Shown in pieces: positions 1-64,000 of a stretch of 64,000 bases of DNA. The position numbers and the translations under genes were made by a program. This DNA comes from Gemmatimonadota bacterium. GTDB lineage: Bacteria > Latescibacterota > UBA2968 > UBA8231. Where the stretch lies: contig JAYOYH010000006.1 of NCBI GenBank assembly GCA_038153405.1, positions 47,894 through 111,893 on the forward strand. The letters are read 5' to 3'. Numbering within the stretch: position 1 is the stretch's first letter; the number at the start of each line of letters is the position of its first letter. The notes below the pieces were generated by a model. The model was not told where the DNA came from. It saw only the letters and a list, made by a program, of their open reading frames with translations, and did no database searches.

Positions 1-127
1 GGTCCCGTTATCCGCTCCGGTGTCCGTGCCCGCGTCGGTCCCGTTATCCGCTCCGGTATCCGTGCCCGCGTCGGTCCCGTTATCCGCTCCGGTGTCCGTG
101 CCCGCGTCGGTCCCGTTATCCGCTCCG
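1..127. repeat. 36-bp tandem repeat, about 3.5 copies visible, coding
   Basis: GGTCCCGTTATCCGCTCCGGT(G/A)TCCGTGCCCGCGTC at 1, 37 and 73, partial at 109; no spacers. Confidence 0.95.
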
Positions 128-573
128 CCTTCATCGGGTGGATCGCCCAGACCGGGAATCTCGCGGGTGAGCAATAGATCGACTTCTACGAGCGTCGTGT
201 CGCCTTCGGTTATGGTGATATTTTCCATACTGCCTTCGAATAGCAGTTCGCCGTCGGTATCGTAGCCACGCAGCGTCAGCGAAAACCCTGGTCCGGGTGC
301 AGACGTGCCGATAAAGCCCGTCGCTGGTCCCAGCGGCGATATATCCAATTCCTTGGTAATAGTGGGCGACCCAGGGCCCGCCAAGACGGCTTCCACGCGC
401 GATACGACGATGGCCAGCGCCTTTGCCATGGGAATGCGCAGGGCAATCGAGGCGACCGGTTGCTCGTCGTGCTGGGCGCGGATGTCGTAGGGATTGCTGC
501 GCTCCAATTCACCGCATCCACCGTGCAGTGTTCCGAGAGCGATCGCGAGTAGAATAGGTCGAATATCGATCAT
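1..573 (-). CDS. Putative lipoprotein with acidic 12-aa tandem repeat, truncated at the window edge
   Basis: Manual translation from ATG at 573: MIDIRPILLAIALGTLHGGC (lipobox-like Cys)...PPDEGG then ADNGTDAGTDTG repeats; frame open to position 1; absent from the ORF track because no stop lies in the window. Confidence 0.8.
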   Translation of the reverse strand, partial: MIDIRPILLAIALGTLHGGCGELERSNPYDIRAQHDEQPVASIALRIPMAKALAIVVSRVEAVLAGPGSPTITKELDISPLGPATGFIGTSAPGPGFSLTLRGYDTDGELLFEGSMENITITEGDTTLVEVDLLLTREIPGLGDPPDEGGADNGTDAGTDTGADNGTDAGTDTGADNGTDAGTDTGADNGT

Positions 574-679
574 AAATTATTTTCTTTCCCCGTGCATAAT
601 GTACGCGGTTGCACGGTAGATCACCACCGTTTTCTATTCCTTGACAGCGGAGTACGCGCCGCGTACCGTCTCTTGTGAT

Positions 680-1972
680 ATGCGTATAATACTGCCGTTT
701 CTATTCCCTTTTTTGCTGGCCTCTTGCATCGGCCCCTTCGCCGGAAAAAAGACCGACCCATGGTTGGCTGGTCCTCCCGTTCTGACGGGGCAGTTCAACG
801 GCGAGTCGTCCACCGTCCACCTTCGCTGGCCCTCAGCGGCTGAACGGGGCTTTCTGCGCTACGAAGTGCAGCGCCAGATCGACGGCCAATTTAGCCCCGT
901 TGCCGAAGTACAAGGGCGCCTTGATACGGCGTTTGTCGATGAGCGGGTCGAGTCCAACGAGGTACACCGCTACCGCGTTGTCAGCTTTTTTGGCGCGGGC
1001 GATGCCGTGCACGAACTGGCTTCTACGACGGTTTCTGGGTCATTTCACTCCTTTGTCAATGCCTGGCAGACAGAAGCGGGCTTTGTGCCGACGCGTCTGG
1101 CCGTCAGTCGCAGCGGCGTGGTGCATGTGGTTGGGGCCGGCAGCGGCCGAGTGCAGCGCTATGACCGAGCCGGTAACCCCCTTGCCGCTCTCATCTACGC
1201 CGAAGGCCGACTTGCTTGCATGGAAACGAGCACGCTCGATGGCCCGGCGCTCGCCCTCGACGCCGACGACAATCTCTACGTGGCCTATAACCTCCTTCGC
1301 GCAGAAGGGGGGCCGCGCGCCTACTGGAGCAAGTACGACGCCGACGCGCGCTTGCTGTGGACGCGTCCATTGGAGGGCCTTTTTGCGCGCCATATCGTCG
1401 TCAGCGGCGATGACGTCTTTATCGAGAGCATCAGCCAACTGCAGCTTTTTGACCGCGACGGCGAGCGCAAAACGCAGTACTTAATACCCGCGCTCTTGGT
1501 CTCTAGCTTGCGCATGTGGCAGGGGCGTTTCGCCGCACTGATCGAGCCGGTGTCGCTGTTGGAAAGCGACTGGCAGACGCCGCGCTTGGTCGTCTACGAC
1601 ACGGCCGATCGCAGGACCGCCCGCCAGGTGCTGGGCCGGGACGAGAAGTCGCATATGGACCGCGGTCCCGGCGTGCTGCGCCGTCCGACGGATTTTGCCG
1701 TCGATGAAGCGCTAAATCGCGCTTTTGTCGTCAATGCGGGCCAGGATCGAATTGAGGTTTTCCGCGATGAAAAATACGCCACGCGCTGGGGGCGCCCAGG
1801 CGACGGCGCGGGCGAATTCCGCTTTGCCGGCTCGGTTGAAGTAGTCGAGGAGATGAACAGTGGCCGCACGAGCATGCGCCCGGTGGTAGCCGGCGGTATC
1901 GCGCGCGATGCCGCCGGCTACATATACGTCGCCGATTCGTTTAACGACCGCATTCAAAAATTCCAGCCATGA
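680..1972 (+). CDS. Lipoprotein with Fn3-like domain and NHL-repeat beta-propeller
   Basis: MRIILPFLFPFLLASC lipobox; LRW..YEVQR..YRV Fn3 pattern; GIARDAAGYIYVADSFNDRIQKF NHL repeat. Confidence 0.75.
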   Translation: MRIILPFLFPFLLASCIGPFAGKKTDPWLAGPPVLTGQFNGESSTVHLRWPSAAERGFLRYEVQRQIDGQFSPVAEVQGRLDTAFVDERVESNEVHRYRVVSFFGAGDAVHELASTTVSGSFHSFVNAWQTEAGFVPTRLAVSRSGVVHVVGAGSGRVQRYDRAGNPLAALIYAEGRLACMETSTLDGPALALDADDNLYVAYNLLRAEGGPRAYWSKYDADARLLWTRPLEGLFARHIVVSGDDVFIESISQLQLFDRDGERKTQYLIPALLVSSLRMWQGRFAALIEPVSLLESDWQTPRLVVYDTADRRTARQVLGRDEKSHMDRGPGVLRRPTDFAVDEALNRAFVVNAGQDRIEVFRDEKYATRWGRPGDGAGEFRFAGSVEVVEEMNSGRTSMRPVVAGGIARDAAGYIYVADSFNDRIQKFQP

Positions 1973-2898
1973 TCTACGCGCGCGCACTGCTGCTTGCCGC
2001 GCTGTGCTGCTCTGTTCAGCCAGCCGAGGCAAAGGGTGGCTATAACGTGTGGGCGAAAGAAAAAATTCGCTATCTAAACAGCCGCATTATTCGCGACCCC
2101 TACAATCCACAGCTGCGCTTGCTGATGGCCAATGCCTACATCGAGGACGGCCGAAAATACGACGCCAAGCAGGAGCTACACCGCGCTTTGGAGTTGGATT
2201 CGACCTTTGCCGAAGCCTATTGTAATCTGGGCGTCGTCTTGCACAGCCAGGGCTATATCGAAGAGGCAAAAGCCCATTACGAGACGGCATTGACGCTGGA
2301 TTCGACGATCGTCGAGGCGCGTGCCGGGTTGGGTACCTTGCTGTGTCGCAGCGGCCACCAGGCCGAGGGGTTGGAGCATCTGGAGGAAGTAATTCGCCTA
2401 GATCCAGATCACTTGGGCGCACTCTACAATATGGCCGTTGCCTATCACCAGGTGGAAGACTACAAAAAGGCGATCGGATACCTCGAAGTGTTGGTCGGTC
2501 TGCGCGAAGACTATCCAGGGGCCAAGATCAGCCTGGCGCGCGCCTACTACAGCCTGGGGCTGTTGCGCCTGCAGGCCGAGCAGGCGCAGTTGGCCGTCGA
2601 CGCATTGGAAAAGGCCGTTTTTTACGAGGAACGCAACAGCAATATGTTTTTTGCCAAGGGGCTTGCCCACCTCGAATCCGACGATCTTCAGGCGGCTGAG
2701 CTCGCCTTTAAGAGGGCCGTTGAGATTGAGCGGGACTACATTCCCGCCCTGCATAATCTGGGGTTGGTATACGAGCGACAGGGAAGGCTCGACGAGGCGG
2801 AGGCCGCCTATTTGCGGGTGCAGGAACTGGCGCCGCACATGTCGTCGATCGAAGCGGTCAAACACACCACCTACAACGTGAAATACCTAGTGGAGTAA
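1969..2898 (+). CDS. Secreted TPR-repeat protein
   Basis: Signal peptide; AYCNLGVVL, ALYNMAVAY and ALHNLGLVY TPR units; ATGA overlap with the upstream gene. Confidence 0.85.
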   Translation: MIYARALLLAALCCSVQPAEAKGGYNVWAKEKIRYLNSRIIRDPYNPQLRLLMANAYIEDGRKYDAKQELHRALELDSTFAEAYCNLGVVLHSQGYIEEAKAHYETALTLDSTIVEARAGLGTLLCRSGHQAEGLEHLEEVIRLDPDHLGALYNMAVAYHQVEDYKKAIGYLEVLVGLREDYPGAKISLARAYYSLGLLRLQAEQAQLAVDALEKAVFYEERNSNMFFAKGLAHLESDDLQAAELAFKRAVEIERDYIPALHNLGLVYERQGRLDEAEAAYLRVQELAPHMSSIEAVKHTTYNVKYLVE

Positions 2899-2920
2899 AT
2901 CGTCATCGGGCGTGCTGTCG

Positions 2921-2949
2921 TTGACTTTTTTTCGGCGAATACGTACACT
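2921..2949 (+). promoter_or_regulatory. Sigma70-type promoter upstream of infA
   Basis: TTGACT-17 bp-TACACT. Confidence 0.6.
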
Positions 2950-3113
2950 TTACCCACTGTCCACGCCACTGAAGGACACGTGGCACACGCATCCACTGGT
3001 GAGCGGTATTGGGCCGCTGATGTTTCACTTTTCGCGCTTATGGCGCAGGCAGGCGAGTAGCTGTCTGGGAGTGCACTCAGCGGCGGCTCGCCCTTTTTGC
3101 ATAAGGCAAAGAA

Positions 3114-3332
3114 ATGGCCAAAGAAGAGGCGATTGAAGTTCAGGCGGTGGTCAAAGAAGCGCTGCCTAACGGCTACTTCAAGTGCGAAATGGAAAACGGC
3201 CACGAGATATTGGCCCACATTTCCGGCAAAATGCGCAAGTATTACATACGCGTATTGCCGGGAGATCAGGTCACCGTAGCGCTCTCTCCCTACGACCTGA
3301 CGCGGGGGCGCATCACGTTTCGCAACCGTTGA
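3114..3332 (+). CDS. infA: Translation initiation factor IF-1
   Basis: 72 aa, MAKEEAIEV...[34 protein letters not shown]. Confidence 0.98.
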
Positions 3333-3461
3333 TCTGCGCTGTCCGTCGCACCCTTTAGTACGCATACTCCCACCTTAAGCTCAGGCAGTTGTGCGTCTGC
3401 TGCCGCGCTGTCCCCACCCTAATACCACGCGAATAAATAGCATACTCTAAGCGGGTTGGCC

Positions 3462-3752
3462 ATGATTACAATAGGCATGTATTACGAGGTTTTAGAGGGC
3501 AAAGAGCAAGTGTTTGAAAAAGCCTTTGCCAGCGTGTTAAGCGCACTACAGGAGGCAGAAGCGCATCGAACATCGCGCCTATTGCGCGACGTATTTGCAG
3601 AGCGCAGTTACGTAATTATGTCGGAGTGGGCCAGCGAAGAAGCGTTCAATCAATTTTTGGCATCGCCGGAGTTTGCGCGCGTAGTCAACTGGGGCAGGGA
3701 ACAGGTATTGGCGACGCGCCCGCAGCACGTGGTCTATCGCGGCGACGAGTAA
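3462..3752 (+). CDS. Antibiotic biosynthesis monooxygenase (ABM) domain protein
   Basis: About 96 aa; GKEQVFEKAF...YVIMSEWASEEAF pattern. Confidence 0.8.
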   Translation: MITIGMYYEVLEGKEQVFEKAFASVLSALQEAEAHRTSRLLRDVFAERSYVIMSEWASEEAFNQFLASPEFARVVNWGREQVLATRPQHVVYRGDE

Positions 3753-3765
3753 AAAGAGGACACTT

Positions 3766-5340
3766 ATGTCTATAGAAAGCGAAAGCAACTACAAGGCATG
3801 GCCCTTCCGGGAAGCGGCGCAAATTCTCAAGCAGCGCCGTCCCGACGGTGGCCGCCCCGTGCTCTTTGAAACGGGCTTTGGCCCGAGCGGCTTGCCGCAT
3901 ATCGGCACCTTTGCCGAAGTGGCGCGCACGACGTGGGTGCGCAATGCACTCGAGGAGATAAGCGGCATAGAGACGCGCTTAATCGCTTTCAGCGACGATA
4001 TGGACGGTCTGCGCAAAGTGCCGCTCAATCTGCCGCAGCCGGAGATGCTGGCCCAGCACTTGGGCAAGCCGTTGCACGCCATTCCGGATCCCTTCGGCGA
4101 GCGGGATAGCTTCAGCGGCTACATGAACGACAAGCTGAAAAAGTTTCTCGATACCTATCGCTTCGACTACGAGTTCCAGTCTTCTGCCGAAGCCTATACG
4201 CGCGGCGATTTCGACGAGGGTTTGAGCATTCTACTGGATAGGGTTGAAGATGTGCGTGCGCTTATCGTGCCGACGCTGGGCGAAGACAAACGCGAGCAGT
4301 GGTCGCCGTTTTTCCCCCTGTGTCCGGAGTGTGGCTCTGTCTACAACACGCGGGTGACGGGTTATTTTCCTGAGCGCCGTTCCGTTGGCTTTGCCTGCGA
4401 TGGTGCGGTTGGCGATGTGCGCGGATGCGGCGCTTATGGCGAAGTATCCGTGCTGGGTGGACAGGTAAAGGTGGGTTGGAAGGTGGACTGGGCGCTGCGC
4501 TGGTTTACCTACGAAGTGGACTACGAAATGTACGGCAAGGACCTGATCGAATCGGCCAAGCTGTCCGGGCGCATCGTCCGCTTAATGGGCAAGCAGCCGC
4601 CCGTGGGATTGACCTACGAACTCTTTCTCGACGAAGAGGGCAAGAAGATAAGCAAGAGCGTCGGCAAGGGGCTAACGGTAGATACGTGGGTACAGTACGC
4701 GCCGATCGAGTCGCTGCTCTACTATATCTATCAAAACCCTCAGCGCGCGCGGCGCCTCTACTGGGACGTGGTGCCCAAGTGCGTCGATGACTATCTCGAT
4801 GCGCTGCGCCGCTATGCGGACGTGCCCGAAGAGAAGAGGCCCGAACAAGACGTGTGGCATATCGGCCAGCGCGGTTCGTCCGTCCCCGAGTACGGCGCGC
4901 AGGTTAATTTTTCGATGGTCAACAACCTAATTTCCGCACTGGGAGCCGACTCGGCTGAACTGTTGGTCGACTATATAGAGCGCTACGACGCCAAGGCCAA
5001 TGCCTATCAAGATGTGGCGAGGGCCCTAGTCGAAAAGGGGCTCAACTACTACCGAGACTTCGTGTTGCCCAACAAGAAGTTTCGCCAAGCCAGCACCGGT
5101 GAGCGCGCGCTGTTGCAGCAGATATCCGATCGCTTGAAGGGGGCCGACGGGCTCGATGAAAACGAGCTGCAGGGCATTCCTTTTGATATCGCCCGCGCTG
5201 CCGATATGGAGCCAAAGGACCTGTTCCGCCTGTTCTATGAGGTCGTATTGGGTCAGGAACGCGGGCCGCGCTTTGGCTCTTTTGCGCGCATGGTGGGCAT
5301 CGACAACGTGCGCGAAATGGTGAGTGCGCGCATAGCCTAA
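3766..5340 (+). CDS. lysS: Class I lysyl-tRNA synthetase
   Basis: GPSGLPHIGT (HIGH-like), SDDMDGLRKVP, CPECG, WKVDW, KISKS (KMSKS-like), GPRFG. Confidence 0.95.
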   Translation: MSIESESNYKAWPFREAAQILKQRRPDGGRPVLFETGFGPSGLPHIGTFAEVARTTWVRNALEEISGIETRLIAFSDDMDGLRKVPLNLPQPEMLAQHLGKPLHAIPDPFGERDSFSGYMNDKLKKFLDTYRFDYEFQSSAEAYTRGDFDEGLSILLDRVEDVRALIVPTLGEDKREQWSPFFPLCPECGSVYNTRVTGYFPERRSVGFACDGAVGDVRGCGAYGEVSVLGGQVKVGWKVDWALRWFTYEVDYEMYGKDLIESAKLSGRIVRLMGKQPPVGLTYELFLDEEGKKISKSVGKGLTVDTWVQYAPIESLLYYIYQNPQRARRLYWDVVPKCVDDYLDALRRYADVPEEKRPEQDVWHIGQRGSSVPEYGAQVNFSMVNNLISALGADSAELLVDYIERYDAKANAYQDVARALVEKGLNYYRDFVLPNKKFRQASTGERALLQQISDRLKGADGLDENELQGIPFDIARAADMEPKDLFRLFYEVVLGQERGPRFGSFARMVGIDNVREMVSARIA

Positions 5341-5356
5341 GCGCGCGTCGGTCGCC

Positions 5357-6325
5357 ATGGCTGAGCAGCAGGACCTCTTTGCCGAAATCTTACCACCGCC
5401 CAAGCCGCGCCACGTAGAGCGCCTGCTGCGTGTGCAAGAGGGGCTTCCCGCTGCACTGCACTTGGGGACGACTAGTTGGAGTAACGAAGACTGGCGGGGG
5501 CTGATCTATCCAGAAGATTGCGCCCCTGCCGATTACATCGAGCACTACGCCAACGTCTTTGGTTGCGTGGAAATCGACTCCACCTGGTACCGCATTCCCA
5601 CCGCCAATGCCGTAGAGGGTTGGCTGCGGCGCACGAGCGAGACCTTCCGTTTTGCCGCTAAAATTCCGCGCGTAATATCGCACGAGAAGGGCATGGTCGA
5701 TTGCCTGAGTGAGATGGAGGCGTTTCTGGCGGCGATGGAGCCGCTGGGGCCTCGGCTCGGTCCGCTGGTCATGCAGTTTCCCTACGTCGCGCGCGGCCAG
5801 GACGCGCACGAAAGCGCGCACGGCGCCGATTTTATGGCGCGTCTTGAACAATTCCTGCCGCAGCTGCCAACGCGAGAATTTCAGTTTGCCGTCGAAGTGC
5901 GCAATGCGCGCTGGGTTGGCGATGAATTGCTGGCTATTCTGCGCGACAATAACGCGGCACTCGTCCTCAACAACTACTACACCATGCCCCAGTTAGGCTC
6001 GCTGCGCCAGCGCATGGACCTGCAGACGACTGACTTTCTCTACGTGCGCTTTCTGGGCGATCGCAAGAAGATGGACGACTACGTCGAGGGAATGATTGCG
6101 CGCGGCGAGAAAGAGCGCCACTGGGACGGGCTCTTATGGGAACGCGGTGCCGAGTTGGCCAGTTGGGTAGAGCACTTACAGCATATGGTCGGCGCACAGC
6201 CCGACCGCGATGTCTACGCCTTTTTCAACAACCACTACGCCGGCTATGCTCCGGGCTCGCTCGGCATGTTCGCCAAAGAGTGGAAGCGCAGGGCGGATTG
6301 GGCGCCGGTCCGGTCTGAAGGCTAG
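5357..6325 (+). CDS. DUF72 (YecE-like) protein
   Basis: GTTSWS..DW.G..YP, VEIDSTWYRIP, AVEVR, YVRF.G, FNNHYAG. Confidence 0.92.
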   Translation: MAEQQDLFAEILPPPKPRHVERLLRVQEGLPAALHLGTTSWSNEDWRGLIYPEDCAPADYIEHYANVFGCVEIDSTWYRIPTANAVEGWLRRTSETFRFAAKIPRVISHEKGMVDCLSEMEAFLAAMEPLGPRLGPLVMQFPYVARGQDAHESAHGADFMARLEQFLPQLPTREFQFAVEVRNARWVGDELLAILRDNNAALVLNNYYTMPQLGSLRQRMDLQTTDFLYVRFLGDRKKMDDYVEGMIARGEKERHWDGLLWERGAELASWVEHLQHMVGAQPDRDVYAFFNNHYAGYAPGSLGMFAKEWKRRADWAPVRSEG

Positions 6326-6621
6326 ACCGGCAGCTTTATTTTCGGCTCGTCCGGATCGGGGCGGTAGAGCAGCAAGGTGTGGCCTAGCACCTGCACAAGA
6401 TGGGCCGCACAGGCCTGGGCCAGCTGGTGACCGGCCTCTTTGCGCTGTAGATCACAGCTTTTTTCTATGCGAATTTTTATCAACTCGCGGTTGTTAAATG
6501 CCTCGCCAAGTGAATGCACCAGGGCATCGCTAATGCCCTCTTTGCCCAAATAGACCGTCGGCTTAATGGTGTTGCCCTGCCCGCGCAGATAGCGGCGCTG
6601 CTTCCCGCTTAATTCTTCCAT
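6322..6621 (-). CDS. yhbY: YhbY/CRM-domain ribosome assembly RNA-binding protein
   Basis: LSGKQRRYLR..G..IKP.V.LGKEGI...ELIKIRI...VQVLGHTLLLYR; start taken as ATG at 6621. Confidence 0.92.
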   Translation of the reverse strand: MEELSGKQRRYLRGQGNTIKPTVYLGKEGISDALVHSLGEAFNNRELIKIRIEKSCDLQRKEAGHQLAQACAAHLVQVLGHTLLLYRPDPDEPKIKLPV

Positions 6622-6625
6622 ATCG

Positions 6626-7024
6626 TTACAATACCGTGAAATGAGTGTGAACGGCTCCTCGGCGTATGCGCCGCGCAATAGCCTCGCGGAGTGCGTTGCG
6701 AATGGGACGCCGGGTCATAGGTAATAGAACGCAGAAGCCGATGGCGTCGGTGATGATGCCAGGAGTGAGCAGCAGCAGGCCGCCGGACAAGACGAGCGCG
6801 CCGTCGAGTAGTGCATCGCCCGGCGACTGGCCGCCGCCGATGCTTTGGCGCAAGCGCCTAAAGACGAGCAAGCCCTGGCTGCGCGCTAGCGCCGCACCGG
6901 CCGCGCCGGTTATGAACACGAGTGCAATGGTGGAGAGGGAGCCGATGTGACGTCCCACTTCAATGAGCAAAGCCAGTTCGGCAATAGGGACCAGCGTGAA
7001 GAGGAGAAATAATTTGAGGAGCAT
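6626..7024 (-). CDS. fxsA: FxsA family membrane protein
   Basis: LF.LVPIAELALLIEVG...GGLLLLTPGIITDAIG; start at ATG 7024. Confidence 0.92.
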   Translation of the reverse strand: MLLKLFLLFTLVPIAELALLIEVGRHIGSLSTIALVFITGAAGAALARSQGLLVFRRLRQSIGGGQSPGDALLDGALVLSGGLLLLTPGIITDAIGFCVLLPMTRRPIRNALREAIARRIRRGAVHTHFTVL

Positions 7025-7089
7025 GGTAAAAATATACGCCGTGCGGATAGGGCTGTCGAGATGGTATGGTATTTGCCGGACGTGGCGCC

Positions 7090-9534
7090 ATGGGACAGAA
7101 TGCACTGCTGCGTCGTCGGCCCGGTTTGTGGATTGCGCTGGCCTTCGCCATCGGTATTGCGTGCACACACGGTGCGCTGCGGAGTGAATCGCTAACACCG
7201 CAGCTGTCTATCGCATGGGGCTGCATTGCGGGACTTACCCTGTTGGCATGGCTGGTGGCGCGCGTCGTTGGCTGTGCGCGCTGGCGCGCCGATGCGGTGC
7301 TGCTAGTCGCTTTTGCCGCTGCCGGTGCGCTGCGTTACGGCGGCGCAACGCAGCTGTTACCTGCGCACCACATCACGCGCCATCCACAGCTCTTTGGCCA
7401 AGCCGTGCTGCGCGGGTTTGTAGACGGCGAGGTCGAGCATTTCGACGGGCGAACGCGCTTTGTACTTGCGCTGGACGAAGTCGAGGCGGACAGTGCGCTG
7501 TATCGCGCTGTCGGTCGCGTATTGGTGACGGTGCGCAGCGGTCAAGTCGACATGGACTGCGCGCAGCGCGCCGAAGTGCGCGGCTTTTTGCGCCGGCCTG
7601 CAGGCGCGCGCAATCCCGGCGCATTTGACTATCGCGCCTATTTGGCTGAGCGCGATATCGATGCGACGATTTCACTGCGTTCTTCCATCGCGCTGCGCAG
7701 GCTGACCGAGCGGCGTCCATGGCGGTGGGGTGAGCGCGCGGTACTCGCGCTGCGGCGCCACGTGCGCAGCGCCGTCGAGCAAAACCTGCAGGGCGCTCAG
7801 GCCGGGCTATTGCTGGGGTTGCTGCTGGGCGATAAAACGCAGATTCCGACCGATGTAAAAGATCATTTTCGCGCTGCAGGTCTATCGCATGCGCTGGTCG
7901 TAAGCGGCATGCACGCCGGCATTGTTGCCGCCTTTGTGCTGCAGGGGCTGCGCCTGCTGTCTCTGCCGACGTCGGTGCGCCATCTAGCGACGATGGGCGC
8001 GTTGGTGGCCTACGCGTTGCTGACGCAGCTACACGCACCGGTTGTGCGCGCGGCGGCCGTCGGCTGCATGGCCCTGGGCGGTGCCGTATTCGAGCGCGAC
8101 GGCGATGCATACAATTCGCTGGGATGGGCTGCCCTTTTTATCATGGCGCTGTGGCCGGCTAGTCTGTTGGGGCTGAGCTTTCAGCTTTCTTTTGCCGCTA
8201 CGCTGGCCATTGTCGGGCTGTATCAACCGCTGTTGCAGATGGTGCTGAGTGTCTGCGGGGAAGGTTATGGCGGATGGCATCGCTATATCGCGATGCCGCT
8301 GTGCGTTTCGCTAGCGGCTCAGCTGGGCACGGCGCCGCTGCTAGCGCTGCACTTTCAAGAGTGGGCACCGATTGGGCTGCTGGCTAACCTGATCGTTGCG
8401 CCGCTGTTGGCCGCTGCGCTAGGGCTGGGCATGCTGGCCGTGTTTAGCTATGGAGCATGGCCGCTGCTATGCGGCGTGTTTAATGCAGCCAATTATTGGG
8501 TGCTCAGTGTGCTGGTTGCCTTTGTCGAGCACAGCGCACAGTGGCCCGGTGCCGCGCTGAGCGTGCCGCGCCCGGACGCCGCATCGCTGCTGTTTTTTGC
8601 CCTTCTTCTCCTATTGGTGCCCCATCTCCGTGCGCACCGGTTCGCGCGCAAGGTCTTTGTCGCGATATTGCTGATCTGGTTCAATGTCGCCGCATGGGAA
8701 CGCGCCTTAGCCGATCGTCAGCTGCAGATTTTCTTTCTCGATGTCGGACAGGGCGACGCCGCCGTAGTGCGCATGCCCAACGGCATGGTAATGGTTGTCG
8801 ACGGCGGTCAGCGCAGCGTCGAATTCGACTACGGCGAGCGCGTGCTGGTGCCTTTTCTGCGCGCACACAATATGAGGCGCGTCGACGTCGTCGTTGCCAC
8901 GCACCCGCACAGCGACCATATCGGCGGGCTCGTCGCGCTGTTAGAGGATATACCCGTTGGTCACTATATCGATAGTGGCCAGCAATACGACTCGTGGACG
9001 GCGCGTCGCCTGCGTTCATTGATGCGAGAAAAGCGCGTTGTCTACCACCGCGTGGCGGCAGGTGACAGTCTATTGGGCATGGGAGACGTCGGGGGGCTCG
9101 TCATGCACCCGACGGCGGCCTTTGTCGATTCGCTGGGCGAGTCGATTCGCGGAGTGAACAACGGCTCGGTGGCGCTGAAGCTGAGCTACGGCGCGGTGGA
9201 TGTGCTTTTTACCGGCGATATAGAAGGCGAAACCGATGGGGCCATGCTCGCGTGGGGTTCCCGCCTGCAGGCCGAGGTGCTCAAAGTGGCCCATCACGGA
9301 TCTAAGACTTCTTCCAGCGCGCGCTTTCTCAGCGCCGTTAAGCCGCAGTGGGCTATTATTTCGGTTGGCGAATTCAACCGCTTCGGCCATCCGTCGGGCG
9401 CTGTGGTCTCTGCGCTGCAGGGCGTGGGGGCGTCTGTTTTGAGGACAGATCGCTGCGGCGCGGTCGTCCTGAGCAGCGACGGGCGCCGAATTGCCGTGAA
9501 TACGATGATCGATTGGGCTGCCGATATGCGCTGA
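7090..9534 (+). CDS. comEC: DNA internalisation competence protein ComEC/Rec2
   Basis: NPGAFDY, GLSHALVVSGMH, SFQLSF competence domain; LDVGQGD, HPHSDH, KVAHHGS metallo-beta-lactamase domain; alternative start 7066. Confidence 0.95.
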   Translation: MGQNALLRRRPGLWIALAFAIGIACTHGALRSESLTPQLSIAWGCIAGLTLLAWLVARVVGCARWRADAVLLVAFAAAGALRYGGATQLLPAHHITRHPQLFGQAVLRGFVDGEVEHFDGRTRFVLALDEVEADSALYRAVGRVLVTVRSGQVDMDCAQRAEVRGFLRRPAGARNPGAFDYRAYLAERDIDATISLRSSIALRRLTERRPWRWGERAVLALRRHVRSAVEQNLQGAQAGLLLGLLLGDKTQIPTDVKDHFRAAGLSHALVVSGMHAGIVAAFVLQGLRLLSLPTSVRHLATMGALVAYALLTQLHAPVVRAAAVGCMALGGAVFERDGDAYNSLGWAALFIMALWPASLLGLSFQLSFAATLAIVGLYQPLLQMVLSVCGEGYGGWHRYIAMPLCVSLAAQLGTAPLLALHFQEWAPIGLLANLIVAPLLAAALGLGMLAVFSYGAWPLLCGVFNAANYWVLSVLVAFVEHSAQWPGAALSVPRPDAASLLFFALLLLLVPHLRAHRFARKVFVAILLIWFNVAAWERALADRQLQIFFLDVGQGDAAVVRMPNGMVMVVDGGQRSVEFDYGERVLVPFLRAHNMRRVDVVVATHPHSDHIGGLVALLEDIPVGHYIDSGQQYDSWTARRLRSLMREKRVVYHRVAAGDSLLGMGDVGGLVMHPTAAFVDSLGESIRGVNNGSVALKLSYGAVDVLFTGDIEGETDGAMLAWGSRLQAEVLKVAHHGSKTSSSARFLSAVKPQWAIISVGEFNRFGHPSGAVVSALQGVGASVLRTDRCGAVVLSSDGRRIAVNTMIDWAADMR

Positions 9535-9607
9535 CCCATGGCTACGCCGCTGTCCTCTTTATATCGAGCAAAGTCCGTGCAGACGGGTGCGCCAAGAGCT
9601 GCGTGCG

Positions 9608-10897
9608 CTACCAGAGGCGCCAGACCGTTCGCGTTGCCAACTCAGTGCGATCGATCTTGCCCTGTGTGTAGGCGTCGATGGCCGACTTCTCAACCCGCAT
9701 AAGCAAGCGGTTGGCTTCGGCGTGTCCAGGCGGAAGGCGCACGTCGACGAATACGCTCTCTTCGGCGGCTACGCCGTGCAGCGTTGCGCCGTATTTGCCC
9801 ATGGTTTCGACCAGTGCTTCTTTCCAATGCGCTATCGAGTCGTTGGCTCGGTGGTGGTGAGCGGGGCCGGCTGCCGGGAGGCGATGTGGGGGTAGGGGCG
9901 GGCGCATATCGAGAGAGAAGATCGCACCGAGGCCGGGTTGGTGTGCGCCAGAAGCCACTGCAGCTGGGCGTGTGCCGTGTGCGGGGTGGCGCAGCGAGGC
10001 GGCGATAATGCCGGCCATGAGGGCTATTTTTTTATTGCCGGTATCGGCAAGGAGTTCGAATTGTATGCGCTTGGAAAATGCTGCGCTGTCGATCTTGCCG
10101 CGCCGTCTCTCATCGATATCGCCTTTTTGCGCGCTCGCCGAGATGAGAGAGGGTCGCGTTGTTTGAGCAGGCGCTGCGCTAGCGCGTGGCCGGACCATCA
10201 GCCGCTCGGCGAGTTTTCCTATGTGGTCGTCTGCCATCAGGGTGTCGATTACGACGCGTATTTGGCGTTTGACCGCACTCGGGGGAAGGTGGGTTTCCAG
10301 CGTGTCAATATGTGCCGATCGACCGTCGTCGGACCCGATTTTTACGATAGTTAATTCGGTTTCCATATCTTTCCCTCCTGCCCCGGGTGAGCCCACGCGC
10401 ACATCGACGTCGACTCGTGCCCTGTCGCCGGGTGAGTGCACCGCCGTGGTGCGATATAAGACGGCGATGCGCGCATCGTCATCCAACCCGTCGATTGCAC
10501 CGGCGTAGTCGCTGAGAAACTCACTCAGCGCCGCGCGCACCGGTTTGACTTCACCGTCTCGACTTTCCGCTGTGCCCCGCCGAGTTTTTTCGACGTGCTG
10601 CCGTCCTTCTTGGTCGACCCATGTGCGCGTTAGGTGCTCTACTATGGGCTCATCGGACAGGGAGCCCTCTGCTAGAAAAACCACCCCGTAGTCTTCTATG
10701 TACACGCCGTGCACGCGTGGATATGTTGGGGAGACAAGGGGCGGTTCGTCGACGGGAGAGTCTATTAGGGCCCGCAGGATGTCTTCTGCAATGCGCACAT
10801 CGCGCTGCATGCGCTGGGCGTCCACTTTAGCATCAGTGACGACTGGCAGGCCGCCCAATAAGAGGGCAGAGGTAAATAGTGCAAATGACGTGCGCAT
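9608..10897 (-). CDS. Secreted hypothetical protein with internal duplication
   Basis: SD-like GAGGAG upstream, signal peptide MRTSFALFTSALLLGG, two similar halves. Confidence 0.7.
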   Translation of the reverse strand: MRTSFALFTSALLLGGLPVVTDAKVDAQRMQRDVRIAEDILRALIDSPVDEPPLVSPTYPRVHGVYIEDYGVVFLAEGSLSDEPIVEHLTRTWVDQEGRQHVEKTRRGTAESRDGEVKPVRAALSEFLSDYAGAIDGLDDDARIAVLYRTTAVHSPGDRARVDVDVRVGSPGAGGKDMETELTIVKIGSDDGRSAHIDTLETHLPPSAVKRQIRVVIDTLMADDHIGKLAERLMVRPRASAAPAQTTRPSLISASAQKGDIDERRRGKIDSAAFSKRIQFELLADTGNKKIALMAGIIAASLRHPAHGTRPAAVASGAHQPGLGAIFSLDMRPPLPPHRLPAAGPAHHHRANDSIAHWKEALVETMGKYGATLHGVAAEESVFVDVRLPPGHAEANRLLMRVEKSAIDAYTQGKIDRTELATRTVWRLW

Positions 10898-10968
10898 GGG
10901 GAAGTGATCTCCTCTAACGGCGCGGCGGCGGCGTTGCCGCACCGTCGGTTCGCGTAGATGGGCGCGGG

Positions 10969-11913
10969 CTAGTTTTCCATGAACTGAACGATGTACTCGC
11001 GCAACGCGTCTGCGGCCTCGTTCCAGAACGGACCGAGCTCGTCGGCGTTGGCCGAACCGTTAGTCTGGCTGCAAAAGGAGAACGGCTCTTGCAGCAGCAG
11101 CGCCTTGCTCTCCCAAGCGCGCAGTTCAACGCTGAGTTCAACGCAGGGCTTAAGGTCGGCGTTCGAACCCGTAAAAGTAAAGTTGTCGACACCGAAGATC
11201 AGATGGAAATCTGGCTGCACCAGCACGTTGGACTCGCGTTCGCGCACGGCCCAGAGAATGCGCTCGGACTCGGGCAGGCGCCGGACTAAAGCGGGGATGA
11301 TAAAGCGCTGCACCTCGCGCACCTGCTCCCGCACAAAGGCCTCGTCCTGCGTGTTGAAGAATATGAACAGCGGATCTATACCGACTTCAAAGCGATTGGT
11401 CTGCCCGCCGACCAAGATGCCGACGGCCTTCTGTTTTTGGTCATCTATATCATCGGAGAGAGCCCAATCAAGGCTGCTCAGAATAAACGTGCGGCTCTGG
11501 AAAAAAGGCGTCTTCGACTTGCGTGCCGCTTTGTTGATGCCGCTGTCGAGGAGGTAGTTGCCCTTGCCCTGTAATACCTTGCGCCCCTCTTGGCTCAGGT
11601 AGCGCAGCAATTTGCCGGCGCGTTTTTCATCGATATCAGGCTGTCCTTGCAAGACGAGGGTCTTCCAAGTTGTGCTCTCGTTTTTGCGCAGTTGGTCGAG
11701 GGTATCAATGAGGGCGATGAGGCGGGGGCGCAGTTCGTCTTCGGGCACGCGACTCTCGCGCGAAAGGCGTTCGAGAAACTCGTTCGAGTGCGCGGGTTCT
11801 GCGTCGGCAAAGGTCTCGTACAGCGCGATAAACACGTCGTGGCGAAACCGTTCCTCATCGAATTGGGCAAAGCTGGTAGCGCAAAGCGTCAGCAGGCAAA
11901 GCAGGGTTTTCAA
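10969..11913 (-). CDS. Secreted hypothetical protein
   Basis: TTG start after GAGAGG; (M)KTLLCLLTLCATSFA signal peptide; no family recognised. Confidence 0.65.
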   Translation of the reverse strand: MKTLLCLLTLCATSFAQFDEERFRHDVFIALYETFADAEPAHSNEFLERLSRESRVPEDELRPRLIALIDTLDQLRKNESTTWKTLVLQGQPDIDEKRAGKLLRYLSQEGRKVLQGKGNYLLDSGINKAARKSKTPFFQSRTFILSSLDWALSDDIDDQKQKAVGILVGGQTNRFEVGIDPLFIFFNTQDEAFVREQVREVQRFIIPALVRRLPESERILWAVRERESNVLVQPDFHLIFGVDNFTFTGSNADLKPCVELSVELRAWESKALLLQEPFSFCSQTNGSANADELGPFWNEAADALREYIVQFMEN

Positions 11914-11966
11914 GGCAGTCCTCTCGGTAGGGCCCAACGGGCAGATGCGGCGTCTCTGTACACACC

Positions 11967-12560
11967 TCAGTGCGGATCGGGTTCCGAATTTTTCAGATCA
12001 ATCCAGTAGCGCAACTTTTTCATCGGCTCGTCACCGGCGCGCCCCTCGGCGCGAAACGTGCTTTGGGTCATGGGGATAGCGCTCTCGAATTGGCCGCCGT
12101 TGTGCTCGATAATTTTGCGCGAGCCGACGTTGTCGGCATCGCAGGTGACCAAGACCCGATGCAGGTCTAGTGCGCTCGAATTGCCGAGCGCCAACTCGAG
12201 AATAGTCTTGCCGTAGCCCATGCGCCGCTTGGAAGGACGAATGCTGTAGCCTATATGGCCGCCATAGGTTATTAAATACGGCGTGCACAGCTCTGGCCGG
12301 ATCGACGCTTGGCCAATGTATTGCCCGTCGTCAACGAGCCAGAACACGTGATCTACATACCACCCTCTTTGGCGACGGGCAGCCCTGCTCAAAGCGCATA
12401 GATCGTGGACAAATTGCTCGAACTGGTCTTGCAGAGAACGCAGGTTGTAGCCCAAATAGGTACTATACGTCGAATCGAGGCGTCCCTCGGCAAAAAAGTC
12501 TTCGGCGCCCTGTAGGAAGCTCTCGCGATAGGCGACAGATGGCGTAACGAGCGTGCTCAT
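11967..12560 (-). CDS. GNAT family N-acetyltransferase
   Basis: GGHIGYSIRPSKRRMGYG acetyl-CoA motif; LVTCDADNVGSRKIIEHNGG. Confidence 0.9.
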   Translation of the reverse strand: MSTLVTPSVAYRESFLQGAEDFFAEGRLDSTYSTYLGYNLRSLQDQFEQFVHDLCALSRAARRQRGWYVDHVFWLVDDGQYIGQASIRPELCTPYLITYGGHIGYSIRPSKRRMGYGKTILELALGNSSALDLHRVLVTCDADNVGSRKIIEHNGGQFESAIPMTQSTFRAEGRAGDEPMKKLRYWIDLKNSEPDPH

Positions 12561-12681
12561 GGACAAATCGCTGCTTGGGGTCGGGCGAGCAAGGTACGGC
12601 GCGAGCGCTCCGGCGTCAAGCAAACACAGTGTAAAGACGAACTATACGGCCCGGTGGGGAATAGAAGTCGCAGCGGGCGCT

Positions 12682-13446
12682 CTATGCGTGAGGGAAGGGT
12701 ATGCCCTGTGGCCAGGTATCGCGTGGCTCATAGCCGAGTATTTCGCGCGCCGGTGTCAGATCGAGACGCACCCAGTCGGCGGGAGCACTCGTGGCAAATA
12801 CAGTTGCGCATTGGCCTGCCTGTGGCGCATTCGATTCCACGCAGCGCTCAAAGAAACGGCAGGCATCGTCGTGGCTGAAATAGACGCGCGGGCCGTGTTC
12901 GTACTGGGCGAGCCGTCGCGCCTCATCCGTATTGCGTGGGAACCAACCGATGCGCACGTTGATGACGGACAGGTCGTGTACGCGCGCATACATATCGCCG
13001 ATGTCTTCCGCCCATACTTTGGTCAGGGCGTAGTGGTTTGTCGGTTTGGCACCGTCCTCAATGCGTATGATTCCCTCTCGCTTGTGGCCGCTAATTACCT
13101 GAAGTGAAGAGGCCAGCACCAGCCGTTTGACACCGCTTTCGACGGCTGCAGCGCAGACGTGGTATAGACCGCGCACGTTGGGCTCCAATAGAACGTCTAC
13201 GAAGTCGGCGTTGTTGGGGTAAGCGCCCAGGTGAATAACCGCGTCGACGTCAGCCATGGCACGGTGCACGGCGACCGCGTCGCTCAGGTCGCCTGTGATC
13301 TGGTCTTCGAGATCGGGATGGGGTTCCAGGGAAAAACCGCGCACGCGGTGTCCGCGCGCGCGCAGGTGTCTGCAAATGGGCGTGCCGATGGCACCACTGG
13401 CACCGGTGACCAGCACGCGCTGTGGAATGGAGGCGCTTTCGCTCAT
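12682..13446 (-). CDS. NAD-dependent epimerase/dehydratase (extended SDR, uronate dehydrogenase-like)
   Basis: VLVTGASGAIG, LASS, YALTK (YxxxK), NVRIG. Confidence 0.88.
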   Translation of the reverse strand: MSESASIPQRVLVTGASGAIGTPICRHLRARGHRVRGFSLEPHPDLEDQITGDLSDAVAVHRAMADVDAVIHLGAYPNNADFVDVLLEPNVRGLYHVCAAAVESGVKRLVLASSLQVISGHKREGIIRIEDGAKPTNHYALTKVWAEDIGDMYARVHDLSVINVRIGWFPRNTDEARRLAQYEHGPRVYFSHDDACRFFERCVESNAPQAGQCATVFATSAPADWVRLDLTPAREILGYEPRDTWPQGIPFPHA

Positions 13447-13711
13447 GGTTGCTCGCTTTTGGCTGCGTGTACTCTCTATGCTGCTCTGAGCCGCTGTTGG
13501 CAGGCAGCGCGGACGAGCATTGTAATAAAAAGGATCGATGGGGTAAAGCGCTCATAGCGGACTAAATGGCCAGGTCCGAGGCGTGCAGTCTTGTGAGATT
13601 GATTTTTTGGGCTGTGCTCCAACCGTTCGTTTTTGTACAATAGAAGCGCCTTCGCAACGGAGCGAAGACGAAACGCGTTGTCGTCAAGTGGATATCAATC
13701 ACGTTAAAAAC

Positions 13712-14974
13712 ATGGTTCAACCGGCGCTGCTGCGTCTGTGCGTTGCACTGAGCGTGGCGGCCGTGCTCGTCGCGCTATTGGCCGAGTTGTCGCTCTTCTC
13801 GTTTATCGTGCCGCTGCGTTCGCCCTTGTCGACGGCGACCATTGTCTGTTGGGCCGCGTTTTTCGTATTGCGCAATCTCGGCGAAGAAGATCGCCGCAAG
13901 GTCGTTTCGGCCCAGGGCACGGGTGGAGATATACTGCAAGTCGCCACGCTGCACGCGCTGCCCATTTACGGTGAGAGGGGAGATGGCGGAGATTTTTCGC
14001 AGGGAGAAAGGTTTTTTCGCAGTGCGCGCTACGCCGAGGCGGCCGAGGCCTTTCTGCGCGCCCATGCGGATGACGGACATCCGGCCTCTGCGCTCAATGC
14101 CGGTGCGGCGCTGATCCATATCGCCGACTTTGAGCGGGCGCGCAGCGTGCTGGAAGAGGCCCAGTTGCCCGCTCGCCGATTGCAGAGTCGGCTCGTAGAG
14201 GCTGCCTTGCACGCTGTTTGTGGCATGCTCGATGCCCGCCAAGGCAATATGAACGAGGCGCTGGGCCACTATGCATCGGCCGCCGAGTTGTTCCAGCGCG
14301 AAGGCGACGGGCGCGGGCGCGGCGATGCGCTGATCAATGCGGCCAATGCGCGCGTGCACCGGGGGGAGTACGAAGCGGCTAAGCGCCTCTTGGCCGATGC
14401 CGTGCGCGCCCACCGCCGCAGCGGGGGACTGTTGGGGCGGGCCAATGCTCAAGCCTGTCGCGGCTATATCCAAGTGGAGAGTGGTGACCCCGACGAGGCG
14501 CTAGAGACACTCGACCGCGCGGTTGATCTATATCGGCAGGCGCGCAGTTCCGCCGGCCTCGCTCACGTCCGCATGCTGCAGGGCAATGCGCATTTTAAGT
14601 GCGGTGACCTGCAGAGAGCACAGGTTTCCTACGAGGAATCTTCGGCGCTGTGCCGGCAGTCCGGGGATCTGTTGGGCGAGGCTAGTGCCAAGGTCAATAT
14701 TGGCAATTTGCACTTTAGGCAGGGCGATTTGGAGAGCGCTCTGCGCGATTATGAAGCGGCATTGGAGGTGCATATTAAGGCGGGCAACGCATTGGGTCAG
14801 GCGCGCACGCTAACCAATATGGGCTCCGCGTTGGTGCGCCAACGCCGCAGTGCCGAAGCGCTGGATGCGCTAGAACAGGCGCAGTTACTTTACGATCACG
14901 TCGGAGCGCAGGGGCGCGTGGTCGAGAGCGTGGGGCGCATTATCACGCGCCTCAAGCGGCACAGTCAGCGCTAG
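13712..14974 (+). CDS. Membrane-anchored TPR protein
   Basis: Two N-terminal hydrophobic helices, then TPR-like repeats (GEASAKVNIGNLH, GQARTLTNMG); start uncertain (13583/13688/13712). Confidence 0.75.
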   Translation: MVQPALLRLCVALSVAAVLVALLAELSLFSFIVPLRSPLSTATIVCWAAFFVLRNLGEEDRRKVVSAQGTGGDILQVATLHALPIYGERGDGGDFSQGERFFRSARYAEAAEAFLRAHADDGHPASALNAGAALIHIADFERARSVLEEAQLPARRLQSRLVEAALHAVCGMLDARQGNMNEALGHYASAAELFQREGDGRGRGDALINAANARVHRGEYEAAKRLLADAVRAHRRSGGLLGRANAQACRGYIQVESGDPDEALETLDRAVDLYRQARSSAGLAHVRMLQGNAHFKCGDLQRAQVSYEESSALCRQSGDLLGEASAKVNIGNLHFRQGDLESALRDYEAALEVHIKAGNALGQARTLTNMGSALVRQRRSAEALDALEQAQLLYDHVGAQGRVVESVGRIITRLKRHSQR

Positions 14975-15047
14975 GTGCATGTAGCCCTGCCAATCTCGCA
15001 TGGCCTGGCGATATTGTCGGGATAGATGACCCATTACGGAGCGAACA

Positions 15048-15518
15048 ATGAGCGAAACGATACGACTGCGCGTCAACGGCAGCGAGCGCGAAGTGGGCAC
15101 CGGCCCCGAGGTGCCGCTGCTCTACGCGCTGCGCAACGATCTGGGGTTGAAGGGAGCCAAGTACGGCTGCGGTTTGGAGCAGTGCGGAGCGTGTAAAGTG
15201 CTGATTGATGGAGAGGCGCTGCCGTCGTGTAAAATGCCGGTGCGCGAGGCTGTGGGCCGAGAAATTGTCACAGTAGAGGGGTTGGGCACGGTGGGTCAGT
15301 TGCACCCGGTACAGCGCGCCTTTGTCGAAGAGAGCGCGGCGCAGTGCGGCTATTGCACGGCCGGTCTGGTCATCGGTGCCGTGGCTCTGCTCGAAAAAAA
15401 TCCGCATCCTACCAACGCGCAGATTGGCGCCGCGTTAGCGCGCCATTTGTGCCGCTGCGGCGCGCATAGTCGAGTGCTCAAGGCCGTGCGTCGCGCCGCC
15501 GCGGAGATGGCTCGATGA
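15048..15518 (+). CDS. (2Fe-2S)-binding small subunit of a xanthine oxidase-family Mo-oxidoreductase (IorA/NicA-like)
   Basis: KYGCGLEQCGAC..SC and QCGYC..LCRC motifs. Confidence 0.93.
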   Translation: MSETIRLRVNGSEREVGTGPEVPLLYALRNDLGLKGAKYGCGLEQCGACKVLIDGEALPSCKMPVREAVGREIVTVEGLGTVGQLHPVQRAFVEESAAQCGYCTAGLVIGAVALLEKNPHPTNAQIGAALARHLCRCGAHSRVLKAVRRAAAEMAR

Positions 15519-17644
15519 ACGGCATAGACGCTGCGCTGCGCATAGAAGAGGACGGCTGCGTCAGCATTTTCATGAGCAAAGTCGAAGTCGGTCAGGGCTT
15601 GAAAATCGCCCTTGCCCAAATCGCTGCCGAAGAGTTGGATGTGGACTTTTCGCGCGTGTGCATCGTGCGCGCGGATACGGCTTTTTCGGCCGACGCTTCC
15701 TATACGGCGGGCAGCAATTCGATTCAGACCGTAGGTGAGTGGGTGCGTCGTGCGGCGGCCAGTGCGCGCCACTGTATGGTGCAGCAGGTCGCCGACGCGT
15801 GGGGCGTGGACGTCGATGCGCTGTGCGTGGAGAATGGATGGATCCGCGAGCGCGGCGGTGCGCGAAAAATGGGCTATGGCGAGTTGATGGGGGGAAAGGC
15901 CTTTAATCGCCCCCTAATCGACGACGTGCGCTGCAAGGATCCGCAGGCATACCGCATTGTTGGACGCGCTGTGCGCGGCGCGGATATGGTCGCCAAGGTC
16001 ACGGGCGGCGGGGAATTTATACAGGATCTCGACTTGCCCGGCATGGTGCACGGGCGCGTGGTGCGCCCTCCCGGGCTGCACCACATTTTAATTGATGTCG
16101 ACCGCGCGGCCTTAGAGCAGATGCCCGGCGTGCTGGCCGTCGTGCGCGACGGCAGTTTCCTCGGCGTTATTGCCGAGCGCGAGGAGCAGGCGATTGCCGC
16201 ATCGGCGGTGGCGCGTGCGAGGTCTGCGTGGAAGAGGAATGATCCACTGCCACCGTCAGAATCGCTCTATGAACAGCTACGGCATGGCGAGGGACAAGCT
16301 CTGCGCGTGGTCGACGGCGCACCGGTAGAGGGCGAGGTAGACGAACCTCGTGTGCCGCCGGATGCGGTCAAGACGCTGCGGGCGCGCTACTGTCGGCCGT
16401 TTCACCTGCACGCCTCGCTGGGGCCCTCGGCCGCGCTGGCCGAGTGGCGCGATGATAGCGTGCTGGTGTGGAGTCACACGCAGGGCGTTTTTCCGCTGCG
16501 CGGCGCGCTGGCTCAGGTGCTGGGAGTGGATGTAGACGCGGTGCGCGTGCAGCACGTAGAAGGTTCGGGCTGCTACGGTCACAACGGCGCCGACGACGTG
16601 GCGCTCGACGCGGCGCTCCTGGCGCGCGCGCTGCCGGGTAGGCCCGTGCGCGTGCAGTGGATGCGCGAAGACGAGCACGCCTGGGAAGCCTGCGGTTCGG
16701 CGATGCTGCTGGAGATGCAGGCCAGTCTCGATGCAGAAGGGGTCATCGTAGATTGGAACCACGACGTGTGGAGCTATACGCATTCGGGTCGGCCGCGCGC
16801 GGCTGAGGGCGCGTCGAATTTGCTGGCGGCATGGCATCTGCAAAAGCCCCTGCCGCGTCATCAGCCTCGCCCTGGGGGAGGCTCGCACGGCGGCATTCAC
16901 CGCAACGCCGATCCGCTTTACTCCTTTGCCCGGCGCCGCGTGGTAAAGCACTTCGTGCGCGATAATCCGCTGCGCGTGTCTGCACTGCGCGGTCTGGGCG
17001 CCTACGGCAACGTCTTTGCCATCGAATCCTTTATGGACGAACTCGCCCTAGCCGCCCAATGCGATCCGCTGGACTTTCGCCTGCGCCACTTGGACGACGA
17101 GCGCGCCTGTGCGGTGTTGAAAGCGGCGGCTGAAAAGGCGGGATGGCGGCGTGGCGTTCAGAGAGGCGGATCCGAAGATGGGCGTGGCATGGGATTGGGT
17201 TTTGCCCAGTACAAGAACGAAAAGTGCTATGCTGCCGTCATTGCTCAGGTGCAGGTAATCGATGGGCATATTCATCTGGAGCGCCTAGTCGTTGCGGCCG
17301 ACGCAGGGCAGATCGTCAATCCGGACGGCATGGCCAACCAACTGGAAGGAGGTGTCGTGCAGGCGGCTAGTTGGACACTGTGCGAACAAGTGCGCTATGG
17401 CCCCTGGGGCATAGAGAGCCGCGACTGGGATACCTATCCCATCCTGCGCTTTGATCAGGTCCCCGAAGTAGATACCGTGCTGATTGACCGTCCTGGGCAG
17501 CCCAGCAAGGGATGCGGAGAAGCTGCGCAGGGACCGACGCCGGCCGCCATGGCCAACGCCGTCTTTGCAGCCTGTGGAGCGCGGCTGCGCGATATCCCCT
17601 TCACCGCACCCAAAGTGCGCGCGGCGCTGCCGTTGAGTGGATAA
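15515..17644 (+). CDS. Molybdopterin-binding large subunit (IorB/NicB-like)
   Basis: KVEVGQG, AGSNS, GSGCYGHNG, LRGLG, NQLEGG, GCGEA; ATGA overlap with the small subunit gene. Confidence 0.92.
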   Translation: MNGIDAALRIEEDGCVSIFMSKVEVGQGLKIALAQIAAEELDVDFSRVCIVRADTAFSADASYTAGSNSIQTVGEWVRRAAASARHCMVQQVADAWGVDVDALCVENGWIRERGGARKMGYGELMGGKAFNRPLIDDVRCKDPQAYRIVGRAVRGADMVAKVTGGGEFIQDLDLPGMVHGRVVRPPGLHHILIDVDRAALEQMPGVLAVVRDGSFLGVIAEREEQAIAASAVARARSAWKRNDPLPPSESLYEQLRHGEGQALRVVDGAPVEGEVDEPRVPPDAVKTLRARYCRPFHLHASLGPSAALAEWRDDSVLVWSHTQGVFPLRGALAQVLGVDVDAVRVQHVEGSGCYGHNGADDVALDAALLARALPGRPVRVQWMREDEHAWEACGSAMLLEMQASLDAEGVIVDWNHDVWSYTHSGRPRAAEGASNLLAAWHLQKPLPRHQPRPGGGSHGGIHRNADPLYSFARRRVVKHFVRDNPLRVSALRGLGAYGNVFAIESFMDELALAAQCDPLDFRLRHLDDERACAVLKAAAEKAGWRRGVQRGGSEDGRGMGLGFAQYKNEKCYAAVIAQVQVIDGHIHLERLVVAADAGQIVNPDGMANQLEGGVVQAASWTLCEQVRYGPWGIESRDWDTYPILRFDQVPEVDTVLIDRPGQPSKGCGEAAQGPTPAAMANAVFAACGARLRDIPFTAPKVRAALPLSG

Positions 17645-17649
17645 TTATA

Positions 17650-17697
17650 TGAGGCAAAAATGTCTCATCCTCTGTCCTTTGTGCTATATTTGTCACA
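17650..17697. promoter_or_regulatory. Pair of 18-bp palindromes, putative sigma54 enhancer
   Basis: TGAGGCA-AAAA-TGTCTCA (17650-17667) and TGTGCTA-TATT-TGTCACA (17680-17697), 30 bp apart. Confidence 0.65.
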
Positions 17698-17738
17698 CCA
17701 GATGCGTTTACGTCCCGTGTAAACAGGGGGTTGATGCC

Positions 17739-17754
17739 CGGCACGGAAATTGCC
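17739..17754 (+). promoter_or_regulatory. Sigma54 (-24/-12) promoter of the PilZ-NtrC operon
   Basis: CGGCACGGAAATTGCC, matching GGCAC-N5-TTGC. Confidence 0.7.
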
Positions 17755-17801
17755 CCGTAAAGAGATAGAGAATCGACACACTCTTTTCGGAGGAGTCCGG
17801 T

Positions 17802-18653
17802 GTGAACGCTCTTTGGTTGAGTATCGTCTGGATTGGGTTGGGGCCGGGGCGCGCTTGGGCCGTGGACAAAAGCTATTCCAAGGCGCTCAAGCACATCGAA
17901 ATCAAGAGTTCGGGCAGCTTGGGAACGTCCGGCCAAGAACTGGTGCCCATTCTGCTGACGGTGGTCGCACTCGTAGTCGCCATCGCGCTATATCAGAAAT
18001 ATAAGGAGCGGCGTACGGCAAAAAAGAGCAGCGGTCCGCAAGCCAAGAGGCAGCCTGGTTTTAGTGAGCATGCGGCTAAGATGGGATTCCAGCGCGCCGA
18101 GATTCACCTGCTCGAATCGGCGGCTGAAAAGGTATCGCCGCTGCGCATGGCTCAGCTGCTAGATACAGATGCCGGGCGTCACCAACTGGCCAGCGAAATA
18201 AAAAAGCGCGCGCTGCGCCGCGAGCGCGAGCTGCGCTTACTGCGCGGAATGAGTAGAAAATTGAGTACCAGAGGCCATATCGAGGAACGCGCATCCGCGC
18301 GCGTGGAGATGCACTTGCCCGTTGGCGTTGTGCCGGGCCTGATGGCCGAAGAGGTCGACGGCGAATGGAACGATGTTCAACAGGTCGATGGCATAATCGT
18401 AGACCTGAGCGAGGGCGGCGCAGCGCTGCACGCCGATCTTGCGCTGGATGCCGGCGATTCGCTGGCATTCTGGTCTGCCGATCCGGATGTGTGGCTACCG
18501 CCCACGACGGCTCAGATCCTGCATGTGGAAGCGCTGGGCAAGGGGGGGGTGTTTCACCTGCAGCTGTTGGAAGCTCCCAGCGAAGAACTGCGCGCAGCAA
18601 TCAGCGCGTTACGGCCCGAAGGGGTCTGTGATCAGGACGCAGTGAGCAATTAA
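17802..18653 (+). CDS. Membrane-anchored PilZ-domain protein
   Basis: GGAGGAG SD; signal-like N-terminus plus one TM helix; RASAR (RxxxR) and DLSEGG (DxSxxG). Confidence 0.8.
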   Translation: MNALWLSIVWIGLGPGRAWAVDKSYSKALKHIEIKSSGSLGTSGQELVPILLTVVALVVAIALYQKYKERRTAKKSSGPQAKRQPGFSEHAAKMGFQRAEIHLLESAAEKVSPLRMAQLLDTDAGRHQLASEIKKRALRRERELRLLRGMSRKLSTRGHIEERASARVEMHLPVGVVPGLMAEEVDGEWNDVQQVDGIIVDLSEGGAALHADLALDAGDSLAFWSADPDVWLPPTTAQILHVEALGKGGVFHLQLLEAPSEELRAAISALRPEGVCDQDAVSN

Positions 18654-18718
18654 CATCCGCCGCAGCACGCCCCATTGATTATTGGGGCGTGCTGCGCAGC
18701 GGAATGCGGAGAATATGT

Positions 18719-20149
18719 ATGAGTGGCGAACGAATACTGGTAGTTGACGACGAAGTCGAGTTGGCGATGCGCTGTCAGCAGCTCTTAAAGGGCAAGGGCT
18801 ATGAAGTCGATATCGCGGCCAATGGCGTTGAGGCGCTAGATAGAATGGCCGCTGGCGAGCCGCACTTGCTGATTACCGATCTCAAAATGCCCGGCATGAG
18901 TGGCATGGAACTGCTCGAGCGCGCCAAGGAGCAGTTTCCCGACGTGCAGGCCGTTATGATGACGGCCTACAGTACGGTGCAAGACGCCGTCGAGGCGATG
19001 CGCCTAGGGGCGGATGACTTCGTGCCCAAACCCTTTTCTCCAGAACATCTGCTCATCGTCGTGCAGAAGGTATTGGCCAAACGCCAGCTGCACGAGGAAA
19101 ACCGCCACCTGAAAAAACAGCTGGACCAGCAGTACGGATTCGGAAACATCATCGGCAAGAGTCCGTCGATGGTGGCCATTTTCGAATCGATGCGCAAAAT
19201 TGCCGATGCGCAAATTAACGTGCTGGTCACGGGCGCGTCGGGCACGGGCAAGGAACTGATCGCCCGCGCTATTCACGCGCGCTCTTCGCGCAGCCATCGT
19301 CCCTTTGTCGCCCTCAACTGCGGCGCTATCCCCGAGCACCTCGTAGAGAGTGAAATCTTCGGCTACGAGCGCGGGGCTTTCACCGGCGCGGCTAAGACCA
19401 AACTCGGCCTGTTGGAGACGGCCAACGGCGGCACCTTCTTCATGGACGAAATCGGCGAATTGCCGGCTCTGATGCAGGTGAAGTTTCTGCGCGTTCTGCA
19501 GGACGGTACGTTCCGTCGCTTGGGCAGCAACGACGAACGCGAGGTCGATATCCGTCTGATCAGCGCCACGAATAGAAAGTTGGAAGACCTGGTTTCCGAA
19601 GGCACTTTTCGCGAAGATCTCTACTACCGCGTCAACACGTTTACCATTGAGATCCCCTCGCTAAAAGATCGCCGCGACGATATCGAACTCTTGGCCAGCC
19701 ACTTCTTGCAAAAATACGGCGAAAAGAACGGCAAATTCGTCTCCGGTATTTCGGCTGACGCGCTGCGTCTGATGCTGGCCTACGAGTGGAAGGGCAACGT
19801 GCGCGAGTTGGAGCACGCCGTCGAGCGCGGGCTGGTGCTGGCCAGCGGGGATAGGGTGGAGCCAGAGGATCTGCCCCAGGCCGTATGTGCAGCGCGCGTC
19901 GATGCAGCTGAAGCCGTGGTGACACAGCTGTACATGGAAAGGCCATTCAAGGAGGCCAAGGCGCTTATAGTAGAAGATTTCGAGAAGCACTATATCGCCG
20001 AGGTGCTCACCCGGCATGGGGGTAATATTTCGCGTGCGGCAGCCCACAGCGGCATCGATCGCCGCTCGCTGCACAGGCTATTGCTCAAGCACGAAATCGA
20101 TGCGTCGGAAATGGGGCGCAGAGCCAAGGAACAGGCTGTAGGTCAATAA
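18719..20149 (+). CDS. Sigma54-dependent response regulator (NtrC family; REC-AAA+-HTH)
   Basis: ILVVDDE, TDLKMPG, GASGTGKE, GAFTGA, FFMDEIGE, FREDLYYR, WKGNVRELE, C-terminal Fis-type HTH. Confidence 0.96.
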   Translation: MSGERILVVDDEVELAMRCQQLLKGKGYEVDIAANGVEALDRMAAGEPHLLITDLKMPGMSGMELLERAKEQFPDVQAVMMTAYSTVQDAVEAMRLGADDFVPKPFSPEHLLIVVQKVLAKRQLHEENRHLKKQLDQQYGFGNIIGKSPSMVAIFESMRKIADAQINVLVTGASGTGKELIARAIHARSSRSHRPFVALNCGAIPEHLVESEIFGYERGAFTGAAKTKLGLLETANGGTFFMDEIGELPALMQVKFLRVLQDGTFRRLGSNDEREVDIRLISATNRKLEDLVSEGTFREDLYYRVNTFTIEIPSLKDRRDDIELLASHFLQKYGEKNGKFVSGISADALRLMLAYEWKGNVRELEHAVERGLVLASGDRVEPEDLPQAVCAARVDAAEAVVTQLYMERPFKEAKALIVEDFEKHYIAEVLTRHGGNISRAAAHSGIDRRSLHRLLLKHEIDASEMGRRAKEQAVGQ

Positions 20150-20173
20150 ACCACCGCGCGAGCCTTGTCCTGT

Positions 20174-20214
20174 AAAAGCGCTGTGTGTGCCGAGAGGCCG
20201 CACCGGCGCTTTTT
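20174..20214. terminator. Probable bidirectional terminator between the ntrC-like gene and nuoN
   Basis: AAAAGCGC...GCGCTTTT imperfect hairpin between convergent genes. Confidence 0.5.
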
Positions 20215-20285
20215 GTTTGCAGGCGCCTGATGGGTTGGCTGGTGTAGGAGGGGTTGCGCCGCCGTGTGCAGCGCAACGATTGGCG

Positions 20286-21698
20286 CTAGCCGAGCGCCTC
20301 TGCTGCGCGGGCGGCCATATCCCAGAAGCGACCGGGGAAGGTGCCTAGCCCTAAAACCAGCGCCATGGAAGCCAGCGCCGTTATGCGCACGAAAGGCCCC
20401 ACTTCGACGGGCGGTGCGTCGGGGGCATCTTCTAAGTACGCGGCGCGCAGAACGATCAGATAGTAGTAGAGCGCGACTACGCTGTTGAGGGCCGCGACCA
20501 ATACCAGGCCAAATTGCCCCTGTTCGAGCGCAGCGGAAAAGAGGAACCACTTGCCTATGAAACCCACGGTGGGCGGAAGACCGATTAGGCCAAAAAGGCC
20601 GATCATCAGCGTTGCCGCCAGCAGCGGCGAGCGGTGGTGCAGGCCCTTGAGCGCGTCGATGGAAGCCGCATCGCTGTCGCGATTGACCTCGCAGACGACG
20701 ACAAAGCAGGCAAAAGACATGACGAGGTAGCCCAGCGCGTAGAATAGCGCCGAGCTAAAGCCCAGTGGGCCCCCGGTCTGTATGCCGATCAGCACGTAGC
20801 CTGCGTGTGCAACGGCCGAGTAGCCCAGCAGTCGCTTGAAGTCGTTCTGCACTAGGGCGGCAAAGTTGCCCAAGGTCATAGCGGCAATGCTGAGCCACAT
20901 GAGGATTGTCGTTATCTGCACGTCTGTCATTAGCGCCGTGAGGCGGCACAGGAGCGCGATGGCGGCCACCTTTGATACAGTAGCCAAATACGTAACGACT
21001 TCGTGCGGTGCGGCCTGATACGTATCGGGCGCCCAGAAGTGAAAGGGAAAAGCGCCGAGCTTAAAGAGGAAGCCGGCCATCAGCAGCGCTACACCGACCC
21101 AGAGTAGAGGCTGGCCGGTAGCCGCCGGTAACTGCCGCGCGAACTCGCTGAAGTAGGTGGAGCCAAATACGCCGTAGAGAAAGGACATGCCGTAGAGCGA
21201 AACGGCCGAAGCGATCATGCCCTGCACCATGTATTTTGTCGATGATTCACCGCCGCTTTCCACGCTGCGATGCAGTGCGACGCCGATGTAGAGCGGATAG
21301 GCGGCCAGTTCCATGGCGATGTAGAGGGTGAGCAATTCGGTGGCGCTGACCATCATCATAGCGCCCAGGGTGGCGAAGAGAAGGAACATGGGGAATTCAA
21401 CCCAAGCGCTGCGATCGATCGTGTTGGGTTGGCTGCTGATCGCTACGACGAGGAGAAAGCCCAGTGCCAGGGCGGCTTTGGCGAATTGCGAAAAGAAGTC
21501 GACGCGATAAATACCCTGCGCAAAGGGCTGACCGCTTGCACCTAATGTCCAAAGAGCTGCAAGTAGAGCGAGCGCGCCGCCGAACAGCGCTAATAACCAT
21601 GCCGTGCGATAGCGCGATTCGAATATCGGGCAGGCAAAGAGCGCTAGTCCTGTTATGATCAGCGCCAGTTCGGGCGCAAAGAGCAGGGCGTCAGACAT
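20286..21698 (-). CDS. nuoN: Complex I subunit N
   Basis: FKLGAFPFHFWAPDTY, KRLLGYS, GLPPTVGFIGKW; position in operon. Confidence 0.95.
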   Translation of the reverse strand: MSDALLFAPELALIITGLALFACPIFESRYRTAWLLALFGGALALLAALWTLGASGQPFAQGIYRVDFFSQFAKAALALGFLLVVAISSQPNTIDRSAWVEFPMFLLFATLGAMMMVSATELLTLYIAMELAAYPLYIGVALHRSVESGGESSTKYMVQGMIASAVSLYGMSFLYGVFGSTYFSEFARQLPAATGQPLLWVGVALLMAGFLFKLGAFPFHFWAPDTYQAAPHEVVTYLATVSKVAAIALLCRLTALMTDVQITTILMWLSIAAMTLGNFAALVQNDFKRLLGYSAVAHAGYVLIGIQTGGPLGFSSALFYALGYLVMSFACFVVVCEVNRDSDAASIDALKGLHHRSPLLAATLMIGLFGLIGLPPTVGFIGKWFLFSAALEQGQFGLVLVAALNSVVALYYYLIVLRAAYLEDAPDAPPVEVGPFVRITALASMALVLGLGTFPGRFWDMAARAAEALG

Positions 21699-21699
21699 A

Positions 21700-23172
21700 T
21701 TAGAACCTTCCCAGCAGCACGGCAGTCGTCTGGTTTATGGTGTTGAGCATGGCATTGGGATAGAAGCCAAAAAATACCAGGACCGCGACGAGAATAGCGC
21801 GCGGCAATAGCTGCATGCCGCGCATGTCCTGCGTGCGCAGTCCATCCCAGCGCGGGTTGGGCGGGCCGTAAAAGGCAAGGGCAAAAACGCGCAGAATATA
21901 AACGGCGGTCAGAACCAATCCGCCGATGATCGCTACACCAATGATTGGATAGGTCTTTAGCGCGGCGAGAAATACCAGCAGTTCCGGCCAAAAGCTGGCC
22001 AGACCAGGCAAGCCGGCGCCGCACAGGCCAGCGATGATAAAGAGCGATACGGCGCGCGGCATTTGCGAGCCGAGGCCGCCGAAATCAGTCAGTGTTTTGG
22101 AGTGGGCGCGGTCGTAGATAAAGCCGACGGTGCTAAAGAATAGCGCGGTCATTACGCCATGCGCGAACATTTGAAAGACGGCGCCGTTGAGCGCATCGGC
22201 GCCCGCTTTGCCAAGGGCGGCCAGATTGAGGCCGAGCAGCACTACGCCCATGTGCGAAACGGAGGAAAAGCCGATGACGAATTTAAAATCGCTCTGGCGC
22301 ATGGCGACAAAGGCGCCGTAGATAATGCCGATAGCCGCTAGCACGGAAAAGGTCGGTGCCCAGTAGACTGCTCCTTCGGGTAGGAGGCGCATGCCGACGA
22401 CCAGCACGCCAAAGGCGCCCAGTTTCATTAGCACGCCGGCGTGCAGCATCGATACGGCCGAGGGCGCGGCGACGTGTCCAGTCGGCGACCAGCCGTGAAA
22501 GGGAAACATACCGGCCAGCACGCCAAAGCCGAGGTAAATAAATGGATAGCAGAATACCTGGAAATCGGGGTCAAAGGCGTGCGAGGCGAGAGCAACCATG
22601 TCGAAGGTATGCATACCCGCCTCGTGGTAGATGGCCAACAGGCCAGGGAATAAGAGTGCGCTGCCGGCTAGGAGAAATACCATGAGCTTCATCGCCGCAT
22701 AGTCTTTGTTGCCGCTGCCCCAGATTAGGATTAGGGGATACATCGGCACCACGGCGATTTCGTAGAAGAAAAAAAGAAAGAATAGGTCCTGCGACATAAA
22801 TACGCCGTACACGCCAATGACTAACAGCACCATAAAGGCGAAGTATTCTTTGACGCGGTGTTGCAGATCCCACATTGTCAGGACGCCGGTGAAATAGACG
22901 ATTGAGTTGAGTAAGATGAGGACGGTGCCGAAGCCATCGACGGCGACGTGGTAGGCGATGCCCACGCCATCGACCCAGGGAATGCGCTCGATAAACTGCA
23001 GCCCGCCGTCGGCGCTGTCGTAGGAAAAGAACAGCTGTAGGCTAAGCGCGCTGGCCGCCAGTCCGCTCAGCGCGCACAGCCAGCGAATGGCCGATACCGC
23101 GCGCGCCGGCACGAGCAGCAAGATACAGAGCGTGAGCGTGGGAACGAGAAGTATGTAGCTCAGAAGCGGCAT
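21700..23172 (-). CDS. nuoM: Complex I subunit M
   Basis: FFFFYEIAVVPMY, PFHGWSPTGHVAAP..SMLHAGVLMKLG, SSVSHMG. Confidence 0.95.
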   Translation of the reverse strand: MPLLSYILLVPTLTLCILLLVPARAVSAIRWLCALSGLAASALSLQLFFSYDSADGGLQFIERIPWVDGVGIAYHVAVDGFGTVLILLNSIVYFTGVLTMWDLQHRVKEYFAFMVLLVIGVYGVFMSQDLFFLFFFYEIAVVPMYPLILIWGSGNKDYAAMKLMVFLLAGSALLFPGLLAIYHEAGMHTFDMVALASHAFDPDFQVFCYPFIYLGFGVLAGMFPFHGWSPTGHVAAPSAVSMLHAGVLMKLGAFGVLVVGMRLLPEGAVYWAPTFSVLAAIGIIYGAFVAMRQSDFKFVIGFSSVSHMGVVLLGLNLAALGKAGADALNGAVFQMFAHGVMTALFFSTVGFIYDRAHSKTLTDFGGLGSQMPRAVSLFIIAGLCGAGLPGLASFWPELLVFLAALKTYPIIGVAIIGGLVLTAVYILRVFALAFYGPPNPRWDGLRTQDMRGMQLLPRAILVAVLVFFGFYPNAMLNTINQTTAVLLGRF

Positions 23173-23184
23173 ATCGATCCTTTC

Positions 23185-25017
23185 TCAGCGCAGTCCAATA
23201 TAGAGCGCGGCCAATCCCACCAGCACAATCGTCGCCCCGGCGTAGAATTGCAACCAGCCGTTTTGCAGGCGCGAGGCGCTGCCGCCGGCGCGGACGGTGC
23301 CGTGCCCCACTTGATCAAAGCCGTCGTCAAAAAGGCGCGACTCAACGGCAAAGAACAGGGCCGAGAGCGCGTCGTTAAGCCGGACGAAGACCGCGCGGTA
23401 GATCTCATCGATATACCAGCGATTGACAAAGAGCGTTTGCAGGGCGGGCACGGCGGCGATGAAGCCGCGCCGCGCCGCGCCTTTGCGCCCGAAGTCGAGA
23501 TAGGCGATGGCGATGCCGAAGAGCACCACGCCGATGGCCGGCAACATAGAATTCAGATCGTGATGTGCTGGCGCAGCGCCCAGCTGCGCGGCGATGGATG
23601 CGCCGTAAAAGCCGAGCACGACGGCACCGGCAGCCAGCAAGACAATGGGCGCCATCATAACGGCGGGCTGGGCCGGACCGTGGTGATGGTCGCCGTGTGC
23701 CTCTTCGAGTTTGTCGGGCAGGACGATCAGGAACAGCATGCGCGCGGTGTAATAGGCTGTCAGAAAGGCGGCCAACAGGGCGGCGATGGAAAAAAGCGTA
23801 GCACCGTCGTGACCCAGCGCGGCGAAGATCTCCTCTTTGGAGAAAAAGCCGGCCAGCGGGGGAACGCCGGCTAGTGCGCCGGCGCCAACGGCTAGGGCCA
23901 GCGTCGTCAGGCCGAGAGAGCGTCCACCGCGTCGCCCAATTTCCCGCATATCGTTGGTGGCAAAGTGGTGTATGTAGACGCCTGAGCACAGAAAGAGCAG
24001 GGCCTTAAAGACAGCGTGCGTGATCAGGTGGAACACGCCGGCAAAGAGGCTGCCGGCGGCCAGGCCCATGAGCATAAAGCCGAGCTGGCTGATCGACGAG
24101 TAGGCCAATACCTTCTTTATATCGGTGGCTACCATGGCGATAGTTGCCGCGAACAGTGCGGTAAAGGCCGCTATGGCGAGTACGACGTTGAGCGCTGTAG
24201 GAGCGGCCACAAAGAGGGGGTGCAGGCGCGCCATGAGGTAGACACCGGCGGCTACCATCGTCGCCGAGTGCAGCAGCGCGCTGACGGGCGTGGGGCCTTC
24301 CATGGCATCGGGCAGCCAGGTGTGCAGCGGAAACTGGGCACTCTTGCCAACGATGCCCATAAAGATCAGCAGCGTGATGGTGCTGAGTGCTGGCCCAGCC
24401 AGTTTTACTAGGCCCGTCTCCGGATCGAGGAGTGCGGGCAGGTCGAAATTATTGGTCAACGGCAGGATCATCAGGATGCCGATAAAGAGGCCGACATCGC
24501 CAATGCGCGTCATGAGAAAGGCCTTGCGCGCAGCGGCGCTGGCCTCGGGCTTCTCGTACCAGAAGCCAATGAGGAAAAACGACGCGAGGCCAACCAATTC
24601 CCAAAAGATGAACGACTGCAGCAGGTCGACGGCGTAGACAAAGCTGAGCATGGCCCAGGCGAAAAGCGAGAGCATGGCAAAGTATCGCGCGCGGCCCGGA
24701 TCGTCGGCCATATAGCCGAGGGAGTAGATCATAACGCAGAGCGTAATAAGCGCTACGGCCACGCCGAACATTAGGCTAATGCCGTCGAGCAAAAAGCCGA
24801 ACTGCAGGTGAAGTTGTCCGCTGGAAAACCACGCAAAGCGCAGCGGTTCGGTCGGCCCCTGCAGCAGCAGGCCGGCGCTGCCCAAGAGCGCCAGCACCGC
24901 ACCGGCGATAGAAACCAACTGCGCCAAGCGCGGCTGGCCGTTGAGAAAAATCAGCGCAATAAAAAAAGCAGGCAGCGGCGAGAGGGTGGCCAGGAGGGCG
25001 AGTGTGAGCGTATCCAC
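23185..25017 (-). CDS. nuoL: Complex I subunit L
   Basis: WELVGLASFFLIGFW, KSAQFPLHTWLPDAMEGPTPVSALLHSATMV, HAVFKALLF. Confidence 0.96.
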   Translation of the reverse strand: MDTLTLALLATLSPLPAFFIALIFLNGQPRLAQLVSIAGAVLALLGSAGLLLQGPTEPLRFAWFSSGQLHLQFGFLLDGISLMFGVAVALITLCVMIYSLGYMADDPGRARYFAMLSLFAWAMLSFVYAVDLLQSFIFWELVGLASFFLIGFWYEKPEASAAARKAFLMTRIGDVGLFIGILMILPLTNNFDLPALLDPETGLVKLAGPALSTITLLIFMGIVGKSAQFPLHTWLPDAMEGPTPVSALLHSATMVAAGVYLMARLHPLFVAAPTALNVVLAIAAFTALFAATIAMVATDIKKVLAYSSISQLGFMLMGLAAGSLFAGVFHLITHAVFKALLFLCSGVYIHHFATNDMREIGRRGGRSLGLTTLALAVGAGALAGVPPLAGFFSKEEIFAALGHDGATLFSIAALLAAFLTAYYTARMLFLIVLPDKLEEAHGDHHHGPAQPAVMMAPIVLLAAGAVVLGFYGASIAAQLGAAPAHHDLNSMLPAIGVVLFGIAIAYLDFGRKGAARRGFIAAVPALQTLFVNRWYIDEIYRAVFVRLNDALSALFFAVESRLFDDGFDQVGHGTVRAGGSASRLQNGWLQFYAGATIVLVGLAALYIGLR

Positions 25018-25019
25018 GG

Positions 25020-25325
25020 CTATCCCTTTAGGGTTGTGATGTGTTCGGAGTCAATTTCGCGGCGCTGGCGGTAGAGTCGCAGAATGATCGAAAGAAAGAT
25101 GGCGACCTCAGCAGCGGCCAGTCCGATAATGATGAGCACGAAGACCTGGCCGACGGCGGGGTCCTGAACCACGTAGCGATTAAAGGCCATAAAGTTGAGA
25201 CTGGCTGCATTCATCATCAGTTCGACGCCGATGAGCACGGCGATGAGGTTGCGCTGTGAAAGAGCAGCTACCAGTCCGAGCGAAAAGAGCACGAGGCCGA
25301 GTACCAGGTAGGATTCGAGTGTCAT
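25020..25325 (-). CDS. nuoK: Complex I subunit K
   Basis: RNLIAVLIGVELMMNA, AAAEVAI. Confidence 0.95.
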   Translation of the reverse strand: MTLESYLVLGLVLFSLGLVAALSQRNLIAVLIGVELMMNAASLNFMAFNRYVVQDPAVGQVFVLIIIGLAAAEVAIFLSIILRLYRQRREIDSEHITTLKG

Positions 25326-25828
25326 GCGGCCTTTCTCTCTCTGCGCGCGATGAGAATCGCACCGACAATGGCCAATAAGAGCACGACGGAAAGCGTTTCA
25401 AAGACGAGGTTATAGGCGTTTAGCAGCAGGTGGCCAATGCGGCTAATGGCCCAGGCATCAGCGGGCAGCGCACCGGTTGGTATGGGGAATTCCGCACCGC
25501 GCATGGCGACGAACATCGCGGCAAAAAAGAGCGCGCCGGCGAAAACGGCTAGCGCCGACTTGCCCCGGTGGCTCTGCGGCGGCCGCATGGCCATGGAGGT
25601 GGACAGCATCATGGCAAAGACGATAGCCACGGTGATGCCGCCAATGTAGATGAGCAGCTGCATGGCGGCGACAAACGGGCTGCCGAGAAAGAGAAATATG
25701 CCGGACAGTCCGAGCAGAGTGACGCCGAGACCGATGATGGCGTAGAGCACTTGGCCGGCAAAAGCGGCCATTAGGCCGCCGAGAAGCACCAGGCCGACAA
25801 ATAGATAGAGGACCGCGTGTTCAACCAT
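25322..25828 (-). CDS. nuoJ: Complex I subunit J
   Basis: FVAAMQLLIYIGGI.V..VFA.ML, FET.SVVLLLAIVGA; true start ATG 25828. Confidence 0.93.
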   Translation of the reverse strand: MVEHAVLYLFVGLVLLGGLMAAFAGQVLYAIIGLGVTLLGLSGIFLFLGSPFVAAMQLLIYIGGITVAIVFAMMLSTSMAMRPPQSHRGKSALAVFAGALFFAAMFVAMRGAEFPIPTGALPADAWAISRIGHLLLNAYNLVFETLSVVLLLAIVGAILIARRERKAA

Positions 25829-26399
25829 CTTGCTCCTCCGCTTTTTGGTCGCCGTCCTCGCTGGAGGATTTTGCTGCGGCCGCCTTTTTACGCGCCTCGA
25901 CGGCGGCGGCTTTTTCTGCGGCGGCTTTGGCCTCCGCTTCGCGCAGGCGCTCGATCGTCGCCGCTTCCTTGTCCCGCCAGGGATCGAGCAGGTCGTAGAC
26001 GAAATCTTTGCGAGAATAACCGGTCTCGTCGTAGCTGCGGCTGTAGCCCAGCGTGTCGGTCGGGCATACGTCGAGGCAGAGGCCGCACTCGCTGCACAGC
26101 GCAAAGTCGACGGTAAATTCGGTGACGCGCTGGCGCTTGAGCCCGTCTGGGCGCCCACCGTCGAGGTGGATGCAAAACGATGGGCATACGCGTTCGCAGG
26201 CCTTGCAGGCGATGCAGTCGTGCGACTGTATATCCTCTTTTTCGATGAGCACGATGACGTTGCGGTAGGCTTCCGTCATCTCCAGGCGCTCTTTGGGATA
26301 CTCCGATGTGACGGGCGGCTGGAGAAAATTCTGCACGGTGACTTTCATGCCGACCAGCAGCGAAGCGGCGCCGACGTAGATGTCTCTGAGTAGGGGCAT
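25821..26399 (-). CDS. nuoI: Complex I subunit I (2x[4Fe-4S])
   Basis: VTSEYP, CIACKACERVCP and CSECGLCLDVCP. Confidence 0.94.
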   Translation of the reverse strand: MPLLRDIYVGAASLLVGMKVTVQNFLQPPVTSEYPKERLEMTEAYRNVIVLIEKEDIQSHDCIACKACERVCPSFCIHLDGGRPDGLKRQRVTEFTVDFALCSECGLCLDVCPTDTLGYSRSYDETGYSRKDFVYDLLDPWRDKEAATIERLREAEAKAAAEKAAAVEARKKAAAAKSSSEDGDQKAEEQDG

Positions 26400-26414
26400 T
26401 GCGGTCTCTCGTCT

Positions 26415-27392
26415 CTAAAACAGTTTCATCACGACAGTCGTGAGCAGCAAATTGATGATGGAGAGCGGAACGAGCACAATCCATGCAAAGCTCATGAGCT
26501 GATCGAAGCGCAGGCGTGGAAAGGTCCAGCGGAACCACATCATTAGCACGATCAGCGCATAGACCTTTATGAAAAACCACACAAAGCCGGGAAGAAAAGG
26601 ACCGCGCCAGCCGCCCAAAAATAGCACGGTCGCCAGCGCGCACATGATGATCATATTGGAGTATTCGGCAAAGAAGAATAGAGCAAAGCGCATGCCGGAG
26701 TACTCGGTGTGGAAACCGGCGACGAGTTCGGACTCGGCTTCGGGGATGTCGAAGGGTGCGCGATTGGTCTCGGCGGTGGCGGCAATGATAAAGACTATGG
26801 CGGCAATGGGCTGGACCAGCAAAAAGGGATAAGTGGTCTGCGCGGCAGCAATGTCGTAGAGGCTGAGCGAGCCGGTCATGAGCACGATGGGAATGACCGA
26901 GAGGATAAGCGGAATCTCGTAGGAGATATTTTGCGCGACGGACCGCACCGCGCCGAGCAGGGCATACTTGTTATTCGATCCCCAGCCGGCGATAAAGATG
27001 CCGACGATATTGATGCTGCCGATGGCCAACAGCAGTACGAGCGCGGCGTCAAAGTCGTGAAAGACCCACTCGCTCGACAGGGGAAAGAGCGAACACAGAG
27101 CGACGACGGGCATAAAGACTAGCACCGGCGCAGCCAAGTAGAGCGGCCTGTTTACGTGGTCGGGCGTCAGCAACTCTTTGCTGATGAGCTTGCCCATATC
27201 GGCCACCGACTGCAGCAGGCCAAGCGGCCCGTGTTCCGTGGGGCCGAGGCGGCGTTGGATGCGGGCCGACAGCTTGCGCTCTAGCCAGATGAGCATCATA
27301 GCGTTGACCGTCAGGTAGGCCATGATGATCGCAACGGCGGCGGGAATGGCCAGCCATGAGCTTTCGAGTATTGCAGCTAGGTTTCGTTCCAT
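26415..27392 (-). CDS. nuoH: Complex I subunit H
   Basis: ERKLSARIQRRLGP, AETNRAPFDIPEAESELVAGFHTEYSG, PRLRFDQL. Confidence 0.97.
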   Translation of the reverse strand: MERNLAAILESSWLAIPAAVAIIMAYLTVNAMMLIWLERKLSARIQRRLGPTEHGPLGLLQSVADMGKLISKELLTPDHVNRPLYLAAPVLVFMPVVALCSLFPLSSEWVFHDFDAALVLLLAIGSINIVGIFIAGWGSNNKYALLGAVRSVAQNISYEIPLILSVIPIVLMTGSLSLYDIAAAQTTYPFLLVQPIAAIVFIIAATAETNRAPFDIPEAESELVAGFHTEYSGMRFALFFFAEYSNMIIMCALATVLFLGGWRGPFLPGFVWFFIKVYALIVLMMWFRWTFPRLRFDQLMSFAWIVLVPLSIINLLLTTVVMKLF

Positions 27393-27395
27393 CTC

Positions 27396-28520
27396 TTACC
27401 GGTCGATTTCGGGTACGACGATATCGATGCTGCCGAGTATGGCGACCGCGTCGGACAGCATGGTGCCCGGCATCACCTCGCACATGGCGGAAATATTTAC
27501 AAAAGAGGGCGTCGTCAGTTTATGGCGCAGCGGCACGTCGGAGCCGTCGCTGACGATGATGTGCTGGTAGCGGCCGCGCGCGGACTCGACGGCGAAGCAG
27601 TACTCGCCTGCGGGTGGGCGCAGGCGCTTGGGCACCTTGGCGGCCATAAACGGCCCGTCGGGTATATCGCGCAGCGCCTGTTCGATCAGGTGCAGACTTT
27701 CGCGCATCTCATCCATGCGGACGAGGCTGCGCGCAAAGCAGTCCCCTTCGCTCCGCGTCGGTACGCTAAACTCGAACTGTGGGTAGATGCCATAGGGCTC
27801 TTCTTTGCGCACGTCGCGGGCGACGCCCATGGCGCGCAGGCAGGGGCCGGAGAGGCCGTATTGCTCGATAATGCGCTCGGGAAATGCACCCACGCTTTGG
27901 GTGCGCTCCTGAAAGATGACGTTGCCGATGACCAGTTCGTCAAAGAGGGTCAGTCGCTCTCTGAAGTAGGCGACAAAGTCGGCGGTCTGGCGCAAGAAGA
28001 TGTCGTCGACGTCCATCACGACGCCGCCGAAACGACCGTAGCTGTAGGTCAGGCGCGAACCGGTAATGCGGTCGAGGATGTCGAGGATCTTCTCGCGGTC
28101 GTCAAAGCCGTATAGAAAGGGGGTAATGCCGCCCAGATCGAGCAGGTAGGTGCCCAGCCACAGCAGGTGGCTGGAAATGCGGTTGAGCTCTCCGGCGATC
28201 ATGCGGATGTACTGTGCGCGTTCGGGCACATCAATTTCGAGCATTTTTTCCACGGCCTGGCAGTAGGCCAGATTGTAGATCATACCCGACAGATAATCGA
28301 TCCGGCTGGTATTGGGCAGGAACTGCGTGTAGTCGCGATTCTCGGCCATCTTCTCGTGGGCGCGATGGCCGTAGCCGATGACGGGGTCGACTTCGATGAT
28401 CGTTTCGCCGTCGAGGTGCAACACGAGGCGCAGCACGCCGTGCGTCGACGGGTGCTGTGGCCCCATGTTCATGTAGTACGTATCGCGATCTTGGGCGACG
28501 AGCTCGATTGTATCAGTCAC
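27396..28520 (-). CDS. nuoD: Complex I subunit D
   Basis: [20 protein letters not shown]-terminal EIDR; no NiFe CxxC motifs. Confidence 0.96.
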
Positions 28521-29028
28521 TGGCCATCTCCTCGCGGCGCGGGTCCATATCGGAAAAGTCCTTTAGCAAGGGATGTCCGCTGTAATTGTCGGGCATCAGC
28601 AGGCGCCGCAGATCGGGGTGGCCGGCAAACGAAACGCCGTACATATCGAAGATTTCGCGCTCGTGCCAGTTGGCTCCGGCAAAGACCGCGGCGATGCTCG
28701 GTGCGCTGTGGTCGGGAACTAGGTCGGCGCAGAGCAGGTGGCGGTCGGGATCGCCGGGGCGATTAAACTGGTAGGCCAGTCGCAGCGCGCCGGTTGGCCG
28801 TGCGTCGTCGCTTTCCTCCTCGCCCTCTTTCTTTTTCCCCTTCACCATATCGCGCGCATCTATGCAGGTCATCATTTCCAGATAGTAGCCGGCAGAGCGG
28901 AAGAGCTCGGCGATGGCCGGCATTAGGGGCAGTTCGGCGCGGTGTCTGTGGTGATATCCGCTGACGGCGTAGTCCGATTCGGTCGACTCGGCAATGCCCT
29001 CGTGTTGGCGTAGTGTTTCGCCGATCAT
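28513..29028 (-). CDS. nuoC: Complex I subunit C
   Basis: [26 protein letters not shown]...HPLLKDF. Confidence 0.95.
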
Positions 29029-29030
29029 AA

Positions 29031-29561
29031 TTATCCCTTGAAATTCTTTCCGGCTTTGATTTTCTCGCCCAGTTTGAGCAGGGCGGCATAGAGCGCTTCG
29101 GGGCGCGGCGGACAGCCGGGAACGTAGACGTCGACCGGAACGATTCGGTCGGCTCCTTCGACGATGGCATACTGGCCTGGGTATTTGAACGGACCGCCAT
29201 CAATGGTGCAGCCGCCCATGGCAATGGCCCACTTGGGCGAGGGCATCTGATCCCAGAGCATCTTAATGGGGTCGGCCATTTTGCGCGAGATCGTACCGGC
29301 CAGGATCATGACGTCGGCCTGACGCGCGCTGGGGCGGAAGACGCCGGCGCCAATGCGGTCTAGGTCAAAGCGCGCCGCGCCGACAGCCATCATCTCGATG
29401 GCGCAGCAGGCCAAGCCAAAGGTCAGCGGCCACAGCGAACGTGCGCGCGCGTGGTTGAGCAGGTTTTCCAGCGAGTTGATGTGCACCAGAGGGCCGATTT
29501 GGCGTAGCAGTTCCTCGCTCTGTGCGTCGACTTTCTGGGGCGTCGTATCGGCAGGTACCAT
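29031..29561 (-). CDS. nuoB: Complex I subunit B
   Basis: [29 protein letters not shown]. Confidence 0.97.
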
Positions 29562-29569
29562 ATAACTCC

Positions 29570-29938
29570 TTATTTCCAGTGCAGAACGCCTTTGCGCCAG
29601 GCATAGACGATGGCCAGCAAGAGGATGCCCACAAAGAGAGACAGCTCAATTAGATCGCGCCATACGTAGTCGCCCCGGTCAAAAACGAGCGCCACGGGCA
29701 AAATGTAGAGCACGTCTACTTCAAAGGCGACGAAGATCAGTGCGAATAGGTAGTAGGCAATGTCGAAGCGGATCCAGGCGCTGCCGATGGTATCGACGCC
29801 GCACTCGTAGACCTCGCGGGTCTTATCGCCTCGAGAGCGCGGCGAGATAAAGAGCGGTAAGATGACGGGTATAGTGCCCAACACGAGGCCGGCAGCGAGC
29901 AGGCCACCAAAGAGCGCGTAGTTAGAAATGGGTTCCAT
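29570..29938 (-). CDS. nuoA: Complex I subunit A
   Basis: [28 protein letters not shown]. Confidence 0.96.
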
Positions 29939-29968
29939 ATGCTTCTCTCATGTGTGAATGCTGTGCGC

Positions 29969-29984
29969 CGCAACCATAGTGCCC
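29969..29984 (-). promoter_or_regulatory. Sigma54 promoter of the nuo operon
   Basis: Minus strand GGGCACTATGGTTGCG, matching GGCAC-N5-TTGC, about 30 bp before the nuoA ATG. Confidence 0.65.
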
Positions 29985-30078
29985 TGTGTCGTTTTTCCGC
30001 GGCACAACGATCTCGTGTTCTCTGCCAAAGAAAGGCATATTAACTAGGGTGTGGCAAGCCCTTTAACGATTTTGCGCG

Positions 30079-30127
30079 TGGGGGAATCGTGTCTCGCTGT
30101 GGTTTGAATTGGGGTCTATTCGTCACA
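30079..30127. promoter_or_regulatory. Pair of degenerate 18-bp palindromes between divergent sigma54 promoters
   Basis: TGGGGGA-ATCG-TGTCTCG (30079-30096) and TGGGGTC-TATT-CGTCACA (30110-30127), 31 bp apart. Confidence 0.5.
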
Positions 30128-30189
30128 GTGTGCGTGCGAGAGAGGACACCAATTTATCTCTGAGTGCACTCTCGTAATAAAAAATGGAC

Positions 30190-30205
30190 TGGCATGTAGC
30201 TTGCA
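30190..30205 (+). promoter_or_regulatory. Sigma54 promoter of the sigma factor gene
   Basis: TGGCATGTAGCTTGCA (GG-N10-GC, TTGCA). Confidence 0.75.
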
Positions 30206-30236
30206 GGAGGATGTAGGCGAGAGAGGAGGAATACAC

Positions 30237-31085
30237 ATGATTACTCAAACAAACGCTACAAATACAGCCGATGGTCTGCAGGCCTATTGGCGCGATATCA
30301 GCCGCTGCGAGCCGCTGAGTCGAGTGGAGGAAGCGCAGTTGGTGGAGAGGGCACATGCCGGCGACGACGAGGCGATGCAGGCGTTAGTGTCGGCCAACTT
30401 GCGCTTTGTCGTTCGAGTAGCACGCAATTATGCTCGTTCGGATATGCCGCTAGGTGAACTGATATCGGCGGGTAATTTGGGTCTGATGCGTGCAGTGCGT
30501 AATTTTGACGCCACGCGCGGCTACAAATTTATCACCTATGCCGTGTGGTGGATACGCCAGGCCATATGCAAGGCGATGGACGGTATGGTGCGCGACGTGC
30601 GGCGCCCGTCAAACCAGCTACTCGATATGAAGCACGTCGAGAGCGCGACGCGCAGGCTTGAACAGCAGCTGGGTCGCGTTCCAAGCATCGATGAGCTCGC
30701 AAAAGAGACGGGCTATATGAGCGACCGGATGCGCAACGCAATTCAGTCGGGCTGGGGTGAAGTGCCACTCGATAATCCCTCAGGGGGCGACCAGCAGGAC
30801 CCCCAACTCGATCTGCTACCCGACCCGAGCGACTCTATTGAAGAAGAGCACGAGCGCCGCGAATTGCACGTGCTCCTGCACGAGTCGATGGCGGCGCTGA
30901 GCCCGCGCGAGCGGCGCGTGTTGGATGCCTATTACGGCCTTGGCGGCGCCGCAGAGATCAGCTTGGAAAGGATCGGAATTAGCCTGGGGCTTACGCGTGA
31001 ACGGGTTCGTCAAATTCGCGATCGCGCGTTGCAAAAGATACGCATGCGACAGGGCGCGCGGTTGGTAGAATATTGCCGTAAATAG
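30237..31085 (+). CDS. Alternative sigma70 factor (RpoD/RpoS-like, lacking region 1.1)
   Basis: GGAGGA SD; ANLRFVV, GNLGLMRAV..FD..RGYKFITYAVWWIRQAI, TRERVRQI. Confidence 0.93.
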   Translation: MITQTNATNTADGLQAYWRDISRCEPLSRVEEAQLVERAHAGDDEAMQALVSANLRFVVRVARNYARSDMPLGELISAGNLGLMRAVRNFDATRGYKFITYAVWWIRQAICKAMDGMVRDVRRPSNQLLDMKHVESATRRLEQQLGRVPSIDELAKETGYMSDRMRNAIQSGWGEVPLDNPSGGDQQDPQLDLLPDPSDSIEEEHERRELHVLLHESMAALSPRERRVLDAYYGLGGAAEISLERIGISLGLTRERVRQIRDRALQKIRMRQGARLVEYCRK

Positions 31086-31101
31086 AGGGAATGGGCGATT
31101 C

Positions 31102-31130
31102 TTGTCGCACCTGTAGAAATACAATATACT
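31102..31130 (+). promoter_or_regulatory. Sigma70-type promoter of pckA
   Basis: TTGTCG-17 bp-TATACT. Confidence 0.5.
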
Positions 31131-31194
31131 ATGCTCACGCGGCGGGAGAGCTGTCCTCCCGCCGTTTTCCGTTCAGCATTCGAAGAGAGAAGCG

Positions 31195-32778
31195 ATGGAA
31201 GAGTGCATAGATCTCAGCGAACATCAGATATATGTAGAGCGCGCGTGGCGGAATATCGCACCGGCCAAGCTCTACGAAGAAGGGCTGCGCTATGAGAGGG
31301 GGTCGGCCATTTCCAATGCCGGCGCTCTCGTAGTGTCTTCCGGCGCTAAAACTGGCCGCAGTCCCGGAGATAAGCGCATTGTCGACCATCCCGATACCAG
31401 TGGAGATATTTGGTGGGGATCGGTCAACATCAAGCTGCAAGAGCACACGTTCAGGATTAATCACGAGCGCGCGATAGATTACCTCAACACCTGTGAGCGC
31501 CTCTATGTGGTGGACGGCTTTGCCGGCTGGGATCCCAAGTATCGCCTGAAGATACGCATCGTCTGTTCGAGAGCCTACCACGCCCTCTTTATGCACAATA
31601 TGCTCATTCGTCCGACGCCCGATGAACTGGCCGATTTTGGCGAGCCGGACTTCATCATCTACAATGCCGGGCGTTTTCCGGCTAATCGCTATACTTCGGA
31701 AATGACGTCAACGACGAGTATTGACCTGAGCTTTGAGCGCCGCGAAATGGTCATTCTCGGCACGGAGTACGCCGGGGAAATGAAGAAGGGCATCTTCACG
31801 GTGATGAACTACCTGATGCCCAAGCGCGGGCAGCTTTCCATGCACTGCTCGGCCAATCGCAGCGCAGCGGGCGACGTGGCGCTCTTTTTCGGCCTGTCGG
31901 GCACGGGCAAGACCACCCTATCGGCCGACCCGCGTCGCCAGCTAATTGGCGATGACGAACACGTGTGGAGCGATGAGGGCATCTTCAATATAGAAGGTGG
32001 GTGCTACGCCAAATGCATTGACCTGTCTGCGCAGAAAGAGCCCGAAATCTATCAGGCCATTCGCTTTGGCTCGGTGCTAGAAAACGTCGTCTACGATGAG
32101 CAGTCGCGATCCGTCGACTATGCCGATGGATCGCTGACGGAGAATACGCGTGCGGCATATCCCATAGACTATATCCCCAATGCGGCCATTCCCTGCGTCG
32201 GCGAACATCCGCGCAATATCATTTTTCTCACCTGCGATGCCTTTGGCGTGCTGCCGCCGGTAAGCCGCCTGAGTGCAGCGCAGGCGATGTATCACTTTAT
32301 CAGCGGCTATACCGCGAAAGTCGCCGGCACGGAGATGGGCGTTACCGAACCTGAGGCGACGTTTTCGGCCTGCTTTGGCGCCGCCTTTATGGTGTGGCAT
32401 CCAAGCGTGTACGCCGAGCTTTTGGCAGAGAAGATTCGCCGACACGAGGTGCGCGTTTGGATGGTCAATACGGGCTGGACGGCAGGTGGCTACGGCGTTG
32501 GGCAGCGCATTGCACTAGCGCACACGCGCGCCATTATCGATGCCATTCACGACGGCGCGCTCGACGGCGCCGAGACCGCGCGCGATGCGCGCTTTGGCTT
32601 TGAGGTCATTGCCGCGTGCCCGGGGGTTCCATCGCAGGTGCTCGTGCCGCACGCGGCGTGGTCCGATCGTTCGGCCTACGAAGAGAAAGCTGCTCAGCTG
32701 GCGGCTCTGTTCAAGAAAAACTTCGAAAAATTCGCCGCGCAAACCGGTGGGGATATCGCGGAGGCCGGGCCGGTGTAG
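31195..32778 (+). CDS. pckA: Phosphoenolpyruvate carboxykinase (ATP)
   Basis: [41 protein letters not shown]. Confidence 0.98.
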
Positions 32779-32800
32779 CGGCGCGGCGAATGCGCAATGC

Positions 32801-32842
32801 AAAGAGGGGTTCGGCCTGCACCTGCGCCGAACCCCTCTTTTT
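32801..32842. terminator. Rho-independent terminator, probably bidirectional
   Basis: AAAGAGGGGTTCGGC / GCCGAACCCCTCTTT 15-bp stem followed by T run. Confidence 0.85.
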
Positions 32843-32848
32843 GTCAGT

Positions 32849-33433
32849 TCACTTTTTCAGCCAGGGCAGCGAGCCCTCTACTACGCCTTTGCGCATATTG
32901 TTTAACCAGATCGGCCAAAACCAGCCGGTGTCGCTACCGGCCGGAAGCAGCGTCGGGTCGATCGGATATTTCTTGCCGCGCTCGATATCGGCGTTCAGAT
33001 AGCTGGCAATCGCGGAATAGGGTATCCAAGCGAAGGTGCTGCGCTCGTCAAAGGCGTCGCTTTCTTCCGGTGCCGGATTGTTCATCACGCGCTGTGCGGG
33101 AACGAAGTCAACCTGAGCAAAGTAGGTGGCATACGAGCCGTCCATCAGCGGCTTCTGTCCCTTGGCTTTGGCCTCTAAGTCGGTGCGAGCAAAATAACCG
33201 CGGGTTTCTTCGTGCGTCTTGTGCGCCGCCGTTTGCAGCATCGTCTCTCCCTCGCGGTCACCGCCGCCGAAAGCGGCCCAGCCGCGCTGGCTGCCGGCGT
33301 GTTCGGCCAGCAGCAGGTAGACTTCGCCGCCGGACTCGAAGTAAAGAACCATGCCGGCGGGCGACTCGGCCGTGGCCGAATCGCGTGCGAATAGAGCCAT
33401 GCCGATGGCGAAGAGCACGTGTTTTATGTTCAT
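32849..33433 (-). CDS. Nudix-fold protein with predicted signal peptide and degenerate Nudix box
   Basis: MNIKHVLFAIGMALFA leader; YLLL..W..FGGGDREGETMLQTAAHKTHEETRG. Confidence 0.7.
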   Translation of the reverse strand: MNIKHVLFAIGMALFARDSATAESPAGMVLYFESGGEVYLLLAEHAGSQRGWAAFGGGDREGETMLQTAAHKTHEETRGYFARTDLEAKAKGQKPLMDGSYATYFAQVDFVPAQRVMNNPAPEESDAFDERSTFAWIPYSAIASYLNADIERGKKYPIDPTLLPAGSDTGWFWPIWLNNMRKGVVEGSLPWLKK

Positions 33434-33491
33434 GAAAACCTCGCTGTTTGAAGTGGTCGTGGACGTGGAATGGAAAGCGGCGGTTGCGGGT

Positions 33492-34601
33492 CTAGGTCGC
33501 CGCTTCCGCGCTGGTCGACTCGGCGTTTTCCAGCGGCGGGTTATAGCCCAGGCTGTAAAACTCGAGCAGGGCGACAAAGAGGGCCGCTAGCACGGGGCCA
33601 ATGATAAAGCCCATCATGCCAAAGACGCTCAGGCCGCCTAGAGTGGAGAAGAACACTAGCAGGTCGTGCATGCCGGTATCGCGTCCGACTAGGTAGGGGC
33701 GCAGTATATTGTCGACGCTGCTGATGATGAATGCCGTGATGAGCACGATGGCAATGCCCGACCAAAGGTTGCCGCTGAGCATTTCAAAGATGCCCGCCGG
33801 GTAGAGCACCATCCACGTTCCGACAAGTGGGATGATGGATAAGATGACCATGACGACGCCCCACAGTGCCGGAGAACTAAAGCCAAAGGCCCACAGGGTC
33901 AAACCGCCCAGCGTTCCCTGAATGAGGCCGATAAAGAGCGTGCCCTTTATCGTGGCGCGCGAGACCGAAGCAAAGCGTTCAATGAGGCCGCGTTCGTAGC
34001 GCGGGTCGAGGGGGCTCAACTCGTGCAGGCGGCGCAGCAGCAGCGGGCCGTCGCGAAAAAAGTAGAACATGGTGAAGAGCGTTATGAAGAAATTGGCCAC
34101 CAACTGCAGCGTGCTGCGCGACGTCGTGTTGATAAAGCTGGTCGCCCAGCCGGCCGTCGTTTTGAGAGCCTCCTGTATGGATTGTTGCCAGTCGAGGTGG
34201 TTTAAGTTGAGGCGGCGCAGCAGCTCAAACTGGTCCAGCTTTTCTTGTAGGTTGATGCCGCTGCCGCCGCTGAGAAAACTCGTCGTCCACCGCCCAGCGG
34301 ATTTGTATATGTTGAGGGATTCCTGCAGTACTAAATTGGTGACGACGTACGCGGGTACCAGTAAGCCCAGTAGGAGCGCAATACAGCAGATCAGGGCGCT
34401 GAGGCCGTCGCGACCGCGCGTCCAGTGCCGCAGCTTGGCGTAGAGGGGATAGAATAGGCCGGCAAAGGTGGCGGCCAATACCACGGGGACCAGAAAGAGC
34501 TTTGTCATCTCAAAGAGCACCACGCCGGTGCCCACCAGCAGTGCGAGCAGAAAATAGCCTCTGGTTTTTTGCGAATTCCTGTCGGGGACGTGCGTGCTCA
34601 C
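33492..34601 (-). CDS. AI-2E family transporter
   Basis: FYFFRDG, IQGTLGG, DNILRPYLVG, STLGGL..FG..G.IIGP. Confidence 0.93.
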   Translation of the reverse strand: MSTHVPDRNSQKTRGYFLLALLVGTGVVLFEMTKLFLVPVVLAATFAGLFYPLYAKLRHWTRGRDGLSALICCIALLLGLLVPAYVVTNLVLQESLNIYKSAGRWTTSFLSGGSGINLQEKLDQFELLRRLNLNHLDWQQSIQEALKTTAGWATSFINTTSRSTLQLVANFFITLFTMFYFFRDGPLLLRRLHELSPLDPRYERGLIERFASVSRATIKGTLFIGLIQGTLGGLTLWAFGFSSPALWGVVMVILSIIPLVGTWMVLYPAGIFEMLSGNLWSGIAIVLITAFIISSVDNILRPYLVGRDTGMHDLLVFFSTLGGLSVFGMMGFIIGPVLAALFVALLEFYSLGYNPPLENAESTSAEAAT

Positions 34602-34748
34602 GATAAGCCGTTTGGGTTAGACCTGCTCTTGCCGCGCCGATTTAGCGCGGTGGCCTTGAGGTCTACATCTGTAGTTTAGTCCTCGCGGTGCATGATGGCA
34701 ATGCCGGCCGGTCTCCGTTGGAGATGTCTGGGCCGCTGTGCGGTTCCC

Positions 34749-35342
34749 TCATATGGCCATTGCCGCCACCTGTGCAACAATATGCTTGAGGACATCCATG
34801 GGGCCTTGGCCGGCGTCGACGGTGAAGATGAGGTCGCTAGAATAGTATTCGAGGACGGGTGCGGTTTCGCGCTCGTACTCGTCAAAGCGCCGGCGAATAA
34901 CCGCTTCGTTGGTGTCGTCGAGTCTGTTGTCGTGTAGCGCGCGCCGGTTAAGGCGGGCTATCATCGTTTCCTGGTCGTGCGTCTCCAAATGGATGAGTCG
35001 TTTGACATTGATGTATGCGCGCATGAGCTCGGCCTGCGCGACGTTGCGCGGAATGCCGTCGAGGACTAGCACTTCGCGCTCCGGCGAAAAATCACCGGCG
35101 TCGACTAGGCGACGCGCGTGCGCCTGCCAGAGTCGCACTGTCAGGTCGTCGGGCACCAACTGCCCGTGGCTGGAATACTGCAAAAACGTGCGTCCCAGTT
35201 CGCTTTCCGGGCGCAAAGCTCGAAATACATCGCCGCAGGACAGGTGAAAAAATCCCGGCACCTGGCCGAGTATTTTGCCCTGTGTGCCCTTGCCCGAACC
35301 GGGGGCGCCGAAGAGTAAGATGGTGCGAAATCGGGTATCCAT
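34749..35342 (-). CDS. adk: Adenylate kinase family (short LID) NMP kinase
   Basis: GAPGSGKGT, LSCGDVFR, LVPDD, LDGIPRN, RLDD. Confidence 0.85.
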   Translation of the reverse strand: MDTRFRTILLFGAPGSGKGTQGKILGQVPGFFHLSCGDVFRALRPESELGRTFLQYSSHGQLVPDDLTVRLWQAHARRLVDAGDFSPEREVLVLDGIPRNVAQAELMRAYINVKRLIHLETHDQETMIARLNRRALHDNRLDDTNEAVIRRRFDEYERETAPVLEYYSSDLIFTVDAGQGPMDVLKHIVAQVAAMAI

Positions 35343-35742
35343 ATGCGTCCTGTGCCCAAGGTGGAAGGCCCTAACTTAGGCATTTTGCGCCGTCGTGGGA
35401 ACAGGCGCTGCGATAGGGAAACTCTTTGGAGCCGGTAGTCGGCGGCGGTCCCATGCGATCGGCTGCAGGCCAAGCCAGCGTATGGCGGCACACCGTCGAC
35501 CGGGTGTCTGATTGTCGGCGGTGCGTTGTCCTTGGCTGGGATAAAGGCGATTATGGGGTTTTCAGGAAGGGCATGCATTCATTTATTATGTGGGTCGCGG
35601 TGCCAACCCCAATGGGACGAAGAATCTCGCTTTTTGCGCAATTATGCACTATGCTTGGGTAGTTGGCGACTGCGCAGTACTGTGTAGGTCAAGATTTGGC
35701 GCGCCGAGCGCCGGTTGTGGTAGTAGGTAAAAAAGGAGAGAC

Positions 35743-37161
35743 ATGGAATATCCGCAGATCATACAGGGCGGCATGGGTATCGGCGTGTCGAATTGGAACC
35801 TGGCTAAGCACGTTTCGCAACAGGGACAGTTGGGCGTTGTCTCGGGTACCTCGCTCGACAATGTATGCGCTCGACGCCTGCAGCAGGGTGACCCCGGAGG
35901 AAACGTGCGCCGTGCTATGCAGCACTTTCCCTTTCCAGACGTTGCCCAGCGCGTCTTGGATCGCTACTACATCGAGGGGGGTAAGGATGCGGATAAGCCA
36001 TTTGCCATCGTGCCCATGTTTACGGTAGAACCAGACCCCGCGCTGGTCGAATTGACGGTCGTGGCCAACTTCGTCGAGGTCTTTCTCGCCGGCGAAGGGC
36101 ATGATGGTCAGGTGGGAATCAACTACCTTGAGAAAATCCAGATGCCCAATGTCGTGTCGATTTTTGGTGCGATGCTGGCTGGGGTTGACTACGTCATAAT
36201 GGGAGCGGGTATCCCGCGCGAAATTCCCGGTGTGTTGGACGCGCTGGCGCGCGGCGATGAGGCGCAACTCAAGCTCTCGGTCGACGGGCAGGGCGAAGAC
36301 GTGTGGATGCGCTTTGATCAGAGTGCATTTGGCATGAGAGCGGATGCACTCAAACGCCCTAAATTTCTCGCCATCATATCTTCTGTGACCCTTGGGCAGG
36401 CGCTGCTCAAGCGCGCCACCGGAGAGATCAACGGCTTTGTTGTCGAACTGCCGGTGGCTGGCGGACACAACGCACCGCCGCGCGGCAAATTACAGTTGGA
36501 CGAGGACGGCGAGCCGATTTACGGCCCGCGCGACGAAGTCGATCTGGTGAAAATCGCCGAGTTGGGCAAGCCGTTTTGGGTTGCCGGCTCCTTTGCCTAC
36601 CCGGGGCGGCTGCGCGAGGTGCTGGAAGTGGGTGGTCAGGGCATTCAGGTGGGCACGGCGTTCGCCTTCTGCGAAGAATCCGGCCTCGCCCCCGAGTTCC
36701 GCGCCGAAGCGCTGCGCCAGGTGCGCGCGGGCACGCTGGACGTGTTTACCGATCCCGTTGCTTCGCCGACGGGTTTCCCCTTCAAAGTGGTGCAGATGCC
36801 CGATACGCTAGCCGATCGCCAGTACTATGAAGACCGGCCACGCGTGTGCAATTTGGGTTATTTGCGCACGGTGTACCGACGCGAAGATGGCAGGATAGAC
36901 TACCGCTGCGCCTCCGAACCGGTGGCCAGTTATGTGAAAAAGGGTGGTTCCTGCGAAGATGCGGAGGGGCGCAAGTGTCTGTGCAATGCGCTAATGGCCA
37001 ATATCGGCCTGCCGCAGCGCCGCCCCAGCGGCTATGTGGAAAAGCCACTATTTACGGCTGGAGACGATCTGCCTGCCGTCGTGCGCTTTCTCGGCAATGA
37101 GCGACAGAGCTATCACGCGTCCGACGTCATCCAATACCTCTTAGAACAAAACGCCGACTGA
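35743..37161 (+). CDS. Nitronate monooxygenase/FabK-family FMN oxidoreductase, long form
   Basis: IIQGGMGIGVS, MGAGIP, AGGHNA, GIQVGTAF, SPTGFPFK; Cys-rich C-terminus. Confidence 0.88.
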   Translation: MEYPQIIQGGMGIGVSNWNLAKHVSQQGQLGVVSGTSLDNVCARRLQQGDPGGNVRRAMQHFPFPDVAQRVLDRYYIEGGKDADKPFAIVPMFTVEPDPALVELTVVANFVEVFLAGEGHDGQVGINYLEKIQMPNVVSIFGAMLAGVDYVIMGAGIPREIPGVLDALARGDEAQLKLSVDGQGEDVWMRFDQSAFGMRADALKRPKFLAIISSVTLGQALLKRATGEINGFVVELPVAGGHNAPPRGKLQLDEDGEPIYGPRDEVDLVKIAELGKPFWVAGSFAYPGRLREVLEVGGQGIQVGTAFAFCEESGLAPEFRAEALRQVRAGTLDVFTDPVASPTGFPFKVVQMPDTLADRQYYEDRPRVCNLGYLRTVYRREDGRIDYRCASEPVASYVKKGGSCEDAEGRKCLCNALMANIGLPQRRPSGYVEKPLFTAGDDLPAVVRFLGNERQSYHASDVIQYLLEQNAD

Positions 37162-37177
37162 ACGCCGATTACCGCGC

Positions 37178-37213
37178 AAAAGAGCCCCGCACCGTTCGGT
37201 GCGGGGCTCTTTT
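37178..37213. terminator. Bidirectional Rho-independent terminator
   Basis: AAAAGAGCCCCGCACC-GTTC-GGTGCGGGGCTCTTTT perfect stem between convergent genes. Confidence 0.92.
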
Positions 37214-37234
37214 ATTATTGCGACAAGTAGCTGC

Positions 37235-37444
37235 TTATAGGGCTATGACGCCCTCGGCGGCCAAGCCCTTCTGGCCTTGGACGACGCTGAATTCCACTTT
37301 CTGTCCTTCGGACAGGGAGCGGAAACCCTCCGAGCGGATCGAGGAGTGGTGGACGAACACGTCGTCACCGCTCTCGCGCTGGATAAAGCCAAAGCCCTTG
37401 GCGTCGTTGAACCACTTGACGGTTCCGGTCTCGCGATCTGCCAT
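37235..37444 (-). CDS. cspA: Cold-shock protein (CspA family)
   Basis: [33 protein letters not shown]. Confidence 0.96.
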
Positions 37445-37755
37445 GGTAATTTTCCTTTCGACAGGTTTACGTGAGCTCAGAGCGTTTCGAACAGGAGAGA
37501 ACGGCTGCTTCGGGCTTTACTGTAGGGAGCTACTTCGTAGGATTACTTCGGGAGTAAACTACATTCGGTAGGATACTACATTTGGGCCAGGCAGGAATCT
37601 ACTGAATCCGAACGACTCTACCACGGTTTAAGCTTCTGCACGCATTGCAGAGGCATGTTACCTGCTAATATCATAAAAAACCATCCCCATAGCAAGCAAT
37701 ATCGAAAATTAGTGCGGAGACGGTCTGGTAGACGATGGTCCGGCAGATGCCGAAG

Positions 37756-37828
37756 TGCGCCACGCCTGCCGCAAGGGCAAGGGATATCATGCGTGACTGC
37801 CACAGCCCATTGAGACATAAACATCTCG
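37756..37828. promoter_or_regulatory. Two 18-bp palindrome-like sites upstream of the usp-PFOR promoter
   Basis: TGCGCCA-CGCC-TGCCGCA (37756-37773) and TGAGACA-TAAA-CATCTCG (37811-37828). Confidence 0.45.
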
Positions 37829-37902
37829 CTCACGACGGCCTGACGCGGGTCCTTCACGGCATTACGCAAACAATAAACGGCTGTTATTGACCAATCGGTG
37901 GG

Positions 37903-37918
37903 TGGCATTGCGTTTGCT
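37903..37918 (+). promoter_or_regulatory. Sigma54 promoter of the usp-PFOR-DHOD-like operon
   Basis: TGGCATTGCGTTTGCT (GG-N10-GC, TTGCT). Confidence 0.75.
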
Positions 37919-37961
37919 ATCTACTCGGTGTTCGCAGCGCACTTATCTGAGGAGGCATTCC

Positions 37962-38423
37962 ATGATTCACGCGAAGAAGATTCTCATACCGACGGATCTG
38001 TCCGAGGAAGCGCGCCACGTATTACCCTACGCCGTCGAATTTGCTCGTTCGTATGGGGCGAAGATTATACTGGTACACGTCGTCGATGCGCGTTGGGTTG
38101 GGCCAGTGGCCAGCGCGGAGTTCCCCGGGATGGTGGAAGACCAAATCGATAGCAGCAAGACGGCCGCCACACAGGTCATGGAGGAGATGCGCATCGAACT
38201 GGGCGACTTGGAGGTCGAGACGCAGGTGCTGATCGGGTCGCCGCACGTGGAGATCGTGCGCTATGCGCGCAGCGAAGACGTCGACTTAATCATTCTGGCC
38301 ACGCACGGAAGAACGGGCTTGGCGCACGCGCTAATCGGCAGCGTCGCCGAGAAAGTTGTGCAAATGGCACCGTGCCCAGTGCTGACGCTCAAGCATCCGG
38401 AACACGAATTTGAGCTGTCCTAA
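37962..38423 (+). CDS. Universal stress protein
   Basis: GAGGAGG SD; KILIPTDLS, DLIILATHGRTG...IGSVAEKVV..APCPVL. Confidence 0.95.
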   Translation: MIHAKKILIPTDLSEEARHVLPYAVEFARSYGAKIILVHVVDARWVGPVASAEFPGMVEDQIDSSKTAATQVMEEMRIELGDLEVETQVLIGSPHVEIVRYARSEDVDLIILATHGRTGLAHALIGSVAEKVVQMAPCPVLTLKHPEHEFELS

Positions 38424-38444
38424 AATAGCTCGGGAGGGGAACTC

Positions 38445-41400
38445 ATGCAGCGCAAGATGATTGCGGTAGACGGCAATGAGGCCGCGGCCTATGTCGCACA
38501 TAAGGCGAGTGAAGTGATCGCCATTTATCCGATAACTCCCTCTTCGCCTATGGGGGAACTGGCCGATGCGTGGTCGTCGTCTGGCCGGACCAATATCTGG
38601 GGGCAGGTGCCAACAGTCATCGAGATGCAAAGCGAGGGCGGCGCCGCCGGTGCGCTGCACGGTGCGCTGCAGGCCGGCGCGCTGGCGACGACCTTTACCG
38701 CCTCACAGGGTCTGCTGCTGATGATTCCCAATATGTATAAGATCGCCGGTGAATTGACGCCCTTTGCCATGCACGTGGCCGCTCGTTCGTTGGCTGCGCA
38801 GGGCTTGTCGATTTTCTGCGATCACAGCGATGTCATGGCGGTGCGCCAGACGGGGTTTGCTATGCTCGCTTCGTCCTCGGTCCAGGAGGCTATGGACATG
38901 GCGCTCATCGCCCATGCAGCAGCGCTCGAAGCGCGCCTGCCTTTCCTGCATTTTTTTGACGGCTTTCGCACCTCGCACGAGGTGGCTAAGATCGAGGCGC
39001 TGTCCGATGAGGATATACGCGCGCTGATCGATGACGAGTGGGTGCGCGCACATCGCGCGCGCGCGCTGAGTCCCGACCATCCAATGATGCACGGCACGGC
39101 GCAAAACCCGGATATCTACTTTCAGGGACGCGAAACGGTCAACCCGTTTTACGAACGGGTGCCGGCTGTCGTCCAACGCCTCCTCGATCGGTTGGGCCAG
39201 CGCGTCGGCCGTCGTTACCGGCTGTTCGAATACGCTGGTGCAGCCGACGCCGAGCGCGTTATTGTGCTGATGGGTTCCGGTTCCGAGGCCGCACTTGAAA
39301 CGGTTGAGGCAATGCGAGCTGCCGGGGAAAAAGTAGGCGTGCTACGCGTACGCCTCTATCGCCCCTTTTCCGCCGAGCACTTTCTGCAGGCCCTCCCCGC
39401 CAGCGTGAAACGCCTCGCCGTGCTCGATCGAACAAAAGAGCCCGGTTCGCTCGGCGAGCCGCTGATGCTCGACGTGCTAGCCGCGGTCGACGTGGGCGAC
39501 CGTGCGCTGCAGGTGTGCGGCGGCCGCTATGGATTGGGATCCAAGGAGTTTACTCCTGCCATGGTCAAAGGGGTGTTCGATGAATTGGCCAAAAGCGCGC
39601 CGCGCAAGCGCTTTACCGTTGGCATCGACGACGATGTGTGCGGCACCAGCATCGAATACGACCCCTCGTTTAGCACGGAGAAAAGATCGGTGATGCGCGC
39701 CGTGTTTTACGGGTTGGGATCAGACGGCACGGTCGGAGCCAACAAGAACTCGATCAAGATCATCGGCGAAGAGACGGATAATTTCGCACAGGGCTACTTT
39801 GAATACGATTCGAAAAAATCAGGGGCGATGACGATTTCGCACCTGCGCTTTGGTCTCGAACCTATCCACTCGACCTACCTAATCGAACGGGCTAATTTTG
39901 TCGCCTGTCATCAGGCCGTATTTCTCGACCGCTTTGACGTGCTGGAAAAGGCCGAAGAAGGGGCGACATTCCTGCTCAATACGGCGGCGCAACGGGACGA
40001 GGTGTGGGACAGCCTGCCCCGTATAGCGCAGGAGCGCATTATTCAGCGCAAGATCAAACTCTATGCCATCGACGCGCACGCGGTGGCCAGCCAGGCGGGT
40101 ATGGGCGGGCGGATAAATACGGTCATGCAGACCTGTTTCTTTGCCCTTGCGGGCGTTTTGCCGCGCGACAGGGCGATTGCTTCGATCAAAGATGCCATCG
40201 GCAAGACATACGGCAAGCGCGGCGAGGAAATCGTCGTGCGCAACTGCGCGGCCGTGGACCGCGCGCTGGAAAATCTGCACTGCATCAAAGTGCCCGCGCA
40301 GGTGACCAGCAAGATCGAATTGGAAAGGATTGTCCCAGACAGCGCGCCCGATTTTGTGCGCGAGGTAACGTCGGTCATGATGGAGCGCCGGGGGGATTCG
40401 TTGCCTGTGAGCCTGATACCGATCGACGGCGCGTTTCCAACGGATACGGCCCGCTGGGAGCGGCGCAATATAGCCCAAGAAATACCGGTATGGGATTCCG
40501 ATACGTGCATTCAGTGCAATAAGTGTGCGCTGGTCTGTCCGCACGGTGCCATCCGCGCCAAGATCGTGGAAGAGAGCGATCTTGTCGGTGCGCCGGCGGG
40601 GTTTATGACGGTGCCCCTGCGCGGTCGCGGTTTCCCCGATGGCGCCCATTACGCTCTGCAGGTAGCGCCTGAGGACTGCACCGGCTGTGCACTGTGCGTA
40701 GAAGTGTGTCCGGCCAAGAATCGGCAGGAATCGCGTCTCAAGGCGATTAATATGCAGGACCAGACCGCGCTGCGCGAAGGCGAGCGGGCCAACTGGACGT
40801 TCTTCCGCGCGCTGCCGGAATACGACCGCCGCAAACTCAAAGTAGGGCAGGTCAAGGAGTCGCAGTTCCTGCAGCCGCTCTTCGAGTTTTCTGGCGCCTG
40901 CTCAGGCTGCGGCGAGACGCCCTACGTCAAGCTGATCAGCCAGCTCTTTGGCGATCGCTCGGTTGTGGCCAATGCCACCGGATGCTCGTCGATTTACGGC
41001 GGCAATCTGCCGACGACGCCGTGGGCCAAAGACGCGGCCGGGCGCGGCACTGCCTGGTCGAATTCGCTCTTTGAAGACAATGCCGAATTTGGGTTGGGCA
41101 TGCGCTTGGCCATCGATAGCCACAAGGCACGGGCCATTGCATTGCTCCACGACGTTGGGGAGTGCATTGGCGCACAGCGGATCGAAGCGCTTATCGGCGC
41201 CGACCAGAGCGACGAGGCGGGCATCTACGCACAGCGACAGCGTGTGGCCGATCTAAAGGCGATGTTGGCCGAGGTGCCGGGTGATTCGGCAAGGCAATTG
41301 ATCGAATTAGCCGACTATTTGGTGAAGAAAGATGTGTGGATTATGGGCGGCGACGGCTGGGCCTACGACATTGGCTTTGGTGGACTCGATCACGTTCTCG

Positions 41401-41978
41401 CATCGGGTGCCGACGTCAATGTTTTAGTAATGGACACGGAAGTATACTCCAATACCGGCGGACAGATGTCCAAGGCGACGCCGCGCGCCGCAGTGGCCAA
41501 ATTTGCCGCCGGCGGCAAGCGCGAGCGCAAAAAAGATTTGGCGCGCTTTGCCATGGGCTACGGCAACGTATACGTCGCCAGCATCGCCATGGGCGCTTCC
41601 GACGCACAGGCCGTACGCGCGATCGTCGAAGCCGAAGCCTATGTCGGTCCCTCGCTGGTCATCGCCTATTCGCACTGCATTGCGCACGGCATCAATATGC
41701 GATTGGGGATGGAGCAGCAGAAGGCCGCCGTCGACTCGGCCTACTGGCCGCTGTTCCGCTACCATCCGGCGCGGGGGTTTTCTCTGGACTCGAAAGAAGC
41801 GAAGATTCCATTCAAGGAGTATGCAATGAAAGAGGCGCGCTATGCCATGCTGGCGCGCGGCAAACCACAGGAGGCCGAGCAGCAGCTGCGCCGGGCCCAG
41901 CAGGACGTCGATGAGCGCTGGGCGTACTACAGTCAGTTGGTCGAGTCCAATGACTTGGGGCAGCAGGCGGCAGGTTGA
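38445..41978 (+). CDS. nifJ: Pyruvate:ferredoxin (flavodoxin) oxidoreductase, fused NifJ type
   Basis: IYPITP, QSEGGAAG, GLGSDGTVG, two CxxCxxCxxxCP, GACSGCGE, ATGCSS, GGDGWAYDIG. Confidence 0.98.
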   Translation: MQRKMIAVDGNEAAAYVAHKASEVIAIYPITPSSPMGELADAWSSSGRTNIWGQVPTVIEMQSEGGAAGALHGALQAGALATTFTASQGLLLMIPNMYKIAGELTPFAMHVAARSLAAQGLSIFCDHSDVMAVRQTGFAMLASSSVQEAMDMALIAHAAALEARLPFLHFFDGFRTSHEVAKIEALSDEDIRALIDDEWVRAHRARALSPDHPMMHGTAQNPDIYFQGRETVNPFYERVPAVVQRLLDRLGQRVGRRYRLFEYAGAADAERVIVLMGSGSEAALETVEAMRAAGEKVGVLRVRLYRPFSAEHFLQALPASVKRLAVLDRTKEPGSLGEPLMLDVLAAVDVGDRALQVCGGRYGLGSKEFTPAMVKGVFDELAKSAPRKRFTVGIDDDVCGTSIEYDPSFSTEKRSVMRAVFYGLGSDGTVGANKNSIKIIGEETDNFAQGYFEYDSKKSGAMTISHLRFGLEPIHSTYLIERANFVACHQAVFLDRFDVLEKAEEGATFLLNTAAQRDEVWDSLPRIAQERIIQRKIKLYAIDAHAVASQAGMGGRINTVMQTCFFALAGVLPRDRAIASIKDAIGKTYGKRGEEIVVRNCAAVDRALENLHCIKVPAQVTSKIELERIVPDSAPDFVREVTSVMMERRGDSLPVSLIPIDGAFPTDTARWERRNIAQEIPVWDSDTCIQCNKCALVCPHGAIRAKIVEESDLVGAPAGFMTVPLRGRGFPDGAHYALQVAPEDCTGCALCVEVCPAKNRQESRLKAINMQDQTALREGERANWTFFRALPEYDRRKLKVGQVKESQFLQPLFEFSGACSGCGETPYVKLISQLFGDRSVVANATGCSSIYGGNLPTTPWAKDAAGRGTAWSNSLFEDNAEFGLGMRLAIDSHKARAIALLHDVGECIGAQRIEALIGADQSDEAGIYAQRQRVADLKAMLAEVPGDSARQLIELADYLVKKDVWIMGGDGWAYDIGFGGLDHVLASGADVNVLVMDTEVYSNTGGQMSKATPRAAVAKFAAGGKRERKKDLARFAMGYGNVYVASIAMGASDAQAVRAIVEAEAYVGPSLVIAYSHCIAHGINMRLGMEQQKAAVDSAYWPLFRYHPARGFSLDSKEAKIPFKEYAMKEARYAMLARGKPQEAEQQLRRAQQDVDERWAYYSQLVESNDLGQQAAG

Positions 41979-41988
41979 GGAGGCGATA

Positions 41989-42978
41989 ATGGACCTGAGA
42001 GCGAATTACATGGGCTTAGAGTTGAAAAATCCGCTGGTAGTGTCGGCTTGTCCGCTATCGCGCGACGTGGACAATGTGCGGCGGATGGAAGATGCCGGTG
42101 CCGCAGCCGTGGTGATGTTCTCTCTATTTGAAGAGGAGATTCGCCACGAGATGCTGGAACTGGATCACTTTCTCGACTACGGCACGCACAGTTTTGCCGA
42201 AGCGCTGGACTACTTTCCCGAGCACGAGCAGTACGACGTTGGTCCACACGCTTATTTGGAGCACGTGCGGGCGCTGCGCGCTGCAGTAGACATTCCCATC
42301 ATAGGCAGTCTGAACGGCGTGGCAGTTGGAGGCTGGGTAGAATATGCGCGCTTAATAGAGGACGCCGGGGCCGATGCGCTGGAATTAAATATCTACCACA
42401 TTCCTACCGAAATTGAACAGTGCGGTGAAGACATCGAACAACTGCATCTGGATATACTGCGCTCCGTTAAAGATTGCCTAAATATTCCCATCGCGGTGAA
42501 GCTGAGTCCATTTTTTAGCTCGATGGCCCATATGGCACGCCAGTTCGACTGGGCCGGGGCCGATGCGCTCGTTCTGTTCAACCGCTTTTACCAGCCCGAT
42601 ATCGACCTCGATTCGCTCGAAGTCGTGCCGAGCGTCAAACTCAGCACCTCGCATTCGATGCGTCTGCCGCTGCGTTGGATTGCTATTTTGAGCGGTCGCG
42701 TGCGCTGCGACTTGGCTGCTAGCAGCGGCATTCACTCGGCGCGCGATGTGCTCAAAATGGTGATGGCTGGCGCCGACGTGGCGATGATGGCTTCGGCACT
42801 ATTGCGCAATGGTATCGATCATATCGCCCACGTATTGGGCGATATGAGGACGTGGATGGAGGAAAGGGAGTACGCATCGCTGGGCCAGATACGGGGTAGT
42901 ATGAGCCACGCCAAATACGCCGACCCAACGGCATTTGAACGGGCCAATTACATCAAGGCGCTCAACACCTACGCGTGA
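41989..42978 (+). CDS. Dihydroorotate dehydrogenase-like flavoprotein
   Basis: GAGGAGG SD; LKNPLVV, IIGSLNG, GADALELN, PIAVKLSP, LFNRFYQPD, SGIH. Confidence 0.9.
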   Translation: MDLRANYMGLELKNPLVVSACPLSRDVDNVRRMEDAGAAAVVMFSLFEEEIRHEMLELDHFLDYGTHSFAEALDYFPEHEQYDVGPHAYLEHVRALRAAVDIPIIGSLNGVAVGGWVEYARLIEDAGADALELNIYHIPTEIEQCGEDIEQLHLDILRSVKDCLNIPIAVKLSPFFSSMAHMARQFDWAGADALVLFNRFYQPDIDLDSLEVVPSVKLSTSHSMRLPLRWIAILSGRVRCDLAASSGIHSARDVLKMVMAGADVAMMASALLRNGIDHIAHVLGDMRTWMEEREYASLGQIRGSMSHAKYADPTAFERANYIKALNTYA

Positions 42979-43027
42979 GCGCGGCTGCAGTCTGCAGGGC
43001 ATAGCGTGGCCAGCCTCGTGCCGTGTG

Positions 43028-43498
43028 CTATACCCTCGCCCGGCGCGTGTTGTCCACCAGCTGTTGGCGCGTAGCCTCTAGGCGCTGGGTGGTGATCTGC
43101 ACCAGGCGGCGCAGCAGTTCATAGCCCATGTCTGGATGGGCATCGCACAGGGCGCGCAGCGCTTCGGCTTCTAGTGCAACGGTCCGCGTGTCTTCCACGG
43201 CGCGGGCGTCAAAGCGCCATCGGTAGGGTGGGACCATCCACGACCAGCCGAGAATCTCATCGGGGTCAACGGCCTGAACTGGAATGCCTCCGGTCTCTAG
43301 TGCGACGCGCCCGTGAAAAATCAAAAAGAAATGCTCGGCCCGCTCACCCTGGCGCCCCAAATAGGCGTCGCCGGCATAGACTTTGTCTTCTGCGCATGAG
43401 GCTAGTAAGTGTAAATGAGCCTTGTCCATGCCGCGGAAAAAATGGTGTTCCCCTATGGCATTGGTGAATTGCTGTACTCGATCGCTATTCATGTCCAT
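43028..43498 (-). CDS. Stand-alone cyclic-nucleotide-binding domain protein (no HTH)
   Basis: QGERAEHFFLIFHGRV, EILGWSWMVPPYRWRFDARA. Confidence 0.88.
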   Translation of the reverse strand: MDMNSDRVQQFTNAIGEHHFFRGMDKAHLHLLASCAEDKVYAGDAYLGRQGERAEHFFLIFHGRVALETGGIPVQAVDPDEILGWSWMVPPYRWRFDARAVEDTRTVALEAEALRALCDAHPDMGYELLRRLVQITTQRLEATRQQLVDNTRRARV

Positions 43499-43567
43499 TC
43501 CTCTCTTCCTCAGTGAGCTATACGGGCAAAGCGCTTGTGTCCGTGGAGATCGCAGCAGGTGTTTTTC

Positions 43568-43616
43568 AGAGACGTGGCAGTCCCAAAGAAAAGCCTATCG
43601 AGACCTAGCAGTCCCA
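43568..43616. promoter_or_regulatory. Pair of 18-bp palindrome-like sites, putative sigma54 enhancer
   Basis: AGAGACG-TGGC-AGTCCCA (43568-43585) and CGAGACC-TAGC-AGTCCCA (43599-43616), 31 bp apart. Confidence 0.6.
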
Positions 43617-43667
43617 AGGATAGCGCGGAAATACGCATAACCGACCTCTATGGCATGGGTAGGGCTA

Positions 43668-43683
43668 TGGCACAGTTTTTGCC
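43668..43683 (+). promoter_or_regulatory. Sigma54 promoter of the thioredoxin gene
   Basis: TGGCACAGTTTTTGCC, matching TGGCAC-N5-TTGC. Confidence 0.78.
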
Positions 43684-43718
43684 GACTTCTCGTTGAATAT
43701 AGAGGGGAGGTTAGGGCT

Positions 43719-44054
43719 ATGACAGGGTTGATCGAAGAATTGTGCAGAGTAGATGATGTGATGGAGAAGGACGCAGAGGTGGAAGGGAGAGGGGTTTGCC
43801 TGATCGATTTTTGCGCCTCTTGGTGCGACGTCTGTCAGGTGACGTGGACGTTGAGCGAAGCGCTTGCTGATCATTACGGTCGGCATCTGACGCTGTGCCA
43901 CGTCGATGTCGACGACCACCCCGAACTAGCGGCGCGCTATCGGGTGCATACCGTGCCGACGCTCATACTGCTGAAAGACGGCGAGATGGTAGAACACTTT
44001 GCCGGCGTTACGACGAGGGAGCGCATCTGCGCGGCGGTCGAGCGGGCGATGTAG
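43719..44054 (+). CDS. Thioredoxin-family protein (WCDVC)
   Basis: GGAGG SD; IDFCASWCDVC, VDVDDHPELAARY.V..VPTL. Confidence 0.85.
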   Translation: MTGLIEELCRVDDVMEKDAEVEGRGVCLIDFCASWCDVCQVTWTLSEALADHYGRHLTLCHVDVDDHPELAARYRVHTVPTLILLKDGEMVEHFAGVTTRERICAAVERAM

Positions 44055-44094
44055 GGAGGGGGGAGCACTAGAGGCGTATGGAGGGGGATGTGCC

Positions 44095-45708
44095 TTAGGG
44101 CGCACCCCCCTTGCTCGTAGAGAGCGCATTTTTGACCTGGTCGAGTAGGTCGGTGACGGCCAATGGCTTTTGCAAGACCGGTATTTGTGCCGATCGCACC
44201 TGTGCCCAATCGGTTTTTTCATCCATGTAGCCGGTCACCAGTAGCATGGGCAGGTCGGCGTGTTCGCGCCGCAGTTCCAGCAGCCATTCGGATCCGCGCC
44301 CATCGGGTAGAAATACGTCGCTCAGCAGCAGGTCAAAGCGCCCGTCTTCGCGGCGGAACAGCGCGCGTGCGTCGCGCAGCGTCGCGCAGGCAAAGACTTC
44401 GTAGCCCTGGTCGCGCAGCACGCGCAGGGAGCGATCGCGCAGGTCGGGTTCGTCTTCCAACAGCAGCACGCGCTCTCCACGCGCGCGTGCGCGCGCGTGG
44501 AGAATAGGCGCCAACTCGCGCTGTCGGGCATCGGTAGCTTCGCCGTGAACGGGAAAGTAGAGCGAGAATGTGCTGCCCTGTCCCGCTTCGCTAACCAACT
44601 CGATCCACCCCTCGTGTGCTTCGATAATGCCGTAGACGACCGACAGACCGAGTCCCGTTCCCTTGTCGACGTCTTTGGTGGTAAAGAAGGGTTCGAAAAT
44701 GCGTTGGCGCACAGACTCGTCCATGCCCGAACCGGTATCGCAGATCTGCAGACGCACAAAGCGCCCAGGGCGGGCCTGCGAGTGGTGGCGACAGTGCTCC
44801 GCATCAATTTCCACATTGGCGGTAATCAGACGCAGCGAACCGCCTTCGGGCATGGCATCGCGGCTGTTTATGGATAGGTTGAGGATGACCTGGTCGATAT
44901 TGCCGGGGTCGGCATTAATCGTCCACAGGTTGTCACCCAGGTCCATCTGTATGGTAATGTGCTCGCCGAGCAGGCGGTCGAGCATCTTCTGCAGCTCATT
45001 TACCTGGCCGTTTAAATTTAAGATCTGGCGTTCGATTTGCTGGCGGCGACTAAAGAGCAGCAGCTGGCGCGTAAGGTTGGCTGCGCGCAGCACGACCTTG
45101 CGAATTTTGAGCAGATCCTCGCGCAGATTCTCCTCTTCGTGCGCGGCCAGCATCATATCCACGTCGAATAGCATAATGCCGAGCTGGTTGTTGAAATCGT
45201 GGGCGATGCCGCCGGCCAGTTGGCCGACCGACTCCATTTTTTGCGACTGGACGAGCTGGGCCTCCAGCTGCTTGCGCTCGGTGATGTCGCGGACGATACC
45301 AGTAAACATGCGCCGCTTGCCCAGTTGGAACTGACTGACGGCCAAGTCGAGCGGAAACGTAGTGCCGTCCTTGCGTTTTCCCGTGACCTCGCGGCCTATG
45401 CCGATGATCTTTGCATGTCCGGTGTTCAAATAGTTCGCTATGTAGCGGTCGTGTTCGTCGGTGTAGGGGGATGGCATGAGGATCGATACGTTGCTGCCGA
45501 TCACCTCGTTTGCGGCATAGCCAAAGATCGTCTCTGCGGCGCGATTAAACGACTCTATACGGCCGTGCTCGTCGATGGTTATGATGCCGTCGACGACGTT
45601 TTCCAGCGCCGATTGGTAGCGCCGTGCGTCCTCGCACTGCTGCAGTTGCAGGCGCAGTCCCCGTAGCTCTTCGATGAGCTGCTTTTTGTTCTTTCTTTCG
45701 TCTTGCAT
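44095..45708 (-). CDS. Soluble hybrid histidine kinase with FixL-type PAS domain (PAS-HisKA-HATPase-REC)
   Basis: NVSILMP.PY..EHDRYI..Y..TG..KIIGIGREV.GKRKDGTTFP; GGIAHDFNN; PFFTTK..GTGLGL; LLSDVFLP receiver. Confidence 0.92.
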   Translation of the reverse strand: MQDERKNKKQLIEELRGLRLQLQQCEDARRYQSALENVVDGIITIDEHGRIESFNRAAETIFGYAANEVIGSNVSILMPSPYTDEHDRYIANYLNTGHAKIIGIGREVTGKRKDGTTFPLDLAVSQFQLGKRRMFTGIVRDITERKQLEAQLVQSQKMESVGQLAGGIAHDFNNQLGIMLFDVDMMLAAHEEENLREDLLKIRKVVLRAANLTRQLLLFSRRQQIERQILNLNGQVNELQKMLDRLLGEHITIQMDLGDNLWTINADPGNIDQVILNLSINSRDAMPEGGSLRLITANVEIDAEHCRHHSQARPGRFVRLQICDTGSGMDESVRQRIFEPFFTTKDVDKGTGLGLSVVYGIIEAHEGWIELVSEAGQGSTFSLYFPVHGEATDARQRELAPILHARARARGERVLLLEDEPDLRDRSLRVLRDQGYEVFACATLRDARALFRREDGRFDLLLSDVFLPDGRGSEWLLELRREHADLPMLLVTGYMDEKTDWAQVRSAQIPVLQKPLAVTDLLDQVKNALSTSKGGAP

Positions 45709-45725
45709 AATCGTTTTTAAGAAAC

Positions 45726-46811
45726 CTATTGCAGGCGCAGACGCGCCCAGCGGGTATGGGTTATGCCCGAGACGGTGCACCAGTACCAGGCCAGTATATC
45801 GCCGTCTGCTAGCTGAATTCCGCCGGGTTTGCCAAAGGCGATAAGCAGGTGCTCGGCGAGGAAATTTTCGCTCTGGGCCTCGCCTAGAGTGGCTTCGCTA
45901 CCGGCGTCGAATACGGCGAGTACATCGGTAAAGTGCTGCAGATCTTCGCTGATGGCTAGGCGCACGCCCTGCGGATGATGGCGATGGTTATACAGGGCGG
46001 CCACGCGTCCGTCGCCTAGGGCGATGGGGCAGCAGACCTGTCCCTGCAGATTGGTCGCACGCGGCGGCGACCAAGTGCGTCCCGCGTCTTCGGAAACGAC
46101 GTAGTGATTGGGCGCGTCAGTGCTCGTGCCATAGCGATGCGTCCACAGCAGGGTGTAGATGCGCCCGTCGGCCAGCTGTGCGCACATTTGGTCCCAGTAG
46201 CACAGGCGCCCAGAGCGGTCGTCGGCGACGATCGACCACTCGTTCCAGGTGCGGCCCTTATCTGCGGAAAAGAGCGCGCCGGCCTTCTGGTCGGGTGGTC
46301 CGCTATAGCCTTCCGGCTTCCACGTTTCAAACGGGTACATCCATCGTCCGTCGGCCAGTTGCAGCAGCGTGCCCGCCCCGTTGGCAGTGTATTGGTCGGC
46401 GGGTAAATCGACCGGCACCACGCTTGGCTGGGACCAACTGCGGCCGTTGTCGTCGGAAAAGTAGAGCAACATCTGCGGCCGCTGCAGCGCCTCGGATTCC
46501 GGATCGAATAGGTCGGTTTCGCCGCACTCAAAGCGCGTCGCCGTCATCAGTAGACGCCCGTCGGGCAGGGCATGTATCTGCGGCATGCGATAGGAAAAAG
46601 CCGCGTCGTCGCAGGCGATGGGACCCTCGTTATGCCATTGTCGTCCGTCGGTCGAGCGTAGAATCTCGATGCGACAATCGTTGGCGCCCAGTGCCGTGCC
46701 CACGTGCTGGCTGGCGATGAAAGAGCCGTCGGGCAGCGGGGTAATCCACGGCATATAGGCCCCGCGTCCGGGCGCGCGGTCGAGGATGCCTTCTTCTGCG
46801 ATGTGCACCAT
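45726..46811 (-). CDS. Sialidase-family (BNR/Asp-box) protein
   Basis: STDGRQW, SDDNGRSW, SADKGRTW and SEDAGRTW Asp-boxes. Confidence 0.85.
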   Translation of the reverse strand: MVHIAEEGILDRAPGRGAYMPWITPLPDGSFIASQHVGTALGANDCRIEILRSTDGRQWHNEGPIACDDAAFSYRMPQIHALPDGRLLMTATRFECGETDLFDPESEALQRPQMLLYFSDDNGRSWSQPSVVPVDLPADQYTANGAGTLLQLADGRWMYPFETWKPEGYSGPPDQKAGALFSADKGRTWNEWSIVADDRSGRLCYWDQMCAQLADGRIYTLLWTHRYGTSTDAPNHYVVSEDAGRTWSPPRATNLQGQVCCPIALGDGRVAALYNHRHHPQGVRLAISEDLQHFTDVLAVFDAGSEATLGEAQSENFLAEHLLIAFGKPGGIQLADGDILAWYWCTVSGITHTRWARLRLQ

Positions 46812-46818
46812 AATGCGG

Positions 46819-47430
46819 CTAGTCCAACAAGCGCGCATCGCGCGCTTCGAGGTGTCCGCGTGCACGGGCGAAAAAGGCGTCGAGGACCTCTTCGGGGGCC
46901 AAGTTGGAAGTGTCGATAGACACTTTGCGCTTGATCCACGATTGGCGACACTGCTGGGCGAATGCATCCAGTAAATGCGGAATGTGGTCGCGGTGGATCA
47001 GCGTGTGGGGGTGAGGCGTACGCTGCATGCGCTCGGCAATCACTTCAGGGTGCGCGTGCATGTGCACGAGGATGGCGTCGTCTGGCATTTCGCTCTCGTA
47101 GCGCCGCGTATCGCTGACCTGCAAGCCCGGGTAGTAGTAGCGCGGACCATAGACTTCTTCTTCTATATGGAAGCCGCCCAGTAGAATGTTCTCGTAGAGG
47201 TTGATGAGCCGCACGTGGTAAACGATCTGAAAGCGCTGGAAGCGCTCCTTAAGCGCCGGCAGCATGTCGAGCATGGCGCGCTGTTCCTCCTCTGAGAGGT
47301 GATAGGCGTCGGGAATGGTGAAGTGGTCGTCCATGTGATAGTGGACGTGTCGCTGTGCCCCCCACGCATAGAGCCCGTTCAGCAGCGTGCTGACGCCGCT
47401 GTACTCGCAGCCGACGGCGATGATGCGCAT
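46819..47430 (-). CDS. Hypothetical protein, NMP-kinase-like P-loop fold
   Basis: AGAGGAG SD; MRIIAVGCEYSGVSTL; LVHMHAHPEVIAERM; IDTS. Confidence 0.65.
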   Translation of the reverse strand: MRIIAVGCEYSGVSTLLNGLYAWGAQRHVHYHMDDHFTIPDAYHLSEEEQRAMLDMLPALKERFQRFQIVYHVRLINLYENILLGGFHIEEEVYGPRYYYPGLQVSDTRRYESEMPDDAILVHMHAHPEVIAERMQRTPHPHTLIHRDHIPHLLDAFAQQCRQSWIKRKVSIDTSNLAPEEVLDAFFARARGHLEARDARLLD

Positions 47431-47562
47431 GGCGTATCTCCTCTGACCAGTGTGACAGACAAGGAAAACGTGGCGGAAAATAGCTGGTGCGTCAACGCCT
47501 ATCGCCGGTGGGCGGGGAAAAAACTGTGGATAATGGCCTCGATGGACCGATAAATAGGCCAT

Positions 47563-47582
47563 ATATCAACAAATCTTGATAT
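47563..47582. promoter_or_regulatory. SahR-type operator palindrome
   Basis: ATATCAAC-AAAT-CTTGATAT immediately before a -35 TTGACA. Confidence 0.8.
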
Positions 47583-47610
47583 TGACATTTAACGGAGCTG
47601 AGGATATGTT
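47582..47610 (+). promoter_or_regulatory. Sigma70 promoter of sahR-ahcY
   Basis: TTGACA-17 bp-TATGTT. Confidence 0.7.
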
Positions 47611-47613
47611 CTT

Positions 47614-48546
47614 GTGACCATGACCGACCCCTTAAAAATCTATAAAGCCCTAGCCGACGAAACGCGCTTGCGCCTCGTCCGCCTGCTGGTGCGCGGCGCG
47701 CTCAATGTCAACGAGATTATCGGCATTCTCGGCATGGGGCAGAGTCGCGTATCGCGCCATCTGAAAATTTTAGCCGAAGCGGAATTAGTGACGAAGCGCC
47801 GCGAGGGCACGTGGATATACTACCAGGGAAACGGTCAGTCGTCAGAGGCCATCGTCGCCGACGCGCTCGACTTGTGCGAGCGCCACGAGCGCCAACTGCC
47901 CAATTACGCAGAGGATCTGCAGGGTCTGGAAAACATCGTCGAGGGACGTCGCCAGCAGACGCGCCAGTTCTTTGACAGCATTGTAGATCCCCAGCAGCTG
48001 CACCAGTCGCTCGACGGGGATTACTACCGCAGAGTGGCCATGGATCGCGTGCCCGATGGCATTGGTACAGTGCTCGACATGGGAACGGGAGCGGGCTTAC
48101 TGCTGCCGGGTTTGCTGCGCCGCGCAGAGCGGGTCATCGCCGTCGACTCGTCGACCACGATGCTCGATATGGCGCGCAAGGCGCTGGGCAAAGAGACGAT
48201 GCGCTGCGATTTTCGTCTCGGCGATTTGGGCCACCTGCCGGTGGCCGACGGCGAAGTCGATCTCGTCGTCGCCTGCATGGTATTGCACCACCTCTCGCAT
48301 CCGGCCGAGGCCATTGGCGAGGCGCGTCGCGCACTGCGAGCCGGCGGCCGTCTGGTCATAGTCGATTTGTACCGGCACGAAGACGAGAGTTTACGCGAGC
48401 ATTTGGCTGACCTCTGGCTCGGTTTTCTACCGGCCCAAGTGGAGCGCTGGCTGCGCGAATATCGCTTTGTCATTGAAGGCGCAGAAGTCGTCGGCGCCGC
48501 AGATACGCTGCAACTCATTGCATTTCAAGCTCAGAAAGAGGAATAG
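47614..48546 (+). CDS. sahR: ArsR-HTH plus methyltransferase-fold regulator (SahR-like)
   Basis: KALADETRLR, QSRVSRHLKIL, RREG; VLDMGTGAG, MVLHH; directly upstream of ahcY; alternative start 47620. Confidence 0.88.
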   Translation: MTMTDPLKIYKALADETRLRLVRLLVRGALNVNEIIGILGMGQSRVSRHLKILAEAELVTKRREGTWIYYQGNGQSSEAIVADALDLCERHERQLPNYAEDLQGLENIVEGRRQQTRQFFDSIVDPQQLHQSLDGDYYRRVAMDRVPDGIGTVLDMGTGAGLLLPGLLRRAERVIAVDSSTTMLDMARKALGKETMRCDFRLGDLGHLPVADGEVDLVVACMVLHHLSHPAEAIGEARRALRAGGRLVIVDLYRHEDESLREHLADLWLGFLPAQVERWLREYRFVIEGAEVVGAADTLQLIAFQAQKEE

Positions 48547-48549
48547 AAC

Positions 48550-49875
48550 ATGACGCAAGCAGCAGAGAAGACCACCGCGTTGCAGGACTATAAAGTTGCC
48601 GATATCTCGTTGGCCGAGTGGGGCCGACAGGAGATCATTCTCGCCGAACAGGAAATGCCGGGCCTGATGGCTCTGCGCGAGGAGTTTGGCGCGGAACAGC
48701 CCCTAAAGGGCGCGCGCATTGCCGGCTCGCTGCACATGACCATCCAGACGGCGGTGCTGATCGAGACGCTGGTCGAGCTGGGCGCCCAGGTGCGCTGGGC
48801 TTCGTGCAACATCTTTTCCACGCAGGACCATGCGGCGGCTGCCATTGCCGCAGCCGGCATCCCGGTCTTTGCCTGGAAGGGTGAGACGGAAGATGAGTAT
48901 TGGTGGTGCACCGAGCAGACGCTCAATTGGGGCGACGGCGAAGGACCCAATCTGATCCTTGATGATGGCGGCGATTTGACCAAGTGGGTGCACGACAACC
49001 ACCCGGAAATGCTGGAGGCCATTCGCGGCATATCCGAGGAGACGACCACTGGCGTTCATCACCTCTACCAGATGCTGAAAGAAAACGCGCTCAAGGTTCC
49101 GGCGATCAACGTGAACGACAGCGTAACCAAATCGAAGTTCGACAACCTCTACGGCTGCCGCGAGTCGCTGGCCGATGGCATAAAGCGCGCCACCGACATC
49201 ATGATTGCCGGCAAGGTGGTCATAGTGGCTGGCTACGGCGATGTTGGCAAGGGCTCTGCCGACGCCATGAAGGGGCTGGGCGCGCGCGTTATCGTCACCG
49301 AAATAGACCCAATTTGTGCGCTGCAGGCCGCAATGGAGGGATACGAAGTCAAGAAGATGGACGATGCGGTCGCCGAGGGCGATATCTTCGTCACGACGAC
49401 GGGCTGCAAGGACATCATTCGCATCGACCACATGGAGCGGATGAAGGACGGCGCGATCGTGTGCAATATCGGCCACTTTGACGTAGAAATTCAAGTGGCT
49501 CAGCTAAAGGGATTTGCCGGTATCAAGCACACGGAAATCAAGCCGCAGGTCGACAAGTTTACCTTTCCATCGGGCAGTAGCATTATCCTGTTGGCCGAGG
49601 GGCGCCTAGTCAACCTCGGCTGCGCCACCGGCCATCCTTCGTTTGTGATGTCCAATTCGTTTACCAACCAAGTGCTGGCGCAGATGGAACTGTTTAGTCG
49701 CGGCGACCAGTACGAAGTAGGCGTCTACATGCTGCCCAAGTATCTCGATGAAAAAGTAGCGCACCTGCACCTGAAAAAGCTCGGCGTCGAAATCGACAGT
49801 TTGAGCGACGATCAGGCTGCCTATCTCGGCATTCCGGTAGAAGGGCCCTATAAGCCGGATCACTACCGCTACTAA
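48550..49875 (+). CDS. ahcY: Adenosylhomocysteinase
   Basis: [57 protein letters not shown]. Confidence 0.99.
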
Positions 49876-49891
49876 GCGATTTTCGCATAGA

Positions 49892-49939
49892 ACGAGAGGG
49901 GCCTGTGGGTTTTGATCGACAGGCCCCTCTCGTGTTGTT
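49892..49939 (+). terminator. Terminator after ahcY
   Basis: ACGAGAGGGGCCTGT / ACAGGCCCCTCTCGT 15-bp stem followed by a weak T tract. Confidence 0.75.
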
Positions 49940-50068
49940 GCAAGAGCAAAATTAGCGTATACTCCCACGCGAGTACGCGTGTATCGGGCAAATTTACTAA
50001 CGGTAGCTCATTGGCTGCGCTCGGCTGCTGTTAGTTCCATCTAATTGGTTGATGCCCGGAGATGTCGA

Positions 50069-52822
50069 ATGTGGCAATACACTCCCTATAATTTGCTGCT
50101 GGGTGTTGCGACGCTCCTTTCGCTGGTCGTTTGCGCCTATGTTTGGCCACGGCGCGCCAGTCGCGGCGGACGTCCGCTGTGCGCGCTCATGTTGGGTGTA
50201 TCGCTATGGTCGCTGGGAGCGGCATTGGAAGTGGCGGCCGTGTCACTGGACGCCAAGCTCTTATTCACGAAAGTCCTCTACTTGGGCGTCGTATTGGTGC
50301 CGGCGTCTCTCCTCCTATTCGTCCTAGAGTTCAGCGGCCGTTCGGTGCGCTGGCGCGACTACAGTTGGCTACTTGTCGAGCCGATCGCTGCGCTGGCTAT
50401 GGTGTGGTACGATCCGCTGCATCCATTTTACTGGCAGAGCATCGACCGGATCGAGTCGGCTGGATTCGTCGTATTTGCAATGCGCAGCGGCACCGGATTC
50501 TGGATACATGTCCTGTATTCTTATGTGCTGATGGCCGCCTCGCTCTTTATTATGGCGCGCACCTACCGGTCCTCAGCAGGCTCGTACCGAAAACAGGCGG
50601 GCGTGAGCATTGTAGCGTTGAGCATTCCTTGGGTGTCCAACGCATTTTATTTGTCCCCATTTAATCCTCTGCCCTTTGTCGATTTGACGCCGCTTTCTTT
50701 CGTTTCTACGGGTGCGTTATTTAGCTGGTCGCTCCTGCGCTTTCGCGTATTTGATCTGACGCCGATCGCCCGCGATTTGCTCATCGACAACATGAGCTAC
50801 GGCATCTTGGTATTTGACGATGAGAAACGCGTAGTCGATGCAAATCCGGCGAGTGGGCACATACTGGGTAGGGACGATGCCCTAATAGGATGCAGTCTCG
50901 ACCAAGTGGCCTCTGAGGTCTCAGCGTGGTTAGATGGTCAAGACCTTCAGAGCGGCGATAAGAAGAGGGTTGAGTTAACCCTCGGCGCTTCTGGTCACCC
51001 GTGCGAAGTCACGCTGTTTTCCCTGCATGGCGACAGTGGAGAGCAGCGCGGCTCCATGGTGATGCTACAGGATATCAGCGAGCGCAAGAACAAAGAACGG
51101 TTAGACGGTTTGGTGCGTTCCATGCGCGAGCGCGTATGGAGTATGGAGCGTAGCCAGGACATTGACGAATCGCTGCAATTTGCCTGTTTCTCGCTTCAGT
51201 CGCTAGGGGTGCCGGTGGCCTATTGCACGCTCAATGTCTTCGCAAAAAACGCCGCACCCCTGATCGATGTGCTGCACGCCTTAAACGCAAATAGCAAGGG
51301 GTTGTTCGCGCAGATTCGCAGTGAAGAAGAGGATTCTGTGCGCGCCGATCTATGGAGGTCGGGAAAGAGCTATTACCGGCCTGACCTGCGCGCAGACGAT
51401 CCGCTCGGAGAACGCCAAATGCTGGCCGAACAGTGTGGGGAAGAAATTCGTTCGGTTATTGACATGCCGTTTTCGCACGGCATGTTGACTATGTGTAGCA
51501 CCCAAGAGGATGCGTTTCCCGATCGCGTTGCCGAGACAGTGCAGTTGATGGTCGGCCTGCTATCGGAGTCGTTCCATCGCTTGGACGACATCCGCGCTAG
51601 CGAACTGCACCTACAAGAGCTCAGTCGGGAAGTAGAAGAGCACCGTCGAACAGAAGAGCAACTGCGCGTTGCCAGAGATAGAGCGGAGTCGGCTTCAGAA
51701 GTAAAGAGTGCATTTTTGGCGAATATGAGCCACGAAATTCGCACGCCGATGAGCGCTGTATTAGGCATGACGGAGATCCTATTGGATACCGAGTTGAAAG
51801 AGAGCCAGCGCACGCAGCTAAGAGTGATATATAACTCGGCGGACAGCCTGCTAAAATTGCTCAACGACGTGTTGGATTTTTCGCGTGCCGAGCGCAAGGC
51901 TCTGGAGCTAGAATACGCGCCGTTTTCGCTCCGCGAGTGCGTGCGTTTTGCGGTAGAAACAGTGCAGAATCTCGCCGAAGTAAAGGCCCTGCAGCTGAAT
52001 TGGAGCGTGGATGCGGCCGTGGCCGATTGCTATGCAGGCGACGTTGGCCGCATGCGTCAAGTGCTGATCAACCTGTTGGGCAACGCGATAAAATTCACGC
52101 GCGCGGGTTCGGTGCGCGTAGAAGTCGATCTGGCCGCATCGAGTGCGGAGGGCGATTTGCTGCGCATCGCGGTCGCAGATACGGGTATTGGCATTGCCGA
52201 GGATGCACAGTCTCGCATTTTTGACGTCTTCACCCAGGCGGATCCATCGACGACGCGCGAGTTTGGCGGCACGGGACTAGGTTTGTCTATTTGCCGCCAG
52301 ATCGCGGGGTTGATGAACGGCGAGATATGGGTAGAGAGTGAGGTGGGGGTAGGCAGTACCTTCTTCTTTACTGCGGCACTTGATCGAGAGGATGCCGCGC
52401 ATCGTCGGCTGGACAAAGATAAAAGCGATTCGCATAGTGATCTGCCGAAGAAATCGTGCAGAGTGCTGCTGGTAGAAGACACGCTGATAAATCAGAAGAT
52501 CGTTCAGACCATACTGGATAAGCGCGGCCATGAGGTTGTCGTTGCCAACAGCGGATTGGCGGCGCTGGAGATACTGGATGAGGACCGCGCATTCGACATG
52601 GTATTGATGGATTTGCAGATGCCCGAAATGGGGGGTATTGAGACGACTCAACTCATTCGGCAGCGCGAGCGCGCGCAGCAGGTGGCGCCGCTAAAAATTG
52701 CCGCGCTTACGGGCAATGTGACGGACGAAGCTCGCCAGGCGAGCCAAGATGTGGGCATGAACTATTTTTTGACCAAGCCCTTTCGTCGAAATGAATTGCT
52801 AAAACTCGTCGAGGGGTCCTAA
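50069..52822 (+). CDS. Hybrid sensor kinase with N-terminal 7TM (HisKA_7TM-like), PAS, GAF-like, HK and REC domains
   Basis: Hydrophobic N-terminus ending in RFRVFDLTPIARD; FLANMSHEIRTP; NLLGNAIKFT; GGTGLGL; VLMDLQMP. Confidence 0.92.
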   Translation: MWQYTPYNLLLGVATLLSLVVCAYVWPRRASRGGRPLCALMLGVSLWSLGAALEVAAVSLDAKLLFTKVLYLGVVLVPASLLLFVLEFSGRSVRWRDYSWLLVEPIAALAMVWYDPLHPFYWQSIDRIESAGFVVFAMRSGTGFWIHVLYSYVLMAASLFIMARTYRSSAGSYRKQAGVSIVALSIPWVSNAFYLSPFNPLPFVDLTPLSFVSTGALFSWSLLRFRVFDLTPIARDLLIDNMSYGILVFDDEKRVVDANPASGHILGRDDALIGCSLDQVASEVSAWLDGQDLQSGDKKRVELTLGASGHPCEVTLFSLHGDSGEQRGSMVMLQDISERKNKERLDGLVRSMRERVWSMERSQDIDESLQFACFSLQSLGVPVAYCTLNVFAKNAAPLIDVLHALNANSKGLFAQIRSEEEDSVRADLWRSGKSYYRPDLRADDPLGERQMLAEQCGEEIRSVIDMPFSHGMLTMCSTQEDAFPDRVAETVQLMVGLLSESFHRLDDIRASELHLQELSREVEEHRRTEEQLRVARDRAESASEVKSAFLANMSHEIRTPMSAVLGMTEILLDTELKESQRTQLRVIYNSADSLLKLLNDVLDFSRAERKALELEYAPFSLRECVRFAVETVQNLAEVKALQLNWSVDAAVADCYAGDVGRMRQVLINLLGNAIKFTRAGSVRVEVDLAASSAEGDLLRIAVADTGIGIAEDAQSRIFDVFTQADPSTTREFGGTGLGLSICRQIAGLMNGEIWVESEVGVGSTFFFTAALDREDAAHRRLDKDKSDSHSDLPKKSCRVLLVEDTLINQKIVQTILDKRGHEVVVANSGLAALEILDEDRAFDMVLMDLQMPEMGGIETTQLIRQRERAQQVAPLKIAALTGNVTDEARQASQDVGMNYFLTKPFRRNELLKLVEGS

Positions 52823-52883
52823 GTGCCGCGGCGATGTGGCAATCGCCAATACCTGCTCGAATACCACCTCATCACCGACATAT

Positions 52884-55091
52884 ATGCGCACGGTTCACTT
52901 TCGTCTTCACATCGACTCGCCTCTTCCGGATGACCTCGGGTTAATACCTTTTGCCCCGCGCATCGATTTGGCCGACGTTGCGCGCAGCATCAATGCCAGT
53001 GGGTTCGTGGATATCGACTCCGTTGAAATCGTCAACCTGACGACTGGACAGCGCGTGGAATACGCACGCGGTGAGGAGTTTGCCCACGGCGCAGTCGGCC
53101 GCTTCGAGTGGCCTATCGCAGATTCTCAGCACAGAAGCTACCTCGTTTCCTTTCGCATGCGTCCCCAGCGCAGCCGACTGCATCCCCAGGTATACGTGCC
53201 GATGGTGGGAACGGGAGACGTGTTGCGCTATAACGCCGGATGCCCGCGTCCGCTGACCCTTGGCGGCTCGATGCAGTTGGCCGATTGGAGTGGAGAGGGG
53301 CGCGTCGATCTGCTCGGCTGCTGGAACTACTACCGCCGTCCGGGGGAGCCCGTTAGTGGCCTGGTGTGCTATCCGCGCTGTGCGGACGATCTGTGCTTTG
53401 GCGATATGGTGCGCCTGCGCTACCGCGATGCGGACGGGAGTGCGCTACAGCACTTTGCCGGCGTCTACCAATGCGCCGATTTTGCCGATATAGATGGCGA
53501 TGGTCGCATCGATATTATCTTTGCTGAACGAGGTTCGGGCCGCGTCGAGTTTTTCTTGCAGTCGCACGAGCGCGACGGCGGCGACTGGCCCATTTTTCGG
53601 CGTGGCCCCTCTATTGAAGTGCCCTTCGCCGATATTGTCGACGTGCAGTGGACCGATGTCGATGGCGATGGCGTGCCCGACCTAGTCGTCAACGGCCACT
53701 GGATGCGCAACGAAAACCCAGAGGGCTGGCCCTTTGTTGCTTCTCAACCCATCGATCTTGGTGCGGGCGAACGCGTGGCATTCTTTGCGTGCGAAGGCAA
53801 CGTCGAAATGCTATCGCTCGAGGTCGGTCCGTGGCGCTTTGCGCGCTCGCTGCGCTGGCATCGTGCGCTTGGCTCCGGTGCCTTTGCCGATGGAGAGGTG
53901 CTCGATTTACTTGCACCAGAGGAGTGCTGCACTCAGCTGCGCTTTGTCAAAGACGGACAACGCAACGGCTTATTAGTTCAGGGCAATGTCTATCAGGACC
54001 TGCGCTTTTACGCGTATGAGGGCGCGTTGGGGGGGCGGCCGCGCTTTGCCGCGGCCGAGCGTTTGCAGTCGCCGTCGGCGGTGCTTTCCTGGAGCGACCA
54101 AGCGTGGCCGTGCCTGTGCGATTGGAACGGCGATGGCGTGTATGATCTGCTCGTCGGCGGTGGCTACGGCTGGCCGCGCATTGCCCTAAACGTCGGCACC
54201 AATGCGCGGCCCGTTTGGCAAGAGCCGGGGCTGATCCATGCCGAAGGCGGGCCGATACGCATTCTGCGCGACGAGGTGTTGGGTGGAGAACATTGGCACA
54301 ATATGGGTTACCCCTATCCGGTTTGGATCGACTGGAACGGCGACGGACTGCCGGACTTAATGCTGCCCAACGAGACCAATCGCATCGCTTGGTATGCAAA
54401 CATCGGCACTCGACAGGCGCCGCGCTTTGCCGCGCGCCAGTTTATCGAAGTGGAGGGTTTTGCCGATTCGCCGCTACTGCGCGCGGCATCGGGACGAGAC
54501 GGGTGCGATCCGTCGTTGGCCAACCATCCCTATCCCCGCGATGGGCGCTCGCCCTTCTTTTGGCGCACGGGAGCGGCTTTTGCCGATTGGAATGGCGATG
54601 GTCTGATGGATTTTATCACGCACGATGCCGAGCGCAAAGCGGTCCTCTTTGTGCAGTACCGCGATGCGGGCGGCGCACTGCGCGTGCGCCGAGAGGGGCC
54701 GGTGCTGTTGCAAGATGGACGCGTGTTATGCGATGAGATAGTCGGCCGCCAAAAACGCTGGACCGAGTCCTTTCGCGCCGTAGACTGGGACGGCAACGGC
54801 CTGAGCGATTTGATCTACAGCTTGGCCGGCACGGGTGAAGTATATTTAGTGCGCAATGTGGGATCGCGCGAGAAACCGGTCTTTGCCCAGCCGCAGCAAA
54901 TGTGCTGCTACGGCGATCCGCTGGCCTTTACTATCCACGGCCCCAACGCGTGGCCTGGTGACGTCAATGGCGATGGCAAACCAGACCTCATCGGCTGCGT
55001 CGAGTGGAGCGTTTACCCGTTTTTTGCCCATGCCGCTCTGCAGATGAGCGACCACCCCGCGTGGCACATCGAACAAGTACAAGCGGTCTGA
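52884..55091 (+). CDS. FG-GAP/VCBS-repeat protein
   Basis: Repeated DWNGDG..DL and DIDGDG motifs; start 52836 or 52884. Confidence 0.85.
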   Translation: MRTVHFRLHIDSPLPDDLGLIPFAPRIDLADVARSINASGFVDIDSVEIVNLTTGQRVEYARGEEFAHGAVGRFEWPIADSQHRSYLVSFRMRPQRSRLHPQVYVPMVGTGDVLRYNAGCPRPLTLGGSMQLADWSGEGRVDLLGCWNYYRRPGEPVSGLVCYPRCADDLCFGDMVRLRYRDADGSALQHFAGVYQCADFADIDGDGRIDIIFAERGSGRVEFFLQSHERDGGDWPIFRRGPSIEVPFADIVDVQWTDVDGDGVPDLVVNGHWMRNENPEGWPFVASQPIDLGAGERVAFFACEGNVEMLSLEVGPWRFARSLRWHRALGSGAFADGEVLDLLAPEECCTQLRFVKDGQRNGLLVQGNVYQDLRFYAYEGALGGRPRFAAAERLQSPSAVLSWSDQAWPCLCDWNGDGVYDLLVGGGYGWPRIALNVGTNARPVWQEPGLIHAEGGPIRILRDEVLGGEHWHNMGYPYPVWIDWNGDGLPDLMLPNETNRIAWYANIGTRQAPRFAARQFIEVEGFADSPLLRAASGRDGCDPSLANHPYPRDGRSPFFWRTGAAFADWNGDGLMDFITHDAERKAVLFVQYRDAGGALRVRREGPVLLQDGRVLCDEIVGRQKRWTESFRAVDWDGNGLSDLIYSLAGTGEVYLVRNVGSREKPVFAQPQQMCCYGDPLAFTIHGPNAWPGDVNGDGKPDLIGCVEWSVYPFFAHAALQMSDHPAWHIEQVQAV

Positions 55092-55122
55092 GAGCCGGTC
55101 TCGTACCGGCTTTCACTGTGAC

Positions 55123-55449
55123 TCATAGGTCTTCCATGAGCACCGGAACACCGGTGTTGGGAATGACCTGCACGCAGCGGTCATCCCATAGCTCGATCAT
55201 GGCAAAATCTTTGACGCAGGTAATTTCCAGCGCGCCGACATCGTGCTTGCGCAGCCACGCCGCAACGGGGGGGATATAGGCTGGCACAGAGGCGCGCGCG
55301 GTGAATAGTTTGACCTGCTTGCCCTCGGCCAGCCAGGCGCGCACGCGATCCAACATGGCCGGGATGGGATCGCCGATGTAGTCGGGACCGCGCCAGCCAT
55401 CGTAATGTGCTAGGGTGCCGTCTAAATCTACGCCGATCCATCCGCTCAT
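55123..55449 (-). CDS. Minimal capless HAD-superfamily phosphatase-like protein
   Basis: GGAGGA SD; IGVDLDGTL (motif I), FTAR (II), K and WDD (III/IV). Confidence 0.8.
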   Translation of the reverse strand: MSGWIGVDLDGTLAHYDGWRGPDYIGDPIPAMLDRVRAWLAEGKQVKLFTARASVPAYIPPVAAWLRKHDVGALEITCVKDFAMIELWDDRCVQVIPNTGVPVLMEDL

Positions 55450-55768
55450 AGGGTGTCCTCCAAAATGACTGCCTTGGTGTGTGTCGAACTGTTTTTTCGT
55501 CCAAAAGATTGGCTATATCGCACGCTCCCCGTGCTCGCCGTCGCGCAACGTGGCCGGCTAAGACTGCGCCCAAAGATCGAACGGACGAGTTGGGCACGGA
55601 CAAAGCTAAGCGATAAGCCGCTGTTCGGCCATGCGCCGTTTAGGGCGGTCTCGCGCGTCCGACGCGCTGCGGAGTCGAACGCACGCGTTCGTTGTCTACG
55701 GGCGCTGCTTTGGCTATATTCAGTGCATACAAACCCCGCTCGTGTTAACGCTATACACCCCCTCGTTG

Positions 55769-57034
55769 ATGGTTGCCATTTCCGAACTACCAGATTCCCT
55801 TTTGCGTATTGCAAGGCTACTGTCGGTGGCGCTTTTGCTCGGTTGTGCAGAAGATGCACCACCCGCGCAGCCGAGTAAAAGCGCCGCGCCGATGGAACGA
55901 GTGCTCTCAGACGAAGAGCGCGGCGATCAGTTGGTGCGCGCCGGGCGCTACGGCGAAGCTGTACAGGCCTATCGCCGCGCGTCGCGCGAGTTGAGCGCAA
56001 CGGCTGAACTGTATCGGAAGCTAGCCCAAGCACACGCGCTGAATCAGGAACTGCCCGCTGCGGTGCGCGTCTACGAGCAGGCCATAGACCGGCAGGCCGA
56101 TTTTGCCAAAGCGCGCACGGAGCTAGCCGTGCTGCTCACCCGCCTCGACCGACCGGCCGATGCGTTGGAACAGCTCGAGCGCGCCGTGCGCGATCGCCCA
56201 GATTACGCGTGGGCTCATATGGTGCTGGGTCTGATGCGCTTTCGTCAGGGCGACTACGAGGCGGCCATCGCCGCGCAGCGCCGCGCGATTGCAGCCGTGC
56301 CCGACTACGCCGAGGCGTGGTTTAACCTCGGCGAGGTATATCTCAAGCAGAACGCCTACGCCGAGGCCGAGGAGGCGTTCCGTCGGGCGGTGGCATCCGA
56401 CTCGACAGCGGCGCGCTTTCACAACGGACTGGGCCGCAGCTATTACCAGCGCCGCGACTACGCGACAGCGGCGCTGGCGTTTGAACGCGCGGTGCAGCTC
56501 GACTCGCTCTTCGCGCGCGCGCGCTTTAACCTGGGCAACAGCCGGCTGCGCATGGGAGATAAGGACGAGGGCCGGCGCCAACTGGCCCTCTACAGGGCGC
56601 TAGAAGAACAGGAGAACCGCATTTCAATTTTGCTCAATACGCTAATGACCTATCCAGACAGCGCGACGGTGTACCACGACTTGGCAATTATGTATAGTCA
56701 GCGCGGGCAGTGGGCCGAGGCACATGCGCGATACCTACAGGCCATCGCACGCGATGCGTCCTTTGCGCCGTCGTATCACAACTTGGGTAATCTATACATG
56801 CGCAACGGTGCGTTGGACCAGGCCGAGCGCCTGTTCCAACAAGCGCTGCGCGCCGATTCTACTTATGTGCTCGCTCATCTGGCGCTGGGCAATGCGCAGA
56901 TGCTGCAAAAGCGCTTTGACCGCGCAATGGCTAGCTTTCGCAGCGGTCTGCGCTACGATCCGCAAAACGCTACGCTGCGGCGCAACTTAGCGGTTGCACA
57001 GGACATTGCCGCGCAGGCGCGGGGGGAGCGATGA
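55769..57034 (+). CDS. TPR-repeat putative lipoprotein
   Basis: VALLLGC lipobox; AWFNLGEVY and SYHNLGNLY TPRs; start uncertain (55769 or 55802). Confidence 0.82.
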   Translation: MVAISELPDSLLRIARLLSVALLLGCAEDAPPAQPSKSAAPMERVLSDEERGDQLVRAGRYGEAVQAYRRASRELSATAELYRKLAQAHALNQELPAAVRVYEQAIDRQADFAKARTELAVLLTRLDRPADALEQLERAVRDRPDYAWAHMVLGLMRFRQGDYEAAIAAQRRAIAAVPDYAEAWFNLGEVYLKQNAYAEAEEAFRRAVASDSTAARFHNGLGRSYYQRRDYATAALAFERAVQLDSLFARARFNLGNSRLRMGDKDEGRRQLALYRALEEQENRISILLNTLMTYPDSATVYHDLAIMYSQRGQWAEAHARYLQAIARDASFAPSYHNLGNLYMRNGALDQAERLFQQALRADSTYVLAHLALGNAQMLQKRFDRAMASFRSGLRYDPQNATLRRNLAVAQDIAAQARGER

Positions 57035-58686
57035 CGACTATGGTGACTTCGGTAAGATGTTGGTCGATTTGTTTAGTGCTCTCCCTCGGTGCCCTGCCGC
57101 TGCGCGCGCAGCAACCGCAATTTGTCGATGTGACGCAGGAGGCTGGAATCGACTTCCACTATGTCAACGGTGCCAGTGGGAGCAAATACATGGCCGAAGC
57201 CGTCGGTTCGGGTGCGGCCTTTTTTGACGCGGACGGCGACGGTTTGCTTGATCTCTACGTAGTAAACGGCGCGGCGCTGCCGGGGTATACTGGTCCCACC
57301 GGCCCTAATCGGCACTATCGCAATCGCGGCGACGGCACTTTTGTCGACGACACGGCGCGCGCGCGGATTGGCGACGAGGGCTTTGGCATGGGTGCTGCTG
57401 TGGGTGACTACGACAACGACGGCGACCCAGACCTGTACTTGGCTAACTACGGCGCCAACGTATTGTACGACAACGACGGCAGCGGGGTCTTTGCCGACAT
57501 AACGGAGCAAACGAATACGGGCGATGCGGGGTGGGGCACGCATCCGGCGTTTGTCGACTACGACAACGACGGCGATGTCGATCTCTACGTCGCTAACTAC
57601 ATGCTGTTCGATCCGGCTGATAATAAGGGCTGTTTTGCTGGCGAAGCGCCGATCTACTGCGGACCCAACACCTATCCGGGACAGTCGGGCGTGCTGTATC
57701 GCAACGACGGCGCACGCACCTTTGTCGACGTGACGCAGAGCGCGGGTTTAGACGACGATAGCGGTAGGCAACTGGCCGCTGTGTTCGGCGACTACGACGG
57801 CGATGGCGATGCCGATTTATTCGTGGCCAACGACAAGCGTCCCAACTTCCTCTTTGTCAATCAGGGCGACGGCACCTTTGTCGAGGAGGGCGCCATTGCT
57901 GGGGTGGCTTACAACGAAGAGGGGCTGGCCGAATCGGCGATGGGAGCCGATTGGGGCGACTACGACAACGACGGTTTGCTCGACATTGTCGTAGCTACGT
58001 TTCAATGGCTGCCCAATACGCTCTACCGCAACGACGGCGATGGATTTTTTACCGATGTGACTTTTGCCGCTAATTTGGGTATTGCCAGCGTGCCGTTTCT
58101 CGGTATGACGGCGTCTTTTATCGACTATGATAACGATGGGTTCTTGGATGTATTCGTCAGCAATGGGCACCTCGACGAGAATGTCAGAGACTATGATCCG
58201 GCGACTACCTATGCGCAGTCTAACCAACTGTTTCACAACGACGGTCGGGGTGCGTTTGTCGACGTGAGCGCCACTAGCGGGGCCGGAATGCGCGTGGCCC
58301 GCGTCAGCCACGGCGCGATCATGGGGGATTACGACGACGACGGCGATGTCGATATCTTCGTGTCCGATTCAGACGGCCCATCGACGCTGTTGCGCAACGA
58401 TGGCGGCAATGCAAATCGCTATGTGAAGGTCCATGTCATCGGCACAGAGAGCAATCGCGAAGGCATTGGCGCACGCGTGCGCGCCGTATCCGGTTCGCTG
58501 GTACAGACGCGGGAAATTCGCCGCAGCTACGGTTATATGGGTTCGAATGCCGTGCAGTTGACGCTGGGCCTGGGACAGAATGCTGCGGTTGACACGTTGG
58601 AGGTGCGCTGGCCCAGCGGTCTGGTGCAGACGCTGCTCGACGTGCCGGCTAACCAGACCATCGTAGTCAAAGAGGGCGCGCGTTGA
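57031..58686 (+). CDS. CRTAC1-family protein (FG-GAP repeats plus ASPIC/UnbV)
   Basis: Signal peptide; many DYDNDGD.DL repeats; NREGIGARV...GLG...LEVRWPSG. Confidence 0.92.
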   Translation: MTTMVTSVRCWSICLVLSLGALPLRAQQPQFVDVTQEAGIDFHYVNGASGSKYMAEAVGSGAAFFDADGDGLLDLYVVNGAALPGYTGPTGPNRHYRNRGDGTFVDDTARARIGDEGFGMGAAVGDYDNDGDPDLYLANYGANVLYDNDGSGVFADITEQTNTGDAGWGTHPAFVDYDNDGDVDLYVANYMLFDPADNKGCFAGEAPIYCGPNTYPGQSGVLYRNDGARTFVDVTQSAGLDDDSGRQLAAVFGDYDGDGDADLFVANDKRPNFLFVNQGDGTFVEEGAIAGVAYNEEGLAESAMGADWGDYDNDGLLDIVVATFQWLPNTLYRNDGDGFFTDVTFAANLGIASVPFLGMTASFIDYDNDGFLDVFVSNGHLDENVRDYDPATTYAQSNQLFHNDGRGAFVDVSATSGAGMRVARVSHGAIMGDYDDDGDVDIFVSDSDGPSTLLRNDGGNANRYVKVHVIGTESNREGIGARVRAVSGSLVQTREIRRSYGYMGSNAVQLTLGLGQNAAVDTLEVRWPSGLVQTLLDVPANQTIVVKEGAR

Positions 58687-60917
58687 AGCGCTGGTTGCGC
58701 CGTTGCAGATCCGATTGCACCGGAACGTGCGCTGCGCTACTTGTCGCATTGGCCGCGCGCGCGTTGGCCGACGACGTTGCTGCGCCAGCAGACGCCGGTT
58801 CGCAGTGGATGGTCGACTATTTGCAACGAATTGCGCGCACGACGGATCCGGTTGTAGATATTTATATGAATCGCGCGCGCGCAGCGGGTATCAGCACGCT
58901 GTTGGGGCAGCCGATCAGCCCGATGAAGGAGCTGCAGCTGCGCGTTAAAATCGCCCAGGAACGGCTGCGCGGCGGGCAGACGCGCGCGGCCATAGAAATG
59001 TACCAGCAGGTATGGGACCAGATTGAAGAGCGCAGGTTGCCCGTGAAAGAAGACGTGCTGTGGATGCTGCGCGATAGGTTGGCCATAGCGAATCTGCGGC
59101 TGGCAGAGCCTGGGCGCCCCGCCGAAACGGAAGGCGTGCCGCCGCACAGCTGGATCTTTCCGATGCGGGACCACGTGCCGACCTATGCCGAGGGAGCGCG
59201 CAGGGCGGTCGAGTACTACGAGCAGAATCTGGAAAGTAAACCCGATGATTTGGCGACGCGTTGGTTGCTCAATATCGCCTACATGGCGCTGGGCGAGTAC
59301 CCGCAGGGCGTGCCGCTGGCCCATGTACTCGAGCCTACGGTATTTGCCGATACCTTCGCCATGGGCCGCTTTGCCGACGTGGCCCCGGCAGCCGGTGTGG
59401 CGCTGGTCGGTCATGCTGGCGGCAGCGTTATGGAAGATCTGGACGGCGACGGTCTGCTCGATATCGCCGCATCGTCGCGCGGCTTGCTCGACCAACTGCG
59501 CTTTTATCGCAACGAGGGCGATGGCACGTTTGCCGACTGGACGCAGCGGGCGGGACTCGTCGGTCTGTATGGCGGTCTCAATATGACACATGCCGACTAC
59601 GACAACGACGGCGATCGCGATTTGCTAGTGCTGCGCGGCGCTTGGCGCGGAGAGGCGGGATTGCATCCCAATTCGCTGCTGCAAAACGACGGCAGTGGGT
59701 GTTTTACCGACGTGACGCGCGCCGCGGGACTCTTTGCCCTACACCCGACCCACTCGGCCGCTTTTGGCGACTACGATGCAGACGGCTTGCTCGACCTATA
59801 CGTGGGCAATGAATCGAGCCCGTCGCCCAACCCCGCCCATCCCAATCAGCTCTATCGCAACGGCGGCGATGGGACCTTTGTCGACGTCGCACCCGCAGAG
59901 GGCGTCGATCGCGTTGGATTTGCCAAGGGGATTGCCTGGGGCGATTACGACAACGACGGTCAGATCGATCTATACATATCGCATCTGAACGGCGCTAATG
60001 CGCTCTATCACAACGGAGGCGGGCAAGCCCAGGGTCCGCGCTTTCGCGACGTCGCGCAGAGTGCGGGCGTGGCCGATCCCCACATTAGCTTTCCCACCTG
60101 GTTTTGGGACTACGATAACGACGGATGGCAGGACCTGCTGGTTGCTGGCTTTGATATGGCCGACCTGTCGGATATGGCGGCCGTGCACGTAGGACTACCC
60201 TTTGCCGCCGCGCACGTTCATCTCTATCGAAACAGAGGGGATGGCACCTTTGCCGATGTCTCTGAGAAGCAGCATCTCGATCGAGTTGTGCTGTCGATGG
60301 GGGCCAACTTCGGTGATATCGACAACGACGGCTATCCAGACGCCTACTTTGGAACGGGGATGCCCGATCTGCGCGCGCTCTTGCCCAACCGCATGCTGCG
60401 CAACGGCGAGGGCCAGGGTTTTGAAGACGTCACGGTTGGCGGCGGGTTCGGCTCTCTGCACAAAGGGCACGGGATTTCCTTCGGCGACGTGGATAACGAC
60501 GGCGATCAGGATATATATCAGGTGCTGGGTGCGGCCTTCGAAGGCGATGTCGCGCCCAATGTGCTCTATGAAAACCCGGGCAATGGAAACGGCTGGCTGA
60601 CGCTCTTTGTCGAGGGGGTCCACGCCAATCGGGACGCCCTCGGCGCGCGCGTGCGCGCGCGCGTGCGGAATGCGGCCGGCGCGGAGCGTGATCTGTTTGC
60701 CACCGTGGGCACGGGAGGCAGCTTTGGCTCTTCGTCACTTCGCCTCGAAATGGGACTAGGCGATGCTGCGGAGATCCTTTTTATCGAAGTGCGCTGGCCT
60801 AGTCATACCGAGGTGCAGCGCTTTGTGGGATTGACGCTCAACGGGGCCTACCGCTTGGTTGAAGGCGCGTCGTCGGCGCGACCAGTGGAGCAGTACGCTT
60901 ACGATATGTCGCCGTGA
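58683..60917 (+). CDS. CRTAC1-family protein with helical N-terminal extension
   Basis: RWLLNIAYMALGEYP; DYDNDG repeats; NRDALGARV...GLG...EVRWP. Confidence 0.9.
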   Translation: MKRWLRRCRSDCTGTCAALLVALAARALADDVAAPADAGSQWMVDYLQRIARTTDPVVDIYMNRARAAGISTLLGQPISPMKELQLRVKIAQERLRGGQTRAAIEMYQQVWDQIEERRLPVKEDVLWMLRDRLAIANLRLAEPGRPAETEGVPPHSWIFPMRDHVPTYAEGARRAVEYYEQNLESKPDDLATRWLLNIAYMALGEYPQGVPLAHVLEPTVFADTFAMGRFADVAPAAGVALVGHAGGSVMEDLDGDGLLDIAASSRGLLDQLRFYRNEGDGTFADWTQRAGLVGLYGGLNMTHADYDNDGDRDLLVLRGAWRGEAGLHPNSLLQNDGSGCFTDVTRAAGLFALHPTHSAAFGDYDADGLLDLYVGNESSPSPNPAHPNQLYRNGGDGTFVDVAPAEGVDRVGFAKGIAWGDYDNDGQIDLYISHLNGANALYHNGGGQAQGPRFRDVAQSAGVADPHISFPTWFWDYDNDGWQDLLVAGFDMADLSDMAAVHVGLPFAAAHVHLYRNRGDGTFADVSEKQHLDRVVLSMGANFGDIDNDGYPDAYFGTGMPDLRALLPNRMLRNGEGQGFEDVTVGGGFGSLHKGHGISFGDVDNDGDQDIYQVLGAAFEGDVAPNVLYENPGNGNGWLTLFVEGVHANRDALGARVRARVRNAAGAERDLFATVGTGGSFGSSSLRLEMGLGDAAEILFIEVRWPSHTEVQRFVGLTLNGAYRLVEGASSARPVEQYAYDMSP

Positions 60918-60976
60918 CGAGGGGGTTACTCGTCTGTCGTGCGACAAATTACGCACACCATCAGAGAATGAGGTCT

Positions 60977-62335
60977 ATGAGAATGTTTATTGCTGCGGCG
61001 TTAATGTGGGTTATGATCGCGTTAGCTTGCTCAGAACGCGCATTGGCTGACGAGCCGGTGCTCGTTGCGCGCATTGGCGACCGTACACTGTCGGTCCAGC
61101 AGTTTGAAGATATGGCCAGAGAGCTCAAACAGACGGGCTATAGCCGCGTTGCGCAATACAATGCCGAGGGCAAGCGCACCCTACTCGACGGCATAATTGC
61201 CCGCCAGCTCTTGATTATGGAAGGCGTGCGCAGAGGATACGATCGCGACTCGACTATTCAGGGGACCGTCGATAAGAGCGAGCGCAAGATGCTGATGATG
61301 GAGCTGTATGAGCGCCAAGCAGTTCAGCCATCATACCGCTTTACTGAAGACGAACTGCGCGCATTTTTTCACGAGTATCAATATGACGTGGAAGTGCTGA
61401 GCCAGCACATCGTCTGCACCAGTCAGGAGCGCGCGCTCGAGGTCTTAGCAGCGCTCAAGGCCGGTGCGGTTTTTGAATCGCTCGTCGGCACCTATTCGAC
61501 CCAGAATATTATCGCGCGCTTTGGTCCCAAGGGATGGGTGGGCTGGTTTAAGATCGGCGATGTGATGGAGCCGCTAAAAGAGCCGCTGAGCACCATGCCG
61601 ATTGGCAGCCTCTATCCCCAACCGGTGCTCACGGCTATGGGGTACCACGTATTTCGCCTGGCCGAACGCCGTTCCATTGAATTTTCGGCCGCGCGCGAGC
61701 TGATGGAAAAGCAGGCGCTCGTGCAGCGTCGCGCTGACGATATGGAGCGCTACGTGCATAGCTTGCGCGCCCGCTACCAGCTGCGCTGCGATGAAGAAGC
61801 GCTGGCCAAGTGGTCTGATGCGTCCGCGTATGACCGCACCCTGTGCACGTGGGAGGGCGGCGAACTGACGAAAGGTGATTATATGGATGCTGTCGCCGCC
61901 GGCAGTGCCCATGCGCCGGGTAGTAGCACCGGCGATATGCTGCTGCGAGACGCCGACAATTTATCCGGCAAGCAAATCATGCTGGCCGAAGCGCGTCTGC
62001 TGGGGCTCGATCGAGACGAGACAATTCGCAGCCGGATCGATGCCGAGCGCGACAAGCTGATCGTTGGCAAACTCTTTCGCACAGAAGTTACAAAGCGCAC
62101 GGCGCCGATATCAGACAGCGATGTGCGCGCCTTTTACGACGACCATATCGGCGACTTTACGCGCGAAGATGGCAAGGTGACGGAGTTCGAATTTTTGCGT
62201 GAAAGCATTCGCACCGCTATGCAAAACGACGCGCAAAACAAGGCGATGGACGAGCTTTTGAATGAGCTGAGACAGGTGTTTGAAGGGCAGGTGGAGATTT
62301 TTCCCGAGGGGCTCGATCTGGCATTTTCCGAGTGA
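60977..62335 (+). CDS. Secreted PpiC/SurA-like peptidylprolyl isomerase
   Basis: Signal peptide; LVARIG, SQHIV..ERALEV..LKAG..FE.L, PVLT.MGYHVF; alternative start 60914. Confidence 0.8.
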   Translation: MRMFIAAALMWVMIALACSERALADEPVLVARIGDRTLSVQQFEDMARELKQTGYSRVAQYNAEGKRTLLDGIIARQLLIMEGVRRGYDRDSTIQGTVDKSERKMLMMELYERQAVQPSYRFTEDELRAFFHEYQYDVEVLSQHIVCTSQERALEVLAALKAGAVFESLVGTYSTQNIIARFGPKGWVGWFKIGDVMEPLKEPLSTMPIGSLYPQPVLTAMGYHVFRLAERRSIEFSAARELMEKQALVQRRADDMERYVHSLRARYQLRCDEEALAKWSDASAYDRTLCTWEGGELTKGDYMDAVAAGSAHAPGSSTGDMLLRDADNLSGKQIMLAEARLLGLDRDETIRSRIDAERDKLIVGKLFRTEVTKRTAPISDSDVRAFYDDHIGDFTREDGKVTEFEFLRESIRTAMQNDAQNKAMDELLNELRQVFEGQVEIFPEGLDLAFSE

Positions 62336-62347
62336 ACAGAAAGTCGA

Positions 62348-62395
62348 TTAAACGCAGATGGCCGCCGGACTGTTCCGGCGGCCATCTGCGTTTAA
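62348..62395. terminator. Perfect 22-bp hairpin between convergent genes
   Basis: TTAAACGCAGATGGCCGCCGGA-CTGT-TCCGGCGGCCATCTGCGTTTAA. Confidence 0.75.
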
Positions 62396-62401
62396 AGTCG
62401 A

Positions 62402-64000
62402 TTAACGCTCGGTGCCCAATCCCGCGTATACGCTGATAAAGGAGAAGAATTCCGACGCCGCCGGCGCTTCGTCGAAATTGCTGTGAATCCAGCGCACGCC
62501 GACGTTGGAGGTCAGCGAGTAGCCCAAGTATGCCGAGCTGTTGGCCACCTGAGCGGCTAGGATCCACGTCTTGCCGTCGAGCAAGTAGCCGGAGGGCAGG
62601 GGATCGGGCTTATTGCGCAAGTTGTTGAATATCTCGTATTCGCTGCCGGCAATAAAGCGCATGTTCTTATTGATGGGGCGCACGGCCTGCAGCGACAGGA
62701 TTTGCGTCAATTCGCGCTGCTTTAGGCTGCCGCGCTGCGCTGGCGTGCGGTCGCTGTATATTTGCTTCCAGCGCGGAATGAGCGTCCAGCTTTTAACGTC
62801 GGTAGCGTATTCGCCCTTGGTAACCACGCCGAAGAAGCGCTGGTCGCGCAGACCGTCGGGTGCCGAACCAAGTTGGTCGTAAAACTCGTGCTTGATTTTG
62901 GCCGTCAGCGGCAGGTAGCGATCGTAGTGCACTTCCAAATAGGTCGTATTGATAAACGCATCGCGCGCGGCGAGAATATCGCGGGTAAAAATCGAGCGTC
63001 CGAACGTGCCCGGCAGGTCTTTCCACAGCAGCACGTCGTCGGGTATATCGTCCTGCACCTTGCGCGGGTTGACGACCATCCACACGCTCAGATCGCGCTC
63101 CGGGTATTCTTTCTTCGCGGTGAGCAGCAGATACGCCGACTGGTTTTCACGCGAAGTCTTTAGCAAGCGTTGGTCCAGATAGCCGACCATGAGCGTGGTG
63201 CGGGGAACGATTTCGACGGTGGCATAGGCATTGTATCCCCTGCGGCCCAACTTATAGGGGTAATCCGCTTCTTCGTCGTCTTCAAAGCGGTCGATGACGC
63301 CGTTGTTGTTCATATCCAAGCCGAAGAGAAAATCCGGCGACTCGACTTCAAAACGCAGAAAGGGTTCGTCGTAGTCGGGCTGCGAATTGAAGTTGCGGTT
63401 GAAATCGGATATGTCGTCGTTGTCTTCGTCGATGCCCGGAAAGACGGCCACGTCGGAGTACAGGCCTTGTCCTTGGCGCGTATTAACGCGCGTGCCGTAC
63501 GAGCGTCGCGTCCAGTCTGGCAGTTCGTCTTGGTCGTCGTTATCGTCGACAAATTCGTAGATGTGGCGCTGTTCGTTGTCGTAGAATACCTGACCCTCGG
63601 CATTGGGCATAAAGGCGCGGGTGCTGTAGTCTGGATCAATGCTGAACAATTCGCCGAAAATCGTCCACGGATAGCTGCGCTTCTGCGCCGTCAGGTAAAA
63701 GGCGTCGGCTTTGTTGGTGGCCCGCTTCTGATCGCGCGGAAAGTTTTCGTTGGGAAAGCGTCGATACTGGAAGTTGCGCACGAATTCGCCCTTGATATCG
63801 AGACCGCCTACGTCGGCTATGGACAGGTCGAATCCCAGCATGCGCGTGGCGGTAGGCAAACCGTAACTGAAGCGGTGAAAGGTCTGGTTGGATCCGTCTT
63901 TCACATTGCCCGAGGCACGCAGCACCGGCAGGTAGACGGGTGTGCCGAGGTTATTCGTCTGCTTATTGGACGTTATGTCTACGCGGTAGTCGTTGGCCAG
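62402..64000 (-). CDS. Large hypothetical protein, C-terminal part only; possible outer-membrane beta-barrel with Ca-binding loops
   Basis: Frame stays open past 63925 to the window edge (LANDYRVDITSN...); DDNDDQD, DEDNDDISD and DMNNNGVID motifs; amphipathic strands ending FISVYAGL. Confidence 0.75.
   Translation of the reverse strand: MANDYRVDITSNKQTNNLGTPVYLPVLRASGNVKDGSNQTFHRFSYGLPTATRMLGFDLSIADVGGLDIKGEFVRNFQYRRFPNENFPRDQKRATNKADAFYLTAQKRSYPWTIFGELFSIDPDYSTRAFMPNAEGQVFYDNEQRHIYEFVDDNDDQDELPDWTRRSYGTRVNTRQGQGLYSDVAVFPGIDEDNDDISDFNRNFNSQPDYDEPFLRFEVESPDFLFGLDMNNNGVIDRFEDDEEADYPYKLGRRGYNAYATVEIVPRTTLMVGYLDQRLLKTSRENQSAYLLLTAKKEYPERDLSVWMVVNPRKVQDDIPDDVLLWKDLPGTFGRSIFTRDILAARDAFINTTYLEVHYDRYLPLTAKIKHEFYDQLGSAPDGLRDQRFFGVVTKGEYATDVKSWTLIPRWKQIYSDRTPAQRGSLKQRELTQILSLQAVRPINKNMRFIAGSEYEIFNNLRNKPDPLPSGYLLDGKTWILAAQVANSSAYLGYSLTSNVGVRWIHSNFDEAPAASEFFSFISVYAGLGTER

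What the first reader, a model, noticed from the sequence alone, without database searches (positions are those of the whole stretch)
17650..43616. Recurring paired 18-bp palindrome at three-helical-turn spacing, a candidate enhancer motif
Sites: TGAGGCAAAAATGTCTCA and TGTGCTATATTTGTCACA (30 bp apart); TGGGGGAATCGTGTCTCG and TGGGGTCTATTCGTCACA (31); AGAGACGTGGCAGTCCCA and CGAGACCTAGCAGTCCCA (31); TGCGCCACGCCTGCCGCA and TGAGACATAAACATCTCG (55). Rough consensus TGNGNCA-N4-TGTCYCA. All lie roughly 75-165 bp upstream of the predicted sigma54 starts, the usual position of tandem enhancer sites. The best site precedes the operon encoding the activator, suggesting positive autoregulation. Individual sites are degenerate and were aligned by eye.
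Basis: partly seen in the sequence, partly recalled or inferred. Interest (0 to 1): 0.7.

Follow-up and report, generated by a model that had tools for sequence, protein, structure and literature searches.

The report
Sigma54 enhancer of low-oxygen regulon
These paired 18-base palindromes are a real DNA signal, conserved across an uncultured bacterial group, that likely lets the neighbouring sigma54 activator, predicted to take its cue from a FixL-type oxygen sensor, switch on genes for life at low oxygen.

Summary
All eight sites are where stated. The motif is real: consensus T-G-(A/G/T)-G-A-C-(A/G)-N4-(T/C)-G-T-C-(T/C/A)-C-A. A matrix trained on other genera ranks the four window promoters 1, 3, 4 and 5 of 103 sigma54-like promoters genome-wide. 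All 11 held-out loci of the local activator's orthologues carry motif plus -24/-12 box; 94 unrelated activator loci give 2 units. In 71 held-out genomes the unit occurs in 10 of 11 with the activator and 10 of 60 without. Corrections: spacing is two or three helical turns (15 pairs at 19-22 bp, 19 at 29-33 bp, of 40), and the 55-bp partner is not conserved; a weak site 19 bp away fits better. The likely binder is the NtrC-family activator at 18719-20149. A FixL-type haem-PAS kinase (44095-45708) travels with it, and the targets (PFOR, Usp, HemN, corrinoid enzymes) suggest a low-oxygen regulon in Candidatus Latescibacterota. It works like Myxococcus NmpR but has a different site and sensor. Binding, signal and direction are untested. 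I found no paper describing it.

The parts
17650..17667 (.). enhancer site, distal; best-scoring site in the whole genome (18.0 bits)
   Evidence: kept in G001, G005 and other genera
17680..17697 (.). enhancer site, proximal, 30 bp from the distal one (13.2 bits)
17739..17754 (+). sigma54 -24/-12 box of the PilZ-activator operon
   Evidence: conserved upstream of orthologues
17802..18653 (+). membrane-anchored PilZ-domain protein, first gene of the activator operon
   Evidence: Pfam PilZ E 1.3e-6
18719..20149 (+). NtrC-family sigma54 activator (receiver, AAA+ with GAFTGA, Fis-type HTH); predicted binder of the motif
   Evidence: D54, K104 and helix residues G445-L455 invariant in 14 aligned sequences
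30079..30096 (.). enhancer site, distal (8.4 bits)
   Evidence: aligned sites in G001 and G005
30110..30127 (.). enhancer site, proximal, 31 bp offset (9.0 bits)
30190..30205 (+). sigma54 box before a sigma70-family sigma factor gene
30237..32778 (+). predicted targets: RpoD/RpoS-like sigma factor (30237-31085) and possibly PEP carboxykinase (31195-32778)
37792..37809 (.). weak site 19 bp upstream of 37811; matches the 19-20 bp pair seen at orthologous promoters
37811..37828 (.). enhancer site of the Usp-PFOR operon (14.3 bits), the conserved anchor
37903..37918 (+). sigma54 box of the Usp-PFOR operon
37962..42978 (+). predicted targets: universal stress protein, pyruvate:ferredoxin oxidoreductase, dihydroorotate-dehydrogenase-like protein
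43568..43585 (.). enhancer site, distal (14.1 bits)
43599..43616 (.). enhancer site, proximal, 31 bp offset (11.4 bits)
43668..43683 (+). sigma54 box before thioredoxin (43719-44054)
44095..45708 (-). hybrid histidine kinase PAS-HK-REC with a FixL-type haem-PAS domain; predicted oxygen input
   Evidence: best PDB hits are FixL haem domains, E 8e-37; His and IIGxGR loop kept in relatives

Best explanation
The paired palindromes are conserved sites 75-165 bp upstream of sigma54-type promoter boxes, and they are likely the enhancer bound by the NtrC-family activator at 18719-20149, which would be switched on by a FixL-type haem sensor kinase to drive a predicted low-oxygen regulon. Shown: the sites, their conservation, their position, their 20- or 31-bp phasing, the activator's intact receiver, GAFTGA and helix, and co-occurrence of motif, activator and kinase. 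Inferred from how NtrC-family proteins work: two dimers bind on one face of the helix, phosphorylation drives oligomerisation, DNA loops to sigma54 polymerase, and the activator raises its own synthesis in this family. Inferred from gene linkage and target content: the signal is oxygen, read by the haem-PAS kinase directly or through a relay, with activation at low oxygen as in rhizobial FixL (recalled). My odds: real enhancer 0.95; this activator binds it 0.85; oxygen or redox input through the haem-PAS kinase 0.6.
For: Four window promoters rank 1, 3, 4, 5 of 103. 11 of 11 held-out orthologue loci carry motif plus box (15 units, one site counted on both strands, in 120 kb) against 2 units in 934 kb of 94 unrelated activator loci. 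Only the 6-bp core spacer is enriched: 20 hits against 0-3 for spacers 3-10. First 61 genomes: 68 units against 9 reversed-pattern controls in 18 genomes with the activator, 29 against 30 in 43 without. Held-out genomes: 10 of 11 against 10 of 60. 6 of 7 held-out PFOR promoters have a site of 12 bits or more plus a box. The kinase PAS matches FixL haem domains; 12 of the 15 relatives with the kinase also have the activator; it lies beside the activator in G020, G021, G026, G031, G035, G106, G123, G126, G128, and a plain PAS kinase of the same haem type directly precedes it in G058, G059, G082. Targets in relatives include HemN-like, corrinoid methyltransferase and RACo, FeoB, PFK/GAPDH, cytochrome c and YceI proteins. 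RpoN is present. The one Crp-family gene found lacks an FNR-type cysteine cluster.
Against: Units occur without a detected activator in drafts G029 (5), G040 (3), G055 (2), G064 (3), G122 (2), and near-perfect sites with boxes occur in the single-contig genomes G047, G062 and G079; G029's PAS has lost the haem His. With one search's strict pattern G059, G106, G012, G014 and G042 have the activator or part of it but no unit. In the window the kinase lies 24 kb from the activator, is a hybrid of the CckA type, and several genera co-transcribe a different HAMP kinase with the activator that this genome appears to lack (best match 36-38%); G038 and G081 have a Tll0287-type periplasmic sensor kinase there. 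Related genomes are not independent, so the tallies overstate significance.
Confidence: 0.72

Rival explanations
1. Same enhancer and same activator, but the input is not oxygen through the FixL-like kinase; another kinase or signal (periplasmic sensor, c-di-GMP through the PilZ protein) controls it.
For: A different kinase is co-transcribed with the activator in G013, G026, G030, G035, G123, G125, G126, G128 (HAMP type) and in G038, G081 (Tll0287 type); the window's FixL-like kinase is a hybrid 24 kb away; some targets (thioredoxin, sigma factor, small peptides, efflux pumps) are not specific to anoxia.
Against: The haem-PAS domain stays linked to the activator in several families and is the sensor of the directly adjacent kinase in G058, G059, G082; PFOR, Usp and HemN-like targets recur.
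Confidence: 0.14
2. The sites are sigma54 enhancers but are bound by another of the genome's 13 activators, most plausibly the PAS-AAA-HTH protein at G000:C70:3050-4402, or shared with a sister subfamily.
For: 13 activators in the genome; the C70 protein sits next to the local activator in G005, G013, G027 and 14 of its 17 relatives' genomes also hold the local activator. Genomes with sites but no orthologue (G040, G062, G078) hold activators with a similar helix.
Against: G002, G004 and G094 have the C70 protein, no local activator found, and 0 units each; 9 of 13 genomes with the local activator but no C70 match have units, among them two-contig G021 and G061. The recognition helix is invariant exactly where the motif is kept.
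Confidence: 0.09
3. A Crp/Fnr-family or other non-sigma54 factor binds the sites (the motif resembles a CRP site with two extra bases; CRP consensus recalled).
For: TGTGA...TCACA variants occur among the sites; the genome has one Crp-family gene.
Against: Crp-family genes are in 56 of 132 class genomes, including G002, G003, G006, G007, which have 0 units; the four promoters match the 16-bp CRP pattern with 2-5 mismatches of 10; the sites sit upstream of -24/-12 boxes.
Confidence: 0.03
4. Chance palindromes aligned by eye.
For: Single sites are degenerate: 502 genome positions score 8 or more and most are coding; the 37756 site does look like chance.
Against: Shuffle, held-out and cross-genome controls.
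Confidence: 0.02

Closest known systems
NmpR of the Myxococcus xanthus NmpRSTU system (PMC11841059; abstract, passages and section 16 read)
   Same: NtrC-like sigma54 activator, two dyad sites per promoter, oxygen-linked multi-kinase input, Usp and HemN targets, sites in its own system's promoters. Its 14-15, 5 and 24 nt gaps between 15-nt sites equal 29-30, 20 and 39 bp start to start, the same set as here (29-33, 19-22, 40).
   Different: Site GCGCA-N5-TGCGC matches the four promoters with 2-4 mismatches of 10. Its sensor NmpU needs haem (section title) and is a globin-type kinase (recalled), not a FixL-type PAS.
TspR of Acidithiobacillus caldus (review PMC6335251; passages read)
   Same: sigma54-dependent response regulator whose reported site, TGTCCCAAATGGGACA, uses the same half-site as one variant here and equals the junction of two sites 20 bp apart.
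   Different: Half-sites are in the opposite order with a 2-bp gap. In 26 orthologue loci that arrangement occurs 5 times, 4 of them as the junction of two 18-bp sites, against 39 for the 18-bp form. Targets are sox genes. TspR's sequence was not recovered.
NtrY/NtrX of alphaproteobacteria
   Same: Closest solved HTH is NtrX (5m7n, E 1e-5); Brucella NtrY is a haem-PAS redox sensor (PMC7240162, passages read).
   Different: NCBIfam NtrX score 394 against cut-off 600. The window protein keeps GAFTGA and its sites precede -24/-12 boxes; NtrX is reported to lack GAFTGA (recalled).
Rhizobial FixL/FixJ
   Same: PAS domain aligns with FixL haem domains, keeping the His and the IIGIGR loop.
   Different: FixL score 229 against cut-off 850, CckA-type hybrid architecture. 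FixL's partner FixJ is a LuxR-type regulator acting through FixK or NifA (recalled); here the linked partner is a sigma54 activator.
Desulfovibrio vulgaris enhancer motifs (PMC4641369; passages and section 6 read)
   Same: Same method and same picture: small regulons, activator genes beside their promoters.
   Different: The text names TGT-N9/11/12-ACA groups and yGTCA-N6-TGACr; neither fits all four promoters. The 33 logos are in a figure and supplements I could not see.

Membership tests
sigma54 enhancer (UAS) of an NtrC-family activator | dyad sites roughly 80-150 bp upstream of a -24/-12 promoter | tested here: met
   median 108 bp from site start to box over 59 anchors, searched within 35-230 bp
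sigma54 enhancer (UAS) of an NtrC-family activator | tandem sites in helical phase | tested here: met
   34 of 40 partners at 19-22 or 29-33 bp, 2 more at 40
sigma54 enhancer (UAS) of an NtrC-family activator | RpoN and an intact activator (receiver Asp, GAFTGA, HTH) in the genome | tested here: met
sigma54 enhancer (UAS) of an NtrC-family activator | motif tracks the activator across genomes | tested here: met
   with the exceptions listed
sigma54 enhancer (UAS) of an NtrC-family activator | IHF site or bend between enhancer and promoter (common, not required) | tested here: inconclusive
   0 of 59 exact matches to a recalled IHF pattern; A+T 54% before the box against 44% upstream; 4 HU/IHF-family genes
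sigma54 enhancer (UAS) of an NtrC-family activator | protein binds the site and activates sigma54 transcription | not testable with these tools
   needs EMSA, DAP-seq or reporters
NmpR regulon | GCGCA-N5-TGCGC site | tested here: not met
   2-4 mismatches of 10
NmpR regulon | orthology to NmpR | not tested
   no NmpR sequence came from a tool
TspR regulon | TGTCCCA-N2-TGGGACA as the unit | tested here: not met
TspR regulon | orthology to TspR | tested here: inconclusive
   80 metagenome loci with the site gave no identifiable tspR
NtrX, NtrC, AtoC, ZraR equivalogs | NCBIfam score over cut-off | tested here: not met
   394/600, 412/559, 469/714, 391/760
FixL-type haem-PAS sensor | PAS with proximal His and FG-loop motif | tested here: met
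   His kept in 13 of 15 PAS hits among 19 loci, the misses being G029 and an unrelated PAS, and in 6 of 6 PAS hits among 11 held-out loci
FixL-type haem-PAS sensor | haem binding and oxygen-controlled kinase activity | not testable with these tools
   needs spectroscopy and kinase assay

The most novel reading that the evidence does not exclude
One class of Latescibacterota has wired a FixL-type haem oxygen sensor straight onto a sigma54 enhancer-binding activator, skipping the FixJ/FixK or FNR tier, and uses this self-amplifying switch, with its own 18-bp enhancer on a 10-bp phasing grid, as its master regulator for the move to anaerobic metabolism.
Probability: 0.45. Interest if true: 0.58.

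Novelty: new variant of a known kind. Interest (0 to 1): 0.42.

Why it matters
It gives a transcription-factor site and regulon for an uncultured phylum for which my searches found no regulatory paper, and a sequence marker for which lineages likely switch between oxic and anoxic metabolism: the activator was found in 27 of 168 phylum genomes at E <= 1e-16, all in one class. If the kinase link holds, it is another independent route from a haem oxygen sensor to sigma54, beside NmpRSTU, and shares NmpR's 20/30/40-bp phasing with a different site. All parts can be tested in E. coli or in vitro. The logic itself is textbook, so the surprise is moderate.

Tried and rejected
Genome-wide pair histogram with the raw consensus was too sparse to show phasing. 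The GTDB-wide scan returned only generic activators at 38-48% identity and served as the negative set. A sigma54 box facing the nuo operon (29984, minus strand) is not kept in G001 or G005, so nuo is not counted as a target. No box faces the cNMP-domain gene at 43498 in this genome, although G005 and G031 have one. Sites at 31092 and 3010 have no sigma54-like box downstream among those listed. A restriction or methylation site with the same GAC-N6-GTC core (DrdI type, recalled) was rejected because the sites cluster at promoters with conserved flanks. The TspR-site scan gave no tspR locus; 3 of 80 matches extend into an 18-bp site. No structure or complex prediction was run: kinase-receiver pairs tend to pass by likeness. 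Paper searches: 0 papers; 1, unrelated by its listing; 1; 0; 1, listing only; 1, listing only; none of the listings describes this motif or system. The library lacks most subscription journals; figures were not visible and supplements were not opened. Earlier scan findings: none returned.
Full report
Observation. The eight 18-mers are present at the stated coordinates, each pair followed on the + strand by a -24/-12-like box, with site centres 76-165 bp upstream of the predicted starts. The window is G000:C6:47894-111893. The closest named homologues of the local activator are labelled Candidatus Latescibacterota, a few Gemmatimonadota. The four boxes precede a PilZ protein plus an NtrC-family activator, a sigma70-family factor (then pckA), Usp-PFOR-DHOD-like genes, and thioredoxin. 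Gene calls are from my own simple caller.

Is it more than chance? Orthologues of the activator at 54-92% identity were found in relatives, and the palindrome with a box recurs around them. It puts 17650 first in the whole genome, and the four window promoters 1st, 3rd, 4th and 5th of 103 intergenic sigma54-like candidates; outside the window 2 of 99 reach 13 bits against a mean of 0.15 for 60 permuted matrices. Dinucleotide shuffles give p of 0.001 or less for each promoter. Held-out tests: 6 of 7 PFOR promoters not used in training carry site plus box, G016 being weak; all 11 activator loci first seen carry a unit, 15 in 120 kb, against 2 in 934 kb of 94 unrelated activator loci; only the 6-bp core spacer is enriched. 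Single weak sites remain uninformative: 502 positions score 8 or more.

Anatomy. Over 59 anchor sites in 29 genomes the half-site is T84 G100 (A39/G38/T17) G99 A91 C96 (A65/G21), mirrored around four free bases (anchors were selected by the matrix, so these figures lean towards it). Of 40 anchors with a partner of 5 bits or more, 15 lie at 19-22 bp, 19 at 29-33 bp, 2 at 40, and one each at 23, 25, 55, 63. So the rule is helical phase, two or three turns. Elsewhere in the genome, 19-20 bp pairs precede boxes on C59, C26, C22 and C4 (the last three weak), and a strong single site lies on C2. C59 and C26 lead into similar 32- and 38-residue ORFs and have sites in G001 and G005.

Which protein binds? 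The genome has 13 sigma54 activators and RpoN. In 61 genomes a motif-plus-box pattern gave 68 hits against 9 reversed controls in 18 genomes with the local activator (counting split or partial copies in G011, G012, G042) and 29 against 30 in 43 without. In 71 further genomes a stricter pattern hit 10 of 11 with and 10 of 60 without, 32 against 0 and 13 against 10 controls. Relatives are not independent, so I read these as strong agreement, not as p-values. The recognition helix is invariant over 14 aligned sequences. A second activator often linked to it (C70) and the Crp family both occur in genomes with no units. Against: units without a detected orthologue in G029, G040, G055, G064, G122 and good sites in G047, G062, G079. 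Some are assembly gaps: G033's contig ends just after an activator-type promoter. Some may reflect a sister subfamily with a similar helix; G047 is unexplained.

What is the signal? The kinase at 44095-45708 has a PAS domain whose seven best PDB matches are FixL haem domains, with the His and IIGxGR loop kept in 13 of 15 PAS hits and 6 of 6 in held-out loci. 12 of the 15 relatives with this kinase have the activator. It is the activator's neighbour in nine genomes of this family, and in G058, G059 and G082 a plain kinase with the same PAS directly precedes the activator. Genes downstream of units in relatives include PFOR, Usp, HemN-like radical SAM, B12-binding and RACo proteins, FeoB, PFK/GAPDH, a response regulator, cytochrome c, YceI and a peroxiredoxin. 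The single Crp-family gene found here has one cysteine and is not FNR-like (genome 93% complete). I infer a low-oxygen regulon. The direct phosphodonor in this genome is open: the FixL-like kinase is a hybrid, and the HAMP kinase co-transcribed with the activator in other genera has no close match here.

Comparison. It works like NmpR of Myxococcus xanthus, a tested oxygen-linked sigma54 activator with two sites at the same phasings and Usp and HemN targets, but the site differs. TspR's reported site shares the half-site in reverse order; here that form appears mainly as the junction of 20-bp pairs. NtrX is the nearest solved HTH but the family cut-off is not met. The Desulfovibrio study shows that such motif-activator pairs are routine. 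A paper on sponge Latescibacterota reports coexisting aerobic and anaerobic processes and has no mention of two-component systems (passages). Ten searches found no description of this motif or system.

Verdict. A real, conserved sigma54 enhancer, with corrected spacing rule and a probable cognate activator; a new variant of a known kind because of the new site and the FixL-type input. Interest 0.42.

Noticed in passing
window 17802-18653: The PilZ protein has a hydrophobic N-terminal stretch and both RxxxR and DxSxxG motifs (c-di-GMP signature, recalled); homologues precede the activator in G001, G005, G013, G026, G027. A possible second input.
   Followed up: partly
window 20286-29938: Eleven-gene nuo operon (A-D, H-N, no E/F/G) divergent from the sigma-factor promoter; the enhancer pair lies in the shared intergenic region, but a sigma54 box facing nuo is not conserved.
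   Followed up: partly
window 31092-31109: Single motif copy (9.0 bits) between the sigma factor gene and pckA, kept in G001, with no sigma54 box found after it.
   Followed up: partly
window 43028-43498: Stand-alone cNMP-binding domain without a DNA-binding domain, divergent from thioredoxin; relatives G005 and G031 give it a sigma54-like box, this genome does not.
   Followed up: partly
G000:C59:1209-1307 and C26:13205-13321: Two similar hydrophobic ORFs of 32 and 38 residues with no Pfam match, each behind a 20-bp site pair and a box; C59 continues into YceI-like and an unannotated secreted protein.
   Followed up: partly
G000:C2:54313-54990: A strong single site and box drive a 133-residue cysteine-rich ORF with no Pfam match, just downstream of another activator gene; a 16-bp variant of the palindrome lies about 100 bp further upstream.
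   Followed up: no
L157 (G047:C1) 9404 and 17425-17464: Near-identical perfect sites with identical boxes 8 kb apart in a complete genome where no orthologue of the activator was found.
   Followed up: partly
L159 (G042:C2) 9866-11140: Four motif copies beside a fragmented copy of the activator gene.
   Followed up: no
L292-L371: The 16-bp TspR site occurs as a stand-alone palindrome in many unrelated metagenome contigs; only 5 of 80 have a close sigma54 match nearby, so other regulators may use it.
   Followed up: no
window 37235-37444: Small minus-strand ORF of 69 codons upstream of the Usp promoter, called by my gene finder, not annotated.
   Followed up: no
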